Part shown: piece by piece, positions 1 through 64,000 of the stretch | How the letters are laid out: every line of letters starts with the position of its first letter | Numbering within the stretch: position 1 is the stretch's first letter | Assembly: GCA_963798375.1 (NCBI GenBank) | Contig: CAWCTG010000022.1 | Coordinates: 272,926-336,925 of the forward strand | Origin: Candidatus Binataceae bacterium | Lineage (GTDB): Bacteria > Desulfobacterota > Binatia > Binatales > Binataceae | Direction of reading: 5' to 3' | DNA: 64,000 nt | Translations under genes and position numbers: made by a program | The notes under the pieces: model-generated | Told to the model about the DNA's origin: nothing | Database searches by the model: none | The model's input: only the letters and a program-made list of their open reading frames with translations

Positions 1-25
1 TCATGCGTTCCCCATCAGCACACAA

Positions 26-784
26 TCAAAGGTCCCCCGGCCCCTCTGTCGGACAGGTGCACGTGCCTCTAAGGCCGTGATCTCTTCCGGTCAGCTGGAT
101 GAATCCACAGTAGTTTTCCAGGACAGTTGCATCACCATCGGGAAATCCGAGCGTGTTCGGATTCGGAACGATACCCGGGCCATAGGACTGGAATACTGCT
201 TCCGCAACGTTCGTCCCACCCGTAGCGAACTTATTCAGGTCATGAGTGAGAAAGGAAAGCAGCGAAGAACCCGCGGCACTGGTGAACACATGATTCGGAC
301 CGCCAAACACGAAGTTGTTCCCGCCGTTGGATCCGTTGGTCGGGTCGCAGACGGTCGCCCCGGTGCACTGGGCTGGATTAAAATAGCACGTCAAGCCTGC
401 AAGGTTGAGGTTGGTCTTGACGACCTTGATGGTGCCCGAATGGATCACACCACCCGACAGGAGGTTGTTGGTCAGTTGATGGTTTACGGAAAAGTCAAGA
501 CGCCCCGCCGGCGTGATAGGGCACGCGCAACACGCCTCCATCTCCTCCGTTGGGTCAAACACATAAATGTTGGCGCAGGCGTCAGGTGCTGCGTCGTACT
601 CGTCGGGATCCACGATTCTCAACGTATCGTCCGGCCCAACTGTGTTCGCGTTATTGAAATAGTTGACTGCGAACGGATCCAGCGCTGTTGAATTTTGCGC
701 CAAAGCAGCATCAATGGCGAAGAAAAACAACCCCACGGACGCCAGCACTGCCAGCGCCGCTTTGACTACCCCACTTCTAAACAT
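26..784 (-). CDS. Secreted Cys-rich hypothetical protein (paralogue A of a three-member family)
   Basis: The ORF track starts at 919, but ATG 784 has an AGGAGA Shine-Dalgarno and begins a signal peptide (MFRSGVVKAALAVLASVG...ALA). It carries the motif CANIYVFDPTEEMEACCACPITPAG shared with 865..1614 and 30978..32039. Confidence 0.75.
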   Translation of the reverse strand: MFRSGVVKAALAVLASVGLFFFAIDAALAQNSTALDPFAVNYFNNANTVGPDDTLRIVDPDEYDAAPDACANIYVFDPTEEMEACCACPITPAGRLDFSVNHQLTNNLLSGGVIHSGTIKVVKTNLNLAGLTCYFNPAQCTGATVCDPTNGSNGGNNFVFGGPNHVFTSAAGSSLLSFLTHDLNKFATGGTNVAEAVFQSYGPGIVPNPNTLGFPDGDATVLENYCGFIQLTGRDHGLRGTCTCPTEGPGDL

Positions 785-864
785 AACTGATTCTCCTTTT
801 CCCGCCGAATTAGCGGGTAACAAAGTCGCCCATCGAACAACCGATCGACTTTCGGTGACCCACA

Positions 865-1614
865 TCATTTGGACTTCGCTATGACGCCTGAGGTGGGCGT
901 TTCGATCGGGCACGTACATGCACCCGCGCCGCTACCCGCCGAGGTGAGCCCGGCGCACGCTACCGGCAATCCGCTGAAGTCTGAGCGGTCAGCCGGAGCT
1001 ACTTCGAACTCCGTTTCGGTCGTTTGGGTATCCTGTATGTGCTGCCCCCAAGCCGTCAGTTCGTTATATGGATCCAGTATGTTGCGCACAAAACCGTTGT
1101 AACTCCCGGCTGGATCGCAGCAGACACTGCGGCTCAAGTCGCAATTTACCCATGGGGGAATCGAATCCCCGAAATAGGCCAGGTCAGTCACAGGTTCCGA
1201 CGCAAGAATGCGGATCGAGCCGTCGGTGAGTGAGTTTATTCCTGCCGCCGCATCGCCCACCGGAAAATCCGCCAAATTATTAGTGATGCTGAGGGTCAAC
1301 AGACCATCCGCAGTCACCGGGCATCCGCAACATTCCTCCATCGCCTGGCTGGTATCAAAGACGTAGATCATCGCGCAGGTCTCGCCGACTTTAACGGCGT
1401 TGTTGGGGGCCGTTGCATTTCCCTCGAAGGGAGCCGTGATATTGACGAGCGCATTCCCCGCCACTGTTATTTGGGCGTTGCTGAAATAATTCTGCAACTC
1501 CACCCCGGACTCCTCGGACTCCGCCGCAGCCATGCTTGACCACGCGAACATCGCGATGGCCACGGCCAGCAGAACCGCCGTGCTAGTGCCAAAAACTCTC
1601 TTGCCTAAAAACAT
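865..1614 (-). CDS. Secreted Cys-rich hypothetical protein (paralogue B)
   Basis: Signal peptide ending AWSSMAAA; CAMIYVFDTSQAMEECCGCPVTADG motif; C-terminal GAGACTC; clearly homologous to 30978..32039. Confidence 0.8.
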   Translation of the reverse strand: MFLGKRVFGTSTAVLLAVAIAMFAWSSMAAAESEESGVELQNYFSNAQITVAGNALVNITAPFEGNATAPNNAVKVGETCAMIYVFDTSQAMEECCGCPVTADGLLTLSITNNLADFPVGDAAAGINSLTDGSIRILASEPVTDLAYFGDSIPPWVNCDLSRSVCCDPAGSYNGFVRNILDPYNELTAWGQHIQDTQTTETEFEVAPADRSDFSGLPVACAGLTSAGSGAGACTCPIETPTSGVIAKSK

Positions 1615-1871
1615 TTTATATTCCTCCCTGATCGTTCTAGCGCCAAAGGAATTCCAGTCGCAACGCGAGACAGTGCTATGTCATAAATCACAATCCTCCC
1701 TTCCCGCAGGATCTCCGCTGGGTAAACCCTACCCGCCGGCGGACTCCGGCACCCGTCTCGCCCGGCGTCGGGCGAGTCTAGGCGTCAGAGGTTAAGAAAA
1801 CAAGTCACAGTTCCCGCCAAATTTTTCGCACTTCCAGTCCGTAGTTTCGGCTCTTGCTTCGACGCACGTGC

Positions 1872-1901
1872 CTTATAGCAAAAAATCCAAGCGCATGACA
1901 A
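1872..1901 (-). promoter_or_regulatory. Putative sigma70 promoter, proximal copy
   Basis: Minus strand reads TTGTCA-N18-TATAAG with TG at the extended -10 position; it points toward 865..1614. Confidence 0.5.
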
Positions 1902-2002
1902 GCGGAATTTCTCTTTGCCACCGGCCCCGATTTGAGCGAAACCCGCCAGATTTTTCAGCACTTCCAGACCGCTGTTTCCGCTCCCATTTTCGAATCATGT
2001 GC

Positions 2003-2032
2003 TCTATAGCAAAAAGTTTAATCGTAAGGCAA
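2003..2032 (-). promoter_or_regulatory. Putative sigma70 promoter, distal copy
   Basis: Minus strand reads TTGCCT-N18-TATAGA with extended -10 TG, at the same position within the second repeat copy. Confidence 0.4.
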
Positions 2033-2472
2033 GAGCAAATGAGTGTTTACTCGCTTTAGTCGATTTGATGGGACATCCTCATACTGTCCACGTGAAAAAA
2101 CCGTTCCTACCAGCGCCGCTTTCACACCCAGTCGTCGATCGTCTGCGCCAGCCGCTCAAGAGCGCCGGACGCGCCATCCGACCTGCGCAGCTCGATGCGC
2201 GCGAACCAACGTTCGCCTGGCCGAGCCGGCGTATGTAACTGCGCACGACGCGCAACTCGACCTGCGGCCGGCGCCGCAGCCACACCTTAATCTGGGGATG
2301 CCGCTCTGAGCGGGCACAGAACATATGCGGGGTGATCGTGAACACCAAGCCATCGGTGATTAACCGCGCGTTAGCGCAGCGGGAACTTCCGCATCGCAAA
2401 AATCAACTCTAACTTCGACCGTCAATCCCAAGCGGCGGGCGTTAACGCGCGCCTTGAGCGCGCGGCCGCGCC

Positions 2473-4545
2473 TTACTTCGAAGGCAGAGGTTCCAACAAC
2501 AGAGCCACACCCGGCTCGGCACCATTGGCAGGACGGTCCTGAGTTCCGGCGGGCGCAGATGGCGCCGCACCATTTGCAGGACGGCTTTGAGTTGCGCGGG
2601 GCTCAGATGCCGCCGCATCAGCTGGGCTACCCTCCTCGTGCTGCCGGCCAAGTCCGTCGAAGGAGGGAACGATCTCGCGGAGCATCCGAACCGTGCCGTC
2701 CGCATCTCCGGCCGCCGCCGCCCTCTCGAGCATTTCAACCCGCTGCAGCAGCGATCGCCGATGGGGCTCCTTTTCTCCGCGAACCCGCAAGATGCCGGGA
2801 ATGCCGGATGGTTCGACCTTTTCATCGGCCGCAAATGTCTCCTCGCAGAGTTTCTCGCCGGGGCGCAGGCCAACGTACTCGATCGCTATGTCTCGGTCAG
2901 GGACCAGTCCCGAAAGTTGGATCAGTTGCCTGGCCATGTCGGTTATCCGTGTCGGTTCGCCCATTTCAAGCAGGTAGATCGCGCCGGGTTTCATCAGCGT
3001 CGCCGCATGGAGGACGAGCTGCACGGCCTCCGGGATGAGCATGAGAAACCGCCGCATCGCCGGATCCGTCACCGTGACCGGCCCTCCGGCACGTATCTGT
3101 TCGAGAAATCTGGGTACGACGCTGCCGTTGCTGCCCAGCACATTGCCGAAGCGCACCGCTCCCAGCTTCAGGCCGGTTTCCTCCGCGATGGCTTTGACCA
3201 CAAGCTCCGCCGTTCGCTTTGAGGCGCCCATGACGCTGGTTGGATTGACCGCTTTGTCGGTCGAGATGAGGACCAGCCGATCGACCGGTGCACGCGCGGC
3301 AACCTCGGCCAGCACGCGGGTTCCACGCACGTTGTTCTTGATGGCCTCGCAGGGGTTGAGCTCCATCAGCGGTACGTGCTTGTGCGCGGCAGCGTGAAAC
3401 ACCAGCTTCACGTCCCATTTCCGAAACGTCTCCTCCAGCCGCTCTCCGTCACATACATCGCCAACGACCGCCGCAATCCTGCATCCCGGATTCCGGTCCT
3501 GGAGCTCCTGTTCAATGCTATACAGGCCGTTTTCATAGCGCTCGTACATGACCATGATTCGCGGTTTAAGCGCCGATATCTGACGGCACAATTCCGAGCC
3601 GATGGAACCCCCTGCCCCCGTGATCAGGACACTCTGGCCTTCGATAACGCCGCGCAGCCGAGCGGGGTCCAGTCCCACGGGCCTGCGGCAAAGCAGGTCC
3701 TCCAACGCAACGTTGCGCACGTCGCCAACCCTCACCCGCCCCTCCAGCACGCTCGACAGGCTGGGGAGAATTTTTATAGGCAGCCCAAACGGCTCGAGCA
3801 CCCTCATGATGCCGCTGATCGTCTCCGGTCCCATCCTCGGCATCGCAATCAGCACCTCCTGGGGGGCGTGCGCGGAAATGATCTCCGCCATTTCGGCCCG
3901 CGTACCGAGCACGCGAATGCCACGAATCATCCGCCCGACCTTCATGCGATCGTCATCAACGAACCCGACCGGACTGTAACCGTAATCCGGATTGTGCATC
4001 ATGTCGCGGACGATCAACTCTCCCGCGTCCCCCGCGCCAAAGATAAGCACGCGTCTGCCCGGCTCGCGGTTGCCCCAGTCATACAAGATCCGCCGAAGCG
4101 CGCGCGCCCCGCCCAGCAGCACAATTACTACTATGGTATCGATGGCGTAGACCGTTCTGGGTATCCAGGGACAATCGATCGCGAGCGCTACGAAGGTCGC
4201 GAACAGCAGCGTTCCGACGACGGCTGCGGCCGCCAGATTAATCAGGTCCCACAGACCGGTATAGCGCCAGACTCGATGATGCATTCGGAAGGCGAATGCA
4301 ACCAAAAACCTCGACACCAGTAACCACGGTACAGTTTGGAGGTACGCAGTTAGTTGTGGTGGCGGGAGTTTGCCATCGAAACGAAGAGCAAAAGCCGCAT
4401 AGTACGAGAGCGCAACCAACCCGCCTTCTATCAAATGGATCAATATCCACTGGTAATTCAGCAGCCGCCGCAAAACCAAACCCCTCACAACTGGCCGTTC
4501 CGTATGAGCGTCGAACAAGTTAACTCCCCCTCGCTGCGAACGCAA
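2473..4545 (-). CDS. Membrane-anchored nucleoside-diphosphate sugar 4,6-dehydratase (PglF/WbpM/CapD family)
   Basis: N-terminal TM helices, CoA-binding-like GAGDAG segment, ITGAGGSIGSELCRQ, HAAAHKHVPLME, STDKAVNPTSVMGASK, VRFGNVLGSNGSV and GLRPGEKL motifs. Confidence 0.95.
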   Translation of the reverse strand: MRSQRGGVNLFDAHTERPVVRGLVLRRLLNYQWILIHLIEGGLVALSYYAAFALRFDGKLPPPQLTAYLQTVPWLLVSRFLVAFAFRMHHRVWRYTGLWDLINLAAAAVVGTLLFATFVALAIDCPWIPRTVYAIDTIVVIVLLGGARALRRILYDWGNREPGRRVLIFGAGDAGELIVRDMMHNPDYGYSPVGFVDDDRMKVGRMIRGIRVLGTRAEMAEIISAHAPQEVLIAMPRMGPETISGIMRVLEPFGLPIKILPSLSSVLEGRVRVGDVRNVALEDLLCRRPVGLDPARLRGVIEGQSVLITGAGGSIGSELCRQISALKPRIMVMYERYENGLYSIEQELQDRNPGCRIAAVVGDVCDGERLEETFRKWDVKLVFHAAAHKHVPLMELNPCEAIKNNVRGTRVLAEVAARAPVDRLVLISTDKAVNPTSVMGASKRTAELVVKAIAEETGLKLGAVRFGNVLGSNGSVVPRFLEQIRAGGPVTVTDPAMRRFLMLIPEAVQLVLHAATLMKPGAIYLLEMGEPTRITDMARQLIQLSGLVPDRDIAIEYVGLRPGEKLCEETFAADEKVEPSGIPGILRVRGEKEPHRRSLLQRVEMLERAAAAGDADGTVRMLREIVPSFDGLGRQHEEGSPADAAASEPRATQSRPANGAAPSAPAGTQDRPANGAEPGVALLLEPLPSK
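2521..2616. repeat. Imperfect 48-bp tandem duplication in the dehydratase C-terminal tail
   Basis: accattggcaggacggtcctgagttccggcgggcgcagatggcgccgc followed by accatttgcaggacggctttgagttgcgcggggctcagatgccgccgc. Confidence 0.8.
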
Positions 4546-4723
4546 CTCGCGCCATCGCCCATCTTCATCAATCTTTGAGCACTTCTGCTAGCTAGAGTAC
4601 CGAATTTTCTCTTTTGACGGCACGCCTCCTCCAGCGTCCCCTGCAATGCTCTGCGCCTTCTCTCTAGGGGAAACAGATTCGGGACGCCAGCGATCATGGC
4701 ACCCCAAATGAAGGCGCCGAGGA

Positions 4724-5578
4724 TCATTTGGTGGCTTCGATGAGCATGGTCGTGCCGAGGATGGAGGGTAGTACCGGGCGGACCGTCTTCAGCACGGAAG
4801 AGAGTTTTACCGCTTGCCGAATCAGCCAGATCTTTTGGTACCGCTCCGAAAGCTGGATGTCCAGTAAGTCGCCGGCGTCGACGCACGTTCTTATGTTCAC
4901 CTTGCGGAATGCGCCAAACAGTTCACCAGCCTCGCGCTTGGTGTAGATCTTGGTGCCAAGGCTTTCATTGTGGTGGAACATAACTTCGCGCGCCGAGCGC
5001 AACGGCTTGCCGCTAAGCGGGCCGAACAGCAACCATTCAAAGAACACGGTCATGCCCCGCGCATGATAGATCATGATCCGCGCCACCCCTCCCGGTTTTA
5101 GCACCCGGTGGATCTCAGCCACCGCCTTTGGGGTGTCCGGAGTATGATGAATGACGCCGTACGAATAGACCAGGTCGAAAAAGCCGTCTTCGAACTCGAG
5201 CGCCTCGACGTCACCCACCGCAACGTCGGCGGCGAGACCGTCGAGCGTTAATCTTTCTCGCACCAGGTCAACGGAGGCCTCTGTCAGATCTCTTCCCCAC
5301 AAACTGGCTCCGCTACGAGCCCATTGAATGAAATCCGAGCCGGAGCCCAACCCTACCTCGAGGACGCGCTTTCCGGCCGCTTCGCCGAACCGCGCGAAGC
5401 CAGGAATAAAAGGCGCGTACTCATACCTCGAGCTGTCTATTTCCTCAAAGAACCTGCGCCGATCAGCAGTACTCTGGCCGAACCGAGACTCGCAGGGCTC
5501 GCTTTGCCAATGCCGCCTTACGGCGTCCTTGAGCGAGGGATTTGCTTCGTTCAGCGCTCGATAGATTTCTGCACCCAT
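4724..5578 (-). CDS. Class I SAM-dependent methyltransferase
   Basis: VLEVGLGSGSD motif I, GDVEALEFEDGFFDLVYSYGVIHH and VLKPGG. Confidence 0.9.
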   Translation of the reverse strand: MGAEIYRALNEANPSLKDAVRRHWQSEPCESRFGQSTADRRRFFEEIDSSRYEYAPFIPGFARFGEAAGKRVLEVGLGSGSDFIQWARSGASLWGRDLTEASVDLVRERLTLDGLAADVAVGDVEALEFEDGFFDLVYSYGVIHHTPDTPKAVAEIHRVLKPGGVARIMIYHARGMTVFFEWLLFGPLSGKPLRSAREVMFHHNESLGTKIYTKREAGELFGAFRKVNIRTCVDAGDLLDIQLSERYQKIWLIRQAVKLSSVLKTVRPVLPSILGTTMLIEATK

Positions 5579-5710
5579 GAATTATCCCGTAATCTTGGCG
5601 CTCCGGTGCTGGCGGTCATTGATGGCAATCCGGGGCTGAGCGCGGCGCTCGGCGCTCAAGGTGCAATGGCCTAAACTCGCGATTCAGCACTGCACCTCTT
5701 CGATTCTCTT

Positions 5711-6541
5711 CTAGCGTGATTGGTTCACCTTGGCCGAGCGAGCAACAACAACTATTTCATTCCCCAGCTTCGGTATGAAACGTGTGAGCATGCGCAGAGA
5801 CCGATCCCGCAGCGTTGAATGTCCAATGTTATGCCGATACTGATATCGTTGAATCTGGAAGCCGCAGTGCACCAGGACATCCCGAAGCTCGACGTACGAA
5901 TATTCCCGGACATGCCCCATGTGCCCCAGATTATCCAGCTTGGACCACTCTCTTGTCGGATGGGGACCTGTGCGGCCGCGCCATATAATCCTGCCCAACG
6001 CATCGATGCCGAGCCCATTCGGCATCGTCAAATACATAAATCCATCCTCGCTCAAGAGGCTCCGGATGAATGACATCGTCTTTAGAAGATCGATGCGAAG
6101 ATGTTCGAAAATCTCGCAGAACACTACGCACTGGAATTGTCCGAGCATCTTCGCCGCGGCGGAGCACGGCCGCTCCACATCAAGCTGCGCAACCTTTATC
6201 CCGAGTACTCGCTCTACGTGGCGAAATCGGTCCGGATACAAATCCACGCTCACGACTTCCACTTCCGGGTGCGCCTTCTTCATGAAGTATTCAAAAACGA
6301 AGGGTGCGCCGCCGATATTCAGGCAGCTTGAAAATTCATAGTTGCGGGTTAAGAAATCGACGTCCCATAAAAGCCGGCCGGCGTGATACCTGACATATTC
6401 CTCCGCCCACGGCCAGAGTTTCCTGTCCAGACCGAGTTCCGGGATTAATTTCAGGTAATCGGCGGTAGCCTCGTTTGCCTGCGCCCAACCATAACATTTC
6501 GCAGGCTCTGGTGAACCACTCCTTTTGCTTGGAATTCCCAT
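5711..6541 (-). CDS. Methyltransferase-domain protein
   Basis: CLNIGGAP, LDVE, VVFCEIFEHL and GHVREYS motifs; start placed at MGIPSK (the ORF track extends to 6607). Confidence 0.75.
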   Translation of the reverse strand: MGIPSKRSGSPEPAKCYGWAQANEATADYLKLIPELGLDRKLWPWAEEYVRYHAGRLLWDVDFLTRNYEFSSCLNIGGAPFVFEYFMKKAHPEVEVVSVDLYPDRFRHVERVLGIKVAQLDVERPCSAAAKMLGQFQCVVFCEIFEHLRIDLLKTMSFIRSLLSEDGFMYLTMPNGLGIDALGRIIWRGRTGPHPTREWSKLDNLGHMGHVREYSYVELRDVLVHCGFQIQRYQYRHNIGHSTLRDRSLRMLTRFIPKLGNEIVVVARSAKVNQSR

Positions 6542-6840
6542 CCTTTTGAGTCCTGATTCAGACTCGCAGCAACTTGCCGAGATTGGAGCCGGAATTTGCA
6601 TTTTCAATCCTGAATCGGATTAGCACCGACACCAGGCGTTTTGCAAATGCGAAGTTCGAGCCCAGTCTTAAGTCCAAAGGGCTCTCCAGCGCGCTGCAAC
6701 GAGCCAGTTCTGCCTCGAGTTGGCATAAGATACCCTTATCGAACTCGCGGTGGCCTCTGCGGATCCAATTGGAGTAGTCGAGCAGCCTGCTATCAATCGC
6801 TGACATGAAGACCGTTACCCTTCGATCAAGAACAGGCTGG

Positions 6841-7998
6841 CTATTCGCTCGCGCGCACTACATCGCGCCGAAGGCTAGCGCTTCCAACCCGGAGTAGGAG
6901 ATCCTCAACTGCGCCCAGCACCTCCGCTACGGTAATTGAGGTAATGCAGCGCTTGGCGTGCACGGTACATTCCGACAACCCGCAACCCGCGCATGGGACA
7001 TCGTGAAAGATAACTCTGTGCTGAATGCCGTAGGGAAACCATTGCCCCGCCGGGTTCCGGGCGGTATAGATACCGACGCAGGGAACGCCCGCGGCGGCGG
7101 CCAGATGTATCGGCCCGCTGTCGTGGCCCAGGTAAACGTCTGCGTGCTTCATCACGGCAGCGGTTTCCCGTATGCCAAGGCGCCCGCAGAGATTCACGCT
7201 GGGTCCGTGCCATCGTGTCCGCATTGCTTCCGAGCGCTCGTATTCGCTGCCAGCGCCAACGACGGCAAGCCCGTAGCCGTCGGCCCTGACAGTGAGTTCC
7301 TCGATCATCGCCAGCCACTTCTCGGCGCCCCAATCCTGGATCCCGAGCGCCGAGCCGATGGAACAGACGATTAAACCTGCCGTTCCCCTTGCCGGCTTTA
7401 CCGCTTCCAGCGCCCGCTCGCGCTCCGTCGGTGACAGGCGCAAATCCCAACTGGCTGAATCGTCGAGCCGAGCGTCGCCCAAGCTGCGCACCAATCGGGC
7501 GAGCCGCTCAGCCTCGTACTCGTAGCGCCTGCGCTCGGGAACCCAGCGATGCGGTGCGGTTCGCTCTGCGAGTGACATGTTCAGCATCGCTCGCACACCG
7601 CAAAGTTTGAAGAACGCCAGCTCCGAGAAGTGCTGTTTGAACTCACGGACCTCCGTCAAAACGATCAGCAAATCCGGCCTCCAGCTGCGGATTCGCCGGC
7701 ACAGATCCCACCTTGTGCGCAGTCGCCCTCGAACATCGTGGTGATCGACCTCGAAATAATCATCGACCAATCCGGTACCTTCGAGAATTGCCTTGACCGG
7801 GACCGAAACCTTCGCCACCGGCGAGTTGGTCAGCATTCGCCGCTCAGCGTTTGGAAACCGGCGCGCAATCAGATGAAAGCACGGCAGACAGAGAATGGTG
7901 TCGCCGACACTTCCAGGGCGGAATATCAGCACGCGCGAAGGATCTTCCGAAACCATGGACGCGAGTGATTTTATTCTTGCTTGAGGACGGGTCGGCAT
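6841..7998 (-). CDS. Glycosyltransferase family 9 (heptosyltransferase-like)
   Basis: RPGSVGDTILCLP, NLCGRLGIRETAAVM, GHDSGPIHLAAAAGVPCVGIY and Cys-rich C-terminal CAGCGLSEC. Confidence 0.9.
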   Translation of the reverse strand: MPTRPQARIKSLASMVSEDPSRVLIFRPGSVGDTILCLPCFHLIARRFPNAERRMLTNSPVAKVSVPVKAILEGTGLVDDYFEVDHHDVRGRLRTRWDLCRRIRSWRPDLLIVLTEVREFKQHFSELAFFKLCGVRAMLNMSLAERTAPHRWVPERRRYEYEAERLARLVRSLGDARLDDSASWDLRLSPTERERALEAVKPARGTAGLIVCSIGSALGIQDWGAEKWLAMIEELTVRADGYGLAVVGAGSEYERSEAMRTRWHGPSVNLCGRLGIRETAAVMKHADVYLGHDSGPIHLAAAAGVPCVGIYTARNPAGQWFPYGIQHRVIFHDVPCAGCGLSECTVHAKRCITSITVAEVLGAVEDLLLRVGSASLRRDVVRASE

Positions 7999-8095
7999 GG
8001 CTGATTCATCGCCCTCGTCTCCCTCTCAGAACATGAGAACCCTCACACCAAGACCACGCGGTCTGCAAACGCAAAGTTTGAGCCCGGACTTGAGT

Positions 8096-9193
8096 CTAAA
8101 TCTTGGCTTCTAACAGAGCGGCGGCCTTTCGCCAGAAAGCCGGCATAGCCGCCACTTTGAGGCAGCCCCAGAGCGAACCCAGCCCATACATGCTATGAAA
8201 AGCCGCGAACACAAGCGGTGCCATGAACGCGTATCTTCCATCTCGCGCTCTTCTCGCGACGTCAATCGATGCGGCCAGGTCCGCGACAAGATAGCTTCCC
8301 AGGATAGCAAGCAGGAGCCACCGCGCCGCCGGCACAAACACAGCTGCTAGCGCGGCTGCCACTACGCCGCTCACAAAAGCAAGCGGTACCAGATGCCGCG
8401 GCGAAACTGGAAGGTGGCCGGCGTACGCGAAGCCCAAAACTACCCAGCACCCATCGCTGAAGGCCCTCTTAAGAAACGAGGTCCAGTCGGTACGTTGATA
8501 ATAGAAGCATGTAGCGCCGGGCACCAGCAGCATCTTGCCGCCGGCACGGTGCAGCCGGTTGTTGAAATCCATGTCCTGGGCGCGCGTCAGTCGCTCGTTG
8601 AAACCGCCCAGTTCGAGCAGCTTTTCCTTCCGGCAGCAGAAGAACGGCACCGCATCTACCGGCTCGGGCTCGGTCAGATTGACGTATCTGTAACGCGACC
8701 CTCCGACCCCGAACCGATGGGACATGCACTCTACGATTACCTTACCCCTCAGGCTGTCGTCGCGGGGTATACTGCGCCGCATCCCGCCCACGTTATCGGC
8801 ATCATAAAGTCTCAGCGCCTCGACACACCGGCGAACGTACTCTGCCGAATACATGGCATGCGCATCGATCCGCATCACAATTTCGCCACGGCTGGCGGCG
8901 ATTCCGATGTTCAGCGCATAGGGCGTAACCCGATGCGGGTTGTCGATAAGCCGGATGAACGGGTATCTCTGCGTGTACTCGGTGACGATCTCCCGAGTGC
9001 CATCGTCACTCATTCCGTCAACGATAAGAATTTCCAACTCTTCCTTTGGAAAGTCATTAGCCAGGACGCTGTCGAGACATTTTCCGATGAACTCCCGCTC
9101 GTTGCGGCAGGGAATGACGATCGACAGCCGGGCAGTACGAACGGTCCGCTCTGCCGTGTCGACAATCCTGCGCAAGTCACTCCCACCTATCAT
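8096..9193 (-). CDS. Glycosyltransferase family 2 (ExoA-like)
   Basis: SIVIPCRNE, VDGMSDDGT, RIDAH DxD-like motif, GGFNERLTRAQD and C-terminal TM helices. Confidence 0.92.
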   Translation of the reverse strand: MIGGSDLRRIVDTAERTVRTARLSIVIPCRNEREFIGKCLDSVLANDFPKEELEILIVDGMSDDGTREIVTEYTQRYPFIRLIDNPHRVTPYALNIGIAASRGEIVMRIDAHAMYSAEYVRRCVEALRLYDADNVGGMRRSIPRDDSLRGKVIVECMSHRFGVGGSRYRYVNLTEPEPVDAVPFFCCRKEKLLELGGFNERLTRAQDMDFNNRLHRAGGKMLLVPGATCFYYQRTDWTSFLKRAFSDGCWVVLGFAYAGHLPVSPRHLVPLAFVSGVVAAALAAVFVPAARWLLLAILGSYLVADLAASIDVARRARDGRYAFMAPLVFAAFHSMYGLGSLWGCLKVAAMPAFWRKAAALLEAKI

Positions 9194-9933
9194 GCAATTT
9201 TGACTATCACAGCAGAGCCGGCCTTATCGGGCATCGGGATTGGGAACTCGCGCTTGCCCGCGAAAAACTCTTCGACCGCGCGCCGCGCACCCGGCCACGC
9301 GTTGTAATCATGCATCACGATCACGCCGCCGGCCGGGACTCTAGGATAGAAGAATTCCAGGCCCGCCATCGTGGGCTCGAAAAGGTCCGCGTCGAGATGC
9401 ACGAATGCGAACTCTGTCCGCTCGATTTCGGGCGTGACGGTAGCAGGGAAGCGGCCGGCATGAACGATGACGTTGCCTCGGGGCTCGATGGTACGCATTA
9501 CCGCCTTCACGCTGGTATCAGCGAAACCGCCGGATTGTATCGGTTCCTCGATCTCACCTTCATCGAAGCCGCTGAAGGTATCGAAAAGGTGTAGAGTGCG
9601 CTCCGGGGCATACTGATGAATGAGCCGCGCCGTGAGTCCTTGGTAAACTCCCAGCTCGGCGAAATCACCTCGCACTCGCCGCACGATCACGTCGCGGAGC
9701 AGAAGCACAAGCATATCGCGGCGCACCGTGTCCCACCATTTCAGGTCCATGATTCTGCGACCTTCCGGGATCAGGAAGCCGTGCGGGAACTGAGGGTTGT
9801 GCCAAATCGAGCGCGGGTCGATATCCATGCGGCTCTGAAGAAAGAAACGGTGCGGACCGCCGAGCAAAGGATGGATTTTGCGCGCTAGGTGGCGGCTGGG
9901 ATCGCGAATGAACCTGTGGAGCTTCGAGGCCAT
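9190..9933 (-). CDS. TylF/MycF/NovP-family O-methyltransferase
   Basis: GDFAELGVYQG, LFDTFSGF, FVHLDADLFEPT and GGVIVMHDY. Confidence 0.9.
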   Translation of the reverse strand: MASKLHRFIRDPSRHLARKIHPLLGGPHRFFLQSRMDIDPRSIWHNPQFPHGFLIPEGRRIMDLKWWDTVRRDMLVLLLRDVIVRRVRGDFAELGVYQGLTARLIHQYAPERTLHLFDTFSGFDEGEIEEPIQSGGFADTSVKAVMRTIEPRGNVIVHAGRFPATVTPEIERTEFAFVHLDADLFEPTMAGLEFFYPRVPAGGVIVMHDYNAWPGARRAVEEFFAGKREFPIPMPDKAGSAVIVKIA

Positions 9934-10053
9934 GAGAGTCCGCCCTTTATCGAAATCAGCGCGGTCAAGTCAAGGAGCGTTTGGCAGGTGTCCTTTGTAG
10001 AGCGGAGAGTGTGACTATGCCGTACGAAGTAGTTGTTGAAGGTGGTGTGCCCA

Positions 10054-10992
10054 TCAACTATCAGGCATCTCCTCGCGCCGGTGCGGATCCGGTCGAAGGA
10101 CGAACAACGCACCGCGTACCGCCAACTCATCCACCGTGTAGCGTCGGAACCCCGCCGCCAGACCCAACCCTTGCACCTGCTTCAGGTCTTCATCGGTGGG
10201 CCCAATCCTCTTCTGGTGGAGCACTGCCAGTCCCGCCTCCTGGAAAGCAGCAACATAGTCGGGATGGCGAAGCCGATTCTGGTAATGAAGATAGGGGTTG
10301 AAGAATCGCCATGTCCGGTCCGAGTATCTCAGGAAGTTGTACGCGGAAATACTCTCGTCAGAGTAAGAGTAATGGTCCTGGTAGTCGATTCGGAATAGCA
10401 TCAGCCCATCAGGCTTCAGCACGCGCCGGCATTCCGCGAGAATTCCCTTCAGTTCCGATTGCGGGATGTGTTCCAGCGTGTTGAATGCGACCACGCAGTC
10501 GATCGTTCCATCGCGCAATCCAGTAGAAGCGGCATCCTGCGGAGCGCGATAATCAATTCCGTAATACTCGCGCAGAGTGGCCAGTGCCCGCCCCCAATCA
10601 CTCTCCAGCATTCGCGGAGGCTGCCGGCACAGTTTAAGTTCCCCGGACATCCGTCCGAGCTGATTCAATACGTGATTCACAAGTTCGGTCCTGACCAGGC
10701 ACCGGCGGTCGGCTAGAATCTGGTGCTCGACCCCAAGCGCCCAAAGGATCAGAGGCAATCGCAGTTCCCACCCAGCCCCGAACTGGTAAATGAGGGCCTG
10801 GCTCAGCGGAATGGCGAGATGACAGTTCACTGCATCGATATGTTCCGCGGCGGCTTTCCTGAGCCGCCGCAAAAACTCGTCGCTCGGCGGAGTACTACGC
10901 GTCACATACCTCTGCGCGTAGTAGTTCGCTGTTTCGCCGAGCGGAGCTAGCGAGAGTCCAAGCTGACACAGCGCCTTTACTCGCCAGTTCAT
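10054..10992 (-). CDS. Class I SAM-dependent methyltransferase
   Basis: YQFGAGW, DCVVAFNTLEHIP, RVLKPDG and IDYQDHY. Confidence 0.8.
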   Translation of the reverse strand: MNWRVKALCQLGLSLAPLGETANYYAQRYVTRSTPPSDEFLRRLRKAAAEHIDAVNCHLAIPLSQALIYQFGAGWELRLPLILWALGVEHQILADRRCLVRTELVNHVLNQLGRMSGELKLCRQPPRMLESDWGRALATLREYYGIDYRAPQDAASTGLRDGTIDCVVAFNTLEHIPQSELKGILAECRRVLKPDGLMLFRIDYQDHYSYSDESISAYNFLRYSDRTWRFFNPYLHYQNRLRHPDYVAAFQEAGLAVLHQKRIGPTDEDLKQVQGLGLAAGFRRYTVDELAVRGALFVLRPDPHRREEMPDS

Positions 10993-11019
10993 GCTGCTAC
11001 CGAGTTATCTGTACCTGAC

Positions 11020-12364
11020 TCAGGACTCAGACAAGGAGCCTCTAGGTTCTGCGCTGGAAACCGACCACAGGTAGCAGGCAAACAAGAACCAAGCCGCGTC
11101 AGTCACGGTGCTGCGTAGCCCGAACGAGGTCACGTACAGGGCGATCTCGTAGTACAAGACGATCACCGGAATATACCCAGCGTTGTGCCCGCACACCTTG
11201 ACATACGCAAGGCTCGCCAAGACAGACAAAATCAAAAGAAAAATTGACGACCCGGGCAGTGTCCAATCGAACGCCATCTGCCGCAGCAAGCTGAACACAT
11301 TTGTGAGTTCGCTGCCGTTCGCGTTCGCGTAGGGCGAGACGTTAATCGAGTTCGGGATTTCGCTGGACGATGTATCCAAGCCACCCTGCGGGCCCGTCGA
11401 AACAGTACCGCCCTAGAGCCGGTGCTCTCCACACGTCCCAGTTCTCACTGAACCACCTGGAAAACGCTGCCGCGTAACCCACGTACTGCACTTCGGCGGT
11501 GCGGACGCTGAACTTCACCAGTACCTCTTCACGTTGGGTCGACACAGGAATTGCACCCGGAGCAAAGACACCCATACGTGCTACTTGCACCATCACATAC
11601 AAAGCCGTCAACGCTACGAGACCCGAACCCAACGTTGTCAACGCGCGGCGCCAGTTGCGCCACAGCCGCCGGTCGCCAATATACGCGCGCGTCGCGCAAT
11701 AGCTCGCAATCCAGTTGATAACGAAGCAAATCAGGCAGGTCCTCGCGCCGAGTACGAAGGTTTCCAGCAGCGCCGGCACTACCCCACTGAGGGAGGCAAG
11801 CCGCTCGAGCCGCGAGCCCCTGCGCGCGAAAATCATCCCTCCCAGGTAGCCAGCGAGATAGATAAACACGCTCAGAATCAGGAACGAGGTCGGCTCCCGG
11901 TAGTTCGCATCGGTGTATCTCATCCCCGCGAAATGCGACGCAACCAAACTCACTACGCTGACCGACACAAAAGCCCACAGCGACTGGCCCGACGTCGAGA
12001 CGAGATATACCACCCCAGCCGTACCCAGGATTGTTGCAGCGAGCAGAAGCGGGAGTGCGAGCGGCAGAGTCAGCCCTTGCGACGCTACTACCTCAGAGGC
12101 GGAGGTCCGATCCGAGGAACCCTCGCCGTTCCAGACCAGGAGACCCCCTAAATGCGCGGTACAACTCATGAAGAGTATCCATAGGATCCCCGGCCAGATC
12201 CGAAATTCGGGCGTGATCGAAAGACTCAGTACGCCTACTGTGGCCCACATTAGGCCGAAGAAAGCCCCGGGGGCCAGCCAGCTGCCAAGCTGATTGCGCG
12301 CCAGGCTAGCCTGCAGGATGATTAAGCCGACGACTGCTGCAGAAAGTGGCCAAGTGGTGTCCAT
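11020..12364 (-). pseudogene. wzy: O-antigen/EPS polymerase Wzy-like, frameshifted near 11342-11380 (real lesion or sequence error)
   Basis: The multi-TM ORF 11342..12364 stops at NPELD*. The overlapping ORF 11020..11379 supplies the expected Wzy C-terminus (TNVFSLLRQMAFDWTLPG followed by TM helices). Confidence 0.7.
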
Positions 12365-13358
12365 CGAAGTGCGTTTAGTCCCGGTCGCTCACCTTTGGAG
12401 ACGAAATCGCTTCTGCGTACCCGTTAAAAGTCTTGTAATCGAAACAACCCGGCTCAATGTTCGCCATTTGGAGCCGCAAATGTTGGCAGTGTTTCAGTTT
12501 GGGGTTTCTATCAATACCCATTCGGTTTTTACCGTAGCCGGCTCTGCTCAAGAGATTTGAAGAGCAGCTTAGCCTTGAGACCAATCAACGGCGGACACAA
12601 ACGATGGATCAAGAAGTACAACGAGGGGCACCATCTGGAGACGGCGCGTCCGACGGGTGGAATGAGCGCGCCGCCCGCACTCCTAACGATATCACAACCT
12701 GGATATAGCGAACGTACACATCGCCGCGTCACGGCCTGGTATCCGCGTCCGCCGTAGCGCCAATCGACGATCAAGAGGAAGCCGCCCGGTTTGGTGACTC
12801 GCGCCATCTCGCGAGCGATGGTTGCGCGGATGGCCGTTTGGGTCAGTTGGAAGAACATGGTTGATTCGATCACTAGATCAAAAGTGGCGTCAGGGTAAGG
12901 AATGTTGCAGGCATCCGCCACAATCAGAGTGCAAGGCGGAAGCCTCTGCCGTCCCCGTTCGATGGCGAGAGGACGAATATCGATCCCGTGCATCATTTGA
13001 GCCGGGAAGCCGAGTTCCAGCAGACGGAGCAGGCTCGCGCCGGCGCCGCAGCCGACATCAAGGATAGCAGCGTTACGACTCGAGCGTAGGCTCGCGAGGG
13101 GCCTCAAGACTTCGCGAATAGCGCGCTGATTGGCAAAATGTTGAAAGACGAGACCTCGGTTGAGTAGCAGGTCGTCGCGGTCAGCTCCTTTCTCGGCAAT
13201 TCTGCGCGAGCAAAATTCCTGAGCCTCGATAGCGTTCATGCACCCTCCAAAACCTCGGGGGTCCGATCTAATAAGTACGCGCTCTCGGCCATTTAGCACC
13301 TGAGGCTCGTGGGCTTGCGCAGTCACGCTAAATTCATCGAAGCGCGTTTAGTCCGGTC
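12362..13358. repeat. 24/25-bp direct repeat pair flanking a methyltransferase (12362-12386 and 13335-13358)
   Basis: catcgaagtgcgtttagtcccggtc versus catcgaagcgcgtttagtcc-ggtc (one mismatch, one indel). Confidence 0.75.
12529..13239 (-). CDS. Class I SAM-dependent methyltransferase
   Basis: ILDVGCGAG, GIDIR, DACNIPYPDATFDLV and VTKPGG; start placed at MNAIEA. Confidence 0.88.
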   Translation of the reverse strand: MNAIEAQEFCSRRIAEKGADRDDLLLNRGLVFQHFANQRAIREVLRPLASLRSSRNAAILDVGCGAGASLLRLLELGFPAQMMHGIDIRPLAIERGRQRLPPCTLIVADACNIPYPDATFDLVIESTMFFQLTQTAIRATIAREMARVTKPGGFLLIVDWRYGGRGYQAVTRRCVRSLYPGCDIVRSAGGALIPPVGRAVSRWCPSLYFLIHRLCPPLIGLKAKLLFKSLEQSRLR

Positions 13359-13382
13359 TTTGAGTGTGCTCAGCCGGGCGGC

Positions 13383-14399
13383 TCAGATCACATAACCGTA
13401 CTGGTGCATCAGCGGGCTCGTTATCACGCTCACTACCTTGCGGTCGCTTTCCTTCATTTTCTGACGCCACTCATCGTCGATCCGAAGGTCCACACCACCC
13501 GAGCTGAACTTCACCGGGTTACCGCTGACTGCGTGATTGACCCCGAGTTGGACGTGGGTCCCCTGAATCATCGAGAGATCGGGTCTGCCAAGGCCGAGCC
13601 GCTCCAGCGCACCCCCGATCGCTTCTCTCGGATCTCGCACGAGATCCTCATACCGTAACCGGGTATAAGGGATCCGGCGGTGCCTCGAGTGGGGGATCCC
13701 CGAAGCCCAGGCATTGCGCCAGGTCCACTGCAGCGCACTTGCCACAGCTCCTTGCCGAAGCAGAATCCGCGTGGCGCCGTCCTCGTCGAATGCGAGTTTC
13801 CGGCTTGCGCTCGAAATCCATTCCGGTTTGCGATGTTGCGAGGCGTCGTTGTCGCTGCGAAATATAGGTTTACCGCGTGAATTCGAGAACGCAACGGCCC
13901 GGCTGTCCCTCACCAGATGGAGCACCCTCAAATCGATGCCCGGAATTCGAGCCAGAATCAGCGCTTGTGACACTTCGCGGCTTGAGTCCACCACGACGCT
14001 CTTGCCCGCCACCTCGCGGATAGCGCGGTATAATCTGCTCAAGGCATCCTCGTAAACCCGTGGCAGTTTACTCCCGAGCAGTTCCGCGGGGACCCGGTTC
14101 AGCAGCATTAGCATCGGCGTATACCGTTCCCGAGCCAGCGACTTGTGCATACTCAGCATCGCGCTCACGTCCAACTGCTCGAACGAGCCGAACGCCTTCT
14201 CGACCACAGCACGCCAGAACTCGCAATGCCGGAAGCGCTCGCCGCATCCGCACGGTTCGTTCTGCTCGAAGGCCTCGTGCCAGATGTTCCTGAGCTCGCC
14301 AACATAGACCGAGTCACTCAAACCATTGAGTATCTGCCCGAGCAGAGTACCTCCGCTGCGGCCATCACCGGCAATAAAAACTACTCGGCTGCCTTCCAT
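13383..14399 (-). CDS. Sulfotransferase family protein
   Basis: 5'-PSB motif IAGDGRSGGTLL, 3'-PB motif HLVRDSRAVAFS and LRYEDLVRDP. The start is uncertain (ORF open to 14546). Confidence 0.88.
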   Translation of the reverse strand: MEGSRVVFIAGDGRSGGTLLGQILNGLSDSVYVGELRNIWHEAFEQNEPCGCGERFRHCEFWRAVVEKAFGSFEQLDVSAMLSMHKSLARERYTPMLMLLNRVPAELLGSKLPRVYEDALSRLYRAIREVAGKSVVVDSSREVSQALILARIPGIDLRVLHLVRDSRAVAFSNSRGKPIFRSDNDASQHRKPEWISSASRKLAFDEDGATRILLRQGAVASALQWTWRNAWASGIPHSRHRRIPYTRLRYEDLVRDPREAIGGALERLGLGRPDLSMIQGTHVQLGVNHAVSGNPVKFSSGGVDLRIDDEWRQKMKESDRKVVSVITSPLMHQYGYVI

Positions 14400-15770
14400 G
14401 ATATTCTCGGAAGGGTCAATCCAAATAACCGTATCCCTAAGTCTCTGCTCATTACCCGATGTAACCACGCGTTCCACAAACACATGCTCGCCGCGGTTGC
14501 AATTGCAGCGCCTACCGACCCGAGCTGCGGCACCAAAACGATACATAGTGCCACATCAGCGAGAGTCGCCCATGCGAAAATCCTGGCGACGGCGTGTTCC
14601 CGCCCGGTTACTATCGCTAGTATACCGACCGGCCCGGCCGCCGAATTAACCAGATTCCCGACCACCAGAATCGCCAAGGCACTGTATCCTGCCGAGAATC
14701 CTGGTCCAAACAGCCCCAGAATGCGACTGCCCCCCGTCCACAGTACGAGCGCGACCCCCAGCGACGGCCAGACCGCCCATGCCACGATGGTCCGGGCCAA
14801 CAAATCGAATCTGGTCCGATCGCCGCGACTCCACGCTTCTGACAGGATCGGTCCGCCCCTCGCGTTGACCACACTCAGGACGAGGCTCCCCAGCCCTGCG
14901 GTCTTAGCCGCTGCTGAATACAGCCCAGCCTCCCCAGGCGACCTGAACAGGCCCAGCGTCAGGAGATCGGCTCGGGACAGGACAACGTAACACCCTGTCG
15001 CCAATAGCAGCGGCAGGGACACTCTCAGCCACGAAACGGTCTCGAATCTTGGCTTCGATCCCCGCGCTGCCATCGGAAGCACGATTTGTGAAACAGCAAA
15101 CTGCAGGATTAGCGTGACGGAGAGAGAAAAGTATCTCGCCATCATCAACAGGGTCGCGCTGAGATGCCCGCGCATACCCTTCAGCGCCAGCGCGGATCCC
15201 AGGCACAGCAAAGGATCGGCCAGAAACGGAAACAGATAGGCAAGAGCGACGCGGTTGAGAGAGTGGCCGATCTCGCTTTCCAGATAAGGACAGGGCTGTG
15301 GCCGGGACGAGCCAGGTCCCGAGTAACAGCACTACAATGTCGAGGCTGCCCGGTCGTACGATCGACAAAACAATAGTCAGCAGCGCCGCCAATGCAATGC
15401 CGGCCGCGACGGTAAGCTGCCTGCTGCGCCGCACTATTCCCCGTAGTCCAGTCCAATCATCTCTCGCCACGTAGCCGGGCACAAACCGCATCAGTGCGAT
15501 AGGCAGCCCAAGTCCACTGACCATTGCCAGGATTTGCCCAAGCGCGATCGCGTAAACGTAGTTGCCATACTCGGCCGCTCCCATCCAGCGCGCGAAAAGC
15601 ACCTGCGAGCCGTACTGCAGGCCCGCGCTCGCAATCCAGATGAGAGCGACCGCCGCAGAACCCGCCAGCGGGTGCGGCACCACGCCATTTGCTTCAGGCT
15701 CGGGAGCGAGCTCCCTTCCCGCGCCAAGCACTCGGGGCGGTTGTGCGGAACCAATGCTTTCCTTGCGCAA
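14381..15770 (-). pseudogene. wzx: Wzx-like flippase/polysaccharide biosynthesis protein, frameshifted near 15285
   Basis: The N-half (QVLFARWMGAAEYGNY...LGLP) and C-half (RADLLTLG, EAGLYSAA, LVPQLGSVGAAIAT) lie in different frames. Removing one base at tcctta|t|ctggaa joins them. Confidence 0.75.
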
Positions 15771-15878
15771 TACCCAGGACCAGTTGTCAGAGGCGGAATG
15801 GACCCGGCGGCTCGACGATGCCGGCGATGAGGACCAGGCGACGGTGCACTTTGCAAAACCCCCGGGTGTACATAATGG

Positions 15879-16838
15879 CTAGCGGGCCGGGTCTCCGCGC
15901 GTTTCGCGGCCGGAGGCCAGCGCCAGCTCGCGCTCGCCTTCACCATAGGTCCATGGCTCCCGAGTAAGTATGATGAGGCAGGAAATGAACAACGTAATCA
16001 CAAACCCAAGACCGCTGACCATGAGCACACTCGGAGAATACGGCTTATCCGACGCCTTCGGAGCATCTATTACCTTAAAGGCGAAATTAGCATCCACCAT
16101 AGCGAGCTTCTGTTGTTGCAACTGGTCGGCGATGAGCTGAAAAAGCTGCTGCTGGAGCAGAGTGTCGGGAGTAGATCCCGCCTCGTCTCTTAGTGATTTC
16201 GCAGTCGCGGTGGTGGTTCTGACCTGTTCCTCTCGAAGTTTTGCTCTCAAGTCATCAATGTAGAAGCCGAGTATCGACTGCGCCAGCATGCGGTCGCGAT
16301 CCTGGTAGTAAAGCGTTAAGTTCCCGGTGCTGATCGAATAGTCGCAGCTGAAGCGTTTCTGCAGCGTTCGAAATATCTCCCAGGAAGGATCCGGGTGTTG
16401 ATTCCACGGACGCCAATGCTTCGTTCCCAGCAACCCCCGTTCGAGATGGTGGTTTTTGACCATCGCCAAGCTGAATTGGAAGCTCTCGACGGTCGACATG
16501 AGCTCTTCAGCCCGCGAGGTAGGCAAAATCTGCTCGACCAAAGAGGAGACGTTGAGCGGCTGCTCCATGGCGGCCAACCGGTTTGGCATCACCTCGGATA
16601 CCGGGCGCAGCACGGCTTCCGCCCGATACCACTTGGTCATCACGAACATCGCCAGGAAAGCGCAACCCAACGTAGCAACCGATGTTGCACACGCCAACAA
16701 TTTCCAACTGCGAGCCAGCACAACCAACGCCGGCAAGCGCGGCGGTTGGAAGTGGCCGGCTCGGCGCTCCGCCGGTTGAGCCCGTGCCTCAGGCGCTACG
16801 GATGACGCGTGAGCCATCGCGGAATTTTCGCCTCCCAC
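15879..16838 (-). CDS. Wzz/polysaccharide co-polymerase (chain-length determinant)
   Basis: N-terminal TM after VLARSWKLL, YRAEAVL, central coiled coil, FKVIDAPKAS.KP.SP and C-terminal TM. Confidence 0.8.
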   Translation of the reverse strand: MGGENSAMAHASSVAPEARAQPAERRAGHFQPPRLPALVVLARSWKLLACATSVATLGCAFLAMFVMTKWYRAEAVLRPVSEVMPNRLAAMEQPLNVSSLVEQILPTSRAEELMSTVESFQFSLAMVKNHHLERGLLGTKHWRPWNQHPDPSWEIFRTLQKRFSCDYSISTGNLTLYYQDRDRMLAQSILGFYIDDLRAKLREEQVRTTTATAKSLRDEAGSTPDTLLQQQLFQLIADQLQQQKLAMVDANFAFKVIDAPKASDKPYSPSVLMVSGLGFVITLFISCLIILTREPWTYGEGERELALASGRETRGDPAR

Positions 16839-16993
16839 CGTGCAATCTTAGCATGAATTCCATGGCGCCACCTCGGTGCTCGTGCCGGTTGCTGACCTCT
16901 CTGCCAAGCAGCCCATGTCCAAATCCCGACGCGCGCTGAAGCGGGCATCTGATCTACGCCGAGCACGTCATCGTTTCCTGATTATCTATCACC

Positions 16994-18151
16994 TCAGCGC
17001 AGCCGCTGAAGGCGCCGACAGGCCACGTCCAACTCGGCGTCATCCTTCGCATAGCATAGCCGCACCAGGTTTTCACCGCCGCCAGCGTGATAGAAGGCCT
17101 CTCCCGGAACCGCTGCCACCCCGCATTCGCGCAGCAGATGCATCGCCTTCTGCTTGCTGGTCGCACCCGGTAATCGCGAGACATCCGCCAGCACGTAGTA
17201 GGCGCCCTGGGGAACGCAGGGCGTCAGCCCGGCTGAAGTCAAGGCGCGGCAAAGCCGCTCGCGCTTATCCGTGTAGTGGACCAGCAAGTCGTCGTAGTAG
17301 GAGCGCGGCAGTTCGTTCATACCGCGGGCCACACCGCACTGAAGCGGCGCCGGCGCACATACGTAGATCAGATCGTTCATGTGGCCGATTATCTCGGCCC
17401 ACCGCCGCTGGGCGACGCTATATCCGACTCGCCAACCGGTAATGCTGTAGGTCTTGGATACGCCCGAAATGGTGATCGTCCGATCAGCCAATCCCGAGAT
17501 CGAGGCCGGGCTCAAATGTCGACGGCCGTCGTACACGAAATATTCGTAAATTTCGTCGGTGAATATGAACAGGTCACGGCGGCACGCTATATCACCAATC
17601 GATTCGATTTCGCCGCGGTCGAATACCTTGCCCGAGGGATTGGCCGGAGTGTTGATCATGATCCCCTTGGTACGCGGAGTGATTGCGCGCTCCAAATCGC
17701 GCAACTCAAAGCGCCAGTCCGGGGGATGCATCCTGACGTAACTGGCGGTCGCTCCGACCGCTTCGATCGTGTTGAGGTGATATCCATAGTAGGGCTCGAA
17801 CAGTATCACCTCGTCCCCTGGATCCAGCAGGGCGAGACAGGTGCAATAGAAGGCGCCGGTTGAACCCGAGCTTACCGTAATTTCAGTCTCAGGATCGGCA
17901 CAGATACCGTTGAAGTCGCGCAGCTTCACCGCAATGGCTCGCCGCAACTCCTCCAGTCCATCGAACCGCGTGTAACTGTTAATTCCCTCATCAATCGCGA
18001 TTTGCGCGCCGCTCCGCACGGGAGACGGCACGCCAGTATCGCATACGCCCTGGGCGAGGTTGATGCCGCCAAGCTTCTCGCATTCAAGGGTCATCACCCG
18101 GATCTCCGCCTGCGTAATCCGCTCCGCGCGCTGACTCAACCCAAGCGCCAC
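16994..18151 (-). CDS. PLP-dependent aminotransferase class I/II
   Basis: INLAQG, NTPANPSG, DEIYEY and SKTYSITGWRVGY; GTG start with GGAG RBS just after the upstream stop. Confidence 0.92.
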   Translation of the reverse strand: MALGLSQRAERITQAEIRVMTLECEKLGGINLAQGVCDTGVPSPVRSGAQIAIDEGINSYTRFDGLEELRRAIAVKLRDFNGICADPETEITVSSGSTGAFYCTCLALLDPGDEVILFEPYYGYHLNTIEAVGATASYVRMHPPDWRFELRDLERAITPRTKGIMINTPANPSGKVFDRGEIESIGDIACRRDLFIFTDEIYEYFVYDGRRHLSPASISGLADRTITISGVSKTYSITGWRVGYSVAQRRWAEIIGHMNDLIYVCAPAPLQCGVARGMNELPRSYYDDLLVHYTDKRERLCRALTSAGLTPCVPQGAYYVLADVSRLPGATSKQKAMHLLRECGVAAVPGEAFYHAGGGENLVRLCYAKDDAELDVACRRLQRLR

Positions 18152-18152
18152 T

Positions 18153-19277
18153 TTAACTCCGATCCGGCCCGCGCCTGGAGAAGAACTCTCGGATCTGCCC
18201 CGTTGTGTAATCCACTTGTTCAAAGGTGGTTTCAGCGCTCATCGGCAGCGAGATAACCTCGCGGCAAATGGCCTCGGTCTCAGGCAGTCCGGGATTTTTC
18301 AACCCCAGCCCACGATGCTCCCACATCGGCTTGGGCCAATGGACCAGGGTCTCGACGCCCGCCTCGCGAAGGTACTCGCGCAGACGATCCCGCGCCCGGG
18401 TCCGAATGACATAGTTCTGGAAGATGTCCCACTGGCCGGTTTCGGGAAAATGCGGCAACGCCAGATTGTTGATTTCGGACAGACCACGCCGGTAGCGTTC
18501 AGCCACTTCACGCCGATGCTTCAACCAAACCGGAAGGTGGCGCAGCTTAACACTGAGCACCGCAGCCTGAACATTGTCGAGCAGCGCGGTCTGTCCATGG
18601 TAGTGATACTCTCCGGTCTCGCGATCCTCCCCGTTGTAGCGCAGCCGGCTCGCCATCTGCGCGACTTGCGGATCGTTCGTGGTGAGCGCACCCCCATCGC
18701 CGAAGCCGCCCAATACCTTGAAAGGATAGAAGCTGAAGCAACCCGCGGCTCCCATACTGCCCGCCATCTGGCCGTTGAACGTGGCGCCCAGCGCCTGCGC
18801 CGCGTCTTCCACCACACTTATGCGGTGGCGCCGCGCGATCGACATGATCTGATCCATCGCGGCGACACGCCCGTTCAGATGCACTGGCAGCAACGCCTTG
18901 GTCCTTGGTGTAATCGCCGCCTCGATCCGGTCTGCATCTATGTTGTAGTCGGGAGCAACGTCGATCAGTATTGGAGTGGCGCCACAATGAATGATCGCCG
19001 AAACGGTCGCGACGAAGGTATGAGCGACGGTGATGACCTCATCGCCCGGACCAACGCCGATCCCCATCAGGGCAAACAGCAGGGCGTGATAGCCGCTGTT
19101 TAGGCCTACCGCGTACTTGACTCCGACAAATTCGGCCAGGTCTTTCTCGAACTCTCGGAGCTGATGGCGGTAAATCAAATCGCCGTTGCATAGGCAGTCC
19201 TGAATAGCACCATCGATCTCGGCCTTCAAATTTTGATAGTGGAGCTTCGGATCTATGAAGGGTACCTTGTACGCCAT
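18153..19277 (-). CDS. DegT/DnrJ/EryC1/StrS sugar aminotransferase
   Basis: GPGDEVITVAHTFVAT, PVHLNG, VEDAAQALG and SFYPFKVLGGFGDGGA. Confidence 0.95.
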   Translation of the reverse strand: MAYKVPFIDPKLHYQNLKAEIDGAIQDCLCNGDLIYRHQLREFEKDLAEFVGVKYAVGLNSGYHALLFALMGIGVGPGDEVITVAHTFVATVSAIIHCGATPILIDVAPDYNIDADRIEAAITPRTKALLPVHLNGRVAAMDQIMSIARRHRISVVEDAAQALGATFNGQMAGSMGAAGCFSFYPFKVLGGFGDGGALTTNDPQVAQMASRLRYNGEDRETGEYHYHGQTALLDNVQAAVLSVKLRHLPVWLKHRREVAERYRRGLSEINNLALPHFPETGQWDIFQNYVIRTRARDRLREYLREAGVETLVHWPKPMWEHRGLGLKNPGLPETEAICREVISLPMSAETTFEQVDYTTGQIREFFSRRGPDRS

Positions 19278-19278
19278 C

Positions 19279-20277
19279 CTATGCTGGTCCTTTCTTCGAC
19301 GACCCGCAAAACATTTGCCTCACCCCTGACACTACATCCGCGGCCCCGATAAAATAGAAAGCCTCGAGTGCCGCGCTGCTGGGCGCGGGTGCGTCTGGCA
19401 GGGTGATTCGGAGGATCGCGTGGCGCAGATGGCCGAATGCCTCAGCTCCGATAGTGGCGGCGATTTCCGCTGCCACTCCGCAGGTATGCCACGCGGCGTC
19501 CGCAATAACCAATCGCCTCGTTTTTGCTACTGACTGCAAAATCGTATCGCGGTCCCAGGGCTTTATTGAGCGCAGGTCGATCACTTCGCAATCGATACCC
19601 TCGCGTGACAACATCTCCGCAGCCAAGACCGACTCCTTCACCATGATCGACGTGGCAACGATCGTAACGTCCCGCCCTCGGCGCTGAACGGCTGCAGTTC
19701 CAATCGGTACGCTGTACATCTCCTCCGGCACATGTCCGCTTTCTGCGTAGAGCCAGCGGTCGTCTATATACAGCACCGGATTTCCATCGTTCACGGCGGC
19801 GATTAAGAGCCCTTTGGCGTCATACGCTGTAGCAGGCATTACCACCTTGAGACCGGGAATGTGCATGAACATGGCCTGAAGCGCCTGGGCGTGTTGCGCG
19901 CCTTGCTCACCGCCTCGATTGATTACTGCCCGGATTACCAGTGGCACCTTCACCTTGCCCGCAAACATATATGACCAGTTGGCCGCCTGGTTGACGATCG
20001 GATCGACAGCTAGAAGCATGAAGTCCATTCGGGGATGAAATACTATGGGACGCATACCCGCCAGCGCCGCTCCAACCGCCAGGCCCGTGGTGGCATTTTC
20101 GGAAACCGGGGAATCGATCACCCGATCGCGTCCGAACTGCTTTTCGAGGTCCTGCATCGAACCGCCCGCATACCACGGACTCCACAATCCTTGTCCGATA
20201 ATGAACACGCGAGAATCCTGACTGAGAAGCTGCGCGTGAGCTTCCCGCAGAGCGCTGACATAACTGAGCGTTCTCAC
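19279..20277 (-). CDS. 2-oxoacid dehydrogenase E1 beta-like subunit
   Basis: FGRDRVIDSPVSE, GEQGAQHAQ, IPGLKVVMP and EVIDLRSIKPWD. Confidence 0.92.
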   Translation of the reverse strand: MRTLSYVSALREAHAQLLSQDSRVFIIGQGLWSPWYAGGSMQDLEKQFGRDRVIDSPVSENATTGLAVGAALAGMRPIVFHPRMDFMLLAVDPIVNQAANWSYMFAGKVKVPLVIRAVINRGGEQGAQHAQALQAMFMHIPGLKVVMPATAYDAKGLLIAAVNDGNPVLYIDDRWLYAESGHVPEEMYSVPIGTAAVQRRGRDVTIVATSIMVKESVLAAEMLSREGIDCEVIDLRSIKPWDRDTILQSVAKTRRLVIADAAWHTCGVAAEIAATIGAEAFGHLRHAILRITLPDAPAPSSAALEAFYFIGAADVVSGVRQMFCGSSKKGPA

Positions 20278-20283
20278 GAATGT

Positions 20284-21255
20284 TTAAAAAACATGTTGCA
20301 GTAATTGACGTGGATCGGGCTCGGGAGAATTCTTTGCAAAGCCGACGGCGTCCTCGATCAGGTCACCACATTCCGTCTCCACCGCATCCACTTCTTCGGG
20401 CGATTCCCCCTGGGCCAGCAGCACCTCGCGCAGGAGCCGAATTGGATCTCGTTCGATCCACTGCTTGAGGTCGTCTTTCCGTTTGATTCCCACGTCCATG
20501 TCCCACGAAGGGCCTACATGCCCGCGCCAACGAAAAGTGCGGCATTCAATAAGAGTTGGACCCATGCCATTGCGGGCTCTATCGACGGCGCGTGTCGCTG
20601 CGTCCCGCACTGCGAGAACATCGTTGCCGTCAACTCGGACGGACTCCACACCATGCAATTGCCCTGCACTATCAATGTTATCACACACGCGCCGTTCCGA
20701 CAGATGCAGGTGACTCGAATAGAAGTTGTTCTCGCAGACGAACAACACCGGCAGCCGGTACAGTCCCGCGATATTTAAGGTCTCGTGAAAGTGACCTTCC
20801 TCGGTTGCGCCATCGCCAAAAAAAGACACCGAGACCCGCCGGTCGTTGCGAAGTTTCGACGCCAGCGCCGCACCCGCCGCCAGTGGGATCGTAGCGGCGA
20901 CCAAAGGCACGGTTCCAAGTATCCCGACCTCTGGAGCACAGATGTGCATCGAGCCTCCGCGTCCCTCTGAGCATCCAGTCGCCCGGCAAAAGATTTCTGC
21001 CATCAAGGCCCGGATATCGCCGCCCTTGGCGATGTAATGTCCGTGCGACCGGTGGCCTCCCCATACGTAATCCTCGCGATCGAGTGCGGAACAGACGCCG
21101 GTCGCGACGGCTTCCTGACCTATATAGAGGTGGCAGGGAGTCTTTATTTCGCCCGCAGTCACCCGGTCGGCGACGGCCTCCTCAAAACGGCGGATGAGAA
21201 CCATAGTGCGGTACATCCGCCGCAGCAACGAGATCGGCAGATCGCTGTGTGGCAT
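20284..21255 (-). CDS. TPP-dependent 2-oxoacid dehydrogenase E1 alpha-like subunit
   Basis: CHLYIGQEA, HRSHGH, GRGGSMH, TPP motif GDGA...ENN, and FRWRGH. Confidence 0.93.
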   Translation of the reverse strand: MPHSDLPISLLRRMYRTMVLIRRFEEAVADRVTAGEIKTPCHLYIGQEAVATGVCSALDREDYVWGGHRSHGHYIAKGGDIRALMAEIFCRATGCSEGRGGSMHICAPEVGILGTVPLVAATIPLAAGAALASKLRNDRRVSVSFFGDGATEEGHFHETLNIAGLYRLPVLFVCENNFYSSHLHLSERRVCDNIDSAGQLHGVESVRVDGNDVLAVRDAATRAVDRARNGMGPTLIECRTFRWRGHVGPSWDMDVGIKRKDDLKQWIERDPIRLLREVLLAQGESPEEVDAVETECGDLIEDAVGFAKNSPEPDPRQLLQHVF

Positions 21256-21265
21256 CCTGACTCCC

Positions 21266-21898
21266 TTAATGCGCCGCGTCGAAGGATTGCGGCCGCCTTT
21301 TCGTGAGAATTGTCAGCACCGTTTGGGCGATTATTCCAAGATCGACCAGGAAGGATCGATTACGGACATACGCGAGTTGCAGCCGGATTTTCTCGGGCCG
21401 GATTCTCTCCATATAGGCCCGCTCGGGATCCGCGCTTCCCGCCAGAATGACACCTTCGTCGGAGTTCCACAGTGACGCCCAGTCGGTGATTCCCGGCCGC
21501 ACACTGAGGATCGCTTTTTCCTCGTCGCTGAACAGGTTGACGTAGAAAGGCACCTCGGGACGAGGCCCTACGATACTCATTTCTCCGCGTAGTACATTAA
21601 TCAGCTGAGGAAATTCGTCGAGCTTGTATTTCCTGAGCAAACGCCCGCACCGGGTAATCCTGGGATCGCTATCCGCAGTGGAGGGACCGCCTAGAAGCTC
21701 GGCATTCACCACCATGGTGCGGAACTTTAGCATCTGAAATGGGCGGCCGAAGCGGCCCACTCGCGTGCCGCTGTAGTGAATCGGCCCACCGTCTTCGAGC
21801 TTGATCCACACGGCGAGCAAAACAAGTATCGGGGCGAGAATAACGAGACCGATTGCGGAACAAGCAAGGTCGAACAGCCGCTTGATCATAGCGGCCAA
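21266..21898 (-). CDS. Small initiating phosphoglycosyl transferase (PglC/Bac_transf family)
   Basis: KRLFDL plus single TM, KFRTM, LDEFPQLINVLRGEMSIVGPRPE and RPGITDWA. Confidence 0.93.
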   Translation of the reverse strand: MAAMIKRLFDLACSAIGLVILAPILVLLAVWIKLEDGGPIHYSGTRVGRFGRPFQMLKFRTMVVNAELLGGPSTADSDPRITRCGRLLRKYKLDEFPQLINVLRGEMSIVGPRPEVPFYVNLFSDEEKAILSVRPGITDWASLWNSDEGVILAGSADPERAYMERIRPEKIRLQLAYVRNRSFLVDLGIIAQTVLTILTKRRPQSFDAAH

Positions 21899-21958
21899 GC
21901 GCCAGCATCGCTTAGACTCTCCGGACTTCTCTCCAAATCTCGCAAACGGGCTATCCCT

Positions 21959-22762
21959 TCACACAGCGGGACGCTTAGGCTTGGCAAGGAGAAACACCGC
22001 CATCCACGCCTGCCACTTGAGCACGGGCAAACGTAGTAGCAGATTGTCGACATTCTCCAAAATCCGGTCAACCGGCTTGAAAACCGGAGTATTTCTCAAT
22101 GGCACCGAGGCTAGCCTCAACAGATTGAAGCACTTTAACACGCGCACCTCGTCAAAGTAGCCGCTCGCCGAATAGATCTCGGTCTTCCCTAATATGTGCT
22201 CGACCTCCCACGCCGTCCTGAGATGCGGTGTCAGCTTCCGGTATAAGTGAAATACTGGATTGTGCTTTAGCGCTTCTCGGCAAATTACCCCGCCATCGGC
22301 CTTCAGAATTCGGGCAAGCTCTCGGTACGAGGTCGCCAGATCAAGGTGATGGAGGACGCCGTCAATATGCACATAATCGAAGTAGTTGTCCGGAAACTCA
22401 GTGGCTTCCGCGTTCATGACCTCGAAGGTAGCGCAGTTCGCAAGACCTTCCTGCGCGGCTGCTTTACGGGCGTTGTCAACGGAGACGGGCGATATGTCGA
22501 TGCCGTAAGCATCGGCCCCTGCCTGCGCTAAGAACCTGGTGAACTCGCCATTGCCGCAACAGTAGTCCAGGACCTTCTTGCCTCTACAACGCTCTCCTAT
22601 CCAGCCTTTAACAAATTGCTGACTGCTCTTGCCGACGGAATAGTAGTATTTGTCATTGGCTTGATACTGCTCGCCTCCGGACCGCTCACCACGCAACTCG
22701 TCGTGAAATCGAGCCTCGGCGACGTTGCGGTCAATGCTGCTTGAGGTACTCTTTTCGATCAT
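21959..22762 (-). CDS. Class I SAM-dependent methyltransferase
   Basis: VLDYCCGNG, GIDIS and FPDNYFD...GVLHHL. Confidence 0.9.
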   Translation of the reverse strand: MIEKSTSSSIDRNVAEARFHDELRGERSGGEQYQANDKYYYSVGKSSQQFVKGWIGERCRGKKVLDYCCGNGEFTRFLAQAGADAYGIDISPVSVDNARKAAAQEGLANCATFEVMNAEATEFPDNYFDYVHIDGVLHHLDLATSYRELARILKADGGVICREALKHNPVFHLYRKLTPHLRTAWEVEHILGKTEIYSASGYFDEVRVLKCFNLLRLASVPLRNTPVFKPVDRILENVDNLLLRLPVLKWQAWMAVFLLAKPKRPAV

Positions 22763-22851
22763 GGGTTGACTCCAAGCTAACTCACTCTAAGGTTATTTGT
22801 GCGGACCGCGCCTGTTGCGAGCCCTGAGCTTCTGGCAGGGGACTTCCAGCC

Positions 22852-24732
22852 CTAGTTCAGTGCCAGGCTGGCTTCGAAGCGGCGCATCCACAGCTCCAGA
22901 ACTATAGGATTAAAGATGTCCTTGAAGCTGATCAGACCTCGATCCTGTGGCTGCGAGCAATACATCGCATAGCGCCGGCCCAGCGCGGCCTGATCGATAA
23001 GACCCTGACGCGCGATCAGCATATCGCCGCTAAGCAGCTCGCGCACTTGACCGCGCAGTTCATGCTTGAGCCACTCGCTCTGAGGGTTGATGAAACCCTG
23101 CTTGTCCTTGCGCCACACTATCGAAGCAGGAAGGTAAGGCTCCATCGCCTTGCGGAAGATCCATTTGGTCCAGCCCTCTCGCAGCTTGAGTTCGGGCGCC
23201 AGCGGCACGAGCATGCCGGCCAGGCGATAATCCAGGAACGGCAGCCGGATCTCACGCGCGAACGCCATCGAACTGCGATCCTCGTAGTGCACCAGCCCCG
23301 GAACCGAAAGGCGGTACAGGTCTTCGCGCTGGCGCTCGGGCAGATGCGCTCCGCCCAAGCCCACGTCCAGACGAAAATCCTGTTCCTTGAGCAGCGGGCC
23401 GCGGATGTCGATCTCCCGCGCCCGCATCAGCGCGGGCAGGTAGCGCTTGGCCTCGCTCAATTCGAACTGCGAAAGCACCGTACGGCGCTTCCAGAACCCG
23501 AACAGCACCCGCGCGGCTGAGGGCAGCCGCCCGCTCCCGAGCAGATCGCGAATGTAAAAGCCCACGAACTTGGCGTAACCGCACAGCAGCTCATCAGCGC
23601 CCTGACCGCTCAGAATCACCGTGATGCCGAGTTCCCGTGCCTGCTGCATCAGCAGGTAGTGCGCCACAGTCGAGAAGCTGCCGATCGGCTCGTCGTTGAA
23701 AAAGATAACCTCGTTCAGAAGCCTGAACCATTCGGCTGGCTCGCGTCTGAGCTCCACGTAATGAACCGGGCACTTGAGATGGCCAGCCATCCGTTCCACG
23801 AAGGGTTTCTCGTCGAATTGGGGACGGTCAGAGGTTGCCGATATCGCGTGCAGGTTCGCACCCTGCCCCAGAGCATGACGCATCGCGGCCGCGATAGAGG
23901 AGGAATCGACCCCGCCGGACAACAGCACACCAACCGGGACGTCGCTTCGCAGCCGAATCCGCACCGCATCAAAGAAGGTTTCGCCCAGCGTTTCCGCATC
24001 GCGCCGCAGGTCGCCGTTCAGGCTGCTCTGCTCGGGCATAGTCCAATAGCTACGCGTCCTCGGCGACAAGCTCTCTCCGCGCAAGTCGAAGCTTAGGTTG
24101 TGACCGGCGGGCAATGCCTCGATCCCATCGAAAAAGGTCTCCTTCTGCGCGTCCAGCAGGCTTTGTTGAATGAAGCGCCCCGCAACCCGGGAATTAACTG
24201 CAAATCGCGCGTCCGAGGCGGCCAGGATCGCCTTGATTTCGGAAGCGAAATAAAATCCGTTGGCGCCCTGATAGGTATACAGCGGCTTGATCCCGAAACG
24301 GTCGCGCGACAGCGTGAGCCGGCCCGCGCTCCGGTCGAGCCATGCCAACGCCCACATCCCGTTGAATTTCGCGAATGCGGCTTCCCCCCACACCGCGAGC
24401 GCCCACAAAATCACCTCGGTGTCGGACTGGCTGCGCAATTCTACCCCGTGTGCCTTCAGCTCTTCGGCAAGTTCTCGATAATTGTAAACCTCGCCGTTGT
24501 AGATGATTCCGTGGCTCCCATCGGGCAGGAACATTGGTTGGCCGCCGGCGTCGCTCAGATCGATAATAGCCAGCCGGGTGTGCCCCATCACCAGTTGATG
24601 CTGTCCCACCCGGCCGGTCCAGACGCCTTCGCCATCGGGGCCGCGATGGCGAAGCGCACCAACCATCCGCGCGAGCGCCGCAGCCGAGGCCTCAGAGGGT
24701 CTGGTGCAGAGGATTCCTGCTATTCCGCACAT
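22852..24732 (-). CDS. asnB: Asparagine synthase (glutamine-hydrolysing)-like amidotransferase, WbpS-type context
   Basis: N-terminal MCGIAG (Ntn Cys), HRGPD, HTRLAIID, RDRFGIKPLY, LSGGVDSS, SGQGADE and KQGF. Confidence 0.93.
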   Translation of the reverse strand: MCGIAGILCTRPSEASAAALARMVGALRHRGPDGEGVWTGRVGQHQLVMGHTRLAIIDLSDAGGQPMFLPDGSHGIIYNGEVYNYRELAEELKAHGVELRSQSDTEVILWALAVWGEAAFAKFNGMWALAWLDRSAGRLTLSRDRFGIKPLYTYQGANGFYFASEIKAILAASDARFAVNSRVAGRFIQQSLLDAQKETFFDGIEALPAGHNLSFDLRGESLSPRTRSYWTMPEQSSLNGDLRRDAETLGETFFDAVRIRLRSDVPVGVLLSGGVDSSSIAAAMRHALGQGANLHAISATSDRPQFDEKPFVERMAGHLKCPVHYVELRREPAEWFRLLNEVIFFNDEPIGSFSTVAHYLLMQQARELGITVILSGQGADELLCGYAKFVGFYIRDLLGSGRLPSAARVLFGFWKRRTVLSQFELSEAKRYLPALMRAREIDIRGPLLKEQDFRLDVGLGGAHLPERQREDLYRLSVPGLVHYEDRSSMAFAREIRLPFLDYRLAGMLVPLAPELKLREGWTKWIFRKAMEPYLPASIVWRKDKQGFINPQSEWLKHELRGQVRELLSGDMLIARQGLIDQAALGRRYAMYCSQPQDRGLISFKDIFNPIVLELWMRRFEASLALN

Positions 24733-24797
24733 GGATTAACTTGTGGCTATTGACGCAAGCGGTCTCGCGCACGAATTCGGGATCGTTTGGCGTCTGA

Positions 24798-26474
24798 CTA
24801 ATGCCAAGTGAAGGTGTCGTTAGTCGGCTGGAGGCCGATCGATATCGAGAGCATCGTGCGGAAAGACGCCACGTTACCGAAATTCAGATGGTCAACATAC
24901 TCGAAGGAGACTCGCGCGTGGGCCGAGCCCACGGCCGGAATGGATACTCTGCCGACGAACGGAATCGGCACCGTGGCCAGGCCTGGAATCGCCTTGCCGA
25001 TCTCGACCGGGATTTGGAGTGCATCGAAGGCGACACCCCCGCTGCGCTCCTTGACCAGCGCCGGGCCGTAGACCGAAGCCGGATAGGGAGAGTTGGAGCC
25101 GAAAGTCGGCGCGCGATCGGTCAAGAACAGATCGCCGGTCAGCTTCAGGTCGTTGCGGAGCCATCGCCCGAGCGCCAAGTCGATCTCACTCGCATTGGGG
25201 CCCAGGGGATCGCCCATCTGATAGGAATTGTAGGTCCAATAGAGCGAGTCGCCGTGAGTCGAGTAGTTGGGTTCGAGGATTGTGTACTCGAAGCGCAGGT
25301 CGGTGCGGCCGTCGCGCGTGAGGTACGGGAGATAGAATCCACCCTGGTAAGAAACCGCCTTGAATGGAAGGAAGCGGCCGATGCCGGAAACCTCGCTGGT
25401 AAGATTGTCCTCGCCCAGCATCTCCTGGTACACGAGCAAGCCGCGTAATTTGGGAAAGCGGATCCTCAGCCAGATACCGCCGCGCGAGTTGGTTTGTCCC
25501 GAACTGGGACTGCCAGTATCGAAGCCGGTCGCGCGGCCGAAAAAGCCCAGCACGTTGTAGGAATCGTTGTACCGGCCGCCAAACATGATGACGTGGTCGA
25601 CGCCGAACTCGAAGTTCGGCATCGGTTTGAAGGCAAAGACCTGGCCGCTGAGCCATGGATGCGCCCAGTAGCGCTCGCCGTCGAGCTGGCCGAAGAAGAT
25701 GTTGTACCGGAACTGGCCGAGGTACTTCAGAAACCAGGGCAGCAGCGAAGGGTGGACGTTCTGCAGCCTGAGCGCCGGGAACGGGGCAGCATTATCGCTC
25801 TGTGAAAGCGCGGCGAAGTGGCCGGTGCCCCACCACATCTCCTGCTGCCCAAACGAAATCGCCTTGTTGCCGAGACTCAGCACGACCTCGGTGCCGAGCG
25901 GGCGCAGCCGATCCATGTTGGAGAGATCGCGCGTCACCGGGCCGGCGCCCGCGCCTTCGCCATAGCCGGTCAGAAAACTGCCGAAGCCTGCCCATCCTGA
26001 CCATCGGACGACCTCGTTGGTGCCGGCCCCGGTCGGTAGGCCGTCGTTGTTCGGCAGCAGCGGTGTGTCTTCGACGGCATGAAGGCCGCCCGTGCCGTCG
26101 GTATTCCAGTAACGCGACCCGCCGCTGGAGAAGATGGCCTGGCCTTCGATGCGCGACACCGGCTGAAGCATCGTGGGCAGGTCGTCCTCACGGTTGTCGC
26201 GCAGCCAGCCGATTTCCTCTCCGAGCTGCGCCTTTAGTGACGAGATGATCTCGCGCGCCAGCGGATCTTTGCGCTCGGAGTCATCCACATTGCGCTCGGC
26301 CTCGCGGGTTAGACGGGCCGCCTCGACGCGGCTCACCGGCCGTACTTCGCTCAGGTAATCGTCGAGGTAACCAAGGCCGTCAAGGGTATCGAGCTGATCG
26401 TAGATGGGGCTGTCGAGCGGGATTTCCACGACGTAGGTGGACGCCCGCACGTCCGCCGCGATCGCGAGTATCAA
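24798..26474 (-). CDS. wzi: Capsule assembly Wzi-family outer-membrane protein
   Basis: FGQQEMWWGTG...SDNAAPFP and KPMPNFEFG motifs. The frame is open further upstream to a CTG overlapping the SLT stop. Confidence 0.8.
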   Translation of the reverse strand: MILAIAADVRASTYVVEIPLDSPIYDQLDTLDGLGYLDDYLSEVRPVSRVEAARLTREAERNVDDSERKDPLAREIISSLKAQLGEEIGWLRDNREDDLPTMLQPVSRIEGQAIFSSGGSRYWNTDGTGGLHAVEDTPLLPNNDGLPTGAGTNEVVRWSGWAGFGSFLTGYGEGAGAGPVTRDLSNMDRLRPLGTEVVLSLGNKAISFGQQEMWWGTGHFAALSQSDNAAPFPALRLQNVHPSLLPWFLKYLGQFRYNIFFGQLDGERYWAHPWLSGQVFAFKPMPNFEFGVDHVIMFGGRYNDSYNVLGFFGRATGFDTGSPSSGQTNSRGGIWLRIRFPKLRGLLVYQEMLGEDNLTSEVSGIGRFLPFKAVSYQGGFYLPYLTRDGRTDLRFEYTILEPNYSTHGDSLYWTYNSYQMGDPLGPNASEIDLALGRWLRNDLKLTGDLFLTDRAPTFGSNSPYPASVYGPALVKERSGGVAFDALQIPVEIGKAIPGLATVPIPFVGRVSIPAVGSAHARVSFEYVDHLNFGNVASFRTMLSISIGLQPTNDTFTWH

Positions 26475-26515
26475 GCTCGCGAGCAGTGTGGCATGGACGA
26501 ATTTGATGCGAACAG

Positions 26516-27199
26516 TCAGCGTGGGACGAATGATGTTGCGGGTTGCGCCGATTGAGCCATGGCACGCTCGTGACGGAGTTCGGCCAAGCGGGCGCGTGTA
26601 TCAGCATCGGCATCGCGCTTTACGAGCATATGCGGCGCGACCTTCGTACGCGTGATCCTTGATACTGATGATACTTTCGTCCCGTCCCGCGGAGGTGGCA
26701 TGCCCGCCAGATACAGCCACAAGACCTGGCGGACGTATTCGCGAGTCTCGTCATAGGGTGGCACACCGCCATAGCGCTCGACGGCGCTTTCGCCGGCGTT
26801 GTACGCCGCCAGAAGATCGGCGAGGTTGCCGCCCGGCAGAGCTGCAGCCTGACGCAGACGGATGAAATCGATGAAGCGGGCCGCGCCGAGCGCGCTGTCG
26901 ATCGAATCGTAAGGATCGTCAACACGAAATTTCTGCGCGGTTGCGGGCATCAACTGCATAAGCCCAATAGCGCCGCGCGGCGAAACCGCGTCGGCGCGTC
27001 CGGCCGATTCCGCAACGGCAATGGCCGCGAGCAAGTCGGGATCGATCCGAAACATCGCGCCCACGGCGCCCATCAGCGCTCGATCGTCGATTGGGCCTTC
27101 GCTTCCAGCGGCAGTGGTTTGGGACGCGCCCGAGTGGGCCGTACCGGCCATCGCCATCAGGCCGAACGCCGCAACCAAAATAATCGGGGTGCGACTCAT
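26516..27199 (-). CDS. Lytic transglycosylase (SLT domain)
   Basis: AIAVAES catalytic Glu, SPRGAIGLMQLMPATA, AAYNAG and VPPYDETREYV. Confidence 0.93.
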   Translation of the reverse strand: MSRTPIILVAAFGLMAMAGTAHSGASQTTAAGSEGPIDDRALMGAVGAMFRIDPDLLAAIAVAESAGRADAVSPRGAIGLMQLMPATAQKFRVDDPYDSIDSALGAARFIDFIRLRQAAALPGGNLADLLAAYNAGESAVERYGGVPPYDETREYVRQVLWLYLAGMPPPRDGTKVSSVSRITRTKVAPHMLVKRDADADTRARLAELRHERAMAQSAQPATSFVPR

Positions 27200-27206
27200 G
27201 CTCGCC

Positions 27207-30032
27207 TTAAAGATTGGTCGCGAGAATTCCAATCACCGCAAGCGAGGTCGCGGCGTTGACGATGATCTGCGTGATATCCTTGGCTTCCTGCACCTGGTCA
27301 ACGTACCGCAGGGTCTCCGGCACATAGATCGTGTCGCCGCGTTCGACCTCGACACCCATCAGGCCGCCCGAGATTGCCGGCAGCAACGGAAACAACGCCG
27401 CTTTCCCGCTATGGCGTACACTCTGGTCAGTGACGATGTCGCCACCGGCGCGGATCAGCATGATGTGGTCGGCGTCGGCCCACTGCGTCGGTCCGCCCGA
27501 ACGCTGCAGGTAGTCGCTCACCGAGCGGCCCCGTTCATAGACGATCGCACTCGGATTGAAGACCTGGCCCAGGATCGCAACGGTCGAGGGACGCTTGGGA
27601 ACTATGACTTTGTCCCCCTGCTGGAGAACGATGTCGTCCGGCGAGAAGGGCAGTCGGTCGAGCGACTGCAAGTGCAGCACCACGCGTCCGCTTGCTTGCT
27701 GCGACTGGGTCTCTGAGAGCACCCGCTGCACTACCTCAAGGGTCTGCGAATCATTGTTGTTAGCCCCGGACTGCTTCGGCATAATCGAGAGCCGCGCGGC
27801 GTCTGCCTGGAGCCGGCGGCGGCTATCGTTGAGTTCCTTCTGCTCCAGGTCCTGAATCGATTGGCGGACGAATACCGTGGCCTGTAGATAGCCGTCAGCT
27901 CTCAGTCCGCCGCAACGTTCCAGCAAAGAGTCCAGCCGCTCACCTTCGCGAATCACGTAGGGACCGGGCCGCATTACTTCTCCCTCGACCAGCGCGATCC
28001 ACGGTTGGTGCCAGTCGGACGCTTCGGCGACGAAAAGCTGATCGCCGGTCTCCAGCGCCGGATCCTCGCCCGCTATACCGTCGAGCGCGCTACCGAGCGC
28101 TATGTCTTGGTACACAAACCGCGTAGTGCCATCGATCACTTTGGTGCGCGCGAGCTCGGCCTTGTTCAGGTAGGTGCTCTCCTTGACACCGCCGGCCTCA
28201 TAAACGAGGTCACTTACGCGCATCCCCGAGCTCAGGATGTAACTGCCCGGCTTGCGGACGGCGCCGTTGATGCTCACGTGGGGGAGATCGGCAATGTCGG
28301 TCTCTGCGTAAACCGTCAGCTCGTCGCGCGGCTCAAGCACGAGGTTGACCTGTCGCGAAGCGGGGTCGCGCAGCGCAGCGCCGAGGTCGACCGGCAGATA
28401 TTGAACGCGGCGGTCGGGACCTTCGATCCGACGGATGAGCGCATACCCAAAATAGGTACGATCGGCAACGCCCTCGCCTTCGCTGATCAAATCCGACACC
28501 CGCATAGCAGACCGCCACTCATAGGTCCCTGGCCGTCGTGCGTTGCCCTTGAGTGTCACCACGTTGTTGCGATCTGGTAGCACGGTATAGACCTTGACCA
28601 GATCGCCGTCGCGCACCGCGAAACTGCTGAACTGCCGGCTCAACAATCCCACGTCGAGGTCCACCCGATGGTCGTGGTTGTCGATGCGCTCAACCTGGAG
28701 GCGTTGCGAATAGCCAAACGCGCCGACTCCGCCTGACATACGGAGCACCGCTGCCAAATCTTCCTGGCCACGCAGTTCGTAAATGGCGGGATCTTTCACA
28801 TCCCCGGTCACCGCTACCACATTGCCAATTACCGGCACGAAGATTACGTCGCCCTGCTCGAGGCGCACGTCGGCGGACGTATTGCCATGCAGGAGCATGT
28901 CGTAGAGATCGATCTCGCGGATCAGCTGATTCCCGCGTCGTAGCTCGATCCTTCGCAGCGTGCCGATCTTGCTGATGCCGCCCGACGCGACCAACGCGTT
29001 AGAGACGTGCGACAGCGCGCTGATCGTAAAGAGCCCCGGATGCTCGACCTTGCCAATCACGAACACCTGAATGGTGCGGATCGAACCCATCGTCACGTCC
29101 ACTTGCACGCCTGTGATCTGTTCGGCGCGGCTCTCGATAAGCTTTTTCGCTTGCTCGAAAGTCAGGCCGGACACTTCCACCGGTCCGATCTCCGGAATCA
29201 GCACGCTGCCGTCCCGCTCGACCTTGAGATGCGAGGTGCGGTTAACGCGGCCCCACATCAGCAAATTGAGCCCATCGCCAGGACCCAGTATGTAGTCCGC
29301 ACCAACCGGCACGTCACCGACCGGCGCGAAAGTTGAGACCGGACCGCTGAACAGGGAGTAGCCGAATTGGCGCAGATCTGCGGGGGTCGGACTGCGCACC
29401 GGTTGCGATGGGGAGGCGAGCGAACGAAATGAGAGTTCGATCGATGACGGACCCTCGCCGTTCGCCTTCGCCGCAGTGCCGGCCGGACCTCCCGGAGTCT
29501 GATTCAGGCTTGAAGTCGCGGACGGACTCGCCGCCGACGACGGCGCCGCGCTGGCAGCGGCTACACAGTCTTTAAGTTGCCCAATTTGCTCGCCCGATAG
29601 TCCCATTGACACGGCCGTCGCCTCTATCTGGTCGGCGGTCAAGTGTTTGGCCGCCACTCCCGCGCACAGACGCTGCATCGCCTCCGGGGAAGGGGGACCA
29701 CTTCCAATCATCGAGCGTGCCTGGTTCATCTGCTCCGGGGAAAGAGATATGGGTGCGCCCGGAGCGGCGGCGCTGTCGAGTACTCCCGAACTGGCCGCGG
29801 TGTCAGCCGGAGCAATTACCGATTCGTCGCTCGTCGAGGGTGACTCCGAGTCCGTCGCTGATGCCGCAACGGTTTGAGCCTCCACAGATGCGCTTGTGAA
29901 CCAGACAACCACTGCAATCACAGCTAACGCGCCGAACAGGCTCGCAGTCCACTTAGTGACTTGGATCCAATGAATGCCCATCTTCATGATCGTCTTCTTC
30001 CGTTGATTTGCGCCGAATGCTGCAACACCCAC
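27207..30032 (-). CDS. Polysaccharide export protein with multiple SLBB domains (Wza/KpsD/OtnA-like)
   Basis: FGYSLF, DYILGPGD, repeated V.G.V..PG.Y SLBB starts and GDTIYVPE. Confidence 0.92.
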   Translation of the reverse strand: MGVAAFGANQRKKTIMKMGIHWIQVTKWTASLFGALAVIAVVVWFTSASVEAQTVAASATDSESPSTSDESVIAPADTAASSGVLDSAAAPGAPISLSPEQMNQARSMIGSGPPSPEAMQRLCAGVAAKHLTADQIEATAVSMGLSGEQIGQLKDCVAAASAAPSSAASPSATSSLNQTPGGPAGTAAKANGEGPSSIELSFRSLASPSQPVRSPTPADLRQFGYSLFSGPVSTFAPVGDVPVGADYILGPGDGLNLLMWGRVNRTSHLKVERDGSVLIPEIGPVEVSGLTFEQAKKLIESRAEQITGVQVDVTMGSIRTIQVFVIGKVEHPGLFTISALSHVSNALVASGGISKIGTLRRIELRRGNQLIREIDLYDMLLHGNTSADVRLEQGDVIFVPVIGNVVAVTGDVKDPAIYELRGQEDLAAVLRMSGGVGAFGYSQRLQVERIDNHDHRVDLDVGLLSRQFSSFAVRDGDLVKVYTVLPDRNNVVTLKGNARRPGTYEWRSAMRVSDLISEGEGVADRTYFGYALIRRIEGPDRRVQYLPVDLGAALRDPASRQVNLVLEPRDELTVYAETDIADLPHVSINGAVRKPGSYILSSGMRVSDLVYEAGGVKESTYLNKAELARTKVIDGTTRFVYQDIALGSALDGIAGEDPALETGDQLFVAEASDWHQPWIALVEGEVMRPGPYVIREGERLDSLLERCGGLRADGYLQATVFVRQSIQDLEQKELNDSRRRLQADAARLSIMPKQSGANNNDSQTLEVVQRVLSETQSQQASGRVVLHLQSLDRLPFSPDDIVLQQGDKVIVPKRPSTVAILGQVFNPSAIVYERGRSVSDYLQRSGGPTQWADADHIMLIRAGGDIVTDQSVRHSGKAALFPLLPAISGGLMGVEVERGDTIYVPETLRYVDQVQEAKDITQIIVNAATSLAVIGILATNL

Positions 30033-30977
30033 TGCCGTCTATGCACTCCCTCGCGCCATAGTCGCCTCATCACGAAGGCCATGTTCTAGCTGCGCTTATG
30101 CCTTTCGAGGCCAGCTGATCACGTCTCCGAACTCGGCCGCCATTCTCGTCCGGTATTCGTCATGCGGGAAACGGGGCTCGGCAAATTGCGGCCATTCAGG
30201 CCATCTCGCCAGCCAACGCAGAGTTCGATCGCGCTCCGCGGCCGCCGCTATCTCGGGCCGCAACGGGAGGCGCAAAACCCGTGAGGATTAGCGCACACGC
30301 GTCCGCCCAGCCATGCAGCTCAGGCATAGCTTTGGTTACGTTTTACCACTCTGTTCGGTGCAGAACTCATCGCCGAACCAGCGGCACCAAGCTTCAGAAC
30401 GCGGAACCTCTTGTCAGTCTCCCCCGCGTTCGCTGACAGTTCGGGCGCGACCGTAACATCCAAATCAGGGGATTGCAAGCGAGGTGCCCATTTGGTGTGC
30501 GCAACGCCTTCCACTGTGACATCGGCAAAACGATAAGGTCCGCTACGTCTTTGTCGACGGCTGGTATCCGCGGGTGCGGATCGGGAAAAAGCGGGTGCGA
30601 GTACCGATGCTCCGCGCAGCCAGCGGGTGTTGCGCGGGCGCGGGATCATCCGGCTGCGCCACTCGCTGCGACCGCGCTGCTCCCAGTTCTTCATCGACAG
30701 CGTCTCCTCCGGCGCCCGCCGCCAAGCGCGCACAAGTAGCGGCTCAACTCGCCGGATCATTACGTTTTTTTTCTTTTTCCCCAAACTTCGCGACACTACC
30801 GCGAACTCGGCGAGACCTCCGCACCAGATTGTTACCCAGTCGGCACTTTTTCCTACATCTTGTCGTCCGTTTGACAGCACTAAGGGTATTCATGATATTT
30901 AGCCGAACCGCCGCCTTTACGTCTGGGTGGGGGATACTAGCGATCACACCGCTTTCAGCGAGACAGGAGATTCCACC

Positions 30978-32039
30978 ATGAAGCGTGTATGCGCCTTTGC
31001 GCTTTTAGGTAAGAGGGTTCTGAGCACAAGCACGATAATTCTGCTGGCCGCGGCCATCGCGACGTTCGCGTGGTCAGGGATGGCGGCGGCAGAGGAAGAG
31101 GAGGCTGGGCAGGAGTTGCAGAACTATTTCAGCAACGCCAACGCAATTCTTGCGGGAGATGCCCTCGTCAATATCACGGCTCCCTTCGAGGGTAATGCAA
31201 CAGCCCTCACCGCGGCCGCGCGAGAGGGCGAAACTTGCGCGATGATCTACGTCTTTGATACCAGCCAGGCGATGGAGGAATGCTGCGGATGCCCGCTGAC
31301 CGCAGATGGTCTGTTGACCCTCAGCATCAGCGGCAGTTTGGCGGGGAACCCGGCGGCGTCACAGACCATCCTCAACGACGGCTCGATCCGCATTCTCTCG
31401 ACCTTGCCCAATGCCAGTCCACCTCCACCGCCGGTGGAGACTCCCGCATATGAAGGTTGCGACCTCGCCACCGGCGTCTGCTGCGACCCAAGCGCGCAGG
31501 GCACCGGCTTCACGCTGACTCCCGGTAGCGAATTGGCGGCTTGGGCGCAACACGTACAGACTACCCAAACCACCGAAAACGAGTTCGAGGTGGCTCCGGC
31601 TGACCCCTCAGACTACGGCGGATTGCCGGCAGCGTGCGCCGGTCTCGTCAGCGTGGGTAGCGGACAAGGCGTCTGCACCTGCCTCTTCGTAACGCCGACC
31701 CCGACCCCGTCCGCCACCCCGACGGCAAGTCCAACGGCAACCGCCACCATAACCGCAACCGCGACGGTAACCGCAACCGCGACGCCAACTACAACAGCAA
31801 CCCCAACCGTAAGCGCTACGCCGACGGCAACCGTAAGCGCGACGCCAACCCGAACGGCAACTCCGACGGCAAGCGCAAGCCCGACGGCGACCCCAAGCGC
31901 GACGGCAACCTCAACGGCAACCGCCACCGCAACCGCTACGGCGACGGCAACCCGAACGGCAACCGCCACCGCAACCGCTACGGCGACGGCAACTGCCACC
32001 TTGAGTCCGACTCCGACGGCGACCCCGACGCCGGGCTGA
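30978..32039 (+). CDS. Secreted Cys-rich hypothetical protein with C-terminal Thr/Ala/Pro tail (paralogue C)
   Basis: AGGAGA RBS before ATG 30978; homologous to 865..1614 across the Cys-rich domain, then about 115 aa of TPT/TAT repeats. Confidence 0.85.
   Translation: MKRVCAFALLGKRVLSTSTIILLAAAIATFAWSGMAAAEEEEAGQELQNYFSNANAILAGDALVNITAPFEGNATALTAAAREGETCAMIYVFDTSQAMEECCGCPLTADGLLTLSISGSLAGNPAASQTILNDGSIRILSTLPNASPPPPPVETPAYEGCDLATGVCCDPSAQGTGFTLTPGSELAAWAQHVQTTQTTENEFEVAPADPSDYGGLPAACAGLVSVGSGQGVCTCLFVTPTPTPSATPTASPTATATITATATVTATATPTTTATPTVSATPTATVSATPTRTATPTASASPTATPSATATSTATATATATATATRTATATATATATATATLSPTPTATPTPG
31692..32033 (+). repeat. Low-complexity coding repeat (Thr-Ala/Thr-Pro)
   Basis: Runs of acggcaacc/gcgacg encoding TATATA/TPT, including an internal tandem duplication near 31917-31995. 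Confidence 0.85.
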
Positions 32040-32410
32040 TGAGCCGCACAATCCGCCGGTCGGTAATCCGATGCGCGACCATCCGGAGTAACGACTCGTG
32101 GTCAACCGAGTCGAACAAATTCGGACATCGGCCTCAAGCACCCGGTTCACGCTGGCGGCGTCTTGATGGCGCTAACCTGGCGCCGCTGGTGCGTGCCGGG
32201 CGCGAAATTCGTCGATGGAGTTCGCCAACACCGACCGAAAAACTTTACTCACTCAAGCGACAACCGACCGAGCGAAGCCGCCTCATCATGATTTAATTCA
32301 GCCGGCCGCCGGGAACATATCGCGCTCGTCGCGCGGGACCGGCTCTCATCTCAAGCGCGAACCTGACGTGCGATGGTACGCCCATCGCCGCACGCTTGCG
32401 CACGGATCGA

Positions 32411-34117
32411 TCATCCCATCGGACCCTGGTACACCTCGGCGAAGCGAAGCCCGAGCTCCATGGGAATCGCGAGGTTGGCATCGCGATTGGTCTTCAGGCA
32501 AACGACTGCCGGTCCGTCCGATGCCTTCGCGCCCTTCAGCGCCGCTTCGAGGTCTTCCATGCGATCGACGTAAAACGATTGGCAGCCCAGGCCCTCGGCG
32601 ACCCGGTCCCATCGCACTGTCCCCATCTCGGTGCCGAACGTCCGTCCGTAGAGCATCCGTTCATTCGGCTCCTCCATCGTCCATGAACCTTCGGCGAACA
32701 CCACGGTCCTGACCTTCAGGCCTTCGCGCGCCGCCGATTGCATCTCCATGAAGTTGAACCCCGCAGCTCCGTCGCCGCTCACGCACACCACCTCGCGCGC
32801 CGGGTTGCCAAGCTTCGCTCCAATGGCGGAAGGGATTCCCGTGCCAAGCATGCCTAGTTCAAGAATGTTCAGGTACGACCGCGGCTTGGTCGATGGCAAA
32901 AACCAGGCTGCCCACAACGAAGTGTTGCCGCCGTCGGCGACATAGATGCTGTCCGAGCCGAAGACTTTGCCGATTGTTTGCATCGCGAGCGCCGGATGAA
33001 TCCCGGGTCCGCGCCAGGCCACGATCGGTGCGAATCGCTCCTCCCACCATTTGCGGGCAACCTCTCGATAGCGCTGCGTGTCCTCCCCGCCCTTGGGCCG
33101 GACTCGCTCCGTCTTGAGCACACGCAACAGGCCCTCGAGCGCGCTTTTCGCGTCGGAAACGATCCCGAGCGCCAGCGGCCGCGTGACGCCCATGTTGCGC
33201 TGATCGATATCCACCTGGATGAGCTTCTGATTGGCGGGATCGCCCCAGTACTTGTCGTAGGGAATGTCAAGGTTACCCATCCTCGAGCCCGCGACCAGGA
33301 TGACGTCGGACTCGCGGCGCGCGAGGTCCGCACCAACGCCGTAGCCGTACAGGAAGTTGGGATGATCGACCGGCACCGATGACCGCCCGGCTATCGTACC
33401 GATGACGGGACAGTTGAGCGCCTCGACGACCGCCAGGAGCGCTTCGTTTGCTCCGGCGCGATCGACTCCGGCACCCGAGATCACAATCGGCCGTTTGGCG
33501 CCGGCGAGCATCCGAGCCGCCTCCTCGAGCTGCGCTTCCGAGGGCCGCGGACCCGCTGCCCGGTACTGATCCGGCCTCAGCAGCCGGACCTTTGCGTCGT
33601 CACCCATCGCGTACATCACGGGCGCCGGTATCTCGATTTGAATCGGCCCCGGCCTCCCGGTCCACATTTCGCGAAAGGCAATCCTCATCACTTCGGGGAT
33701 ACGCTCCCACGACAGAATCGGACCGCTCCATTTGACCACCGGCTTGAAGACTTCGAGCTGATCCTGACCCTGGAAGGTCGCCGGTGACGACGGATAAACG
33801 ATCCCCAGGCGATGCTGCGCGGTGAGAACGACGACGGGCACGCCCTCGTGCCGCGCCGTGATCACGCCGGGGATCAGATTCGCAGACCCGGGACCGGGGT
33901 TACCTAGCACCACCGCCACCTGGCCGGTCGTCTTGTATAGCCCTTCCGCCATGTGGACGGCGGCGGCCTCGTGGCGAACGGGGACGAATCGCACTTCGTA
34001 CTGCTCCAACTTGGCGAGAATCGGATCGACCTCCGGACAGGGGATTCCGAACACGAACCTGACACCCTCGCCGACCAGACATCGGATAAGAAGCTCTGCT
34101 CCAGTAATTTCGCTCAT
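32411..34117 (-). CDS. Thiamine pyrophosphate-binding protein (acetolactate synthase/decarboxylase superfamily)
   Basis: VRHEAAAVHMAEG, GPGSAN, LGMLGTGIPSAIGAKL and TPP motif GDGAAGF. Confidence 0.92.
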   Translation of the reverse strand: MSEITGAELLIRCLVGEGVRFVFGIPCPEVDPILAKLEQYEVRFVPVRHEAAAVHMAEGLYKTTGQVAVVLGNPGPGSANLIPGVITARHEGVPVVVLTAQHRLGIVYPSSPATFQGQDQLEVFKPVVKWSGPILSWERIPEVMRIAFREMWTGRPGPIQIEIPAPVMYAMGDDAKVRLLRPDQYRAAGPRPSEAQLEEAARMLAGAKRPIVISGAGVDRAGANEALLAVVEALNCPVIGTIAGRSSVPVDHPNFLYGYGVGADLARRESDVILVAGSRMGNLDIPYDKYWGDPANQKLIQVDIDQRNMGVTRPLALGIVSDAKSALEGLLRVLKTERVRPKGGEDTQRYREVARKWWEERFAPIVAWRGPGIHPALAMQTIGKVFGSDSIYVADGGNTSLWAAWFLPSTKPRSYLNILELGMLGTGIPSAIGAKLGNPAREVVCVSGDGAAGFNFMEMQSAAREGLKVRTVVFAEGSWTMEEPNERMLYGRTFGTEMGTVRWDRVAEGLGCQSFYVDRMEDLEAALKGAKASDGPAVVCLKTNRDANLAIPMELGLRFAEVYQGPMG

Positions 34118-34392
34118 AAGATCCTCCCGTGGGACCGCCGGTTAGTCGGTCTTGAAGCAATAAAGCAGTGAAAAAAATCGAAACAAAAAAACGCCTGGGC
34201 AGCGGCAACCCCTGTCCTCTCAATGCGGACACTACGATCGAACCCAAATCCGAGGCAAGCCGCGCCTCAGCATTCGTATCTAGTGGGATAAACCGCGGGA
34301 AAATTCCCGGAGGTTAGCACGCGAAAAATTCCCGGTACGGGATTCCTGTAAGAGATTTTAGATTCCGACCGGGACGCGGCGCGCTGATCCCT

Positions 34393-36819
34393 TTACGGCA
34401 GGCAGACGGCGTGCGGCGGCGATTGCTTGAGGCAGGCGACCAGCGGCGTCATCACCGGCCGCGCAGCGCCGATGAACTCAGTGATGCTGTTCCCGTTGGC
34501 GTTCGCCACCCAAACGTTGCCTCCGGCATCAATCGCGATGCCATAGGGGTCGTTGAGACCGCCGCCGGTGTAGCCGCTGGCGGGGGAAATGGCGCTACCC
34601 GTAGAGCTGAACTCGCTGATGCTGTCGACGTAGCCGCTGATGCTTTGGTTCGCCACCCAGACATTGCCCGCGCCGTCTACCGCGATGTCAACGGGTCCGT
34701 GCAGGCCGCCGCCGGTGTAGCCGATGGAAGGAGAAATTGCGCTGCCAATGGAGCTGAACTCGCTGATGCTCTCGTCGTTCCCGTTCCCCGCCCAGACGTT
34801 GCCCGTGGCGTCTACCGCGATGCCAAAGGCGTTGTTTAGGCCGCCGCCGGTGTAGCCGGTGGAAGGGGAAATTGCGCTGCCGGTGGAGCTCAACTCGCTG
34901 ATGCTGTTGGCGGCTGCTCCGTTCGTCACCCATACGTCGCCGGCGACGTCAATCGCGATGCCTTGGGGTCCGTCGAGGCCGCCGCCAGTGTAACCGGTCG
35001 AGGGAGAAATGGCGCTGCCCGTGGCGCTAAGCTCGCTGATACTGACCCCATTGAAGTTTCCCGCCCAGACGTTGCCCGCGGCGTCAATCGCGATGCTAGT
35101 GGGATCCTTTAGGCCGCCGCCGGTATAACCGCTGGAGGGGGAAATGGCACTGCCCGAGGAGCTGAACTCGCTGATGCCGCCGATTACAAATTCGCCACAG
35201 TTCCCGCCACAGTTCGGCGTCCACACGTTGCCCGCGGCGTCCACCGCGATGCCATAGGGTCTCGAGAGTCCGCCGCCGGTGAAGGGCGAACCCGTTGCCG
35301 CGCCGCCCGTGGGGTTGAGCTCGCTGATGCTGTCGCCGTGGAAGTTCGCCGTCCAGACGTTGCCTGCGGCGTCCACCGCCATGCCCAACGGCTCGCTTAG
35401 ACCGCCGCCGATGTATTCGAGCGCCAACGTGAAGTCGCTGGGCGCCGAACTCTGGTCGGGCGTATATGGCGGTGTCGCCGCCAGACCCTGCACGGCGAAG
35501 ATGCGGCTGACGTTGGAAACAGGATTCGTCGCCATCATGTGCGCTGCCTCAAGCGTTGTCCCGGTTGCCGGCGTACCCGTGCAGGCGAACAGGATGTCAC
35601 AGGGCAAACTAGCGGCGGAGCAGCTCGGCAGCGTCGCGCTTGGCCCCGTGCTGTTAACGCAACCGGCAATGATGTTGGCGATGGTGTCCGTCTGCTCCAG
35701 CCCGTCCGGCACGCCGAGGATGCTCGTTTGCGGGATGCCGGTATTGCTTGGGCTCCCGCCGGACACCAGGTAGCTCTGCACCAGGTTTGTCGTCGCCAGG
35801 TTGACGGCGTTGGTAAGCCCCGTGGTATTGGTCGAAGATGTCCCGATGAACGCGCCGGTCGAATCGCTGAACTGCGCCAGAGCCCACTCGGCCGCAACCG
35901 TAGTCAGCTCATTGACCGTGGCGAACGCCGAAGCAGTAAGCGCGTCGCACGGTCCCGTAAGCGACATCATCCCGATCGCCGGGTTGGTCCCTCCGCCCGG
36001 ATTGCCACTCTCAACGATGAGATAGGTTTCGGGATTATCCGCCGGGCAGATCCAGGAGGTGAAGCTGAACGAGCCCGAGCTGTCCGAGGCGGTGGAAGCC
36101 AGCTCCGTCGCGCCGCTGCCGTAGCCGCTGCTCCCGGCAGCATACAGCGTCACCCGCGCGCCCGAGACTGCGGTGAGCCCACCGTGCACCGTCCCCGAAA
36201 GCGCCGGCGCAGGGGTCGCCGTTGCGGTCGCGGTGGCCGTGGCAGTCGCGGTGGCCGTGGCAGTCGCGGTGGCCGTTGCAGTAGCGGTTGCAGTCGCCGT
36301 CGCGGTGGCGGTCGGGGTCGGCTTCTTCTGCGTGGCTTTCCCCTTCAGCTCGACGGTCGCCGAGCTTGGCCCCCTGATCGCGCCACTGCTGATATTGTTG
36401 ATGCTGATGGTCCCATCTACGTTCTTGCCGGGTCCGTTGGGGATGAACTCAACGTCAACCTCCTGGCTTATCGAGCCCGGAAGCGTGAGCGTTCCGCCCG
36501 CGGGAGAAACCTCGGGCGGGAATACAATCGTGAAGTTGGTGGCGTCGGTGCCGCCGGGCGCGCCGACAGTTACGGTCATTGGCAGCGTACCTTTGTTCGC
36601 GATGTTGAAATGCTTGGTCTCGGAGAATTTGCCCTTGTCGATATCGACGCTGTAGCTCAGCGTCTTGGGCGAGACAGAAAGTTTACTTACGGCCGTCTTG
36701 TTGTCTGGCGACGCATCGTCATCCGATTGCGCCAACGCCGGACGCGCAAACGCGGCAATCAAAAGCAACAGCGGGAAACCAAGGCCGCCGATTGACCATG
36801 TGAACGACTTGAAGCGCAT
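34393..36819 (-). CDS. Secreted NHL-repeat protein with N-terminal Ig-like domain and (Thr-Ala)n linker
   Basis: Signal peptide, beta-rich Ig-like domain, TATATA linker at ~36200-36320, and seven repeats of GGGLxxPxxIA(V/I)DxxGNVWxxN. Confidence 0.88.
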   Translation of the reverse strand: MRFKSFTWSIGGLGFPLLLLIAAFARPALAQSDDDASPDNKTAVSKLSVSPKTLSYSVDIDKGKFSETKHFNIANKGTLPMTVTVGAPGGTDATNFTIVFPPEVSPAGGTLTLPGSISQEVDVEFIPNGPGKNVDGTISINNISSGAIRGPSSATVELKGKATQKKPTPTATATATATATATATATATATATATATATATATPAPALSGTVHGGLTAVSGARVTLYAAGSSGYGSGATELASTASDSSGSFSFTSWICPADNPETYLIVESGNPGGGTNPAIGMMSLTGPCDALTASAFATVNELTTVAAEWALAQFSDSTGAFIGTSSTNTTGLTNAVNLATTNLVQSYLVSGGSPSNTGIPQTSILGVPDGLEQTDTIANIIAGCVNSTGPSATLPSCSAASLPCDILFACTGTPATGTTLEAAHMMATNPVSNVSRIFAVQGLAATPPYTPDQSSAPSDFTLALEYIGGGLSEPLGMAVDAAGNVWTANFHGDSISELNPTGGAATGSPFTGGGLSRPYGIAVDAAGNVWTPNCGGNCGEFVIGGISEFSSSGSAISPSSGYTGGGLKDPTSIAIDAAGNVWAGNFNGVSISELSATGSAISPSTGYTGGGLDGPQGIAIDVAGDVWVTNGAAANSISELSSTGSAISPSTGYTGGGLNNAFGIAVDATGNVWAGNGNDESISEFSSIGSAISPSIGYTGGGLHGPVDIAVDGAGNVWVANQSISGYVDSISEFSSTGSAISPASGYTGGGLNDPYGIAIDAGGNVWVANANGNSITEFIGAARPVMTPLVACLKQSPPHAVCLP

Positions 36820-37082
36820 TGTAAAGGGGAAGTTTCCGATTATACGTTCGGATCGTCGTGTCGCCAGCTAAAGTACGCCCACAGAGCAACTTTTGAAAGC
36901 GAGACGGCAACGGGCGAGGTGATAAACCCTTCACCCTTCTAACCGGGCGAGGCCCGCATCCTTGTTTTAACAGACGGGAAGTCCGAAACCCGTAAGCGGT
37001 TTCGGCCATCGGGGCGTGACTTAAAACAGCGCTAGTTGGGCGGAGAGGGGTGCCGGGCGCGCCCCTGCTATAATCTCCTCCG

Positions 37083-38147
37083 ATGCCCGGCCTCGACGTA
37101 ATCCTCGCCCCTGCGCTGGCTCCCGATGACCTCGTCGGCCTCGAGCTCCACTTTCTCGACGCGATCGCCACCCGCCAGACGCCGCCGGTACTGCTCATCT
37201 ACGCGTCGCCGGGCCGCTCCATCTCGATCGGCCGCTATCATTCATTTTGCGCAGCGCCCGAGCACGACGGAATCAACGTGATACGGCGTCTGACCGGCGG
37301 TCGCGTCGTCGGCGCGGGGCAGGGATGGCTCGGGCTTGCGCTCATTCTTCCGACTCGTACCGCACTGCTGATGGAAGACACCGCGCCACTGAAAAAGCTG
37401 AAACCCGAGCAGATCATGAATCGCTACGCGCGCGGCCTCCTGGCCGGGATGCGCGCGCTTGGAATCGATTGTTTTTACCCCGGCCGCGACGCGATAACCT
37501 TCGAGCAGCGCGAGATTGCGATGTGCACTTTCGAGACTGACGCTTCGGGCGCGATGCTTTTCGAGGCGGCGATCGCGCACAATCGCGGAATGGAAGAACT
37601 CGTCCACGATTTGGAACGCATCGATCCCGACGGCGCGCTTTCATGCCGCATGTATGACGCTGCGTCCGCCACCAAGGTGGTGCGCGAGCTTGCGCGCGAC
37701 GTCTCTTTCGACGAGCTGGCCGGCGCGATCGCGTCCGGCTACCGGAGTTCGCTCGGTGAGACTCGACGCCGCGAGTTGACCGCGATCGAATCTGCCCAGG
37801 CGCAGCATCGAGGGCAGGCTTTCGCCAACTCAAACTGGTTACACCCACCCGTCGCGGGAGCATCGCCGACGCTCAGGAATCGAATCGCATCGCAACTCGG
37901 CGCCATCGAGGCGGCGGTCGCGCTCAAAGCCGACGGCACCATCGAGGCCGCGCGGCTCAGCGGGGATTTCATCGCCAATTCGCCCGCTATCGCCGAACTC
38001 GAAAGCGAACTTCGCGGCCGCCCGCTCGACCTGGCCTCGGTCTCACATGCGGTCGCAAAGACATTTGGCGACAATGAAAACGGCAATTTCTTTCTCGGCG
38101 CGGGCGAACTGTCCAATCTCGTGCGCCTGATCGCGGAAGTAAATTGA
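37083..38147 (+). CDS. Lipoate-protein ligase A family protein with C-terminal accessory domain
   Basis: ISIGRYH, RRLTGGRVV and C-terminal LSGDFIAN segment. Confidence 0.8.
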   Translation: MPGLDVILAPALAPDDLVGLELHFLDAIATRQTPPVLLIYASPGRSISIGRYHSFCAAPEHDGINVIRRLTGGRVVGAGQGWLGLALILPTRTALLMEDTAPLKKLKPEQIMNRYARGLLAGMRALGIDCFYPGRDAITFEQREIAMCTFETDASGAMLFEAAIAHNRGMEELVHDLERIDPDGALSCRMYDAASATKVVRELARDVSFDELAGAIASGYRSSLGETRRRELTAIESAQAQHRGQAFANSNWLHPPVAGASPTLRNRIASQLGAIEAAVALKADGTIEAARLSGDFIANSPAIAELESELRGRPLDLASVSHAVAKTFGDNENGNFFLGAGELSNLVRLIAEVN

Positions 38148-38890
38148 AAGCCTCCGATCGCAGCGCAAGCGACGCGGCCGTCGTCGAGAAACTGATGCGG
38201 GAACTTGGCGACGCGCGCAAAACCGTTCAACGCCGTGCGATCGATGAACTCGTGGCGATTGCCGGGTCAGGCAACCCAGCCGTCACTGAAAAACTTCGCG
38301 GCTCAATGGCAAGCGCCGATCGCCGCGTGCGATGGGCTGGCGCGTACGCGCTGGGCCAAATCGGTGCGGGCGCGTTTGCGATGGACTGCGCGGACGCGCT
38401 GTGCGAGGCGATGTCCGACGACGACGGCGATATCAGGTGGGCGGCGACCGACCTGATGGTCCGCCTCGGACGCGAAAATCTCCCGGAGATTAGCGCGCGT
38501 CTGCTCAAACTCGCCGCCGCAGCCGACAGCGATCGCAACGCGCGCAAGATGGCGCTCTACTGCATCCGCGACCTCGATATCGCCGGCCCTGAACTGCTCG
38601 CCGTCGTCGAGCGCGCCGTGCACGACTCGGATGTTCACGTGCGGCTGGCGGCGTTGGCGGTGCTGTCGCGGCTGCGCGATGCGCCCGAAGCGGCGGCGCG
38701 AATCATGCTCGGATGCCTCAAGTCCGATCCGGATGCGGGCGTGCGCCGCGCCGCAGCCTCGGCGCTCGGCAATATTCGAAGCGCCACCGCCGACGCGATG
38801 ACCGCACTCATATCCGCGGCGGCCGACCGCTCCGACGAGTCGCTCGCGCGAGCGGCGCGCGGCGCGCTGAACCGGCTGGAGAAACGGTAA
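38144..38890 (+). CDS. HEAT-repeat protein
   Basis: Repeated D.D..VR..A...L helical units (RRVRWAGAYALG, GDIRWAATDLM, VHVRLAALAVL, AGVRRAAASALG). Confidence 0.85.
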   Translation: MKASDRSASDAAVVEKLMRELGDARKTVQRRAIDELVAIAGSGNPAVTEKLRGSMASADRRVRWAGAYALGQIGAGAFAMDCADALCEAMSDDDGDIRWAATDLMVRLGRENLPEISARLLKLAAAADSDRNARKMALYCIRDLDIAGPELLAVVERAVHDSDVHVRLAALAVLSRLRDAPEAAARIMLGCLKSDPDAGVRRAAASALGNIRSATADAMTALISAAADRSDESLARAARGALNRLEKR

Positions 38891-39393
38891 TGGCAATGAA
38901 AACGAACCGCGCCGCGGCGAATGATCCGGCCGCCCGGCTTGGCGATCCGCGCGTGCGGGAGTTTGTCGCCGGCGCGCGCATCGCCCATCTGGCGACCGCC
39001 GACGGCGCCGGCGCTCCGCACAACGTCCCGCTCTGCTACTGGTTCGACGGCGAGCGCATCTACTTCGCGATCGACGAGAAACCCAAGCGTCAAACCGGTT
39101 TGGCGCTCAAGCGGATGCGCAATATCGCGGAAAATCCGCGCGTCGCTATCGTGATCGATCATTATGAAGAAGATTGGTCGCAACTCGCGTACGTGCTGAT
39201 TCGCGGACACGCGCGCGTGGTCGAAGACGCCGAAGAATACATCGGCGCGATACGTCATCTGCGCGACAAATATCTGCAGTACCGAGCGATGAGTCTGACG
39301 CCGGAGAAAAATCCAATCGTGAAGATCGAACCGGTCAGCGTGCACGTGTGGGGCGCGCGTTTCAGCAGGGGTGACCCCTGCACCCAGTGTTAA
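38890..39393 (+). CDS. PPOX-class probable F420-dependent oxidoreductase (Rv0121-like)
   Basis: ARIAHLATADGAGAPHNVP, AIDEKPK, RMRNIAENPRVA..DHYEEDWSQL; ATG overlaps the HEAT stop. Confidence 0.88.
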   Translation: MAMKTNRAAANDPAARLGDPRVREFVAGARIAHLATADGAGAPHNVPLCYWFDGERIYFAIDEKPKRQTGLALKRMRNIAENPRVAIVIDHYEEDWSQLAYVLIRGHARVVEDAEEYIGAIRHLRDKYLQYRAMSLTPEKNPIVKIEPVSVHVWGARFSRGDPCTQC

Positions 39394-39403
39394 GAGAAGA
39401 TGC

Positions 39404-40618
39404 GTGACTACGCGCCTTGACGAAATCGCACTTGCGCTCGGCCACGCGCGACTCGACGGATGGCTGTTCTATGACTTCCGCTTGAGCGACCCGCTCGCGT
39501 ATCGAATCCTCGGCCTTTCGGAGGACGGCATCGCAACCCGGCGATGGTTCTGCTTCGTCCCGGCGCATGGCAAGCCGCGGGCGATCGTGTCCGCGGTCGA
39601 AGCGCATCGGCTCGACGCGCTCGGTGTCGAAAAAATCGTCTATCGTTCGCACGACGAAATGCTCGCGGCATTGCGCACGGCGCTTGGCGACGCGCGGCGA
39701 ATCGCGATGGACTATTCACCGGGATGCGCAATTCCGTACGTCTCGCGCGTCGATGCGGGCACGGTCGAAATCGTCCGCGCGATGGGAATCAAGGTCGTCA
39801 CGGCGGCCGATCTTATTCAGCGCTTCGAGGCGAGCTTGACGCGCGAGGAACTGGCCGGCCATCGGCGGGCGGCTCGCGCACTTCGATCGATCGTGGACGA
39901 AACCTTCAGTGAGATCGGGCAGTCGATTTCGGCCGGGCGGCCGGTCAGCGAAGTCTCCGTGCAGGAGTCCGTGATGGCGCGGTTTGCCGCCCAAGGTCTG
40001 GTGACCCACGCGCCGCCGATTGTCGCCGTCAATGAGCATAGCGCCGATCCGCATTACGGGCCGACCCCGAAACACGACCGCGCGATTGGCCGCGGCGATT
40101 TCATCCTGCTCGACTTGTGGGCCAAGGAGACCGCGCCCGACAGTATCTACGCCGACTTCACCTGGGTCGCGTTCGCCGGCGACGAGGTTTCCGCCGAACA
40201 CGCGCGGGTGTTCAAAATTGTCGCGGATGCGCGCGACGCGACGGTGGATCTGGTGCAGCGTCTAGTCGCAGCCGGCGAACCGGTCAGCGGCCGCGAAGCC
40301 GATCGGGCTGCGCGCTCGGTGATCGAGGCCGCCGGCTTCGGCGACGCGTTCGTACATCGCACGGGCCATTCGATCGGCCGCGAAGTGCACGGCACCGGCG
40401 CGAATCTGGACTCGCTGGAAACGCTGGACGACCGCATTCTCATCGACAACACATGTTTTTCGGTCGAGCCGGGAATCTATTTGCCGGGAAGATTCGGCGT
40501 GCGCAGTGAGCTTGACATGACGATCGAAAACGGGCGCGCGCCGGTCAGCGGCGAGCCGCGCCAGCGCGAGATCGTCGCGCTTCTGGCTGGGGTCACTTCC
40601 AAGCCCAGCATGAGTTGA
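39404..40618 (+). CDS. M24-family metallopeptidase (Xaa-Pro aminopeptidase-like)
   Basis: DGWLFYDF, ADPHY, LLDLW, YADFTW, HRTGHSIG and FSVEPGIY; GTG start at 39404. Confidence 0.92.
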   Translation: MTTRLDEIALALGHARLDGWLFYDFRLSDPLAYRILGLSEDGIATRRWFCFVPAHGKPRAIVSAVEAHRLDALGVEKIVYRSHDEMLAALRTALGDARRIAMDYSPGCAIPYVSRVDAGTVEIVRAMGIKVVTAADLIQRFEASLTREELAGHRRAARALRSIVDETFSEIGQSISAGRPVSEVSVQESVMARFAAQGLVTHAPPIVAVNEHSADPHYGPTPKHDRAIGRGDFILLDLWAKETAPDSIYADFTWVAFAGDEVSAEHARVFKIVADARDATVDLVQRLVAAGEPVSGREADRAARSVIEAAGFGDAFVHRTGHSIGREVHGTGANLDSLETLDDRILIDNTCFSVEPGIYLPGRFGVRSELDMTIENGRAPVSGEPRQREIVALLAGVTSKPSMS

Positions 40619-40623
40619 TTGTA

Positions 40624-40646
40624 GTGAAACCCACCGTGGGTTTCAC
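40624..40646. other. Perfect 10-bp hairpin downstream of the peptidase
   Basis: gtgaaaccca-ccg-tgggtttcac. Confidence 0.7.
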
Positions 40647-40738
40647 ACTTCCTTGGGCACGGGTGACCTCCTTCGGCTTCGCTCAGGACAGGCTCTGCAC
40701 CCAGTGAAAAGTGAAAAGTGAAGATGCGGGCGGAGTTT

Positions 40739-40834
40739 ACCCTGAGCGAAGTCGAAGGGGCCCTGTCAGAAGGGGTTGATCAAGAAGAGATCGCGCGTCC
40801 GTTTTTCTGTCATCCCGACCGAAGTGGAGGGACC
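40739..40834. repeat. REP-like palindromic motifs (ccctgagcgaagtcgaaggg; gtcatcccgaccgaagtggagggac)
   Basis: The first is an approximate reverse complement of the module at 40670-40688. The second shares 16 nt (gtcatcccgaccgaag) with 60573-60588. Confidence 0.7.
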
Positions 40835-41069
40835 CGCGGATCCTTGCCTCGCCCTTCATCGGGAGGTGTCACAGACACGCGGCTGCGCCGGCGGCGCGGG
40901 TGAGGGACATTTGCGCGGCGCGATTGTCTCATGCGCCGTATTGCGCCAGCGCGAGATCGCCACGATCCTCCCCCGCCCACTTCCAAGGCCGAGCCGAGCG
41001 TGTAAACAATGGTCGCCCACTTTAAACCAGGCCGAGCCTGTAAAACTAAGCTGTTCCTCAGAAACGAAC

Positions 41070-41852
41070 ATGAATTTCAAGCAATCCAACTTTGGCGAAA
41101 TCCTGGACTCCGAACGGGAAATGGTCTTGCGAGCGGAGGGACGTTTCGCGGCGTATTACGTGAACGCATTCCGCTTTTGTGAACTTTTAGCCGGGTTCGT
41201 TGAGACGGTGGATCCCGACCGGATGATATTTATCTTGTTCCTGTCACAAGTACGCAAGCATCACACGCTCGCCCTTTTTTCGGCAGTCCGCCTGCACCGC
41301 ATTCAAGCCATGATGGACTTGCGCCAGACGCTTGAAGCTGGAGCTTGTGCGGCGTACGCGATTGCTAATATCAATCCAGCCGACTTTGCGGACAAGGACG
41401 AAGACGGCATTCTGAGTCCTTCCCAAGAACTGGCCAAGAAACGCTACAAGTGGCTCGAGCAGAATTTCGAGGAAGGTTCAAACGCGATCAAGGGGATAAA
41501 GGAAATCATCAACAAATCGAGTGCGCACTCTAACATTGCGGATGCGCATTTGAACTTCAATTTTGACGCCGTTAACGGGCATTTCGATACACCCTTCTTC
41601 GACTTCGAAGACGATCATATCGTCAAGACCGATCTGTGGCTCATCGCGAACGTGGCCATGGGACTGATGCGGCTCTTTTCCAAAATCAACAGCACCCTCA
41701 ACGTGGTCGTCTTCACCGACGAATTCGAGGCGCGGATAAAGGAATTAGGAACTGAGAACGGCCGGCTTCGAACTGAGATGATGCAGACGGAACGCTATCA
41801 GCGGGTCAGTAAACTGCTTGAGAAGCGGGCTGGGAAGCCAACACGATCGTGA
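41070..41852 (+). CDS. Hypothetical alpha-helical protein (accessory cargo, possibly HEPN/DUF5677-like)
   Basis: Long ORF with visibly lower GC than neighbours; contains AMMDLRQTLEAG and SSAHSN. The upstream extension to 40776 runs through repeats and was discarded. Confidence 0.7.
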   Translation: MNFKQSNFGEILDSEREMVLRAEGRFAAYYVNAFRFCELLAGFVETVDPDRMIFILFLSQVRKHHTLALFSAVRLHRIQAMMDLRQTLEAGACAAYAIANINPADFADKDEDGILSPSQELAKKRYKWLEQNFEEGSNAIKGIKEIINKSSAHSNIADAHLNFNFDAVNGHFDTPFFDFEDDHIVKTDLWLIANVAMGLMRLFSKINSTLNVVVFTDEFEARIKELGTENGRLRTEMMQTERYQRVSKLLEKRAGKPTRS

Positions 41853-41909
41853 CTTTACTTGCGACGGGAACCGTTGCAGAAGGCTGCTAAGATGGTGAGG
41901 TCACACAAC

Positions 41910-42440
41910 ATGGACGAAAAAGTCGCTAGTGTTCTACGCAAAGCGTCCGAAGCTTGGCGAGACGTGATGGCAATCTACGCCGGAGCAATGTGCAGCGCGC
42001 AGATTCTTGAAGGCGAGCTGGTTCAGGTTTTGTACTTCCTCCGCATAAAAAGTGGCGAACTGAAGGAACCAGGTTTCGACTGGGCCTACCACCAGATGAT
42101 GCGACAGAAGCCGAGCGAGGTCCTGGATTGGATTCGAGGCGCGGGAGGCAACCTTTCCTACGAGAATGAGAAGATCATCCGACAGGCACTACGCCTTAGA
42201 AACTTCTTGGCTCACGAATTCTTTCACAAACACAACCCGGTGATGAGTGGAACGCAGTGTAAACAAATCGCTTCAAAACTTAAGAAAATTGACGCAGAGC
42301 TGGAAACGGCTTTCGAGCTGCTCCAGCCGCTCCGCCAAAAGCTAGAGACGCAGCTCGGCCTCTCAGTTGACCGGCAGATCACTTCGACGAACTTTCAAAA
42401 GCGCTTCGTCGAGGCTTTCGAGTCATTCAACGACGAGTAG
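41910..42440 (+). CDS. Hypothetical protein with Rx4H (RNFLAH) HEPN-like motif
   Basis: GAGG RBS before ATG 41910; helical protein with ALRLRNFLAHEFF. Confidence 0.7.
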   Translation: MDEKVASVLRKASEAWRDVMAIYAGAMCSAQILEGELVQVLYFLRIKSGELKEPGFDWAYHQMMRQKPSEVLDWIRGAGGNLSYENEKIIRQALRLRNFLAHEFFHKHNPVMSGTQCKQIASKLKKIDAELETAFELLQPLRQKLETQLGLSVDRQITSTNFQKRFVEAFESFNDE

Positions 42441-42517
42441 CGCCAGCGTGAGATCGCCGCGATCCTGGCCACGCCCACTTCCAAGCCCAAGGCGGGCGTG
42501 GCAAGCATAGTTCGAGC

Positions 42518-43285
42518 ATGATTCGGGCGGTCATATTCGATCTCGACGGGACCCTCGCCGACACCGAGCGGTTGCATTTCGCGGCCTTCAACGAAGCGTT
42601 GCGTCCCGAAGGGATCGAAATCCCACGCGACGAATACTTCGCGCGGCTGATTGGACTTAACGATCACGATTGTTTCGCCACGATCCTGCGCGAGAATCGG
42701 ATGGACGCGGGCGAGGAACATATCGCGAGCCTGATCGCGCGCAAAACCGCGGTCTATCAAGCGATGCTTGCGGATCGCGAGGTTCTCTACCCGGGCGCCG
42801 AGAAGTTCGCGCGCGAATGCGCGCATCGGTTTCCGCTGATGATCGCGACCGGCACGCTGCGCGCCGAGGCCGAAGCGATTCTTCGCCGCGCCGGACTTCG
42901 CGAGTTGTTTCTCGACATTATCGCGGCGGAGGACGTCGAGCGCGGCAAGCCCGAGCCCGACGGTTTCATCGCGGCGCTTGGCCGGCTTGGATTTATCCTG
43001 CGCCATCGCGATCCGATCCGGGCCGAGGAATGCATTGCGGTCGAGGATACGCGGGCCGGAATCGAAGCGGCGCATCGCGCGGGCATGAAAGCGATCGCGC
43101 TATGCCATAGCGCGCCGGCGGCCGATCTGGCGGCGGCCGAGGTCGTGCGCGATTCGATTTGCGGGCTTGACCTGGACGAGATTTTGCGCGCGCTGCGCAG
43201 GGGTGACCTCCTTCGGCTTCGCTCAGGACAGGCTCTGCACCCAATGTTAAGGCCGTGCTCCGTTGTCGCGCGCAGCCCCAGCTAA
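42518..43285 (+). CDS. HAD-family phosphatase (beta-PGM-like)
   Basis: IFDLDGTLADTE, GKPEPD and AVEDTRAGIEAA; the C-terminus reads through a repeat element. Confidence 0.92.
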   Translation: MIRAVIFDLDGTLADTERLHFAAFNEALRPEGIEIPRDEYFARLIGLNDHDCFATILRENRMDAGEEHIASLIARKTAVYQAMLADREVLYPGAEKFARECAHRFPLMIATGTLRAEAEAILRRAGLRELFLDIIAAEDVERGKPEPDGFIAALGRLGFILRHRDPIRAEECIAVEDTRAGIEAAHRAGMKAIALCHSAPAADLAAAEVVRDSICGLDLDEILRALRRGDLLRLRSGQALHPMLRPCSVVARSPS

Positions 43286-43286
43286 C

Positions 43287-43344
43287 GTCTTAATACTGGC
43301 CTCCCGTGCCAACGGGTCTTAATGCTGGCCAGCCGTGCCAACGG
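43287..43344. repeat. 29-bp tandem repeat, two copies
   Basis: gtcttaatactggcctcccgtgccaacgg / gtcttaatgctggccagccgtgccaacgg (26/29). Confidence 0.8.
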
Positions 43345-43443
43345 CCAGGGGTGCCCCCTGCACCCGATGAAAAGTGAAGAGTAAAATGCTTAAAATCGAA
43401 AACCACAGCGATCGCAATTTTTCAACGCCCTGACAGGAGCACG

Positions 43444-44118
43444 ATGATGGCGGCGAAGCTGTACCAGTTTCTCGGCAGCCCATTCTGCGCCAAGGTGCGC
43501 AAGCTGCTGGCGTTCAAGGGCGTCGAGTTCGAAGTGGTCGAGGTTGACTACCTGGAGCGCAAGGAATTGATGCTCGCGTCGGGCCAGATAATGGTGCCGG
43601 CGGTCACGCTCGACAACGGCGAGACGATCGTCGATTCCGCGCGAATCGCGATGCGCCTCGAGGAGCTTTATCCCGAGCCGACGATTTTCCCCGCCGGATG
43701 GCGCGGGATGCATCTCGTGCTCGCCGATTACATCGACAACCAACTCGAGGACGCGCTGTATCGCGTCGCGCTCGCCGACGAACTCGCGATTCACATTCGG
43801 GAGGGTGCGGATCGCGCCGCGCTGTGGCGTCTGATTCGCGAGCGCAAGTACGGCGTGGGTTTCGTCGATCGAACTATCTCGGAGCATTCGGCCAACTGGG
43901 AACGCGCGCGCGCCGCTCTGGCGCCGTTCGAGGAGCAACTGGCGAGCGTGCCGTTTCTGACCGGCAGGATCGGGCTGGGGGATTTCGCGCTCTACGGCCA
44001 GTTGTTCTACCTGGCGTTCACGGGCGATCTGAAAATTCCCGCCGACATGAAAAATCTGCGCGCGTTTTTCGGACGGGTCGATCGGATCAGCTCGGCGATC
44101 GAGGAAGCGGCCGGGTGA
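43444..44118 (+). CDS. Glutathione S-transferase family protein
   Basis: LYQFLGSPFCAKVRKLL, VPAV...ETIVDSARI and FLTGRIGLGDFALYGQL. Confidence 0.88.
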   Translation: MMAAKLYQFLGSPFCAKVRKLLAFKGVEFEVVEVDYLERKELMLASGQIMVPAVTLDNGETIVDSARIAMRLEELYPEPTIFPAGWRGMHLVLADYIDNQLEDALYRVALADELAIHIREGADRAALWRLIRERKYGVGFVDRTISEHSANWERARAALAPFEEQLASVPFLTGRIGLGDFALYGQLFYLAFTGDLKIPADMKNLRAFFGRVDRISSAIEEAAG

Positions 44119-44126
44119 CGAGCTTG

Positions 44127-44567
44127 CTACGCTATTTCGGCGATTGCGGTGGTCAGGAAATGGCTGAAGAGCGCGCCGGTCGAGTCGAGTGCGACATCAT
44201 ATAGCGACGCGGTGCGACCGGGCACGAACGCCTGATGGCCCTCGTCGGAGAGCGCGTACAGTACACAAAGCAACAACGCCAGGTAGGGCCGCCGCGCCAT
44301 CGGACCGCGGACCAGCAGCCAGAAAAGCACTCCATATTCGGTAAAATGCGCGCCCTTGCGAACCAGCATGTGGCATACGTCAACCGCCGCCGCGGCGATT
44401 CCGGGAACTATCCACCGCACAATCGGGTCGATGATCTGGGCGGTGTTGACGGCGGAAAACGTCGAGGTCGAGAGTGTGAAGATCAACGCGCCCCACAAAA
44501 CTACCGGGATCCATTGGCCGAGCGGAGCGGGCTCCGAAGCGGCCGATAAAGATTTCGCCGCTGGCAT
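44127..44567 (-). CDS. VanZ-family membrane protein
   Basis: LIFTLS, RKGAHFTEYGVL, SDEGHQAFVPGR and DVALD. Confidence 0.88.
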   Translation of the reverse strand: MPAAKSLSAASEPAPLGQWIPVVLWGALIFTLSTSTFSAVNTAQIIDPIVRWIVPGIAAAAVDVCHMLVRKGAHFTEYGVLFWLLVRGPMARRPYLALLLCVLYALSDEGHQAFVPGRTASLYDVALDSTGALFSHFLTTAIAEIA

Positions 44568-44743
44568 CAGTTGGCCGTCGTTTCCATGAGCGACGCGCGG
44601 CGGGGGTTGCAGCCGGAAGTCATGCGGAGATTTTGGGCGAGCAGCTTTTTCATGAAGATCGGAAACGTGTCAGACTTATCAGTCATCGCTTCGAGTTACC
44701 AGTGGGGCCAAGCGCCGCGCAATTCTATAAGGAAGGACGCGAG

Positions 44744-46267
44744 ATGGACAATCTGCTGAGCATACAAAGAGCCCAACCGGCGCCGCCCTGCACGGTGGTA
44801 ATATTCGGCGCGTCGGGCGATCTGGCCAAGCGCAAGCTGATTCCGGCGCTGTGCAATCTCGTTGCATGCGGCCAGGGCATGATGCCGGCAAAAAGCGCGG
44901 TGCTGGGATTTGCGCGGCGCGAAATGTCGCTCGACGAGTTCCGCAAAAGTGCGCACGATTGGACCGCCCGGTTCTCGCGGATGAAAGTCGATGAGGCCTG
45001 CTGGGCGGGGTTCGCCGACGGGCTGGACTATCTATCCGGGCTCGACCATCCCGACGGCTTCGCAAAACTTAAAGTGAAACTTGAAGCTATCGAAAAAGCG
45101 CGCGGCCTCCCGCCCAATCGCGTTTACTACCTGGCGACCCCTCCCGAAGCGATTGGCGAGTCGGTTGAGCGGCTTGCGCAGGCCGGCCTGATCAGCGCGC
45201 CGAATGCGCCGAACTTCTCGCGGGTGGTCGTCGAAAAACCGATCGGCCACGATCTGCCGAGCGCACTCGAAATCAACCGGGTGCTGATGAAGCATCTGGA
45301 CGAGTCGCAGGTTTTCCGGATCGATCACTACCTCGGCAAGGAAACCGTGCAGAACCTGCTGGTGCTGCGCTTCTCGAATAATATCTTCGAGCGCCTGTGG
45401 GGCAGCCGCAACGTCGATCACGTGCAAATCACCGTGGCGGAGGCGGAAGGGGTGGGCACCCGCGCCACGTTTTACGATCGTGCCGGCGCACTGCGCGACA
45501 TGGTGCAGAACCATATCCTGCAAACGCTGTCGCTGCTGACGATGGAAGCGCCGGTGTCGCTCGACGCGAGGGCGATCACGGACGCGAAGCTCAACGTGTT
45601 GCGTACGATCCGTCCGATCACGGCGGAGGATGCGCGCGCGAATACGGTGCGGGCGCGGTACGGCGCGGGTATCGACGCCGACGGCAAGCCGGTGGCCGGT
45701 TACATGGATGAACCGGGCGTCCCCGACAATTCGCGCGCCGAGACGTTCGTCGCGCTGAAGACGTATATCGACAACTGGCGGTGGTCGGGGGTGCCGTTTT
45801 TCATCCGGACGGGCAAGCGGATGAAGCGGCGGGCGAGCTCGATCTACGTCCAGTTCAAGGACGTGCCGCAAATTCTGTTCAATCGCGATTCGGCGGTCCC
45901 CGCCAACGCGCTGACGATTCGGATTCAGCCCGACGAGGGTTTTTCGTTCGACGTGATGACCAAGCGGCCGGGGCTGGACCTGGTGCTGCAACCGGTGCGG
46001 ATGAATCTCAGCTACAGGACTGCGTTCGGCGACGGCGCCTCGCCCGACGGATACGAACGACTCCTGCTCGACGTGATGGACGGCGACCATACGCTGTTCC
46101 CCAGCGCGCAGTTCGTCGAGAAGTCATGGGAGTTCGTGCAGGGAATATTGGATTCGTGGAGCGACCGCGCACGCGTGCCGATGGGCGAGTATCCGGCGGG
46201 AAGCTGGGGACCGAATGAGGCCGACGAGTTGATTGGCAAGGCAGGGCGGGTATGGCATGAACCTTGA
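44744..46267 (+). CDS. zwf: Glucose-6-phosphate 1-dehydrogenase
   Basis: IFGASGDLAKRKLIPAL, RIDHYLGKETVQN, RDMVQNH and RWSGVPFFIRTGK. Confidence 0.97.
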   Translation: MDNLLSIQRAQPAPPCTVVIFGASGDLAKRKLIPALCNLVACGQGMMPAKSAVLGFARREMSLDEFRKSAHDWTARFSRMKVDEACWAGFADGLDYLSGLDHPDGFAKLKVKLEAIEKARGLPPNRVYYLATPPEAIGESVERLAQAGLISAPNAPNFSRVVVEKPIGHDLPSALEINRVLMKHLDESQVFRIDHYLGKETVQNLLVLRFSNNIFERLWGSRNVDHVQITVAEAEGVGTRATFYDRAGALRDMVQNHILQTLSLLTMEAPVSLDARAITDAKLNVLRTIRPITAEDARANTVRARYGAGIDADGKPVAGYMDEPGVPDNSRAETFVALKTYIDNWRWSGVPFFIRTGKRMKRRASSIYVQFKDVPQILFNRDSAVPANALTIRIQPDEGFSFDVMTKRPGLDLVLQPVRMNLSYRTAFGDGASPDGYERLLLDVMDGDHTLFPSAQFVEKSWEFVQGILDSWSDRARVPMGEYPAGSWGPNEADELIGKAGRVWHEP

Positions 46268-46486
46268 CCCAAAAATTGTTTCGCGCAGCAGCGGACGCTG
46301 TTCGGGCGCCGGGGCACGCTGCTTGGCACGGATGGCCGCCCTCGGCTAACATCTCTTGCGGCTCGCGGCTGCGACGGCGCAGCGCCACCAAGCATCCTCG
46401 ATGAGACCAAACACGGCTTTGAGCACCCGCGCTTTGAGGCGCGGCAGTTCGGATGATCGCGTGCGCATTAGAGTTCGGCGGCAGGA

Positions 46487-47818
46487 GTGCCGCTTGACGA
46501 AACCATAATTCCACGGGGACCGGAGAGCTGCTTGGCCGACAACAACAAGGTGGTAATTATCGGCGCCAACGGCACCATGGGCGCGGGCGCAGGGTGCGTA
46601 TTGGCGGGGGCAGGATATAGCGTCACGCTGCTGGCGCGGAGGTCCGACAAAGCCGCCCAAGGATTAGCGGACGCGCAGAACGATGCGCGCGCGGAAGCGA
46701 TCGCGGAGCGGATCTCGCTGGGCGCGTACGACACCGACCTCGTCCGCGCGGTTGGCGAGGCCGCCATTGTGTTCGAGTCGCTCGCCGAAGATCTGCCGCT
46801 CAAAAGGCAATTCTTCGAGCTGATCGACAAGAGCCGGCGTCCCGACTCGATCGTGGCGTCCGGTTCCTCGGGACTGTCGGTCACGGAAATGGCGCGCGGA
46901 CGAAGCGATTCGTTTCGCCGCAATTTCCTCGGCGTTCACCTTTTCAATCCGCCGCAGGTGATCGTCGGCACCGAAATCATTCCAGGCGCCGATACCGATC
47001 CGGCGGTGGTCAAGGACGTCGTCGCGATGCTGACGAAACGGCTGGGCCGCAAGGTGATCGTCAGCAAAGACATGCCCGCGTTCGTGGGCAATCGGGTCGG
47101 CTTCAAGGTGCTGAACGAAACGGCGCAACTGGCCGCCGAGCACGGCGTCGCGTTTATAGACTATTTGATCGGGCCGCATACCGGGCGCGCGATGGCGCCG
47201 CTGGCGACCGTCGATCTGGTCGGATGGGACGTGCACAAGGCGATCGTCGACAACGTCCATGCCAACTGCGAGGACGAGGCGCACGAGTCGTTCGCGATGC
47301 CCGCGTACATGACTGCCGCGCTGCACAAGGGATGCCTCGGTGACAAGACGCCCGAGCGCGGCGGCTTCTACCGCCGCGCGGGCAAGGAAGTCTTCGTGCT
47401 CGATCCGAAGACCGGCGGGCACGAGAAGTACCAGAAACCCGCGCCGATCGAATTCGTCGAAAAGATGAAACAGTTGCATCACGTGGGCCGCTACGGCGAG
47501 GCGTTGAAGGTGCTCGCGGAAGCCAGGGGCGCGGATGCCGAGGTATGCCGCCGCGTGGTGCTCGGCTACGTCAGCTACGCGCTGAACCGGGTCGGCGAAG
47601 TGGCCGCGAGTTCGGCCGACGTGGACACGATCATGTCGTACGGCTTCAACTGGGCGCCGCCCACGGCGATCGTCGATTTGTTCGGCGCGAAGAACACGGT
47701 GGCGATGCTGCAAAAGCTCAAACTGACGGTCCCCGCGGTGGTCGAACAAGCCGCGGCGCGCGGTGGAAGAATGTTCGCGGGCGGCATACTCGAATATGGC
47801 CGGACCTTTGTTGGATGA
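46487..47818 (+). CDS. 3-hydroxyacyl-CoA dehydrogenase family protein
   Basis: VIIGANGTMG, FESLAEDLPLK, HLFNPP and PAFVGNRVG. Confidence 0.88.
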   Translation: MPLDETIIPRGPESCLADNNKVVIIGANGTMGAGAGCVLAGAGYSVTLLARRSDKAAQGLADAQNDARAEAIAERISLGAYDTDLVRAVGEAAIVFESLAEDLPLKRQFFELIDKSRRPDSIVASGSSGLSVTEMARGRSDSFRRNFLGVHLFNPPQVIVGTEIIPGADTDPAVVKDVVAMLTKRLGRKVIVSKDMPAFVGNRVGFKVLNETAQLAAEHGVAFIDYLIGPHTGRAMAPLATVDLVGWDVHKAIVDNVHANCEDEAHESFAMPAYMTAALHKGCLGDKTPERGGFYRRAGKEVFVLDPKTGGHEKYQKPAPIEFVEKMKQLHHVGRYGEALKVLAEARGADAEVCRRVVLGYVSYALNRVGEVAASSADVDTIMSYGFNWAPPTAIVDLFGAKNTVAMLQKLKLTVPAVVEQAAARGGRMFAGGILEYGRTFVG

Positions 47819-47863
47819 TTAGATTGTTGCATAATCGAATCGGATGACCGACAGGAGCGCGCG

Positions 47864-49099
47864 ATGACGAAACCAGCGCCGGTGTACGTATTGGGCGGAG
47901 CGCAAACCGACTTTGCCCGCAATTGGTCGAAAGAAGGAAAACATTTCGTGGCGATGATGCGCGAGGCAACTTTGGGCGCGCTCGAAGCTACCCGGATCGA
48001 GCCGCGCGAAGTTGAAACGGCTCACGTCGGCAACTTCGCCGCCGAGCTGTACGCCAAGCAGGGCCATATCGGCGCATTTTTCCTCGAAATCGATCCCACT
48101 TTCTCCGGGCTGCCGACCAGCCGTCATGAGGCTGCATGCGCGTCGGGCTCGATCGCATTGATCGCGGCGTCGGCCGATATCGAAGCCGCGCGCTACGACC
48201 TGGCGTGCGTGGTCGGCGTCGAACAAATGAAGACCGTCGATTCGACCATCGGCGGCGACATCCTGGGCACCGCGGCGTGGTACGAGCGCGAAGCCAAGGG
48301 AATCGAATTCCCGTTTCCGAAACTGTTTGGCCGGCTCGGCGACGAGTACGACAAGCGCTACGGCCTCAAGGATGAACACCTCGCGCACATTTCGGCGGTG
48401 AATTATTCCAACGCGAAGCGCAATCCGAACGCGCAGACCCGCAACTGGTTCATGAGCGAGAGTCACGCGCAGCACGCGAGCAAATTCAACCAGGTCATCG
48501 GCGGCCGCATCAAAGTCAGCGATTGCTCGCAAGTCACGGACGGCTCGGTCGCGCTTTTCCTCGCGTCGGAAAAATTTGCGAGCGCGTGGGCCAAACGCAA
48601 CGGCAAGACGCTCGCCGACATTCCGCGCATCCTCGGATGGGGCCATCATACGGCGCGGCTCGAATTCGACACCAAGGTCGCCGAGAGCAGGGACAACGCC
48701 TACGTGTTGCCGCATACACGCCAGGCAATTCTCGACGCCTTCAAGCGCGCCGGCATCGCGTCCGCCGCCGAGCTGTCGGGAATCGAGACGCACGACTGTT
48801 TCACCACCTCCGAGTACATGGCGATCGATCATTTTGGGATCACCAAGCCGGGCGAATCGTGGAAGGCGGTCGAGGAAGGCGTGATCGAGCTCGGCGGCAA
48901 GCTGCCGATCAATCCGAGTGGTGGGCTGATAGGCGCTGGCCATCCGGTCGGCGCGACCGGCGTGCGCCAGATGCTCGATTGCCATCGGCAGATAACGGAT
49001 AGCGCGGGCGAGTACCAGGTCGAGGGTGCGAAGAAATTTGCGATGCTGAATATCGGCGGCAGCGGCACGACCAGCTGCGTGTTCATCGTCGGCAAGTAA
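47864..49099 (+). CDS. Acetyl-CoA acetyltransferase (thiolase family)
   Basis: HEAACASGS, ETHDCFT, NPSGGLIGAGHPVGATG and NIGGS. Confidence 0.93.
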   Translation: MTKPAPVYVLGGAQTDFARNWSKEGKHFVAMMREATLGALEATRIEPREVETAHVGNFAAELYAKQGHIGAFFLEIDPTFSGLPTSRHEAACASGSIALIAASADIEAARYDLACVVGVEQMKTVDSTIGGDILGTAAWYEREAKGIEFPFPKLFGRLGDEYDKRYGLKDEHLAHISAVNYSNAKRNPNAQTRNWFMSESHAQHASKFNQVIGGRIKVSDCSQVTDGSVALFLASEKFASAWAKRNGKTLADIPRILGWGHHTARLEFDTKVAESRDNAYVLPHTRQAILDAFKRAGIASAAELSGIETHDCFTTSEYMAIDHFGITKPGESWKAVEEGVIELGGKLPINPSGGLIGAGHPVGATGVRQMLDCHRQITDSAGEYQVEGAKKFAMLNIGGSGTTSCVFIVGK

Positions 49100-49218
49100 G
49101 CGACGTCGGGGGGAGGGGTATAGGCTATTAGACACGAAGTTATCCGAGAGAGAAAAGATATGTCCGGAGGCGAGGGGGGGGGGTAAGAGTGGAGGTAAAG
49201 ATCGTCGGCAAGTAAGCG
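49085..49218. repeat. Exact 18-bp direct repeat of the thiolase 3' end (49085-49102 and 49201-49218) around a 98-bp G-rich insert
   Basis: atcgtcggcaagtaagcg occurs twice; the insert contains G6-A-G4 and G10 runs. Confidence 0.85.
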
Positions 49219-49243
49219 CCGCGATCTTTTTTTCGAATGGTCG

Positions 49244-49280
49244 AAGCGGCGGTCCCCAAACGGATCGCCGCTTTTCATTT
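49244..49280 (+). terminator. Putative intrinsic terminator after the thiolase
   Basis: 12-bp stem aagcggcggtcc / ggatcgccgctt (one G-U pair), 6-nt loop, followed by ttcattt. Confidence 0.6.
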
Positions 49281-49325
49281 GAATTCCCGATTGGCTCGCG
49301 CGCGCCGCCGCGGCACAATCGCCGG

Positions 49326-50237
49326 ATGTCCAGGAAAATTCCGTTCACCCTCGTCGATGTCTTCACGTCGCGGCCCTTCGGCGGCAACCAACTCGCGGTC
49401 TTTACCGACGCGGCAACGCTCAGCGCGAGCGAGATGCAGGAGCTGGCGCATGAGATGAACTTCAGCGAATCAACGTTCGTGATGGCGGCCGAATCTGCCC
49501 ACGCCGCGCGGCGCGTGAGGATTTTCACGCCCAGGCGCGAAATGCCGATGGCCGGGCATCCCACGGTCGGCACGGCGTGGGTGCTCGCGAGCCGCGGTGA
49601 GATTGCGCTCGAGTCGGCAAGCGTCGATGCGACGTTGCGGCTCGGGATCGGGCCGGTGACGGTGACTGTTGAGAGCAAGGAAGGCAAGCCGGGCTTTGTC
49701 TGGATGGCGCATCGCGAGCCCGAGTTCGGCGCGAAGCGTCGCGATCGCGCGCGTGTCGCGAAGGCGCTTGGAATCGCCGCGACGGACATCCGCGACGATC
49801 TGCCCATCCAGATCGTCTCGACCGGATTTCCATTCACTTTCGTGCCGCTTCGTACCCTGGACGCGCTCGCGAGATGCGTTCCCAACGTGGCAGCGCACAC
49901 CGCTTTGTTGAAACCGGGCGAGCAGTCGCTTCCTTTACATGCGTTCGTCGCAAACGAGTCGGGCGAGTTCTCTGCTCAATCGCGGATGTTCTCGCCGCAT
50001 GATGGAGTTCCCGAGGACCCGGCGACCGGAAGCGCCGCAGCTCCGTTCGGCGCATACGCTGCCACCTATGGATTGATCAAACCCGCACCCAAGGCCTCAT
50101 TCCTGATCCGGCAAGGCGTCGAGATGGGACGGCCGAGCGAGATTCGCGTCGAGGTCGTGCGCAAAGAAAGCGGCGCATTCGCAATCCGGATCGGCGGCCG
50201 ATGCGCGATCGTCGGTGAAGGTGCGATGTTCCTCTAG
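49326..50237 (+). CDS. PhzF-family epimerase/isomerase
   Basis: VDVFTSRPFGGNQLAV, MNFSESTF, RIFTPRRE.PMAGHPTVG and EDPATGSA. Confidence 0.93.
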   Translation: MSRKIPFTLVDVFTSRPFGGNQLAVFTDAATLSASEMQELAHEMNFSESTFVMAAESAHAARRVRIFTPRREMPMAGHPTVGTAWVLASRGEIALESASVDATLRLGIGPVTVTVESKEGKPGFVWMAHREPEFGAKRRDRARVAKALGIAATDIRDDLPIQIVSTGFPFTFVPLRTLDALARCVPNVAAHTALLKPGEQSLPLHAFVANESGEFSAQSRMFSPHDGVPEDPATGSAAAPFGAYAATYGLIKPAPKASFLIRQGVEMGRPSEIRVEVVRKESGAFAIRIGGRCAIVGEGAMFL

Positions 50238-50264
50238 CGCGCGGGCGCGGCTATTGTTGTGCGC

Positions 50265-50849
50265 ATGGATGACCGCCAAATCCCGTCGGTCGGCGAAAAC
50301 GCTCCCGAGTTCGCGCTCGCTGACTCGACCGGTATGGTTCGCCGGCTCGGCGAACTGATCGCAGGGGGAATGTGCGTCGTCGTTTTCTACCGTGGACACT
50401 GGTGACCGTTCTGCCTCCGCCAGTTGGCGGATTACTCGGAGCACCTCGACGATTTTCGCGCAGCCGGCGCCGAGCTGGTTGCGATCTCCGTGGATGACGC
50501 CGCTCGTGCAGAGCCGTGCCGCCGCGAGCTCGGCATCAAATTTCCGCTGCTATGCGACACTCGGCGCGAGGTCGTCAAGGCATACGGCTTGCTCAACACG
50601 CGGGAAAACGGCGGAATCGCGTTTCCGGCCTCATTTTTGATCGATCGCGATCGCGTCGTGCGTTTCCGCGCGCTGGAAGAAGTCGCCTCGCGCGTCAGCG
50701 TGGACCAATTGGTCGGACTGGTGCGCGCACTTGGCAGCGGCGTCGAGGTGCCGGCGACGCCGCGCCAGCGCGGCGTGTGGCCCGGAGCGATGTTCATCCG
50801 CGCGACGATGAACGCACTTCGCCGCGGCGTTCGCGTCCCGAATCGATAA
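50265..50849 (+). CDS. AhpC/TSA peroxiredoxin-like protein with in-frame TGA, probable selenocysteine (UxxC)
   Basis: ATG 50265 gives ...VGENAPEFAL...VVVFYRGHW-TGA(50403-50405)-PFCLRQL, continuing in frame into ORF 50424..50849 (ELVAISVD, FPLLCD, PASFLID). Confidence 0.85.
50406..50439 (+). promoter_or_regulatory. Putative bacterial SECIS element
   Basis: Perfect stem TCCGCC/GGCGGA with loop AGTT. The loop starts 16 nt after the UGA and has G at its second position. Confidence 0.65.
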
Positions 50850-50953
50850 GATCAAATCGCGTCAGCGCTCCTGGGCAAATTGAAATCACGCGTTGCATTT
50901 TTCAACTTTCCATCTGGTCTCGGCGATCCTATGATTCTGCACGCGGAGTTGGC

Positions 50954-52222
50954 ATGAATCGTCTATATCTTGTGCCGTTATCGTTTCTGCTCGCGACCGG
51001 ATTCAGCGCGTGCTCGGGCGAGGGTATTTCCGAAGCGCCGGTCTCTTACATGAATCCGGAAGGAGTCCGCGTCGAAGCGCTCGCGATGACTTCGCCGCGA
51101 GCCAACGCGGCCGCGATTCGGCTCCGCGACGGACGCGTGCTGATTTGCGGCGGCACGGCGACCGGAGAGGTCGGCGGCGTGCTCGCCAGCGCCGAGCTCT
51201 ACGATCCGGTGGCGCGCAGCTTCACGCCGACCGGCGCTATGACGGTCGCGCGAGCCGGACAGACGATCACGATGCTCCGTGACGGACGCGTGCTGCTCAC
51301 CGGCGGGGTTCAAAATGCCGGCTTTCGCTCGCAGCTCGCCAGTGCGGAGATTTACGATCCGGGCGCCGGCACCTTCAGCGCAACGGGCTCTATGGCGACG
51401 CCGCGCGAAGGGCATACCGCGACGATGCTTCGCGATGGGCGCGTGCTGATCGTCGGCGGCAGCGGCAACGGCGTGAGCACGTTGGGCTCGGCTGAGGTTT
51501 ACGATCCTTCGAGCGGCACTTTCAGCGCCGCGGGCCATTTGAACCAGCCGCGCGTCGCGCATGTCGCCGCGCTGCTTGGCAGCGGCAAAGTATTGATCGC
51601 CGGCGGCGGCCGCGGCGGCATGCCGGGCGGCTATATCTCCTACGACACCGCGGAAATGTACGATCCAGCCACGCGCAGCTTCACCGCGATGCGCGCGCAC
51701 ATGACGAGCGATCGCGTCGGCGCGGCTGCGATCAAATTGAACGACGGGCGCGTGCTGATCGTCGGCGGCAAGAGCGGCAGAGTCGCGACCAGCCGGCATC
51801 CCAATCTTTTTTCGCTGACCCCGCTCAACAGCTCGGAAATTTTCGATCCCGAATCCGGCACCTTCATCAGAACCGGCGACATGAGGGCGCCGCACTACCT
51901 GCCGACTGCAACCATGCTCGACAACGGGAATGTGCTCGTCGTCGGAGGATGGACCATCAAGGGGCCGGTTGTGGTCGGGATGCGCGACGCGGAAATCTAC
52001 CGACCCGAAACGAACCTGTTCTCGCAAGTGGGCCCGACCAACGTCGCGCGGCTCACTAACACCGCGACCCTGCTGAACGACGGCGAGGTTTTGATCGCCG
52101 GCGGCATCGACGCCAATTCGCTGGTAGGTGCGTCGGTCGAGTTCTACTCTCCAACGCAGCATCGGTTCCTGATGCTCCCCGAACCCGGCGAGTCCGCACA
52201 AGCTGCGCCCATGCAGCAATGA
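50954..52222 (+). CDS. Kelch/galactose-oxidase-repeat beta-propeller, probable lipoprotein
   Basis: Lipobox-like LATGFSAC and repeated R.GHTAT.L.DGRVL..GG....SAE.YDP units. Confidence 0.88.
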   Translation: MNRLYLVPLSFLLATGFSACSGEGISEAPVSYMNPEGVRVEALAMTSPRANAAAIRLRDGRVLICGGTATGEVGGVLASAELYDPVARSFTPTGAMTVARAGQTITMLRDGRVLLTGGVQNAGFRSQLASAEIYDPGAGTFSATGSMATPREGHTATMLRDGRVLIVGGSGNGVSTLGSAEVYDPSSGTFSAAGHLNQPRVAHVAALLGSGKVLIAGGGRGGMPGGYISYDTAEMYDPATRSFTAMRAHMTSDRVGAAAIKLNDGRVLIVGGKSGRVATSRHPNLFSLTPLNSSEIFDPESGTFIRTGDMRAPHYLPTATMLDNGNVLVVGGWTIKGPVVVGMRDAEIYRPETNLFSQVGPTNVARLTNTATLLNDGEVLIAGGIDANSLVGASVEFYSPTQHRFLMLPEPGESAQAAPMQQ

Positions 52223-52384
52223 AAGATTCGCCGGCAAATTTATTGCCCGCGTTTGAGCTGCGCGAGGCGCGCGCAGCCGCGCTCCCGCCTCGGGAGAGGC
52301 CATTTGGGCGGCGGGTTTATTTGGGCGCGCGCGCGTGATGAAATCTTTGACAGGATCGAAGGCGCACTGCGGGGAATCATTAGC

Positions 52385-53506
52385 GTGGAATCGGAAAATA
52401 TTCGGCGTCATGAGGCGCTCGAGTCGCGCGCGCCGGCGCTGTCGGCGCCTGCGGTCATGCTCGAACCTCCGCCGGGCCGCATCCTGGTCAAGGAGGTCAA
52501 CTGGCTGGGCGACCTCGTGATGAGCACGCCCGCGCTGCGGGCAATCCGCCGCGCGTGGCCGGGCGCGCATCTGGCGGTGCTGATCAAGAAGGAACTGGCG
52601 AGCTTCTTTGACGGGGCCCGATGGCTCGACGAGGTGATACCGTACTCGGTTGGGCGCGGTCTTTCCGGGTTTTTCGATCGCCGCAGAATTGTCGGAGAAA
52701 TCCGCTCGCGGCGATTCGACCTGGGAGTGTTGTTTCCGAACAGTTTCGAGTCGGCGTTGTGGATTGCGATGGCCGGGATCCGGCGGCGCGCCGGATTTGT
52801 CGCCGATGCGCGCGGCGCGATGCTGACGCTGAAAGCGTCGCCGCCGCCCGAAGCGGTTACCGGTCACCAGGTGAATTATTGGCTCGCGATGGTGCGCGCG
52901 ACGGGCGTTTGCGTTGCCGACACCCGCGCCGATGATTTCGCAATCGACGTCCACGGACCGCATCGCGAGCGCATGCGCGAATGGCTCGCGGCGAATCGCA
53001 AGCGTCCCGGCCGTCCGATCTTTGCAATCGCTCCGGCGGCGGCCTACGGACCGGCCAAGGAATGGCCCGCGGACAGCTACGGCGCGCTGATCGATTTGAT
53101 CGCGCACCGCGAGGACGCCGAAGTCGTGCTGGTTGGCGCGTCGTCGGAGCGCGCGAAGTGCGAAGAAGTTGCGGCGGCGAGCAAATCGGGCGCGATGATC
53201 GCAACCGGACACACCAATGTCGGCGAGCTGATCGCATTGTTGTCGCTGTGCGACGGGTTCATCGGCAACGATTCAGGATGCATGCATCTGGCGGGAGCGC
53301 TGGGAATCCCGACCGTCGCGATTTTCGGATCGACCAATCCGAATCGCACCGGGCCGCTGGGGCCGAAGACGCGCGTGATTTACCACAAGCTCGAATGCAG
53401 CCCGTGCCTGGCGCGCACCTGCCGCTTCGGTCATTACAACTGCCTGACGCAAATCGAACCGGCGGAGCTCGCCGACGCAATCCTCGCGATGCGCGCGTCG
53501 GGTTGA
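52385..53506 (+). CDS. waaF: Lipopolysaccharide heptosyltransferase II
   Basis: VNWLGDLVMSTPAL, PNSFESA, APAAAYGPAKEWP and GNDSGCMHLA; start uncertain (52385 or 52457). Confidence 0.88.
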   Translation: MESENIRRHEALESRAPALSAPAVMLEPPPGRILVKEVNWLGDLVMSTPALRAIRRAWPGAHLAVLIKKELASFFDGARWLDEVIPYSVGRGLSGFFDRRRIVGEIRSRRFDLGVLFPNSFESALWIAMAGIRRRAGFVADARGAMLTLKASPPPEAVTGHQVNYWLAMVRATGVCVADTRADDFAIDVHGPHRERMREWLAANRKRPGRPIFAIAPAAAYGPAKEWPADSYGALIDLIAHREDAEVVLVGASSERAKCEEVAAASKSGAMIATGHTNVGELIALLSLCDGFIGNDSGCMHLAGALGIPTVAIFGSTNPNRTGPLGPKTRVIYHKLECSPCLARTCRFGHYNCLTQIEPAELADAILAMRASG

Positions 53507-53554
53507 ATACTGAAGACTGAAAACTTTAATTCACCGGAAAACCAGGGCATCAAG

Positions 53555-54571
53555 ATGAAACTCAAGGAACTCGCATCGAAGCTGGGACTCGAAATCCGCG
53601 GTGACGGCGGCGTGGAGATTTTCGCGCCGGCGCCGATCGAGGCCGCCGGTCCCGGCATGATCGTCTTCGTCGCGAGCGCGAAGTACGCCCCCGCGCTGCA
53701 ATCCAACGTATCGGCGGCGATCACAACCGCCGAGCTGGGCGCGGGCGCGAAGTGCGCGACGCTGGTCAGCGCGAATCCATACGCCGACTTCGCCCGCGTG
53801 CTCGAGATTTTTTTTCCGCCGTACCGGCCCGCGCCAGGGATCGATCCGCGGGCTTCGATCGCGCCCGACGCGACGATCGGTCCCAAAGCGTCGATCGGCG
53901 CATCGGCGGTAATCGGTGCGGGCGTGACGATCGGGCGCGACGCGGTGATTCATCCCAACGTTACGATCTACCCCAACGTGCGCATCGGCGATCGCTTCAC
54001 CGCGCACAGCCAGGCCTCGATTCGCGAAGGCACGGTGATTGGAAATCGGGTGACGATTTTGAACGGCGCCGTAATCGGCGCCGACGGTTTCGGATTCGTC
54101 GAGGAAAAGGGCGACTTGATCAAGATTCCGCAGGTCGGCGGCGTAATAATCGAGGATGATGTTGAGATCGGCGCGAATTCGACGGTCGATCGCGCGATGA
54201 TGGGGGCGACGGTGCTGCATCGCGGCGTGAAGCTCGACGACCAGGTGCATATCGGGCACAACTGCGAAATCGGCGAGTACTCGCGATTCTCGGGGCACGT
54301 GGGAATCTCGGGCTCGACGCGAATCGGCAAATGGTGCCTGTTCGGCGGACAAGCAGGATGCTCCGACCACGTGACGATCGGCGATCGCGTCATGGTCATG
54401 GCGAAAGCCGGCATCCACCACGACTTGAAAGACGACGCGATCGTCGGGGGCATCCCTGCGGTGGACGTGCGCAAGTTCCGCCGCTACGCCACCGTGCTGA
54501 CGCGGCTGCCCGAAGTGATACGGCGAGTACGCGCGCTGGAGCATCACGCCGGTATCGGCGAGGCGCAATAA
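53555..54571 (+). CDS. lpxD: UDP-3-O-(3-hydroxyacyl)glucosamine N-acyltransferase
   Basis: NPYADFARVL, hexapeptide repeats, IGADGFGF, KIPQVG, GANSTVDR and KLDDQVHIGHN. Confidence 0.96.
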   Translation: MKLKELASKLGLEIRGDGGVEIFAPAPIEAAGPGMIVFVASAKYAPALQSNVSAAITTAELGAGAKCATLVSANPYADFARVLEIFFPPYRPAPGIDPRASIAPDATIGPKASIGASAVIGAGVTIGRDAVIHPNVTIYPNVRIGDRFTAHSQASIREGTVIGNRVTILNGAVIGADGFGFVEEKGDLIKIPQVGGVIIEDDVEIGANSTVDRAMMGATVLHRGVKLDDQVHIGHNCEIGEYSRFSGHVGISGSTRIGKWCLFGGQAGCSDHVTIGDRVMVMAKAGIHHDLKDDAIVGGIPAVDVRKFRRYATVLTRLPEVIRRVRALEHHAGIGEAQ

Positions 54572-54689
54572 TCGACGGCAGCGCCGAGAAATGCGGATGA
54601 CGCGACAATCAATTGGCACGATCGCGTTAGCGGTGGCGGTGGCTCTGGAAGCTGCCGACATCGAGTAGCAGATTCGGCCGACGTCTCCA

Positions 54690-55634
54690 GTGCCAGCACT
54701 CACGTTCACACTTGCGCCACGGCCACCGTTCAGACTCGACATGACGGTGTGGGCGCTTCGGCGCCGCGCGCATAACATCGTCGATCGATTCGACGAGGGC
54801 GTCTGGCGGCGCATCCTGGTGATCGGCAGGTCGCCGGTCGCGGTCGCAGTCAGGCAGACACGGCGCGGTTCGCGTCCGGAAATCGAAGTGCGGATCAGAG
54901 CCGCGCGGCCGCGAGCGGTGAGGGCGGAAGTCGCCTCGATTGTGACCAGGATGCTTGGGCTGGAGCGCGACCTTTCGGACTTCTACCGGCTCGCGCGCGG
55001 CGATGCGCGCATCCGGGAACTGGCGGATCGTATCCGGGGGATGAAACCGGTGCGCTATGCCACGGTGTTCGAAGCGTTCGCGAATGCGGTCGCGTGCCAG
55101 CTCGTGTCGCTGAGCGCGGGGATGCACGTACTGAACCGGCTCACGGAGGCTTGCGGAATCGCCGGCGAGGTTGATGGCGCGACGGCGCCGATGCGATCGT
55201 TCCCGGCCGCGTCCGCGGTTGCGCGCTTGAATCCGGACGCGCTGCGCGCGCTCGGGCTCAGCAGGCAGAAGGGGGAATACCTGATCGGACTCGCGCGGTT
55301 GGCGATCGATCGCAAGGACCGCGATTTCGCGTCGATAGAAGCGCTCGAGGACGACGACGCCGTCGCGCGCCTTTCGACGATTCGCGGCGTGGGACGCTGG
55401 ACCGCGGAGTACGTGATGCTGCGCGGTTTCGGCCGAATCAACATTTTCCCGGGTGACGATGTTGGCGGGCGCAACAAACTCTTCGAATGGCTCGGGGTGG
55501 ACGGCGAGCCCACTTACGACGGCGTGCGGCGGGCGCTCCAGCGGTGGCATCCGTACGCCGGACTCATCTATCTTCATCTGATTGTGAACGGACTCGCCGA
55601 CGATGGCCATTTCGCGCAATCTGCCGCCGGGTAA
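54690..55634 (+). CDS. alkA: DNA-3-methyladenine glycosylase II
   Basis: AVACQLVS, GLSRQK, HhH motif LSTIRGVGRWTAEY and FPGDD. Confidence 0.85.
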   Translation: MPALTFTLAPRPPFRLDMTVWALRRRAHNIVDRFDEGVWRRILVIGRSPVAVAVRQTRRGSRPEIEVRIRAARPRAVRAEVASIVTRMLGLERDLSDFYRLARGDARIRELADRIRGMKPVRYATVFEAFANAVACQLVSLSAGMHVLNRLTEACGIAGEVDGATAPMRSFPAASAVARLNPDALRALGLSRQKGEYLIGLARLAIDRKDRDFASIEALEDDDAVARLSTIRGVGRWTAEYVMLRGFGRINIFPGDDVGGRNKLFEWLGVDGEPTYDGVRRALQRWHPYAGLIYLHLIVNGLADDGHFAQSAAG

Positions 55635-55697
55635 GGCAATGGGAAATCGCGATACTTGCGCGCGGGCTCGATCGCGCGCAACTGAAGGAGAGAAGAC

Positions 55698-56099
55698 GTG
55701 GAAAAAAAGTATATCAATCCAGATACGTTGCTCGCGCCGCGCGGTTATACGCACATCGTGACGATCGCGGGCCCGGCAAAGTTGGTATTCATTTCGGGCC
55801 AGGTGGCAGTTGACAAGCAAGGCAAGTTGGTAGGGCCGGGAGACTTGAAGACCCAGATTCGCCAGGCGGCAAATAATCTGAAAGCCGCGCTCGGGGCTGC
55901 AGGAGCCACCGCAGCCGATATAGTCAAGACCAATACTTACATCGTTAACTACAAGCAGTCTGACTATTCCGCGATGCGCGAGGCGCGCGCCGAACTGTTC
56001 GGGGATGGCGAGCCGCCGGCCTCGACGCTGGTCGGGGTGACGTCGCTGGCGGTCGAGGGACTGATGGTCGAGATGGAAGCGATCGCGGCCGTGAAGTGA
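55698..56099 (+). CDS. RidA/YjgF family protein
   Basis: VFISGQV, PASTLVGV and VEMEAIA. Confidence 0.92.
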   Translation: MEKKYINPDTLLAPRGYTHIVTIAGPAKLVFISGQVAVDKQGKLVGPGDLKTQIRQAANNLKAALGAAGATAADIVKTNTYIVNYKQSDYSAMREARAELFGDGEPPASTLVGVTSLAVEGLMVEMEAIAAVK

Positions 56100-56307
56100 G
56101 CGGCTACGGGGTCGCGACTCGGCGAATGTGAGAATAAACCTCGAACTGCCATTATGTTATGCGTCAGCGAGGTTGCCGGCGGCGGGGAGCTTGACTCGCG
56201 GCGGCGAGATACCCGCAAATGATGGAGGAATATAATGCCGGCAGACGCGCAGGCGCTCATTATATCTCATCGGGGAATGAGACTATGAAGAGTCGGGGGA
56301 AGAGAGC

Positions 56308-57567
56308 ATGAACAGTATCGAAGAACACTATCGCGCGGCGACCGAAAAATCCGCGCAACTCGCCAAGCGCGCCGAGCGGGTGATGCCCGGCGGGGACACC
56401 CGCACCACCACCTACTATCGGCCCTACCCGCTCACGCTCAAGCGCGGCGAAGGTCCTTTCGTATGGGACGTTGACGGCAACAAGTACATCGATCTGCTTG
56501 GCAACTACACCAGCCTGGTTCACGGCAACGCTTACCCGCCAATCGTCGAGGCGGTGAGCAAGGCGGTTCGTGACGGCAGCGCGTGGCCGGCGCGATCGGA
56601 GGCGCAGATCGAGCTGGCGACTCTGCTGTGCGAGCGGGTCGAATCCGTGGCGCGGGTGCGATTTTGCAATTCAGGGACGGAGGCCGGGATGCTCGCGGCA
56701 CACGTCGCGCGGCGCCTTACTGGCCGCAAGCTCATCCTGATGGCGCGCTACGGTTATCATGGATCGTACGACGATTTGGAAGTCGGGCTGGCCGGCCAGG
56801 ACGGCGAGCGCACGATGCTCGCCGACTTCGGCGAGGCGACTGTGTTCGAAGCGCTGCTGTCCGAGCGCGGTGCGGAGATTGCGGCGGTGTTTCTGGAGCC
56901 GATTCTCGGCTCAGCGGGCATCGTGGAGCCGCCGGCCGAATTTCTCGGGCGGGTTGCCGAAGCGGCGCATAGCGCAGGTGCGATGTTCGTGGTCGATGAG
57001 GTGATCACGCTGAGGCTGGCCGAAGGCGGCGGGCAGCAGATTTTCGACGTCAAGCCGGACCTGACGATGTTCGGAAAGATGATTGGCGGCGGATTTCCGG
57101 TCGGAGCGCTCGGCGGCAGCGAAGAAGTGATGTCGGCGTTCGATCCGCGCAATCGCGGCACGATTTTTCATTCGGGCACTTTCAACGGCAATCCGGTCAG
57201 CTGCGCGGCCGGGGTCGTGTCGGTGCGCGAACTGACGCAGGCGCGAATCGAAAAAATGGCCAAGCAGGCCGAGCGGCTGGCCGCCGAGCTGGCGCGCGCG
57301 GCGCGTCAGGTGGGGCTGCCGTTTTCCGTGCGGCATTATGGATCGCTGATGAACGTGTTTTTTCTCAAAGAGCCGCCGCCCGCGACGATCGCACGCGAGG
57401 ACGCCCGCGCGATCGCCAGCTTCCATCTGGCGGCGCTCAATCAGGGCTTGTTTCTCGCACCCCGCGGGATGATCGCGCTCTCGACCGTGATCACTGACGA
57501 AGTCCTGAGCGAGATTTGTGAGCGCGCTACGAAGGCGATGGCCGACGTCGCGCAGGCCGGCGAGTAG
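56308..57567 (+). CDS. Class III aminotransferase (glutamate-1-semialdehyde aminomutase-like)
   Basis: MPGGDTR, WDVDGNKYID, RFCNSGTEA, DEVIT, FGKMIGGGFPVG and HSGTFNGNP. Confidence 0.9.
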   Translation: MNSIEEHYRAATEKSAQLAKRAERVMPGGDTRTTTYYRPYPLTLKRGEGPFVWDVDGNKYIDLLGNYTSLVHGNAYPPIVEAVSKAVRDGSAWPARSEAQIELATLLCERVESVARVRFCNSGTEAGMLAAHVARRLTGRKLILMARYGYHGSYDDLEVGLAGQDGERTMLADFGEATVFEALLSERGAEIAAVFLEPILGSAGIVEPPAEFLGRVAEAAHSAGAMFVVDEVITLRLAEGGGQQIFDVKPDLTMFGKMIGGGFPVGALGGSEEVMSAFDPRNRGTIFHSGTFNGNPVSCAAGVVSVRELTQARIEKMAKQAERLAAELARAARQVGLPFSVRHYGSLMNVFFLKEPPPATIAREDARAIASFHLAALNQGLFLAPRGMIALSTVITDEVLSEICERATKAMADVAQAGE

Positions 57568-57684
57568 CGGCAAGCATCGGCGTCTCAGTGCAGGGGGCGC
57601 GCGCGGCAAGTCCGCGTAAGCCTCCGCATTTTTCAGTTTTTCACCCGTTCACTTCTTCACCGGCGGGGAAATGCCGTTCACTGC

Positions 57685-58126
57685 TCACGCCGCCTTCAGT
57701 TCCGACGTGCAATGGGGGCATCGCGTGGCGCCGAGCGCGATCGCGCTCAGGCAATACGGACACTCCTTGGTGGTGGGTGGCGCCAGGCTTTTCGCCGACA
57801 AGCTGATTCATCCATTTGACGAGTAGAAAGACCGCGAACGCGATTATCAGGAAGTCGATGATCGTGTTGATGAACAATCCGACGTTCAGCGTCGGCGCGC
57901 CCGCAGCCTTCGCCGCCGCGATGGTCGGGTAATGCGTCGACGAAAGATTGATGAACAGGTTGGAGAAATCGACTGCGCCGAGCGCCAGGCCGATCGGCGG
58001 CATAAGAATGTCGTTGGTGAACGAGGTTACGATTTTCCCGAACGCGGCGCCGACTACGAAGCCGACCGCGAGATCGATTACGCTGCCCTTGATCGCGAAC
58101 TGCTTGAACTCTGAAAGTATCGACAC
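57685..58126 (-). CDS. mscL: Large-conductance mechanosensitive channel with C-terminal CxxC...CxxC tail; apparent frameshift near 57785
   Basis: [28 protein letters not shown] and [10 protein letters not shown]. The shifted frame gives [29 protein letters not shown] ending at 57685. Confidence 0.85.
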
Positions 58127-58232
58127 GATGCGTCCTCCATTAGCCGGTCAGATTGGTGAGGAGCCTCGCTAAGGAAAGCATCGCGGCACGCCGAAGTAAA
58201 CCGGCCGGCAACGCGCGAGCGGTGCGGAGAAA

Positions 58233-58358
58233 CTACAGGGTCTTTACAATAGACGATGACGCGATCTGGGCCATGCCCGCGTTCGCTGCCGCCATTACTG
58301 TTCCAAGCATGATGATGGCGGAAAGGATCGCGGCAAAGATGAAGCCGGCGGTTTTCAT
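58233..58358 (-). CDS. Small hydrophobic peptide (41 aa)
   Basis: AGAGGA RBS then MKTAGFIFAAILSAIIMLGTVMAAANAGMAQIASSSIVKTL*; shorter than any ORF listed in the track. Confidence 0.5.
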   Translation of the reverse strand: MKTAGFIFAAILSAIIMLGTVMAAANAGMAQIASSSIVKTL

Positions 58359-58433
58359 GTGCATTCCTCTAACAAGGAATACGCACGGCGGGACCGTCCG
58401 TTACGCGGAAAAAAGTCCCGTTGCGCTTGGCGA

Positions 58434-59376
58434 TTATGCGGCGGGATCAAGGATATCGGCCCTGCCCCGCGGATCTGCCGCGTCGGCCCTGCCGCCGCTG
58501 CGCCTGGGCGTGCCATGGCGAACGTTGGTGGCGAGGCCGAGCTTCTCGAGCGCCAGGATGAGCACGTAACCGGCGTCGGGCTGGCGCCAGTTCCATCCCA
58601 GACGGGCAGAACCGGGGCGCGCGTGATGGTTGCGATGCCAGTTCTCGCCCTGAAACAGATGCATCAGCGCAAGCCATTTTACGTTGCGGCTGGAATCCTG
58701 GCCCACCGTGATGCCCGGTTCGGTGTGGCAAACGCTGTTGACGAAACATTGCGCGTGCAGTCGCGAAGCACAAGCGAATCGCGCCCAGCCAGAAAAATGC
58801 GGCCGGACTGAAATACAAACCGCCGAGGTATGAGAGCGCGAGGATCGGCGTCTGGAACCATCGCCAGGCCCGATACGAAACTCCGCTGAGATCGGGACAG
58901 TAACGATCGACGGGCATCTCGCCAGCCTGCCAAAGCCATCGTAGATGCGCCCACCAGAAACCGCCCCAAATCGGGCTCGAGATGTCGTCGGGGGTGTCAG
59001 CCTTGGCGTGATGCAGACGATGGCCGGCGGCCCAAGTGGTCGGCGCGCCGGAACCGTTGAACATCGCGAAGAAAATCAGCACTCCGCGCGCCCATGGATT
59101 CAGCGTGAGCGCGCGATGCGTGATCGCGCGATGGTACCCGACCGTGGTGCCCAATCCGCCGATGAATACCAGCGCGATCGCGCCGAGCAACACGCGCCAT
59201 CCGGGAATCGGATAAAGCACCAGTCCAATCGCGGCCGTAATATGAATGAGGCAGACCCACAACAGGATCGAAAGGTCGCGCGCCGACGAGGGCCGCCACC
59301 ATGGCATCTCCCACGGCGCGGTCTTTGTGGTTTTTTCTGTTTTGGTTGTGCTCGTGGTCGTGAAAGCTGCTGCCAT
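58434..59376 (-). pseudogene. Delta-9-type fatty acid (acyl-CoA) desaturase, frameshifted at ~58761
   Basis: His boxes HRAITH and HRLHH lie in one frame, ENWHRNHH in another. Removing one base restores CFALHAQCFVNSVCH. Confidence 0.85.
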
Positions 59377-59672
59377 TCGTCTCTCCACCTATCGTATTTG
59401 CCCACACCACCGCACACGCCGGTTTGGCTGCGCGGATGGTGATGCTTGGGGCGGCAGGCGCGCGTGCGTGCGCATTCCTGAATGCCGCCAGCATCAGCAC
59501 ATTTTCACTTTTCACCGGGATGCCTTCGATTGTAAGGCGCAGAGCGGAATGTGCTTGCCGTCGCGGTCAACCAGATTACCGGATACTGACGCGGTGCGCT
59601 ACCTCCGATTGCATGGGCACGGTCAGGCGCGCTTTGTCATTGGCGAAAGCGTGCGGTATGGATCGAGCCACT

Positions 59673-60554
59673 ATGGCATCACAAGTGAAGCAACGAGTCG
59701 TACGCGCGTCGAACCTGAATTTCACGGTGCTCGAGATGGGCGAAGGACCGCTGGTGCTGTGCCTGCACGGCTTCCCCGACACGGCTCATTCGTTTCGCCA
59801 TCAGATGCCCGCGCTGGCGGCGGCGGGATTCCACTGCGTCGCGCCGTTCATGCGCGGCTACTCGCCCACCGAGCCCGCGCCCGACGGCCGCTACGACTCG
59901 CCGGCGCTGTCGGAGGACGCACTCGCGCTGATTGCGGCGCTCGGCTACAAGGACGCGATCGTGTTCGGCCACGATTGGGGCGCAGTCGCGGCATACGGCG
60001 CCGCGGCGGCCTCGCCGGATCGCATAAGCCGGCTCGTCACGGCGGCAGTCCCGTATGGCTCGAAATTTTTCGAAGCGCTGGTCACCAGCTACGCGCAGCA
60101 GCGCCGCTCCTGGTACATGTTCTTTTTCCAGACGAAAATTGCCGAGGCCGCGATGAGTTTCAACGACTTCGCGTTCCTGGAAAAGTGTTGGGCCGACTGG
60201 TCGCCGGGCTGGAAATGGGCGCGCGAGGACATGGAAGCGCTCAAGCGATGCTTTCGCGCCAAGGGCACGCTCGAGGCGGCCATCGGCTACTATCGCGCCA
60301 CGCTCGGGCCGGTGCTCAGCATGCCGGTCGATCTGAAAGTGCTGGCGGCCGCGATGGGAACGCCGATCAACGTGCCGGCGATGATGCTTCATGGGCGCGA
60401 CGACGGATGCATCGGCGCGGAGTTGCTCGACGGGATGGAGAAGCTGTTCCCGAAGGGATTGAAGATCGAGATCGTGCCGGGCGCCGGGCATTTCGTGCAT
60501 CAGGAGCGCCCCGATCACGTCAATGAACTGATTCTCAAGTTCCTGAAATCCTGA
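59673..60554 (+). CDS. Alpha/beta hydrolase (epoxide hydrolase-like)
   Basis: LHGFPD, RGYSP, GHDWGA, HGRDDG and GHFVHQERP. Confidence 0.92.
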   Translation: MASQVKQRVVRASNLNFTVLEMGEGPLVLCLHGFPDTAHSFRHQMPALAAAGFHCVAPFMRGYSPTEPAPDGRYDSPALSEDALALIAALGYKDAIVFGHDWGAVAAYGAAAASPDRISRLVTAAVPYGSKFFEALVTSYAQQRRSWYMFFFQTKIAEAAMSFNDFAFLEKCWADWSPGWKWAREDMEALKRCFRAKGTLEAAIGYYRATLGPVLSMPVDLKVLAAAMGTPINVPAMMLHGRDDGCIGAELLDGMEKLFPKGLKIEIVPGAGHFVHQERPDHVNELILKFLKS

Positions 60555-60889
60555 GCGGAAACTTTTTGCGTCGTCATCCCGACCGAAGCGCAGCGACCCC
60601 GTCTCTTTTTCTTCGCCGCGTGCCGGTGCACCGCCCTGACCCGAGAGCCTGCATGACCGGATGTTGGCGCTGGTGCCACACGCACTGGCGCCCTCCGGGG
60701 CTAGTGGCGCACAGCTCTCTTACCGCTATGAATTGCCTGTTTTGAAAGTTAAAAATAAAATTACAGCTAATTGCATAAAGATACTTGCTTTGTAATTAAA
60801 TAATAGGTAAAAGCAGGTATCTACATCACTTGGGAGAACATGGCATGCGAGGAGCGAATTGCCAGCAGCAGCGTAGTACATCCGATTAC

Positions 60890-63390
60890 ATGTCGACCGA
60901 ACAATCAGTGACCGAGGCCCATTCGCGTCGCGACACGCGTCGGCGACAGCCGATCGCAATCGTGGCGCTCGGGTGGCCACTCCTGTTTCTCTTAGCGGCG
61001 CTTTCCACGACGGCGTTCGTGCAGCCGGCCGCGGCCGCTACCTGCCCTGCTGGTTATCGCGCGCTGACTTTCACCAACAATTGCGGTTACGACGTGTACC
61101 TCGGCGAGGGTCTCAGCCAGCCGCAGGTTGACGGAACGCCTGTTTGTACCCAGGATTCTGACTGCACCAATGGCACCACAAACCCGAATCTGAAATGCGT
61201 TGCCGACACGTCAGATGCCACAACGGGGGCATGCACGATCACCTGCTCAAAGGATTCAGATTGCGGCCCCAATCAGGTTTGTTTTTCAGGAAACGTTCCT
61301 CCTAGCGCAAACGCCTGGTACGACGTCAATAGCACCAACCCCGTGGGGGAGTGTTGGTTTGCGAACCTGGAGCCTACTCCGCTGTCCGCTCCGGCGCCGA
61401 GTTCCAATTGGGACCTTCCGGCCAACGGTGGACAATCCGTAATCTGCGTTCCCGAGGCTCAAGAAGCATCGGGCAAATCTGCCGAGGGGGCTTCGTGCAC
61501 GCAACCTTCGGATTGCGCAAGCGACAATTGCTACGATGCCATCGCCGGCTATGAGTGCATTGCGGGCGATACGAACTGCACTTGCGGATCCTTGTTTACC
61601 TGGGGCGGCAATTTCTGGGGACGCACAGGCTGCTCGCCTACAAGCGGTGGCTTGACCTGCCAGACCGGAGATTGCGGCGGCGCGGGTAACGGATTGTCTG
61701 GACTACTCGATTGCAGCGGCAACACAGCGAACACGCCGCACGGGCCAGCAAACCCCGCATATGCAGGCGAGTTCACACTTGAGGTTCCGCCCAGCGGCAC
61801 AAGTAACGTTGGCGCGCAAGATTATTACGACACCAGCATGGTCAACGGTTTCAACGTGGGCTTTTCGATGGTACCGGTTTCGGGCACGTATTCACCCGCA
61901 TTTTCTGTTTCAAGTCCTAAGCAATGCGGCCCGGCCGGCGAAACAGTTGATCAGTCCGGCACCGTTACAGCCTGCCCTTTTAACCTGCTTAGCAGCTGTC
62001 CTTCCAGTCTGACCTACAACTCTCCATCGGGTACGCAGTCCGTGGTTGGTTGCTGGGCGCCGACCCAGGCTTGCCTGTCGGGCACTACCACCCAGCAGGC
62101 GGCACTTGGATGCACCGGCAACGTCCCGTTCCTCTGCGCGACAACGTTGGACTGTCCCTATGGGCACCAAGCCACGCCGGAGGGAACACCCACGCCGGAG
62201 CGAACGTTGACCTGCAACATTTCACCGAGCCAGGCATTCGGCCAATGCCAATGCATGCAAGATACCGATTGCCCAAAGGGTTTCACCTGCGAAGGATCCC
62301 CCACGGGTACCTGCACGTATGAGGAAGGCCCGCCCGCAACGTGGGCCGATCTCTATGGGTGCCATAATTTCTACGACTTTTCGCCGTACAATGCCGTGGA
62401 CTACCAATCGTGGTTAACAGGTATCGCTGAGGAAACCGGCATAGTGTGCGGGTGCCCTTCCTGTCAACTGCCGGGGAATGTCTAGCTGACAGCATCAACT
62501 GGGAAAAGGTTCCCGCCGGCAGCACTGGCCCGGTTGCCGCTGCGGCGCCGACCACCTCCGCCGGAGATTTCTATCTCGCTTTCCACAATTCGTGCCCCGT
62601 CGCCTACACTTATCCTTACGACGACGAGGCTGCCAGCTTCGGCTGCACCAATTCGGGAGCGTCGGTAGGCCCGTCGTACAACATCACCTTCTGTCCGGCA
62701 GGATCCGCCGCAACGCCGACCGCAACGCCGACTGCATCGGCAACCATGTCGGCAACCCCGACTGCCACGCCAACAGCGACTCTCACCGCGACACCGACGC
62801 CATCCAAGACCGCCACGCCAACCAGGACCGCGAAGCCCACCAGGACGGCGACGCCGACCAGGACCGCGACACCGAAGCCGACCAAGACCGCGACGCCCAC
62901 CAGGACGGCGACGCCCACCAAGACCGCGACACCGAAGCCGACCAAGACGCCAACCGCCACGCCAACCCCGGTTGCAAAGTGCCCGGTGAACATATACTTG
63001 AGCACCAGTCCCACAGGTACCCTCGCGTTCGGGGATGTCGACGATAAACAATCGGCTACTTTGCCTCTTACCGTCAGCAACGACCTCAGCGACACGCTCA
63101 AGTTGACGACGGCTATAAGTAATTCGGGTGGAACGAAACAGGCGGACGATTTTAAAGTCAACAAAGGCAAGAAGACGGCCGGCACTTGCACGTCGAATCC
63201 TAACCTAGGCGGGAGCAGTTCCTGCGCCTATAACATTACCTTTCAGCCTAAAGGTCATGGCGCCGGGGCCGTGCAAGCGCAATTGACGATCACTGGAAAG
63301 TTCAGCTCCAACGGAAAGACTTGCGAGCAAACCGTCTCGGTGACTTTGGCCGGCGATGCAGAGGCGCCAGCGGAGACGGAGCGGCCGTAA
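60890..63390 (+). CDS. Secreted Cys-rich thaumatin-like protein with Pro/Thr linker and C-terminal Ig-like domain; frameshift at ~62463
   Basis: TFTNNC, NFWGRTGC, CQTGDCG, GEFTL, DYYDTSMVNGFN, then (second frame) CPVAYTYPYDD..SFGC and YNITFCP. Adding one G restores CGCPSWSTAGEC. Confidence 0.85.
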
Positions 63391-63396
63391 TGGTAA

Positions 63397-63435
63397 AATC
63401 GCGGCGTGGCGCTAACCGCGCGCCACGCCGCGATT
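63397..63435. terminator. Perfect 16-bp hairpin after the thaumatin-like gene (possible terminator or stabiliser)
   Basis: aatcgcggcgtggcgc-taaccgc-gcgccacgccgcgatt; no clear U-tract. Confidence 0.5.
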
Positions 63436-63628
63436 AAGCAGAGCGGCGTTTGAGCTCGCCGATGCTTAAGTTCCTGAAATCCTGAGCGGAAACTTTTTGC
63501 GTCGTCCTGAGCGCAGCGAAGGATCTCTCGCGCGCAAGCGCGCGCCCGCGCAGGCAGCAGGCCAGATCAACGACCCGATACTGGAATTCCTGGAATCAGC
63601 ATCCTAAGGTCACTGAGAAGAACGTCAC

Positions 63629-64000
63629 TCAGCCATCGAATCCTAGCCTGTCCGCGATCTGGGTATATCGTTCGGTCCAGTCGCGCAGGGTTCCCATCTT
63701 GCTCGCGACTTCGACCTCATGGCGCTGGATATATTCCCAGATGATCAGCCGGTCGAGCAGCATGTAAAGCGAAAAGCGCTCGCGCAAACCGTGTCGCGGC
63801 GCGCGGAGCTGCAGGTAGGTGGCCAGAAACTCGCGCGCCAGCTCCGGATCCTGATCGAAATATTCGGCCGTTGTCCGCGACAGATCGGTCTCGCCGTCGC
63901 CGAAATAGCATCCCATGAAGTCGAAAGCCCCGCTGACCTGCCATCCATCGGGTGTCCGACTCAGTACTACATTACCTTCCTTGTAGTCCTCCATCGTGAA
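63629..64000 (-). CDS. Aminoglycoside phosphotransferase/choline kinase-like protein, C-terminal part (runs off the window)
   Basis: DYKEGN catalytic-loop-like motif followed by GAFDF...FGDGETDL. Confidence 0.65.
   Translation of the reverse strand, partial: FTMEDYKEGNVVLSRTPDGWQVSGAFDFMGCYFGDGETDLSRTTAEYFDQDPELAREFLATYLQLRAPRHGLRERFSLYMLLDRLIIWEYIQRHEVEVASKMGTLRDWTERYTQIADRLGFDG

Follow-up and report, generated by a model that had tools for sequence, protein, structure and literature searches.

CCxC proteins of Acidobacteriota and Binatia: a large, unannotated family that travels with its own disulfide-forming enzyme and not with sugar-coat genes

Three related genes for secreted, cysteine-rich proteins bracket a polysaccharide locus in the genome of an uncultured soil bacterium of the Candidatus Binataceae (Candidatus Binatus), and their position raises the question of what these proteins are and whether their function is tied to that locus. 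The window (the whole stretch of DNA that was analysed, 64,000 nucleotides) contains a tandem pair, F1 and F2, on one flank of the locus and a third paralogue, F3, on the opposite flank. The relevant features are as follows.

26..784, minus strand: F1 (P0001, 252 aa), with a signal peptide, a CCxC-type eight-cysteine domain (predicted beta-sandwich) and one extra cysteine pair
865..1614, minus strand: F2 (P0002, 249 aa), with a signal peptide and a CCxC domain, 10 cysteines
1615..1996, minus strand: long 5' leader of the F2-F1 transcript, about 250-380 nt according to the promoter used (from RNA contigs)
1872..1901, minus strand: proximal promoter-like module, -35 TTGTCA (1901-1896), 18-nt spacer, TGn-extended -10 TATAAG (1877-1872)
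2003..2032, minus strand: distal promoter-like module, -35 TTGCCT (2032-2027), 18-nt spacer, TGn-extended -10 TATAGA (2008-2003)
2473..30032, minus strand: Wza/Wzi-type polysaccharide locus (Pfam matches), context for the F genes
30871..30899, plus strand: F3 promoter-like site, TTGACA-17-GATATT, 10/12 consensus matches
30978..32039, plus strand: whole F3 ORF, the third paralogue
30978..31685, plus strand: F3 (P0003) residues 1-236, with a signal peptide and a CCxC domain
31686..32039, plus strand: F3 C-terminal low-complexity tail rich in Thr, Ala, Pro and Ser, about 115 aa, lacking a terminal domain or anchor motif

The open reading frames and translations of the three genes were verified at these coordinates, and every element of the signature originally proposed for them is present in all three paralogues. 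These elements are a signal peptide (K/R n-region, hydrophobic core and AxA site when read by eye, and a low-confidence helix in the AlphaFold models of the family), the NYFxNA motif (VNYFNNAN, QNYFSNAQ and QNYFSNAN), the CAxIYVFD-x7-CCxC motif (CANIYVFDPTEEMEACCACPITPAGRL / CAMIYVFDTSQAMEECCGCPVTADGLL) and, near the C-terminus, GxCxC (GTCTC, GACTC and GVCTC). The proteins end a few residues past this last motif or, in P0003, in ...TPTATPTPG. A six-frame translation of the window contains the CCxC-family motif in just three places. P0002 and P0003 share 65% identity (E 3e-97), and F3 is the sister of F2 in the tree. P0001, which has 10 cysteines in total, shares 38% identity with P0002 across the N-terminal core (E 2e-14); F1 and F2 are deeply diverged paralogues, F1 lying on a long branch among acidobacterial small members.

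The family was predicted to be uncharacterised, and the library searches agree. No domain match to P0001-P0003 was found in Pfam (E<=1), NCBIfam, PHROG or PADLOC, the sole PHROG match being to the low-complexity tail of P0003, and profile searches of PDB sequences with the family were empty. Literature on Binatia, Acidobacteria and cysteine-rich proteins yielded no description of it. The search with P0002 returned 97 homologues, and the family as a whole comprises 1005 clusters at 50% identity, nearly all derived from Acidobacteriota (Terriglobia) and Binatia MAGs and named only 'hypothetical protein'. A phage origin was considered and rejected: a scan of viral contigs gave two matches, the one examined proved coincidental, lying in a ribonucleotide-reductase region, and Foldseek found no significant match among viral structures. 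The CCxC proteins are thus a large, unannotated family with no name, profile or solved relative.

AlphaFold2 modelled P0002 as a beta-sandwich with a C-terminal helix (pLDDT 81.8, pTM 0.78), and a second family member was modelled with a pLDDT of 91.0. The best Foldseek match of the latter model was TM1070 (E 8.8e-4; TM 0.68 by target, 0.43 by query), and the window's own model matched the TM1070/ASRT fold (PDB 1nc7, 2ii7-2iia) with an E-value of 0.013. Though weak, this fold is the closest structural neighbour of either model and the only one found consistently (probability 1.0; TM 0.61-0.68 by the 116-residue target, 0.39-0.43 by query), and the further neighbours (FlgD, ASRT and CBMs) are all small beta-sandwiches. 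The likeness to TM1070/ASRT lies in the small all-beta sandwich core. No sequence relationship to this group was found (Pfam E<=1; PDB profiles), and TM1070/ASRT proteins are cytoplasmic and cysteine-poor, whereas the CCxC family is exported and has eight conserved cysteines and an additional C-terminal helix. As expected of a scaffold protein, which is what the original prediction had suggested, the modelled domain has no enzyme-like fold and no catalytic features.

The eight cysteines follow the pattern C-x14-CCxC ... C ... C ... CxC within about 170 residues, which sets the domain apart from fungal-type hydrophobins (C-CC-C-C-CC-C, about 100 residues), another candidate that was rejected. 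The domain also has a nearly invariant histidine. Among 338 non-redundant CCxC domains, the number of middle-region cysteines is odd in 319 of the 325 in which the first cysteine (C1) is present and zero in 12 of the 13 in which it is absent, and 330 of the 338 have exactly one cysteine between W.TH and GxCxC. This even-number parity argues for structural disulfides rather than free thiols, and the co-variation suggests that all family cysteines are paired, C1 with C5, and the CCxC stapled to the tail.

In fact, the CCxC family travels with its own disulfide-forming enzyme and not with sugar-coat genes. Homologous loci were collected by an exact degenerate DNA motif scan in fixed 8-kb blocks, a sample biased in its taxonomic spread, and neighbouring genes were called with a crude longest-ORF caller. 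A gene with DsbA/Thioredoxin_4 and SurA_N_3 domains was found in 24 of the 120 blocks among the matches listed, a frequency that is a rough lower bound, and it adjoins a family gene in 22 of those 24. The DsbA-like gene is also present in the Binatus loci L001 and L130; in L130, from a close relative, it directly follows the F1 orthologue. Synteny in close relatives shows that the window's own DsbA-like gene would lie just past the left edge. Other recurrent neighbours, with counts that are again rough lower bounds among the matches listed, are genes for LuxR-type regulators (30 loci) and PilZ proteins (15 loci) in Acidobacteria, where lipoprotein-Big_2 stalks bearing the CCxC domain recur too, as well as genes for Ig-repeat proteins and for a secreted protein without a name. 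Among these matches, the family genes have no recurrent neighbour that belongs to an outer-membrane secretion or assembly machinery.

The domain is also modular. It is found fused to DUF7933, DUF11, Big_2, Kelch and Ice_binding domains and to (TP)n/(TA)n linkers; the F3-type linker is followed in relatives by Ice_binding or other domains, and DUF11/DUF7933 repeats sit N-terminal to the CCxC domain in some members. Most complete large acidobacterial members carry lipoboxes, and the C-terminal CCxC domains of large members form one clade (25/27, support 100/97). The family also forms lineage-specific tandem arrays of diverged paralogues, with up to five copies among the matches listed. These forms bear on the possibility that the proteins are soluble in the periplasm and not part of the surface, for instance buffering redox conditions, binding metal, protecting against stress, or being folded by or working with the DsbA-like enzyme. 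Such a role would suit the co-encoded thiol-disulfide oxidoreductase and the lack of conserved outer-membrane export machinery near the listed genes, and the CCxC and CxC motifs together with the histidine could in principle bind metal. Nevertheless, we consider it unlikely, because the strict even parity points to structural disulfides and not to free thiols, because extracellular proteins are where ice-binding-like fusions, Pro/Thr linkers and long lipoprotein Big_2 stalks are typically found, and because expansion to such tandem arrays is unusual for housekeeping periplasmic factors.

Some known surface proteins offer partial parallels. Like two-domain pilus adhesins and pilins of the chaperone-usher type, the CCxC domain occurs as free tandem subunits and as a terminal domain, and its large-protein version is a clade of its own. 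On the other hand, no usher, chaperone or sortase is recurrent near the family genes among the matches listed, and pili of the chaperone-usher or sortase type were rejected on these missing assembly genes. Another example is chlamydial OmcB, a cysteine-rich envelope protein carrying DUF11 repeats. Both are cysteine-rich proteins of diderm bacteria, and some CCxC members share the DUF11/DUF7933 repeats; they differ in that the CCxC domain is not homologous to OmcB and that the cysteine parity argues for intramolecular, not intermolecular, bonds. PEP-CTERM/exosortase substrates, which are often encoded near EPS loci, were also rejected, since the F proteins have no C-terminal PEP motif, transmembrane helix or basic tail.

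With regard to the polysaccharide, the locus flanked by the three paralogues is a genuine one of the Wza/Wzi type, as had been proposed. Its Pfam content includes Polysacc_synt_2, GT9, GT2, six methyltransferases, a sulfotransferase, aminotransferases, Bac_transf, asparagine synthase, Wzi and Poly_export+SLBB. The position of the F genes on both its flanks would be explained if their products formed an S-layer or envelope scaffold that is decorated (glycosylated) by, or binds, the polysaccharide of this locus. In Ca. Binatus soli and L130, too, an F-F-DsbA cassette borders the locus at its WbpM-like end, and one more distant Binatia family array adjoins WbpM-like, aminotransferase and transketolase genes. 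However, when the window's 22 locus proteins were compared with the 120 homologous loci among the matches listed, any gene resembling them was found in nine and none in the other 111, with zero matches to Wza, Wzi or the initiating sugar transferase (Bac_transf); in the Binatia subset, a similar polysaccharide gene was found in 5 of the 29 listed loci. Homologues are therefore mostly unlinked to polysaccharide loci, and the adjacency is a matter of Binataceae synteny (plus one further Binatia case), not a property of the family.

The Thr-rich tail had been listed among the features suggesting a surface-layer or envelope scaffold protein. O-glycans could sit on it in the third gene (31686..32036), but it is present in P0003 only and missing from F1 and F2. 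DNA contigs hint at length variation in this region. Thr/Ala linkers also occur in other secreted proteins of the window and are thus not specific to the family, more distant tail-bearing Binatia homologues lie in unrelated gene contexts, and a scan of the locus ORFs, two of which have no Pfam match, revealed no Wzy_C/PglL-type O-oligosaccharyltransferase. Decoration by the neighbouring locus, and with it the functional tie that had been suggested, is unsupported.

A further parallel is Vibrio cholerae, where the biofilm matrix proteins RbmA, Bap1 and RbmC are encoded between the vps-I and vps-II clusters. The CCxC proteins resemble them as small, secreted, non-enzymatic beta-sandwich proteins (by predicted fold) encoded beside an EPS locus, and c-di-GMP or LuxR-type regulation is paralleled by the PilZ and LuxR neighbours of the acidobacterial genes. 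They differ in that the CCxC family has no sequence or fold match to these proteins and its adjacency to EPS genes is not conserved family-wide; polysaccharide binding would be hypothetical.

The abundance that had been suggested for the tandem pair is consistent with its transcription, which is strong in situ. In five metatranscriptomes, transcription within the first 6 kb is confined to the F1-F2 pair or is far deeper there than anywhere else, as judged by contig depth, a crude measure of expression that serves for comparison within the locus and not for genome-wide ranking. In RNA run X5, depth climbs in steps from about 1980 towards F2-F1 (0-2 at 2001-2800, 46 at 1612-1980, 79 at 1420-1633 and 93 at 1-1312), and the 93 of the pair compares with 0-17 in the 4 kb that follow, whereas depth in the DNA runs is even. 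In the four other metatranscriptomes, contigs lie solely within positions 1-1800. Transcription of F3 is not elevated. Family members are strongly transcribed in peat and wetland soils; in four peat runs, for example, the depth of an acidobacterial array of three family genes exceeds that of its neighbours 2-10x.

The tandem promoters that had been predicted for the pair stand in part. Two promoter-like modules are present and RNA extends to about 1980, with a contig end at 1980, just downstream of the start predicted from the distal module; the consensus promoter scanner, however, calls neither, the proximal one going unscored because its last -10 base is not T. Both modules lie in repeated units of about 90 nt with extended -10 boxes (TGCTATAGA, TGCTATAAG). 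The proximal module is conserved in L001/L002, and the leader has 79-85% nucleotide identity to that of Ca. Binatus soli. An Rfam scan of the whole window matched no family, so that the long leader does not correspond to any known riboswitch. A sigma-54 promoter upstream of the genes was rejected (66 matches against 68 expected, none correctly placed).

Genes for very abundant surface proteins typically have multiple promoters and long leaders; S-layer genes have multiple promoters, long stabilising 5' leaders and very high expression, and S-layer proteins combine a conserved N-terminus with a variable remainder. The F2-F1 unit is alike in its two promoter-like modules, its leader and its very high relative transcription, and the N-terminal half of the CCxC proteins is better conserved than the remainder. 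By contrast, the mature F proteins have about 22-25 kDa and 8-10 cysteines, and typical S-layer proteins are unlike small proteins with 10 cysteines; Pfam and NCBIfam scans of P0001-P0003 revealed no SLH or other anchoring domain. High transcription would favour the decorated S-layer or scaffold, but in view of the size and cysteines of the proteins and of the evidence on linkage and on the tail we regard that explanation as distinctly unlikely.

The evolution of the genes raises another possibility, namely that they code for secreted antagonistic proteins (bacteriocin-like or lectin-like toxins) diversifying under between-strain conflict. This would account for the tandem arrays of diverged paralogues, the nearby LuxR-type regulators and the divergence of the syntenic proteins of Ca. 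Binatus soli, which are 51-55% identical against 86-89% for the flanking enzymes. Relative to the close relative, however, the dN/dS of the F genes is an unremarkable 0.45 (0.27-0.58 for neighbours) and their identity equals that of the flanks, which weakens the idea of fast evolution under positive selection; replacement by another family type behind the conserved leader fits the Ca. Binatus soli divergence better, judging from the sequences. Moreover, no immunity-like or dedicated exporter genes are recurrent among the matches listed, constitutive transcription at a very high level, as seen across five unrelated field samples, is atypical of bacteriocins, and the most conserved lineage in the tree is the lipoprotein-tethered form. 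Antagonism is therefore highly improbable.

Our preferred explanation, for which we see about an even chance, is that the family is an abundant, non-enzymatic module of the envelope or matrix. The F proteins would be exported by the Sec pathway, given their signal peptides, and fold into the predicted beta-sandwich with its C-terminal helix. Four intramolecular disulfides (five in the window's proteins) would then lock the domain: cysteine co-variation suggests one between the CAxIYVF cysteine and that of the loop preceding W.TH, and three from the CCxC strand to the helix cysteine and the terminal CxC. These bonds would be made by the dedicated DsbA-like oxidoreductase with its SurA-like N-domain, encoded directly downstream. 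The folded domain would most likely act in the envelope or extracellular matrix as a module of great stability, with a structural or a binding role, and it would be used in several forms. Some copies would be free subunits made in large amounts, F2 and F1 being anciently diverged types kept paired. Others would be tethered, as in F3 with its Thr/Ala/Pro stalk, in Binatia relatives with an attached ice-binding-like or other domain, and in Acidobacteria at the tip of lipoprotein-anchored Big_2 stalks.

A more speculative extension of this explanation, possible though rather doubtful, is that CCxC is the building block of a previously unrecognised surface structure of Acidobacteriota and Binatia. 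At least two ancient subunit types (such as F2 and F1) would form a coat or fibre, made rigid by four disulfides in each subunit, which Big_2-CCxC lipoproteins would root to the cell and tailed versions (ice-binding-like, Cys-rich or other heads) would decorate. The dedicated DsbA/SurA-like factor would fold the subunits and, in Acidobacteria, the LuxR and PilZ (c-di-GMP) pair would act as the switch.

The CCxC family merits a profile HMM, and its disulfide pattern and DsbA partner should make expression and structure solution straightforward. Few bacteria of soils, peat and wetlands are as abundant, or as seldom cultured, as the Acidobacteriota and Binatia. If the family is a major envelope or matrix component of these bacteria, it would serve as a marker in metaproteomics and would bear on their attachment, aggregation, and desiccation or phage resistance, and on the stabilisation of soil organic matter.

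Three genes of the window code for members of an unnamed family built on the CCxC domain (about 170 residues, eight Cys), and no further copy of the CAxIYVFD/CCxC motif occurs in the window:

26..784, minus strand: F1, ORF of 252 residues (protein P0001)
865..1614, minus strand: F2, ORF of 249 residues (protein P0002)
30978..32039, plus strand: F3, ORF of 353 residues (protein P0003)

As had been predicted, all three proteins begin with a Sec-type signal (basic n-region, hydrophobic core and AxA site; an N-terminal helix of low confidence in the AlphaFold model) and share NYFxNA, CAxIYVFD-x7-CCxCPxT..G.L and a C-terminal GxCxC. P0002 and P0003 are 65% identical (E 3e-97), and the similarity of P0001 to P0002 is restricted to the N-terminal core (38% identity, E 2e-14). 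The Thr/Ala/Pro tail that had been attributed to the paralogues is found in P0003, and is lacking in P0001 and P0002. In the T/A/P-coding repeat of F3 (31750-31800), soil-run DNA contigs show joints that go back 45 and others that skip, which suggests strain length variation or else assembly slippage. Linkers of the (Thr-Ala)n or T/A/P kind are widespread in this genome and no hallmark of the CCxC family; other secreted proteins of the window have them too:

34393-36819: NHL-repeat protein, linker at 36184-36339, minus strand
62446-63390: ORF, linker at 62695-62832, plus strand

The first impression that no known family is recognisable was borne out: searches against the Pfam, NCBIfam, PHROG and PADLOC models gave no match, nor did profile searches of all PDB sequences. 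The family is undescribed and has no solved relative. An exhaustive phmmer search returned 1005 clusters (50%-identity representatives, E<=1e-3), the majority of them secreted and of about 200 residues; annotated members are all "hypothetical protein" and all come from MAGs. The C-x14-CCxC spacing was unvarying in 239 of 239 sequences checked, and an exact degenerate DNA pattern for this motif detected at least 120 loci in the collection of species-representative genomes, where roughly one match would be expected by chance. Among the loci listed, every one is from a MAG and nearly all are from Binatia or Terriglobia (Acidobacteriaceae, Terriglobales, Bryobacterales and Ca. Sulfotelmatobacter); many genomes carry several loci, with up to five copies in a tandem array. 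Viral contigs essentially lack the family.

AlphaFold2, run with family alignments, predicted a non-enzyme-like beta-sandwich followed by a long C-terminal helix both for P0002 (pLDDT 81.8, pTM 0.78) and for a canonical 192-residue acidobacterial member (pLDDT 91.0, pTM 0.83). The HMM and structure searches originally proposed as a check thus found neither a family model nor, among Foldseek neighbours of the two models, an enzyme fold; the only consistent neighbour, a weak one, is the small sandwich TM1070/ASRT (E 8.8e-4; TM 0.68 target, 0.43 query), whose resemblance would be at the level of fold and not of membership, followed by FlgD and carbohydrate-binding modules. Disulfides were deduced from Cys co-variation in 338 non-redundant domains. 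In domains that have C1 (the Cys of CAxIYVF), an odd count of Cys lies between CCxC and the W.TH strand in 319 of 325; in domains that lack C1, this stretch has no Cys in 12 of 13. The interval from W.TH to GxCxC contains exactly one Cys in 330 of the 338. Because of this parity, C1 probably pairs with a loop Cys, extra Cys come in pairs, and the CCxC strand would be bonded to the helix Cys and to the CxC at the end, so that four disulfides are predicted for the canonical domain and five for the window's proteins. Such pairing fits an oxidising compartment and, together with the signal peptides, points to an exported, fully disulfide-bonded family. The pairing argues against free thiols, and a periplasmic redox or metal protein is unlikely.

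The family has a dedicated DsbA-like partner. Neighbours in the 120 blocks listed, called crudely as longest ORFs, were clustered: a DsbA/Thioredoxin_4 protein whose N-domain is SurA-like was found in at least 24 of the loci, directly after the F gene on the same strand in 22 of 24, a LuxR/GerE-type regulator (about 180 residues) in at least 30 and a PilZ protein (about 105 residues) in at least 15, all confirmed by Pfam. The typical acidobacterial cassette is [secreted protein without Pfam match]-F-F-DsbA-giant Ig-repeat protein, with LuxR-PilZ-large F protein divergent to it. The protein just upstream of F-F-DsbA in such cassettes (210-330 aa; L008, L013, L072, L074, L081 at 1667-2308, L089, L108, L121 and L125) is conserved and has, besides the motif P.VTY.NGQLTI.A.N.SL..VL.A.S..TGA.I.FP, a tail rich in Gln and Pro. 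Binatia have, after the DsbA-like gene or the F array, a secreted protein of 248-321 aa with no Pfam match (L001 12960-13781; L005 12802-13548; L130 11963-12928), which may be another conserved, unnamed partner.

Fusion to typically extracellular parts is modular. In large acidobacterial members, Big_2 repeats and in some cases a Kelch propeller precede the C-terminal CCxC domain, and most complete ones have a lipoprotein signal; since their CCxC domains form one well-supported clade (25/27, support 100/97), the tethered form is an old, specialised type. A self-assembling coat or fibre rooted by these lipoprotein forms is conceivable, if rather improbable. The Binatia architecture is reversed, with an N-terminal CCxC domain, a (TP)n or (TA)n linker and then an ice-binding-like domain (Pfam E 1.8e-40) or a different, unnamed one; P0003 follows this plan but stops after the linker. 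In some Binatia members and their neighbours (L052 2649-5276; L029 4960-7995), long (TP)n linkers lead into domains with repeated CC(T/A)G.G.G.C motifs; one F paralogue (L004 11626-12360) has this motif inserted at its N-terminus. The tree places P0002 and P0003 as sisters within a Binataceae clade and P0001 on a long branch amid small acidobacterial members, so that the conserved F2-F1 pair combines two types that separated long ago.

The family is strongly transcribed in field samples. A wetland metatranscriptome contained RNA contigs of a strain about 98% identical:

RNA contig depth along the window
1-1312: 93
1420-1633: 79
1612-1980: 46
2001-2800: 0-2
neighbouring WbpM-like gene: 4-17

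The same region is flat in two DNA runs. In four further metatranscriptomes (wetland, soil and peat), contigs lay solely within 1-1800, with none from 2000 to 6000; expression of P0003 is not elevated. For an acidobacterial array of three genes from a palsa MAG, identical contigs reached 2-10 times the depth of most neighbours in four peat runs. Contig depth being crude, expression is read as well above neighbours and not as a rank. The RNA limit at 1980 and the stepwise rise match two repeated promoter-like modules with extended -10 boxes upstream of F2, in agreement with the tandem promoters originally proposed, although a consensus promoter scanner calls neither.

The 27.5 kb between the F genes (2473..30032, minus strand) are, as predicted, a genuine Wza/Wzi-type polysaccharide locus. 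Modifying enzymes are unusually numerous in it, with six methyltransferases, one TylF-type O-methyltransferase, one sulfotransferase, two aminotransferases, an E1 dehydrogenase alpha/beta pair, one asparagine synthase and one SLT transglycosylase, and it adjoins a Poly_export protein of 941 residues that has six SLBB matches. Its Wzx-like flippase (14381-15770, minus strand) is split into overlapping ORFs (14904-15770 and 14381-15211), each matching one half of the Polysacc_synt Pfam model, which could reflect a frameshift, a pseudogene or a consensus error. The proposal that the F proteins are a surface scaffold decorated by the product of this locus draws on their adjacency. The order polysaccharide locus-gap-F2-F1-DsbA-like is kept in Ca. 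Binatus soli and in the closer relative L130. When the 22 locus proteins were compared by tblastn with the 120 loci listed, only 9 had any match (5 of the 29 from Binatia), four of the nine being generic methyltransferase matches in Acidobacteria, and Wza, Wzi, the initiating sugar transferase and the GT2 glycosyltransferase matched none. Among the loci listed, homologues are thus mostly unlinked to polysaccharide loci, which is the outcome named beforehand as counting against the proposal, and two more distant tail-bearing Binatia homologues have unrelated surroundings. On a more distant 340-kb Binatia contig (L004/L005), one F array adjoins WbpM-like, aminotransferase and transketolase genes, and a second, nearly identical one about 10 kb away, with an identical 259-aa first protein, follows genes for a histidine kinase and a sigma-54 response regulator, as if a segment had been duplicated recently. 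The adjacency is therefore lineage-level synteny, and a glycan-linked scaffold is improbable.

Compared with Ca. Binatus soli, flanking enzymes are 86-89% identical, whereas the F proteins occupying the two corresponding positions share only 51-55% identity. The F2 leader and promoter modules (window 1615-2130, minus strand, versus L001 9420-10060) are about 79-85% identical in nucleotides, so that conservation is higher in the regulatory region than in the genes under its control; the leader has no match in Rfam. Against L130, F genes are conserved equally to their flanks, with an ordinary dN/dS of 0.45 (neighbours 0.27-0.58). The N-terminal half of the F proteins is their conserved part. Exchange for a different family type, with the leader left in place, would account for this better than evolution at a steady high rate. 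A secreted antagonistic protein is very improbable. Secreted disulfide-rich beta-sandwich proteins of envelope or matrix are an already known general kind. There is about an even chance that these proteins form an abundant module, structural or binding, in the envelope or matrix.

Follow-up and report, generated by a model that had tools for sequence, protein, structure and literature searches.

Duplicated gene ends flank accessory DNA at four polymorphic insertion sites in a Candidatus Binatus genome

The DNA analysed here, referred to as the window, is a 64-kb stretch from Candidatus Binatus, a soil bacterium. At four sites within it a short stretch from the boundary of a gene is found again on the far side of a segment of accessory DNA (Table 1). 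The genes concerned encode an M24 metallopeptidase (site 1), a thiolase (site 2), an alpha/beta hydrolase (site 3) and a wzy-like membrane protein (site 4); the last is affected at its start and the others at their ends. The frequency of such duplications was surveyed for 1125 gene ends and 1117 gene starts with reversed sequence as control. The control yielded just one or two matches at scores of ≥16–18, and the window by itself holds three gene-end matches and one gene-start match. Duplicated gene ends bracketing accessory DNA at four sites, as put forward in a preliminary description of this DNA, are thus found at the coordinates given there and above chance. The same description had seen no recombinase in the window, and a Pfam scan of the approximately 53 ORFs in the 64 kb likewise revealed neither recombinase nor transposase. 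No motif is common to all four repeats.

Table 1. Genes, repeat copies and inserts at the four sites. Loci of relatives are designated by L numbers.
Site	Feature	Position	Strand	Remarks
4	wzy-like membrane protein gene	11020-12387	-	447 aa in conspecifics; split by an extra A at 11352
4	Leader/ATG repeat copy of the wzy-like gene	12357-12387	-	
4	Insert	12388-13334	-	Absent from L085/L086
4	~97-nt tail of the insert	~12388-12480	-	L089/L090 have the tail and no methyltransferase gene
4	Class I SAM methyltransferase gene	12529-13239	-	Pfam
4	Distal wzy leader/ATG copy	13330-13360	-	Identical to the single copy in L085/L086
1	M24 metallopeptidase gene	39371-40618	+	Pfam PF00557, E = 1e-35
1	Copy A, present M24 3′ end	40545-40618	+	
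1	Composite REP/MITE cluster	40619-40939	+	Between copies A and B
1	Copy B, displaced M24 3′ end	40940-41013	+	1-nt deletion
1	Copy B′, partial extra M24 end	~41014-41050	+	Contiguous with the cargo
1	Two-gene cargo	41070-42440	+	GC 50-54% vs 62-68% in the flanks
1	Cargo protein 1	41070-41852	+	260 aa, all-helical
1	Cargo protein 2	41910-42440	+	176 aa, Rx4H motif
1	Copy C, resident (ancestral) M24 3′ end	42427-42517	+	92% identity to copy C of L098
2	Thiolase gene with first 18-mer copy	47864-49102	+	Pfam thiolase domains
2	First 18-mer copy	49085-49102	+	Across the thiolase stop codon
2	98-bp insert	49103-49200	+	G/A-rich
2	Second 18-mer copy	49201-49218	+	Followed by the normal thiolase terminator
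3	Alpha/beta hydrolase gene with copy A	59673-60575	+	293 aa; Pfam PF00561
3	Copy A	60530-60575	+	Last 8 codons, stop codon and 21 nt beyond
3	2.9-kb insert	60576-63460	+	REP, AT-rich leader, thaumatin-like gene, right-end module
3	Secreted thaumatin-like gene	60846-63390	+	Broken by a 1-nt deletion at 62462
3	Right-end module	63375-63460	+	Hairpin with 15-bp stem; common to the window and L081
3	Copy B, hydrolase 3′ end	63461-63506	+	Also in L081, L114 and L115
3	Remnant C, third divergent hydrolase-type C-terminal fragment (..QINDPILEFLESAS*)	~63560-63607	+	Tentative, read from the sequence

The M24 gene, whose orthologues at 13 Ca. Binatus loci show 86–90% amino acid identity, heads a nested array in which copy A is followed by a REP/MITE cluster, copies B and B′, the cargo and copy C. 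Three copies of the 3′ end around REP elements had been reported earlier; A, B and C are all confirmed and the partial copy B′ is an addition. The TGA stop codon of the present gene is provided by the junction with the REP/MITE element, which contains the hairpin GTGAAACCCACCGTGGGTTTCAC, a unit running from GGGTGACC to CTGCACCC, and GTCATCCCGACCGAAG. The TGA of copy C and the ATG with which the HAD gene begins at 42518 overlap, so that the ancestral overlap is retained and the layout is that of the empty alleles. The site-1 repeats extend over about 63–90 nt and are 73–81% identical to one another, i.e. 19–27% divergent, with 50/63 matches between A and C and a 17-nt exact core, GCGCCAGCGCGAGATCG, in A and B. 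Copy B resembles the allelic type of L003/L006 and copy C the resident type, different allelic types occurring in other species. This divergence and the differing allelic types fit gene ends derived from donors rather than the target duplication of a single enzyme. In the sister lineage L098 a single B copy, which aligns to B plus B′ of the window (B′ is 84% identical to its 3′ part), still encodes a complete alternative C-terminus (..TPTSKAKPSL*); copy B therefore served as the working M24 end at one time. The starts of copies B and C lie within about 13 nt of each other.

The site-1 cargo pair is present at the same locus in L096 and L098–L101, and the filled site is reproduced in the independent assembly L096. 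Sequence searches against Pfam, PADLOC, NCBIfam and the PDB gave no match for either protein, and the confident AF2 model of protein 1 (pLDDT 89.6) found no fold match. The sole pointer to the HEPN-like label previously attached to the pair is the motif RNFLAH (Rx4H) in protein 2.

At site 3 the hydrolase gene is likewise followed by a nested array, consisting of copy A, cargo, copy B, a REP and remnant C. Copies A and B agree at 44/46 positions, of which 39 nt are exact, across the hydrolase stop codon (E = 4e-17), which bears out the earlier observation of a 39-bp exact repeat around a thaumatin-like gene. This gene is an intact ORF of 848 aa in L115. A second REP variant, GTCGTCCTGAGCGCAGCG, begins at the end of copy B, from 63501, and the motif of the putative remnant C, which is kept in L081, matches the C-termini of 120 orthologues. 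The filled site is reproduced in the independent assemblies L114 and L115. No empty allele was found at this site, only an alternative cargo: in the close relative L081 the repeats enclose different DNA, and the left flank of the window is shared to 60557 and the right flank from 63375, copy B included. Copy A ends at TGAGCG in L081 and 21 nt further on in the window (at least 21 vs 46 bp). The two REP variants diverge just at the right edge of the repeat, which is where homology between donor and recipient would end. Integron gene cassettes, which have attC hairpins at their ends and an intI/attI platform, were considered and rejected, as no intI and no Rfam family was found and the hairpin at 63396–63436 had no occurrence beyond the site-3 locus.

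The repeat at site 2 is shorter. An exact 18-mer, ATCGTCGGCAAGTAAGCG, at 49085 and 49201 (local blastn-short, E = 1e-6) encloses the 98-bp insert, as previously described. The exact empty site is found in L097 (99.2–99.6% nucleotide identity), where positions 2269–2286 are matched by both copies of the window, and the insert is also missing from five other species. It has been seen in the window only, and searches of a set of relatives' loci, a plasmid collection and Rfam gave no match. Its first 7 nt (ACGTCGG) echo the start of the duplicated 18-mer. At the same site the close relative L096 carries another cargo, an insert of about 870 bp with repeats of about 90 bp, and the left edges of the two events are 6 nt apart.

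Such an echo could be left by a polymerase that re-enters upstream of its exit point, by which 18–100 nt of the target would be copied twice. Re-entry, which we judge unlikely while taking it seriously, would agree with (near-)identical repeats at site 2 (18/18) and site 3 (44/46), with repeat lengths that vary among events and with insertions that adjoin hairpins (a terminator and REPs), and it is workable for repeats too short for RecA. It would also suit L030, elsewhere in the family, with its complex local arrays of gene-end copies intermixed with a piece of the next gene. However, the divergent site-1 copies match different allelic lineages, and the cargo is compositionally foreign, with no copy in the same genome as far as seen. 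No templating source was found for any insert, and the identity of the 18-mer is uninformative on its origin since the thiolase end is highly conserved across species.

Site 4 concerns the 5′ leader and ATG of the wzy-like gene, with the gene-strand match GACCGG[G]ACTAAACGC[A/G]CTTCGATG. A wzy start repeat around the methyltransferase gene is confirmed, but the match of 24/25 originally given was slightly generous: positions 12362–12381 and 13335–13354 agree at 19/20, and the match extends to about 25 nt with one indel. The distal copy heads a 4-codon ORF (ATG AAT TTA GCG TGA) just downstream of a sulfotransferase gene (13383–14546). L085 and L086 have the exact empty site with one repeat copy, and L086 7012–7031 is matched by both copies of the window. 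The insert was found in eight independent contigs, and independent assemblies with the filled site include L106, L107, L109 and L113. Nucleotide identity to the empty-allele strain changes only mildly across the junction (98.4% vs 95.0%), which counts against the recombination explanation given below.

Insertion at these sites is real and polymorphic, with gain, loss and exchange of cargo. Empty alleles, which the preliminary description had proposed to look for in relatives, are present with a single repeat in near-identical strains at sites 2 and 4, and M24 and HAD are adjacent at site 1 in eight Binatus species. It had also raised the possibility of an assembly artefact. This could consist in alternative strain alleles placed end to end by the assembler, and has very little to recommend it. 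Homopolymer indels relative to conspecific assemblies (11352 and 62462) mark the window as a likely long-read consensus, the site-2 insert occurs in the window alone and L096 is a noisy contig, all of which would be in line with an artefact. Against this, independent assemblies of other samples repeat sites 1, 3 and 4 base for base and the site-3 repeats recur in L081 around different cargo. Other loci of the family show the architecture as well: in L104 two blocks of cargo are separated by a 105-nt copy of the 5′ end of chrA, and L030 has arrays of gene-end copies. Long repeats are absent at 12 other insertion polymorphisms in relatives and at two conspecific indels, and the process is therefore not a general one for all gain and loss.

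A REP-associated process had been among the earlier suggestions, and sites 1 and 3 had been described as abutting REP-like palindromes of the same type. The 16-mer GTCATCCCGACCGAAG does occur at both and has exactly two occurrences (40809 and 60573). At site 3 it overlaps or abuts the end of copy A, but at site 1 it lies within the REP cluster, off the junction. Mobilisation of a REP or MITE together with neighbouring DNA, by a RAYT/IS200-IS605-type or other transposase, is given little weight by us. In L102 the site-1 cargo has another left-hand context, with the junction precisely at a REP, and the positions of the REPs are such that recombination between them could explain the loss of M24 in the L098 lineage. 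However, sites 2 and 4 have no REP, the cargos at sites 1 and 3 are not enclosed by a pair of REPs, and REPs gather in permissive intergenic spots anyway. Homologous REP/MITE clusters have inserted in the same M24 end in five relatives (L002, L008, L009, L015 and L033) with only a 4–5 bp duplication (CACTT), and HUH-type transposition is not known to produce a target duplication. REP/RAYT or MITE transposition is disfavoured by the short duplication of the cluster itself and by the absence of hairpins bounding both sides of the site-1 and site-3 cargos, and the 64 kb contain no RAYT or transposase gene. The suggested REP-linked process is not supported.

Elements whose integration rebuilds the 3′ (or 5′) end of a target gene, and which accumulate in tandem, are well established. 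Integrase-less cassettes of the CIME type could be mobilised by tyrosine or serine recombinases acting in trans from another part of the genome, the gene ends being attL and attR. The nested arrays at sites 1 and 3, the starts of copies B and C so close together and the exact empty sites would all be expected of such cassettes, which we nevertheless hold to be improbable. No integrase is present in the 64 kb, the four unrelated 'att' sequences have no common motif, the element ends have no conserved arm-type sequences and cargo can measure just 98 bp. Events that arose independently at the same site moreover differ in their boundaries, and a fixed att core was rejected on the 18 vs ~90 nt at site 2 and the 21-nt shift of copy A at site 3. 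Nor do the varying boundaries and the missing common repeat motif support the earlier proposal of a trans-acting or REP-associated capture process, in the sense of a dedicated enzyme.

The best explanation, in which we have moderate confidence, is homology-anchored recombination, the incoming DNA bringing a copy of a gene end with it and the duplications being scars of a process with no enzyme of its own. Accessory DNA would enter the Candidatus Binatus population at hot spots beside conserved genes, as cargo to which a copy of the adjoining conserved gene's final (or initial) few dozen bases is attached. A short homologous stretch would join it to the resident gene, either by one crossover after the fragment has circularised (Campbell-type) or by one homologous and one illegitimate join, as in homology-facilitated illegitimate recombination (HFIR). 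The incoming copy would become the working gene end, and the resident copy would be displaced to the far side of the cargo. Repetition would build nested arrays of displaced ends (A/B/B′/C at M24 and A/B/C at the hydrolase), recombination between repeats would restore the exact empty site, and ordinary double crossover in the flanks would swap cargo. We infer both the recombination route and the donor origin of copies A and B.

Variable repeat boundaries are expected if every event brings its own stretch of homology. Selection would retain only events that leave both neighbouring genes intact, which would explain why the repeats span stop or start codons. The near-coincident left boundaries of B and C at site 1 and of the window and L096 at site 2 could reflect a preferred break site. 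Against recombination by homology, the repeats of 18 bp (site 2) and 22–25 bp (site 4) do not exceed the minimum length usually required for RecA-dependent exchange, and none of the cargos could be traced to a donor allele. Since a circle of 116 bp is implausible, the site-2 event of the window would need another route.

Several known systems resemble these sites in part. In elements that integrate into gene 3′ ends and their integrase-less derivatives, such as ICESt1/CIME at fda, the target gene end is rebuilt, direct repeats flank the element and tandem accretion occurs; these need a tyrosine recombinase and a fixed att core, in contrast to the integrase-free window. The minimal mobile elements of Neisseria are insertion hot spots whose content is exchanged when the core genes on either side recombine homologously. 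They place different cassettes between the same conserved flanks, and the cargo swap at site 3 fits this, but gene ends do not become duplicated when a double crossover takes place in the flanks.

Recircularised DNA with one-sided homology integrates in E. coli by a single crossover, with direct duplications of 109–950 bp in 56/60 recombinants (Amarir-Bouhram et al. 2011, PMC3240628). As here, a duplication of variable size flanks the insert and site-specific enzymes are not involved, although that work describes a laboratory plasmid system with duplications of this size and does not cover homologies of 18–46 bp or events in nature.

The architecture matches insertion with long target duplication (ILTD), already in the literature, and is similar to C-terminal displacement arrays. 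In the displacement or orphan arrays of Rhs, CDI and T6SS effector-immunity loci (Jackson et al. 2009; Kirchberger et al. 2017, PMC5361080) a 3′ end is serially displaced by a new 3′ end with cargo and orphan ends remain downstream. Sites 1 and 3 show this pattern too: beyond the intact gene come displaced copies of its own 3′ end, with foreign DNA between them. HFIR has been proposed for the displaced ends of T6SS/Rhs arrays, with no integrase (PMC5361080). The known arrays, however, involve polymorphic toxins with long conserved cores under toxin/immunity selection, whereas the targets here are of housekeeping type, 20–90 nt are duplicated, and one case is at a 5′ end.

ILTD (Nobusato et al. 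2000, Gene 259:99; Furuta, Abe & Kobayashi 2010, PMC2853133) was originally reported for restriction-modification genes, with a tentative link to the DNA cleavage that these bring about, and long target duplications across start or stop codons, with no mobility genes, are known from many bacteria (PMC2853133). The insert is missing from a related genome with aligning flanks, as at sites 1, 2 and 4, and direct repeats of tens of bp both align to a single-copy target. Repeat lengths vary and the repeats often lie across the start or stop codon of a neighbouring gene, exemplified by a 46-bp repeat in H. influenzae that overlaps 15 bp of a gene 3′ end (PMC2853133). Mobility genes are found neither in nor beside the insert, which agrees with the ORF content of the window. 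By the definition of Furuta et al. (repeat >30 bp; PMC2853133), sites 1 (~63–90), 3 (46), L096 (~90) and L104 (105) lie above the limit and sites 2 (18) and 4 (20–25) below it. The cargos here differ in being a two-gene unit, a methyltransferase, a thaumatin-like gene and a 98-bp non-coding piece, none of them a restriction-modification system: the methyltransferase is of the class I small-molecule type, and a partial PADLOC match to mad2 was the only defence-related hit. The window further differs from the described ILTD cases in its two nested arrays and in the occurrence of several sites within 64 kb.

The 64 kb from the Candidatus Binatus (Binatia) genome have a GC content of 61%, and Pfam scans place a polysaccharide biosynthesis and export cluster in the first 30 kb and housekeeping-type enzymes in the remainder. 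In-frame tandem repeats with units of 12-18 nt occur in three ORFs (31691-32029, 36214-36315 and 62706-62960), and their products are low-complexity Asn/Gly/Arg-rich, Ala/Thr-rich and Thr/Pro-rich linkers. A preliminary description, made from the sequence alone, had reported duplicated gene boundaries around accessory DNA at four sites, and the duplications are present at all four: the 3' ends of an M24 peptidase gene (site 1), a thiolase gene (site 2) and an alpha/beta hydrolase gene (site 3), and the start of a wzy-like gene (site 4). Its remark that no recombinase is in view also holds, as integrases, transposases and other recombinases are absent from the about 53 ORFs of the window by Pfam scan.

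In a survey of gene boundaries in all sequences compared (1125 gene ends and 1117 gene starts), the window by itself gave 4 matches, and the reversed-sequence control gave 1-2 matches at the scores reached in the window. Empty alleles, carrying a single repeat copy and no cargo, had been proposed as a check on the pattern and were found in relatives at sites 1, 2 and 4. Together with the reversed-sequence control they rule out a chance origin of the repeats. An assembly artefact is ruled out at sites 1, 3 and 4, which independent assemblies reproduce; the 98-bp insert at site 2 may be one. Two homopolymer-length differences from other conspecific assemblies suggest that the window is a long-read consensus. 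An extra A at 11352 splits the wzy-like gene (11342-12364 and 11020-11379); in L106 and L109, two conspecific contigs, it is one 447-aa ORF. Compared with L114 and L115, the window lacks a G at 62462, which splits the thaumatin-like cargo gene of site 3 (60830-62485 and 62446-63390); this is either a sequencing error or the mark of a pseudogene.

At site 1, copies of the M24 end (A, B, B' and C) are interspersed with a REP/MITE cluster and a two-gene cargo upstream of a HAD gene.

Positions of the site-1 features and of the REP/MITE elements (window coordinates unless a relative is named)
Feature	Position	Remark
Copy A, present M24 end	40545-40618	followed by 320-bp REP/MITE cluster
Copy B of M24 end	40940-41013	1-nt deletion
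Copy B'	to about 41050	partial
Two-gene cargo	41070-42440	low GC
Copy C	42427-42517	runs into HAD gene with TGA/ATG overlap
REP/MITE elements	39368-39400, 40619-40939, 43195-43380	
REP/MITE elements in L002, L008, L009, L015 and L033	near 11200	

The M24 peptidase has orthologues of 86-90% identity in 13 loci of Binatus MAGs, where gene order is conserved, and in 8 Binatus species the M24 and HAD genes are directly adjacent, so that site 1 is empty. The overlap of copy C with the HAD gene is the same as in genomes without any insert at this site. The whole layout recurs in L096, an independent though noisy contig. The sister lineage L098-L101 (about 92% nucleotide identity) has lost the M24 gene and carries, upstream of HAD, a single copy B, which aligns to B plus B' of the window, then the cargo and copy C. 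Since copy B in this lineage still encodes a complete alternative C-terminus, it was once the working M24 end. The site-1 copies are mutually 73-81% identical, and by alignment B is close to the L003/L006 allelic type and C to the resident type. Such divergence and the different allelic types are more readily understood if the proximal copy was brought in by the incoming DNA.

In L098-L101, at about 5440-6000, PNPOx is followed by REPs and copy B, and the end points of the M24 deletion lie at REP units; loss of M24 by REP-REP recombination would fit this arrangement. Contig L102 carries, at 5649, a unit of REP cluster, copy B and cargo that is 99.8% identical to L098 and reaches to the contig end within the cargo, and its different left context (OprB, acyl-CoA dehydrogenase, TetR) is joined exactly at a GGGGTGACCCC REP. 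In a search for the gene pair at other loci, it was found only at this same locus in the sister lineage and, with the different left context, in L102. Its 260-aa protein is a member of a family of unknown function with a wide distribution, from CPR bacteria and archaea to Binataceae; it is predicted to be all-helical in a confident model (pLDDT 89.6), for which no fold match was found in the PDB. The 176-aa partner has an Rx4H motif, the sole support for the name HEPN; searches of Pfam, PADLOC and NCBIfam, and of the PDB by sequence and by fold, all failed to support a HEPN identity of the pair.

At site 2 an exact 18-mer across the thiolase stop codon lies on both sides of a G/A-rich insert of 98 bp. 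The site is exactly empty, with one 18-mer, in L097, a contig of 99.2-99.6% identity to the window, and in 5 other species a single copy is followed by the terminator. The same site in L096 holds an unrelated insert of about 870 bp, without match in the loci compared, between duplications of about 90 nt that take in the final eight codons of the thiolase gene together with its stop codon and terminator, and whose left edge is 6 nt from that of the window repeat. A PhzF-like protein used as query for the context of this site returned no record.

The site-3 repeat is 46 nt long (44/46 identical, with 39 nt exact) and takes in the final eight codons of the hydrolase gene, its stop codon and a further 21 nt. 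The 2.9 kb between its copies carry a secreted thaumatin-like gene, and a third, divergent remnant C further downstream is still readable as a hydrolase C-terminus. Two independent assemblies reproduce the site at 99.4-99.7%. L081 (97.9% identical) shares the left flank as far as the stop codon and, from 63375 onwards, the right flank with copy B and remnant C; its cargo differs, being 3.5 kb with a Pro-kumamolisin/Kelch protein. The right edge of the repeat is the exact point where two REP variants diverge, which is where homology between two alleles would end. In L115 the thaumatin-like gene encodes an intact secreted protein of 848 aa with a signal peptide, a Cys-rich thaumatin-like part, a Thr/Pro-rich linker and a C-terminal Ig-like domain. 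No close homologue was found, the best being 56-58% identical in an unrelated context; this one (L116/L117, 365-4012) adjoins ku and ligD on contigs of 57.5% GC without Binatus REPs. Directly 3' of the cargo gene lies a hairpin with a perfect 15-bp stem (63396-63436; ATCGCGGCGTGGCGC / GCGCCACGCCGCGAT), part of a 103-nt right-end module common to the site-3 cargos of the window and L081. A repeat family is ruled out for this hairpin, as no such hairpin occurs elsewhere among the loci compared.

At site 4 a SAM methyltransferase gene has on either side a copy of about 25 nt of the wzy-like gene, comprising its leader and ATG (core 19/20). Two peat-metagenome contigs, L085 and L086 (95-98% nucleotide identity), have the empty site with one copy. 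Seven other metagenome assemblies and one JGI sample each have contigs with the identical methyltransferase, and both junctions are reproduced at 98-99.7% identity in all four contigs aligned. It was found at the same locus only, and not at other loci. Sliding identity to L086 across the junction, a test of a recombination-tract boundary, showed a mild difference only. Elsewhere the sulfotransferase-wzy spacer holds another cargo in L088/L094 (4993-6001), encoding a 242-aa secreted protein with collagen-like GP repeats and edged by a 5-nt CTCAA repeat only, a 300-bp filler in L092/L095, or a 97-bp 'tail' in L089/L090.

The composite REP/MITE family, with parts TTGATTGAATGTGAAACCCGCCGTGGGTTTCAC, GGGGTGACCCCTGCACCCAGTG and GATGCGGGACTTCGTCCCTGTTAG, is common in Binatus intergenic regions, and the gene upstream often takes its stop codon from it; in the window, the C-terminal residues of the PNPOx-like protein (..GDPCTQC*) are REP-encoded. 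In five relatives a REP/MITE cluster within the same M24 3' end truncates the gene and supplies its stop codon, flanked by a 4-5 bp 'CACTT' duplication only, which indicates that the insertion of a REP does not itself make long duplications. These small duplications argue against the REP-linked capture process suggested in the preliminary description, as does the observation that REPs touch only sites 1 and 3 of the four.

Some short patches apart (REP units, the right-end module that site 3 shares with L081, and the site-4 'tail' of L089/L090), the cargos and the 98-bp insert had no match in the loci compared. Nothing matched the inserts in the plasmid collection, and an Rfam search of the window, L030 and L096 returned nothing. 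Duplicated gene boundaries recur in the family. In L104 the 105-nt start region of chrA (chromate transporter) is repeated 754 nt upstream at 89-93% identity (4230-4334 and 4983-5088), and the copy has an accessory block on either side (a 108-aa ORF and a tautomerase), both missing from L082-L084. L030, another Binataceae MAG, contains arrays of gene-end copies (4838-5720 and 9060-9560), in which a 151-nt element occurs three times, each beside a copy of the 3'-terminal 70 nt of a gene for a SpoU-like methyltransferase, and two copies of a second gene end, 176 nt apart, enclose part of the 5' region of the next gene.

Twelve other insertion polymorphisms in relatives are without long repeats, as are two conspecific indels. 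One is the segment 10030-11016 with a methyltransferase gene (10054-10992), precisely missing from L108 without flanking repeats and replaced by 3.9 kb of other genes in L085/L086. The other, at 55630-55644, is crcB and DUF190, missing from the window and present in L081 (2523-3271) between a HhH-GPD glycosylase and a RidA-like gene.

The most likely route of the repeat-flanked insertions, as we infer it, is recombination of incoming DNA through a copied gene end. The incoming DNA would consist of cargo and a copy of the end of the neighbouring conserved gene, and the short homology between this copy and the resident gene would allow recombination, either by a single crossover with a circularised fragment, giving a repeat-flanked cargo, or by one homologous and one illegitimate join (homology-facilitated illegitimate recombination, HFIR). 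Repeated events could build nested arrays of gene ends, recombination between repeats could restore the exact empty site, and a double crossover in the flanks could swap the cargo. In E. coli, one-sided homology gave such duplications, of 109-950 bp, in 56 of 60 recombinants (PMC3240628), and HFIR has been proposed for displaced 3' ends in T6SS and Rhs arrays (PMC5361080). That the repeats span stop or start codons would reflect selection for intact neighbours, as Furuta et al. remarked of their own cases (PMC2853133). The 18-bp/98-bp event at site 2 falls outside this recombination model; template switching, break repair or an artefact may account for it.

A trans-acting activity specific to the Binataceae lineage, making long staggered breaks at gene-boundary structures and capturing DNA there, would account for several features: how densely the events lie, how nearly the left boundaries coincide at sites 1 and 2, the right-end module common to two site-3 cargos, and repeats of a length too small for RecA. 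It may come from a nuclease or recombinase, from an NHEJ-linked capture route or from a retroelement, and if true the lineage would capture cassettes with neither att sites nor enzymes borne on the element. We consider it improbable. Repeat lengths and edges vary between independent events at one site, which speaks against the dedicated enzyme of the preliminary description, and the four repeats have no motif in common. The interpretation in that description holds in part: gain, loss and exchange of cassettes are real, but nothing points to a dedicated process, whether trans-acting or REP-linked. If general recombination explains the pattern, caution is warranted, as duplicated gene ends around small cargos do not alone signify a new mobile element.

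The pattern does not match integrative elements, integron cassettes or REP-mobilised units, because defining features of each were tested and are absent. Insertion with long target duplication (ILTD) is known in many bacteria for restriction-modification genes (PMC2853133), and its mechanism has been under discussion since 2000, mostly for such genes. Here, at least six such events, non-restriction-modification cargos among them, lie within 64 kb in one uncultured soil lineage, for which alleles of >99% identity are available from public metagenomes in the empty, the filled and the alternatively filled state. Sequencing reads of such a population sample could directly show crossover points, donor alleles and circular intermediates. 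The architecture fits ILTD, an already known kind, and is set apart from it by cargo types other than restriction-modification genes, by two repeats below 30 bp, and by its nested arrays and the close spacing of the events.

Follow-up and report, generated by a model that had tools for sequence, protein, structure and literature searches.

Why does the end of one peptidase gene occur three times at a single gene junction, and does this repetition mark an integration site? The question is raised by a 64-kb window (the whole stretch of DNA that was analysed) from Candidatus Binatus (Binatota), an uncultured soil bacterium, in which a non-coding block and a two-gene cassette lie between an M24 peptidase gene and a gene for a HAD-family hydrolase (Table 1). 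The gene order PNPOx-peptidase-HAD-GST is conserved as synteny, with peptidase and HAD directly coupled in most species. A sequence-only reading had taken the ~1.9 kb between the two genes for a composite insertion at an att-like site. The composite nature was borne out, as the insertion consists of a repeat-element block and a gene cassette; the att-like behaviour was not, for reasons given below.

Table 1. Features of the peptidase-HAD junction (positions in the window).
Feature	Positions	Strand	Basis or remark
Hairpin (GGGGTGACCCCTGCACCC) of the repeat element, between PNPOx and peptidase	39366..39400	+	encodes last residues of PNPOx-like protein
M24 (Xaa-Pro) peptidase gene	39404..40618	+	Pfam PF00557, E 1.2e-35
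Copy 1, in-gene 3' tail, reads RQREIVALLAGVTSKPSMS and stop	40558..40618	+	sequence comparison
REP/MITE-like non-coding element	40616..40790	+	family recurs between other Binatus genes
GC-rich repeat modules ('Y')	40791..40942	+	sequence homology
Copy 2 of peptidase tail, degenerate	40943..~41015	+	sequence alignment
Echo, diverged partial tandem re-copy of second half of copy 2	~41014..41058	+	~43-nt period
orfA, 260 aa, all-helical	41070..41852	+	no known family
orfB, 176 aa, helical	41910..42440	+	17 homologues
Right cargo junction	42424..42442	+	last codons of orfB (CATTCAACGACGAGTAG) resemble peptidase 40542-40558 (CGGTCAGCGGCGAGCCG)
Copy 3, tail relic immediately 5' of HAD	42440..42521	+	ancestral position
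HAD-family hydrolase (beta-phosphoglucomutase-like)	42518..43285	+	relatives 229 aa

Three copies of the peptidase tail

The last ~60-80 nt of the peptidase gene are present three times in the same orientation, together with a partial tandem echo, and no further tail copy lies elsewhere in the 64 kb. The three copies were found where the sequence-only reading had placed them, and the one-base deletion in copy 2 was confirmed (near 40970, relative to copy 3). The repetition exceeds chance by far: with up to 2 mismatches, GCGCCAGCGNGAGATCGNCNCG matches these three places only (expected 0.01), and CACTTCCAAGSCC has 3 matches against 0.11 expected. Copies 1 and 3 are 79% identical over 63 nt and copies 2 and 3 are 85% identical over 61 nt (BLAST E 1.6e-12); such repeats are either old or were identical at no time. 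Substitutions between the copies involve all bases, and the longest identical runs measure 9-14 nt, with no identical core above 14 nt. One and the same nucleotide (GCGCCAGCG, 40557/8) marks where the homology of copy 2 and the uninterrupted identity of copy 3 begin.

The start of the peptidase gene, a GTG at 39404, was deduced from homologues of 404 aa; the longest ORF begins at 39371. Copy 1 is a host-type tail with 6 nt deleted relative to the sister strain L081, whose orthologous in-gene tail has the canonical form PTSKLKPGVT. The TGA stop arises, in the window and in L081 alike, where the repeat element joins the tail (ACT/TGA). A canonical tail in L081 and a stop made at a REP-like junction lend no evident support to the proposal that the inserted element supplied a replacement terminus.

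Copy 2 shares the frame of orfA merely by accident. The echo behind it reached a local alignment score of 30, against a random-window maximum of 29 (n = about 2900), and was not called by TRF; it is missing from L172, and its junction is common to the relic of L081. We rejected the idea that the L081 relic is a simple deletion hybrid of echo and copy 3, since its middle does not fit. Copy 3 (42440-42517), read in the peptidase frame, runs into a TGA at 42519-42521 that overlaps the HAD ATG at 42518, just as had been described. A promoter-like TTCCAA-N16/17-TAAAAC before the ATG in this relic was not picked up by a consensus scan of the window.

The same junction in relatives

We compared the peptidase with 120 homologues (83-100% identity, some of them named Candidatus Binatus), among which the C-terminal tails past RQREIVAL are hypervariable. 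Relatives whose peptidase directly abuts HAD had been anticipated and turned out to be the majority: in most, the protein ends in PTSKxKPGVAT at a TAG placed 7 nt ahead of the HAD ATG. Because the termini of these intact relatives resemble the far copy, copy 3 occupies the ancestral position of the gene end, and to this extent its identification as the ancestral end stood. The proposed ATGA coupling did not, as the intact relatives have TAG and a 7-nt spacer and none of them shows an ATGA overlap. The relic in the window has one extra nucleotide (gcaaGCATAG in place of gcaaCTTAG), which puts that TAG out of frame there. A terminus ending in SIVRA, which relatives had been expected to share, was seen in 0/120 close homologues.

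Other lineages have filled the site in different ways. At least nine carry just 100-310 bp of a Binatus-wide REP/MITE-like hairpin element; inserts made of repeat elements alone were found in L002, L008, L009, L033, L090, L168-L170 and L015, and an element of the window type also occupies the site in L008, L033, L009, L002, L168-L170, L090 and L179. A sister strain has alpha/beta-hydrolase and cupin genes there instead, and a cargo unlike that of the window is present in strains from the same samples whose flanks are 96-99% identical (L081-83, L179). Both haplotypes co-occur in the samples JGI 3300075372 and 3300079084. Alternative cargos, whose existence had been predicted, thus comprise the hydrolase-cupin pair as well as repeat elements alone. 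A sister lineage (L172-175) has the same orfA/orfB cargo, and the peptidase is absent from its locus. Empty, repeat-only, orfA/orfB and hydrolase-cupin states therefore alternate between the same genes, which is what characterises a hotspot of horizontal gene transfer (HGT) or flexible islet.

Between the window and L172-175, cargo is 90-94% identical and flanks are 91-96% identical. Cargo is as diverged as its flanks, which indicates vertical inheritance of the cargo. The divergence between the window and L081 is raised beside the cargo, partly owing to a HAD gene that evolves faster everywhere; because HAD does so in all comparisons, an import of the L081 cargo by homologous recombination is only suggestive.

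Repeat elements in the non-coding block

The block at 40616-40942 behaves as REP/MITE-like DNA: it is multi-copy and intergenic, with a conserved terminus and hairpins. Members of the family are widespread: dozens lie between genes at unrelated places in Binatus loci, where they occur singly and as inverted doublets and share the terminus CACTTnATTnAATGT together with the hairpins GAAACCC..GGGTTTC and GGGGTGACCCC. The element next to the peptidase (40616..40790) has the left end AGTT-GATTGTAGT, a hairpin GTGAAACCCACCGTGGGTTTCAC at 40624-40646, a hairpin GGGGTGACC...CTGCACCC with a nested insert of 26 nt, and a second nested palindrome at 40725-40758. The adjoining 'Y' modules have homologous counterparts upstream of the L172 cargo and in part of the L002 and L009 inserts. 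A further copy of the repeat element (43194-43251) contains the final ~26 codons of HAD, whose proteins are 229 aa long in relatives. No credible Rfam match to a known RNA family was found in the repeats. We dropped the idea that ACTT is a target-site duplication or a target of the IS200/IS605 type, as it belongs to the element's own terminus at unrelated loci; our claim is for this reason limited to a terminal microhomology with the two ACTT sites of the tail.

The orfA/orfB cargo

Between copies 2 and 3 the GC content is about 47-55%, against 62-70% in the flanks, and the low-GC cargo is foreign. Homologues of orfA number more than 400 at 55-60% identity and span very distant taxa; elsewhere the gene is solitary, near defence, toxin or IS genes. 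The orfB product has a conserved RNFLAHEFFH motif (HEPN-like Rx4H) in which R-N-F-L-A-H is nearly invariant, and its structure model is all-helical (pLDDT 87). This gene is also solitary elsewhere, for example next to a CBASS-type pair. As each gene occurs alone elsewhere, an obligate orfA/orfB pair was discarded. For orfB there was no match in Pfam, NCBIfam or PADLOC and no significant match in a fold search, and for the function of the cargo nothing significant came from Pfam, PADLOC, NCBIfam, PHROGs, the PDB sequence search or PDB fold searches. The very widespread and strongly conserved orfA and orfB with its HEPN-like motif are uncharacterised candidates for defence or toxin functions.

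At the right junction, the microhomology of orfB/copy 3 with the peptidase amounts to 10/13 positions for the window and to 11/14 for L172. The start region of orfA shares 8 nt, GAACATGA, with the HAD start region of L172.

Recombinases and mobile elements

That an integrase is missing had been noted from the sequence alone and held throughout: no integrase or transposase domain was found in the about 50 ORFs of the window or in any of about 45 related loci, nor any integrase at the peptidase-HAD junction in the Binatus/Binataceae loci fetched. The 64-kb window also yielded no cognate transposase (RAYT / IS) for the repeat elements and no tRNA, and a tRNA-linked island was accordingly rejected. 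The tail was not found in viral contigs (IMG/VR), and no relative of orfA was found in viral contigs. Lack of an integrase in any locus, repeats only 79-85% alike without a core above 14 nt, cargo as diverged as its flanks and a right junction in imperfect microhomology with the peptidase together speak against att-like behaviour. An integron/attC reading was rejected since the only GTT of the repeat is GTTCGAG, which misfits GTTRRRY and has no RYYYAAC partner, and since the repeat is the coding end of the peptidase; for IntI, no Phage_integrase-type match was seen among the window ORFs. A diversity-generating reading (DGR, template/variable repeats) was also rejected, as there is no RT domain in the window ORFs and the copy differences are not adenine-specific.

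How the junction may have been built

We favour, with about even confidence, the explanation that the peptidase-HAD junction is a hotspot for insertion and rearrangement driven by host recombination, and not a mobile element. Insertions there would be tolerated since the peptidase ends in a dispensable extension of ~15-20 codons that evolves fast. The data show the anatomy, the hotspot, its alternative cargos, the lack of recombinases, the age of the cargo and the microhomology; how the insertions took place and in which order is our inference. The window has two nested additions. One comprises about 325 bp of hairpin elements of the genome-wide REP/MITE-like family, joined to the tail at an ACTT/AGTT that matches the element's terminal CACTT; the present stop codon is created by this junction. 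The other is the low-GC orfA/orfB cassette, whose genes each occur alone in defence-island-like surroundings elsewhere. Each addition is bracketed by a copy of the host junction, roughly from GCGCCAGCG to the HAD ATG (~80 nt). We infer that the tail copies are by-products of host-recombination-type insertion rather than att sites; they may stem from template switching guided by microhomology, from illegitimate joining, or from one crossover with a DNA circle that bore the tail. Direct repeats and repeat elements may then have driven the partial tandem re-copying seen as the echo and the loss of the peptidase in one lineage, and the exchange of cargo for the hydrolase-cupin pair in the sister strain probably went via homologous recombination in the conserved flanks. 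Several observations count against this explanation: a flanking duplication of ~80 nt is long for illegitimate insertion, the shared left start of copies 2 and 3 is what a fixed site-specific crossover point would predict, the repeats are no more than 79-85% alike, and the raised divergence from L081 beside the cargo is in part due to the fast evolution of HAD.

That shared start nucleotide is among the points in favour of CIME-like remnants, in which a tyrosine or serine recombinase whose gene lies elsewhere would use the tail as its attB. Two blocks are also enclosed by three copies of a gene 3' end in one orientation, like the attL-attI-attR of tandem accretion, the cargo is low-GC and foreign, and other cargo is found at the same site. 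We nevertheless consider such remnants unlikely, and it is similarly doubtful that attP tail mimics integrated twice in tandem and that their own integrase was lost or never present, although mobilisation of the cargo in trans could still occur. Neither the window nor the related loci encode an integrase and no viral contig bears the tail; moreover, the repeats share no long core, cargo and flanks have diverged alike, the in-gene tail is of host type with its stop made by a repeat element, and genome-wide repeat elements alone form most inserts at the site. Very unlikely, in our judgement, is a tail of ~80 nt that serves as a genuine recombination site for a recombinase acting in trans and not encoded nearby, with small integrase-less cassettes of 1.4-1.9 kb cycling through it; if true, Binatota would possess a cassette system akin to integrons or CIMEs, with tail-mimic cassettes docking at the coding end of a gene.

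The common left boundary of copies 2 and 3 would also be accounted for by tandem units, had an array of ~80-nt tails formed first by replication slippage or unequal crossing-over and the elements and cassette landed later at or near unit boundaries. The echo is indeed a diverged partial re-copy in this region, but two independent insertions exactly at unit boundaries would be needed, a plain array of whole tails exists in no relative, and the orfB/copy 3 microhomology ties duplication to insertion; we regard this order of events as improbable. A Campbell-type single crossover by RecA, between the chromosomal tail and a tail-carrying circle (a plasmid fragment or looped-out cassette), would yield same-orientation repeats around the insert without an integrase. 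About 80 nt is sufficient homology for RecA, and the reverse reaction would account for cargo loss in some lineages. We still think it unlikely, as it defers the problem to how the first circle acquired its tail, and a simple event of this type does not predict that the cargo stops precisely where its ORFs do and that microhomology extends into orfB. An assembly artefact or chimeric contig might be suspected from the metagenomic source and repeat-rich region, but is hardly credible: four other metagenome contigs, each assembled on its own from one of four samples (L084-L087), have the identical arrangement, and four further contigs of the sister lineage (L172-L175) contain the cargo with both flanking tails.

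Comparison with known systems

The cassettes resemble those of integrons and CALINs in being small, integrase-less and each followed by a similar repeat. They differ in that the repeat is a host gene end without attC architecture (RYYYAAC...GTTRRRY) or IntI, and in the long intergenic regions of the sister cargo. Three repeats for two blocks recall the CIMEs and those ICEs/IMEs that accrete in tandem at the 3' ends of genes, such as ICESt1/CIME at fda (PMC5704250). Unlike there, no relative has a cognate integrase-bearing element at the site, the long repeats are 79-85% alike and devoid of an identical core, one block consists of REP/MITE-like repeats only, and the cargo looks vertically inherited. 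Gene-end direct repeats alone, the junction cautions, do not prove an att site.

The non-coding part is, like REP, REPIN and MITE sequences, a GC-rich hairpin element that lies between genes in many copies and has a conserved terminus. Unlike them, it has no RAYT or transposase partner identified here, and its elements sit on gene 3' ends, where they have recast the stop codons and supplied C-terminal residues of three neighbouring genes.

Chromosomal HGT hotspots, or flexible genomic islets, are located between conserved core genes. Like them, the peptidase-HAD site always lies between one pair of core genes, differs in cargo between near-identical strains, is empty in other species and has no dedicated recombinase, and a turnover through homologous recombination in the flanks is a plausible shared feature. 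Unlike them, the insert lies inside a coding 3' end and is bracketed by diverged gene-end copies of ~80 nt. The junction offers a clean, strain-resolved case from an uncultured phylum of a dispensable gene end turned landing pad, at which host sequence was duplicated as foreign genes were acquired, without a visible recombinase, and the repeats may then have driven cargo swaps and the loss of a host gene.

Three copies of the peptidase 3′ end

The 3′ end ("tail") of the M24 peptidase gene is present three times in the window, in one orientation throughout. The triplication had been noticed from the sequence alone and is real: GCGCCAGCGNGAGATCGNCNCG has three matches in the 64 kb, all at copies 1–3 (0.01 expected), CACTTCCAAGSCC has three (0.11 expected), and the same arrangement recurs in four independent contigs (L084–L087). 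Copy 1 matches copy 3 at 79% over 63 nt, and copy 2 matches it at 85% over 61 nt (E 1.6e-12). In the partial echo, the second half of copy 2 is repeated in tandem, with divergence (score 30 versus a null maximum of 29); TRF did not call it. GC content is ~47–55% between copies 2 and 3, where the cargo genes orfA and orfB lie, versus 62–70% in the surroundings. The longest ORF over orfA runs from TTG 40776 to 41852 (358 aa), in frame through copy 2 and the echo; this extension looks accidental, since ATG 41070 is the start in all homologues and gene calls.

Tail copies, cargo genes and repeat elements at the peptidase–HAD site (window positions)
Feature	Position	Description
Tail copy 1	40558-40618	in-gene peptidase end, reads RQREIVALLAGVTSKPSMS*
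Tail copy 2	40943-~41015	1-nt deletion versus copy 3
Echo, partial	~41014-41058	
orfA	41070-41852	cargo
orfB	41910-42440	cargo
Tail copy 3	42440-42517	peptidase frame leads to TGA 42519-42521, overlapping HAD ATG 42518
Repeat element	39366-39400	PNPOx/peptidase junction
Repeat element	40616-~40790	directly past peptidase stop; two nested palindromic inserts
Repeat element	43194-43251	within HAD 3′ end
Repeat element	43346-43380	past HAD

The ancestral gene end

The peptidase belongs to M24 (PF00557) and the downstream gene encodes a HAD hydrolase (Pfam). Close peptidase homologues carry the name Candidatus Binatus, and the order PNPOx–peptidase–HAD–GST is kept across Binatus and Binataceae MAGs. 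Relatives with the peptidase directly coupled to HAD, which the sequence-only reading had proposed to look for, were found in most species; because their peptidase runs directly into HAD, copy 3 marks the ancestral gene-end position, as that reading had held. Its view of the ATGA overlap as ancestral coupling found no support in relatives. The commonest peptidase end is ...PTSKxKPGVAT*, with TAG 7 nt upstream of the HAD ATG (L001, L007, L010, L011), and ...SIVRA is not the ending of any of the 120 closest homologues. The relic before the HAD ATG has 13 nt in the window versus 12 nt in these relatives (gcaaGCATAGttcgagc versus gcaaCTTAGcccgatc), and the extra nucleotide puts TAG out of frame, with read-through to ATGA. 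Premature stops occur in the PTSK... extension of L003, L006 and L089. This extension is a genus-specific, dispensable tail, since peptidases of more distant Binataceae end 3–6 residues past IVALL.

Repeat elements and alternative cargos

Among 120 homologues (83–100% identity), the sequence past RQREIVAL is hypervariable (LINLI, LLN, LKGT, LLKRSLD, LFEGT and others). In the fetched loci, the variable tails are backed by non-coding inserts of 100–310 bp (L002, L008, L009, L033, L090, L168, L169, L170, L015), all starting with (C)ACTT(G/A)ATTnAATGT, GAAACCCnnnnGGGTTTC, GGCAGGGGTGACCCCTGCACCC and GATGCGGGACTTCGTCCC, in that order. The inserted element is a multi-copy REP/MITE-like family whose members, single or as inverted doublets, occupy numerous unrelated intergenic sites of Binatus loci; the terminal CACTT belongs to the element itself. 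Beyond the tabulated copies, the family has no other occurrence in the 64 kb. Three genes in a row are overlapped by it at their 3′ ends (39366-39400, 40616-40618, 43194-43285): it encodes the final residues of the PNPOx-like protein, supplies the peptidase stop codon (ACT|TGA) and gives HAD a 26-residue extension (255 aa versus 229 aa in relatives). The GST stop codon in relatives also comes from the element's ACTTAATT end (e.g. L006 at 12629). A 29-nt unit, GTCTTAATACTGGCCNCCCGTGCCAACGG, stands between HAD and GST in two tandem copies 89% alike (43287-43344); similar units occur in the L172 repeat cluster (5530-5640), and they seem to form one more small repeat family. Upstream of the LplA-like gene (36985-37003) there is a hairpin repeat of a second type, GGGAAGTCC-GAAACCnnnnnnGGTTTC-GG, which L002, L033, L081, L084 and L090 carry in the corresponding position.

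The predicted alternative cargos exist, and the site is a true hotspot. Sister strains L081–L083 and L179, from the same samples and with flanks 96–99% identical, carry a different ~1.9 kb here, encoding an alpha/beta-hydrolase (277 aa; it resembles 3-oxoadipate enol-lactonase, with a score under the NCBIfam cut-offs) and a cupin (133 aa). The in-gene tail of L081 is the canonical PTSKLKPGVT*, with the repeat element joined at its last ACTT; L179 has the join at the first ACTT instead, so that its tail reads LLAGVT*. Relative to its L081 orthologue, the window's in-gene tail has a 6-nt deletion and substitutions; copy 1 is thus a host-type tail, not evidently a mimic brought in by an element, and relatives do not back the "replacement terminus" once supposed. 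The junction GTGAACAATAGT|CGCCC is common to the L081 relic before HAD and to the boundary between copy 2 and the echo in the window, which shows that the scaffold is of common descent. A second strain-variable region lies at ~32400-37000, upstream of the LplA-like gene (compared with L081/L085:1-3100). In the window and L084 this region encodes, on the minus strand, a TPP enzyme and an NHL-repeat protein of 808 aa; in L081 and L085 their place is taken by a plus-strand gene of 783 aa. The variation does not follow the cargo, as orfA/orfB is present in L084 and L085 alike.

Age and content of the cargo

A sister lineage (contigs L172–L175) has the order PNPOx, repeat-element cluster, one tail copy (no echo), orfA, orfB, tail copy, HAD. 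At this locus (e.g. L172:4743-6000) it lacks the HEAT-repeat gene as well as the M24 peptidase, apparently through deletion between repeat elements. Between the window and L172, identity is 90–94% for the cargo, 92% for tail 3 and 91–96% for the flanking genes. As cargo and flanks are similarly diverged, the tail–orfA–orfB–tail unit is older than the window/L172 split and was inherited together with its flanks. Paralogous tails differ by 15–21% and orthologous copy 2 by 14%, compatible with copies identical at an insertion slightly before the split.

The orfA product (260 aa) has >400 homologues at 55–60% identity in very distant taxa. Family members are ~252 aa; that Binatota, CPR bacteria and an archaeal MAG share this level of identity suggests frequent horizontal transfer. 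No family was found in Pfam, PADLOC, NCBIfam or PHROG; the family is large and strongly conserved, without a Pfam or NCBIfam model. Its predicted model is confident and all-helical (pLDDT 88), and the fold search gave no significant match, with weak HEPN-like hints. Elsewhere orfA occurs without orfB, by SLFN/AlbA_2, methyltransferase and RES-Xre genes (L176), an IS3 transposase (L180) or Fic (L182). The orfB product (176 aa, 17 homologues) has a nearly invariant RNFLAHEFFH motif, HEPN-like Rx4H, and a helical predicted model (pLDDT 87) with no match in the fold search; it too occurs without its partner, once by a DncV-like/patatin pair. A putative defence or toxin role for both is a reasonable guess, no more.

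Junctions and mechanism

The likeness of copy 3 to the peptidase reaches 13–16 nt upstream of GCGCCAGCG, into the last codons of orfB (...CATTCAACGACGAG versus peptidase CGGTCAGCGGCGAG; 10/13 in the window, 11/14 in L172). These codons are native, being kept in unrelated contexts (L177, L178), and yet peptidase-like, so the right junction lies within imperfect microhomology. On the left side, GAACATGA is common to the orfA start region and the L172 HAD start region, and the repeat block is joined to the tail where an ACTT/AGTT of the tail coincides with the terminal ACTT of the element; different strains use different ACTT positions, two in all. These features suggest homology-guided illegitimate events, either template switching or a single crossover with a circle that carries the tail; both would leave the host sequence between the two switch points duplicated. 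Most likely, a tolerant gene end takes up repeat elements and, now and then, foreign genes via host recombination, and the duplicated tails would be scars that then promote more rearrangement.

Against illegitimate events, the homology of copy 2 starts at 40557/8, the same nucleotide at which the uninterrupted identity of copy 3 starts; a fixed crossover point could account for this as well. The integrase-type "att" mechanism is unsupported: a Pfam scan of ~50 window ORFs, including a polysaccharide-synthesis cluster and housekeeping enzymes, revealed no integrase, transposase, RT or IntI, no recombinase stands at the site in the gene tables of related loci, the window has no tRNA, and neither the tail motif nor orfA relatives were found in IMG/VR contigs. 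On the minus strand, the first 30 kb (2473-30032) hold a cluster for biosynthesis and export of polysaccharide/capsule, with Polysacc_synt_2, glycosyltransferases, many methyltransferases, Wzi and a Poly_export/SLBB protein. A CIME-like reading, in which the site would hold remnants of site-specific integration (CIME as defined in PMC5704250), has a low probability.

Follow-up and report, generated by a model that had tools for sequence, protein, structure and literature searches.

A TGA-interrupted gene of Candidatus Binatus probably encodes a peroxiredoxin-fold selenoprotein with a UxxC active site

RESULTS

One reading frame with a single internal TGA

Inspection of the window, by which we mean the whole stretch of 64,000 nucleotides analysed here, identified a frame on the forward strand that runs from an ATG (50265-50267) to a TAA (50847-50849) and contains a sole in-frame TGA (50403-50405). 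When this TGA is read as selenocysteine (Sec, U), the product has 194 residues and carries the motif VVVFYRGHW-U-PFC-LRQLADY. The features of the locus are listed here with the evidence for each.

50265..50849, + strand: complete gene for a predicted selenoprotein, 194 codons and a stop, with a U47-P-F-C50 motif (frame, Pfam, alignments)
50403..50405, + strand: in-frame TGA, predicted selenocysteine at residue 47 (invariant in 29/29 aligned Binatia sequences; Cys there in 16 homologues from other phyla)
50408..50442, + strand: SECIS-like stem-loop with lower stem 50408-50413/50437-50442, upper stem 50416-50421/50426-50431 and loop 50422-50425 (folding and stem conservation)
50412..50414, + strand: Cys50, putative resolving Cys of the UxxC motif (alignment to PDB 5xbs; kept in at least 90% of sequences in alignment A5)
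50424..50849, + strand: 141-aa ORF of gene callers, whose TTG 'start' is Leu54 within the SECIS-like loop (ORF calling and database entries)
50625..50627, + strand: Pro121, at a cis-Pro-type position where peroxiredoxins have the catalytic Arg (opposite the Arg of TVRGVFIVD in the 5xbs alignment; at least 90% in alignment A5)
50742..50846, + strand: C-terminal extension past the ~155-aa peroxiredoxin (Prx) core, residues ~160-194 (~40 residues), containing the conserved helix RGVWPGxMFxRATMNAL

ORF calling under table 11 yields two pieces at this locus, 50259..50405 (48 aa) and 50424..50849 (141 aa, TTG start). The initial annotation had proposed that the ORF track splits one gene here, and that the TGA falls at the first redox position of a W-x-P-F-C motif; both proposals hold, the motif reading W-U-P-F-C with the TGA at 50403-50405, and all of its coordinates proved exact. 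The start ATG is kept in 25 of 26 aligned sequences, with GTG in L048, and the presence of 1-nt indels between relatives 5' of the ATG indicates that the region upstream is non-coding.

The gene lies between two neighbours that have no obvious functional link to it. Upstream, at 49326-50237, is a PhzF-family isomerase-like gene (Pfam E 7e-64), with synteny conserved across the genus and a gap of 27 nt between its stop and the predicted selenoprotein gene. Downstream, at 50954-52222, is a kelch-repeat lipoprotein gene with its own promoter-like site (50907-50935). Almost every orthologue has a conserved GCTATTGT box 8-15 nt upstream of the ATG (window 50250-50264) and lacks a Shine-Dalgarno sequence. 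One possibility is that the box serves as a -10-like element, the mRNA then being leaderless or having a short leader; another is that it is an unusual signal for initiation. A promoter and terminator scan found nothing upstream of the predicted selenoprotein gene.

The TGA is invariant and flanked by coding constraint on both sides

A six-frame search found an orthologue in 27 of the 36 other genomes of the same genus (Candidatus Binatus). The orthologues span nearly the whole protein in 25 of the 27, at 63-88% identity, with the nearest relative at 88%; in G033 the match comprises residues 1-165, and the G036 orthologue lies in two frames. Exactly one TGA is present in each of the 27, and in both the protein and the DNA alignments it occupies the identical column in 26/26 full-length aligned orthologues and in 29/29 aligned Binatia sequences. 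Since the TGA recurs in 26 further genomes, each assembled independently, a sequencing error at this position can be ruled out.

Further support for a single gene is provided by nucleotide diversity, which at codon positions 1/2/3 is 0.19/0.09/0.39 in codons 2-46 and 0.15/0.08/0.42 in codons 59-140. Since this pattern is shared, both sides of the TGA appear to be translated in one frame. The 60 nt 5' of the ATG give 0.25/0.28/0.34 and periodicity is absent.

In the databases, the gene is recorded only downstream of the TGA among its closest relatives: the best 120 protein clusters listed from a collection of 5.8 billion proteins are all 140-145 aa, nearly all of them 141 aa, with a query coverage of 71-73%. 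These short-called clusters come from NCBI, ENA, JGI ('peroxiredoxin', 'peroxiredoxin Q/BCP') and Logan, and the active site is missing from them. The claim that such proteins are routinely mis-annotated is thus borne out, at least for the 120 best relatives listed, all of which are shortened.

Other AhpC/TSA-like matches, at ~31% identity to the 194-residue protein and with one in-frame TGA, were also seen within open frames of ~400 aa in several Binatus genomes (examples at G003:C4:169769-170248, G022:C1:6850-7329, G009:C6:310082-310561 and G013:C2:356774-357253). These paralogues may represent a second, longer Prx-like selenoprotein; among the matches listed, none of this kind comes from the window's own genome.

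A conserved SECIS-like hairpin follows the TGA

The UGA is followed by a hairpin whose upper stem consists of 6 bp, UCCGCC (50416-50421) with GGCGGA (50426-50431), closed by the loop AGUU (50422-50425). With a distance of 16 nt between the UGA and the start of this loop, and G as the second loop nucleotide, the structure agrees with the initial proposal of a hairpin that fits the bacterial SECIS model, and the element is conserved. The lower stem (50408-50413/50437-50442) is weaker than the upper one. Folding of 48 nt gives -16.6 kcal/mol (z = -1.9, with 7/200 shuffles as good) and a 60-nt fold gives z = -1.0, so that the hairpin energy is just mildly unusual for a sequence of 61% GC. In a covariation test, upper-stem pairs were kept in 96.6% of cells and lower-stem pairs in 80.5%; no compensatory covariation was found in the stem, since the upper stem does not vary across the genus.

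Stronger indications come from synonymous codon use. Across all 26 sequences, 7 of 108 conserved degenerate codons are restricted to a single codon, and four of those seven are the consecutive codons 52-55 (CGC CAG TTG GCG), which show zero synonymous change and lie where the RNA forms the upper stem and its loop. This is the sole synonymous-invariant run in the gene, where ~0.0004 such runs are expected by chance. Synonymous constraint at codons 52-55 is the best evidence we have for the hairpin as a putative functional RNA. It is therefore the comparative evidence, namely the invariant TGA and codons 52-55, that sets the hairpin apart from chance, and not its folding energy. In two homologues from other Binatia families at 40% identity (L053 and L054), W-UGA-PFC is also present; their hairpin differs in sequence (AGCUGCAG/CUGCAGCU), has a stem of 8 bp and carries its loop, GGU, 24 nt downstream of the UGA. 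An Rfam scan of 50200-50900 (E<=10) found no model matching the hairpin, the lone chance match being IRES_L-myc at 15.7 bits.

These results bear directly on whether the UGA is a real stop, in which case the locus would make two products, or just the 141-aa product from TTG 50424 that databases annotate. Such a reading agrees with the uniform 140-145 aa calls among the best 120 relatives listed and with a hairpin energy that is not striking. However, strands beta1-beta3 and the entire redox motif would be missing from a 141-aa product, its TTG 'start' lies inside a conserved helix without a ribosome-binding site, and purifying selection acts on the 46 codons 5' of the TGA as it does on those 3' of it, in one and the same frame. 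Nor would a stop be fixed at a catalytic column where homologues have Cys. We therefore consider a genuine stop very improbable. Two separate ORFs were rejected given the constraint on both sides of the TGA and the lack of an active site in the 141-aa form, and a pseudogene was rejected given the intact frame and hairpin.

The gene co-occurs with the Sec machinery, and distant homologues have Cys

All 27 gene-bearing genomes have selA or selB: selA was found in 26, and G021 (64% complete) has no selA match and does have selB. Both selA and selB are missing from six of the nine genomes that lack the gene (G002, G005, G008, G010, G014 and G019; 82-98% complete), and the other three (G031, G034 and G035) have selA. 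The association between gene and Sec machinery gives p = 4e-5 by Fisher's exact test, a value not corrected for shared ancestry. No Cys-converted copy was found in the nine gene-lacking genomes, in which the best matches are paralogues at ~35-40% identity that also occur in the window's genome.

The syntenic site could be examined in two of these nine genomes. In the Sec-less G005 (L086), the phzF-like gene is directly joined to the kelch lipoprotein gene and the equivalent of window ~50256-50881 is missing; G005 is the sole one of the six Sec-less genomes with an examinable site, and there the absence between the same neighbours is clean. In the Sec-positive G034 (L085 2417-2453), the equivalent of window ~50242-52242 is missing and phzF is joined to a heptosyltransferase gene, so that the deletion takes both the predicted selenoprotein gene and the kelch lipoprotein gene. 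From the 3' end of the gene, G034 keeps a remnant of 25 nt, identical at 23/25 positions to 50802-50826, indicating that the absence there is due to a secondary deletion. The pattern in the genus, with the gene found only alongside Sec machinery and deleted elsewhere, is a small, clean example of a selenoprotein and the Sec trait being lost together.

The initial annotation had suggested looking for Cys homologues aligned at the TGA, and these exist. FYRGHWC-PxC homologues at 23-46% identity from Phycisphaerae, Desulfobacterales, Myxococcota, Bacteroidota, Chloroflexota and Proteobacteria have Cys at the UGA position, and 16 homologues from other phyla align with Cys (as FYRGHWC) at the Sec column. 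Since a Cys codon was used in back-translating the search peptide VFYRGHWC, the scan is biased to Cys forms; the result thus speaks to the existence of Cys homologues and not to their frequency. A C-terminal tail like RGVWPGxMFxRATMNALRxGVR is shared by the Cys homologues L065 and L067 from Desulfobacterales.

Sec machinery and the meaning of TGA in the host genome

The genome that contains the window (G000) measures 4.18 Mb in 32 contigs and is 95% complete. The locus had been taken to imply a Sec-utilising organism with selA, selB, selD and tRNA-Sec, and all four were found, with selA frameshifted in the assembly. The tRNA-Sec scores 74 bits and is called SeC(tca) by ARAGORN, and both selD (388 bits) and selB (376 bits) are intact. 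The selA gene (C9:118552-119884) lies in two frames that match model positions 2-204 and 205-444 with 254 and 280 bits. Alignment with a relative attributes the frameshift to one extra base inside GATTAC-T-GCGGAT near G000:C9:119165-119171 (locus L016:~2110-2125), the sequence being GATTAC-T-GCGGATGCG in G000 versus GACTA-TGCCGACGCG in the relative. A selA gene was found in 29 of the 36 same-genus genomes and forms an intact single frame in 27 of these; in G023 it ends at a contig edge, and in G026 the split lies elsewhere in the gene than in G000. A single frame is also seen in those same-class genomes where selA was found, with the exception of G037, where it extends across two contigs.

The frameshift is either an assembly indel error or a very recent inactivation. 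The two differently placed splits, in G000 and G026, point towards assembly indel errors. If the frameshift is real, the G000 strain could not make Sec-tRNA, and the gene described here would be a recently stranded relic, a selenoprotein gene by ancestry without function in this strain, on which translation, for want of Sec-tRNA(Sec), stops at codon 47. The one extra base that splits selA in G000, as against the intact frame of most relatives, is what this explanation would predict, and the Sec trait has indeed been lost within the genus, in the six genomes without selA and selB. Against it, selB, selD and tRNA-Sec are intact in G000; the gene itself is undecayed, with frame and hairpin intact and 88% identity to the nearest relative; the G026 selA is split elsewhere, as expected of assembly indel errors; and where Sec has been lost in the genus, the gene has been deleted rather than kept. 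We give a relic only a slim chance. Residual doubt about the Sec coding of this gene comes mostly from a selA that might be truly broken in the G000 strain.

TGA otherwise behaves as an ordinary stop in this lineage, since 8 of the window's 15 best-coded long ORFs terminate with it, and the upstream phzF-like gene has TGA instead of TAA/TAG as its stop in four relatives. An alternative genetic code was rejected, TGA being a normal stop in the window's ORFs. A related explanation is that the UGA is read through without selenium, by near-cognate suppression with Trp or Cys or under a variant code. Full-length translation alone would be no proof of Sec, and to that extent such read-through has to be weighed; yet TGA is the commonest stop of the well-coded window ORFs, the gene is confined to genomes with Sec machinery, homologues have Cys in the column, and the hairpin is under synonymous constraint. 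Almost no credence is left for selenium-free read-through, and insertion of Sec is the reading we prefer.

A search of G000 for formate dehydrogenase alpha subunits of the TIGR01553 type alone found none above the cut-off, and none with a TGA. The usual flagship selenoprotein of bacteria, formate dehydrogenase, may be absent from G000, and this search provides no independent confirmation of Sec use.

A peroxiredoxin fold with a thioredoxin-type active site

The predicted protein matches Pfam AhpC-TSA (PF00578) over residues 9-134 (E 2.3e-29, 102.3 bits against a cut-off of 26) and Redoxin (E 1e-21). An AlphaFold2 model built from 32 aligned sequences has a pLDDT of 90.1 and a pTM of 0.89, and in it U47 caps the N-terminal end of helix alpha1 (residues 48-59). 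By Foldseek the model resembles Bcp4 of S. solfataricus (3hjp; TMt 0.90, rmsd 1.8 A) and AhpE of M. tuberculosis (1xxu; TMt 0.89), and the best PDB match by sequence is 3c71 (E 1.9e-12). In the modelled C-terminal extension, a strand (168-170) is followed by an amphipathic basic helix (176-187), with pLDDT about 80. No signal peptide or membrane anchor was found in the 194-aa protein, which is thus probably cytoplasmic.

A HMMER alignment to the true peroxiredoxin 5xbs puts Cys50 opposite the peroxidatic Cys and Sec47 opposite the catalytic Thr of PxxxTxxC; in the same alignment Arg43 stands opposite the motif Pro and Pro121 opposite the catalytic Arg. As predicted from the model and this alignment, the Prx fold is combined with a thioredoxin-type UxxC active site that has Pro at the cis-Pro position. 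The initial label of a 'peroxiredoxin-like UxxC' protein was apt, given the Prx fold, the thioredoxin-like motif and the absence of two of the three Prx catalytic residues. An NCBIfam scan returned 16 weak matches, none above its cut-off, among them ResA (NF002854, 54.7 bits versus 170), a SelL-related family (NF040769, 46.6 versus 120) and PrxU (NF040737, 36.9 versus 270), so that no curated equivalog applies.

DISCUSSION

A predicted selenoprotein and its possible chemistry

Overall, the gene structure, the conservation of the TGA and hairpin, the coding constraint on both sides, the Cys homologues, the fold and the co-occurrence with Sec machinery lead us to conclude that 50265-50849 is, with high probability, a single Candidatus Binatus gene whose product is a cytoplasmic selenoprotein of 194 residues with a Prx fold and a U47-P-F-C50 centre. 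What follows on the insertion of Sec, on redox chemistry, and on substrate and reductant is a prediction from sequence. SelB, as a SelB-GTP-Sec-tRNA(Sec) complex, would bind the small AGUU-loop hairpin 16 nt after the UGA, and its delivery of the tRNA would insert selenocysteine at the UGA in place of termination. The Sec47 selenolate, at the N-terminus of helix alpha1, could then attack a disulfide, sulfenate or peroxide substrate; Cys50 would resolve the intermediate to give an intramolecular selenenylsulfide, which a thioredoxin-type reductant might re-reduce. With Sec at the position of the catalytic Thr and Pro121 at that of the catalytic Arg, a thiol:disulfide oxidoreductase is more likely than a classical peroxidase.

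A more far-reaching reading is that the Binatus protein is a Sec-obligate and functionally distinct soil selenoenzyme, whose Se-S centre might carry out chemistry inaccessible to Cys and which might be one of the main reasons for keeping the Sec trait in this lineage. The case for an obligate need of Sec is that no Cys orthologue occurs in the genus and that the genomes without selA and selB lack the gene instead of having a Cys-converted copy; the case for a distinct enzyme is the Sec at the Prx Thr position beside a Cys equivalent to the peroxidatic one, together with the conserved C-terminal helix. We offer this reading tentatively and think it rather unlikely to be right.

The value of the finding lies chiefly in annotation, and knowledge of selenoproteins in general is unchanged by it. 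Because databases record a 141-aa fragment without the active site, proteome-based surveys miss both the redox function and the use of Sec in a widespread, uncultured soil lineage. The enzyme type has been known as a predicted selenoprotein family since 2004, and what is new is a member in this lineage. A literature search combining a Binat- term with selenocysteine found no paper on Binatia selenoproteins.

Comparison with known families

The first prediction of Prx-like thiol:disulfide oxidoreductase selenoproteins ('Prx-like protein' or 'Prx-like 1') is reportedly that of Kryukov and Gladyshev in 2004 (ref 12 of PMC13188914), and SelL is said to have been described as a family by Shchedrina and co-workers in 2007. 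Proteins with FYRGHWCPxC probably correspond to CDD PRX_like2 (cd02970), the description of which presumably matches the triad analysis given above. PRX_like2 and SelL resemble the Binatus protein in a FYRGHWCPxC-type CxxC motif, a second Cys at the peroxidatic position and the absence of the Prx Thr and Arg. SelL differs in having UxxU where the Binatus protein has UxxC, and the latter scores well below the SelL-related cut-off (46.6 bits against 120 for NF040769).

By its sequence, the gene fits the known predicted family of 'Prx-like thiol:disulfide oxidoreductase' selenoproteins (PF00578, UxxC). It shares with that family the AhpC/TSA domain, a UGA at the first position of UxxC (not TxxU), Cys homologues and a SECIS-type stem-loop; the assignment was made by these sequence-level criteria, all of which were found. 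The reference protein of the family is WP_010940744.1. The Binatia soil clade is set apart by a fixed FYRGHW-U-PFC-LRQLADY motif and by the ~40-residue C-terminal helical extension. Metagenomes of the Sargasso Sea and of GOS contain Prx-like UxxC selenoproteins in abundance (PMC1088965, PMC2398784), and the GOS study counted 225 selenoproteins and 2,740 Cys homologues for 'Prx-like 1, pfam00578, UxxC' (PMC2398784). A 2026 review lists the Prx-like thiol:disulfide oxidoreductase (PF00578, UxxC/UxxU) as 'predicted with high confidence', outside the experimentally verified set (PMC13188914).

Canonical peroxiredoxins (BCP/PrxQ, AhpE, 2-Cys Prx) have the same fold, and Cys50 falls at their peroxidatic Cys. 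Their PxxxT/SxxC motif, however, reads RGHWUPFC in the Binatus protein, with Pro replaced by Arg43, Thr by Sec47 and Arg by Pro121. With Sec in place of the catalytic Thr and Pro in place of the Arg, the protein is not a canonical peroxiredoxin. In PrxU, Sec occupies the peroxidatic position itself (TxxU), whereas the Sec of the Binatus protein lies three residues upstream of that position; NF040737 scores 36.9 against a cut-off of 270. Oxidoreductases of the ResA/TlpA type are alike in their WCxxC motif and cis-Pro, and one of them is the best PDB match by sequence (3c71). They are membrane-anchored and extracytoplasmic, in contrast to the Binatus protein, which has neither signal nor anchor and scores 54.7 against the 170 of NF002854.
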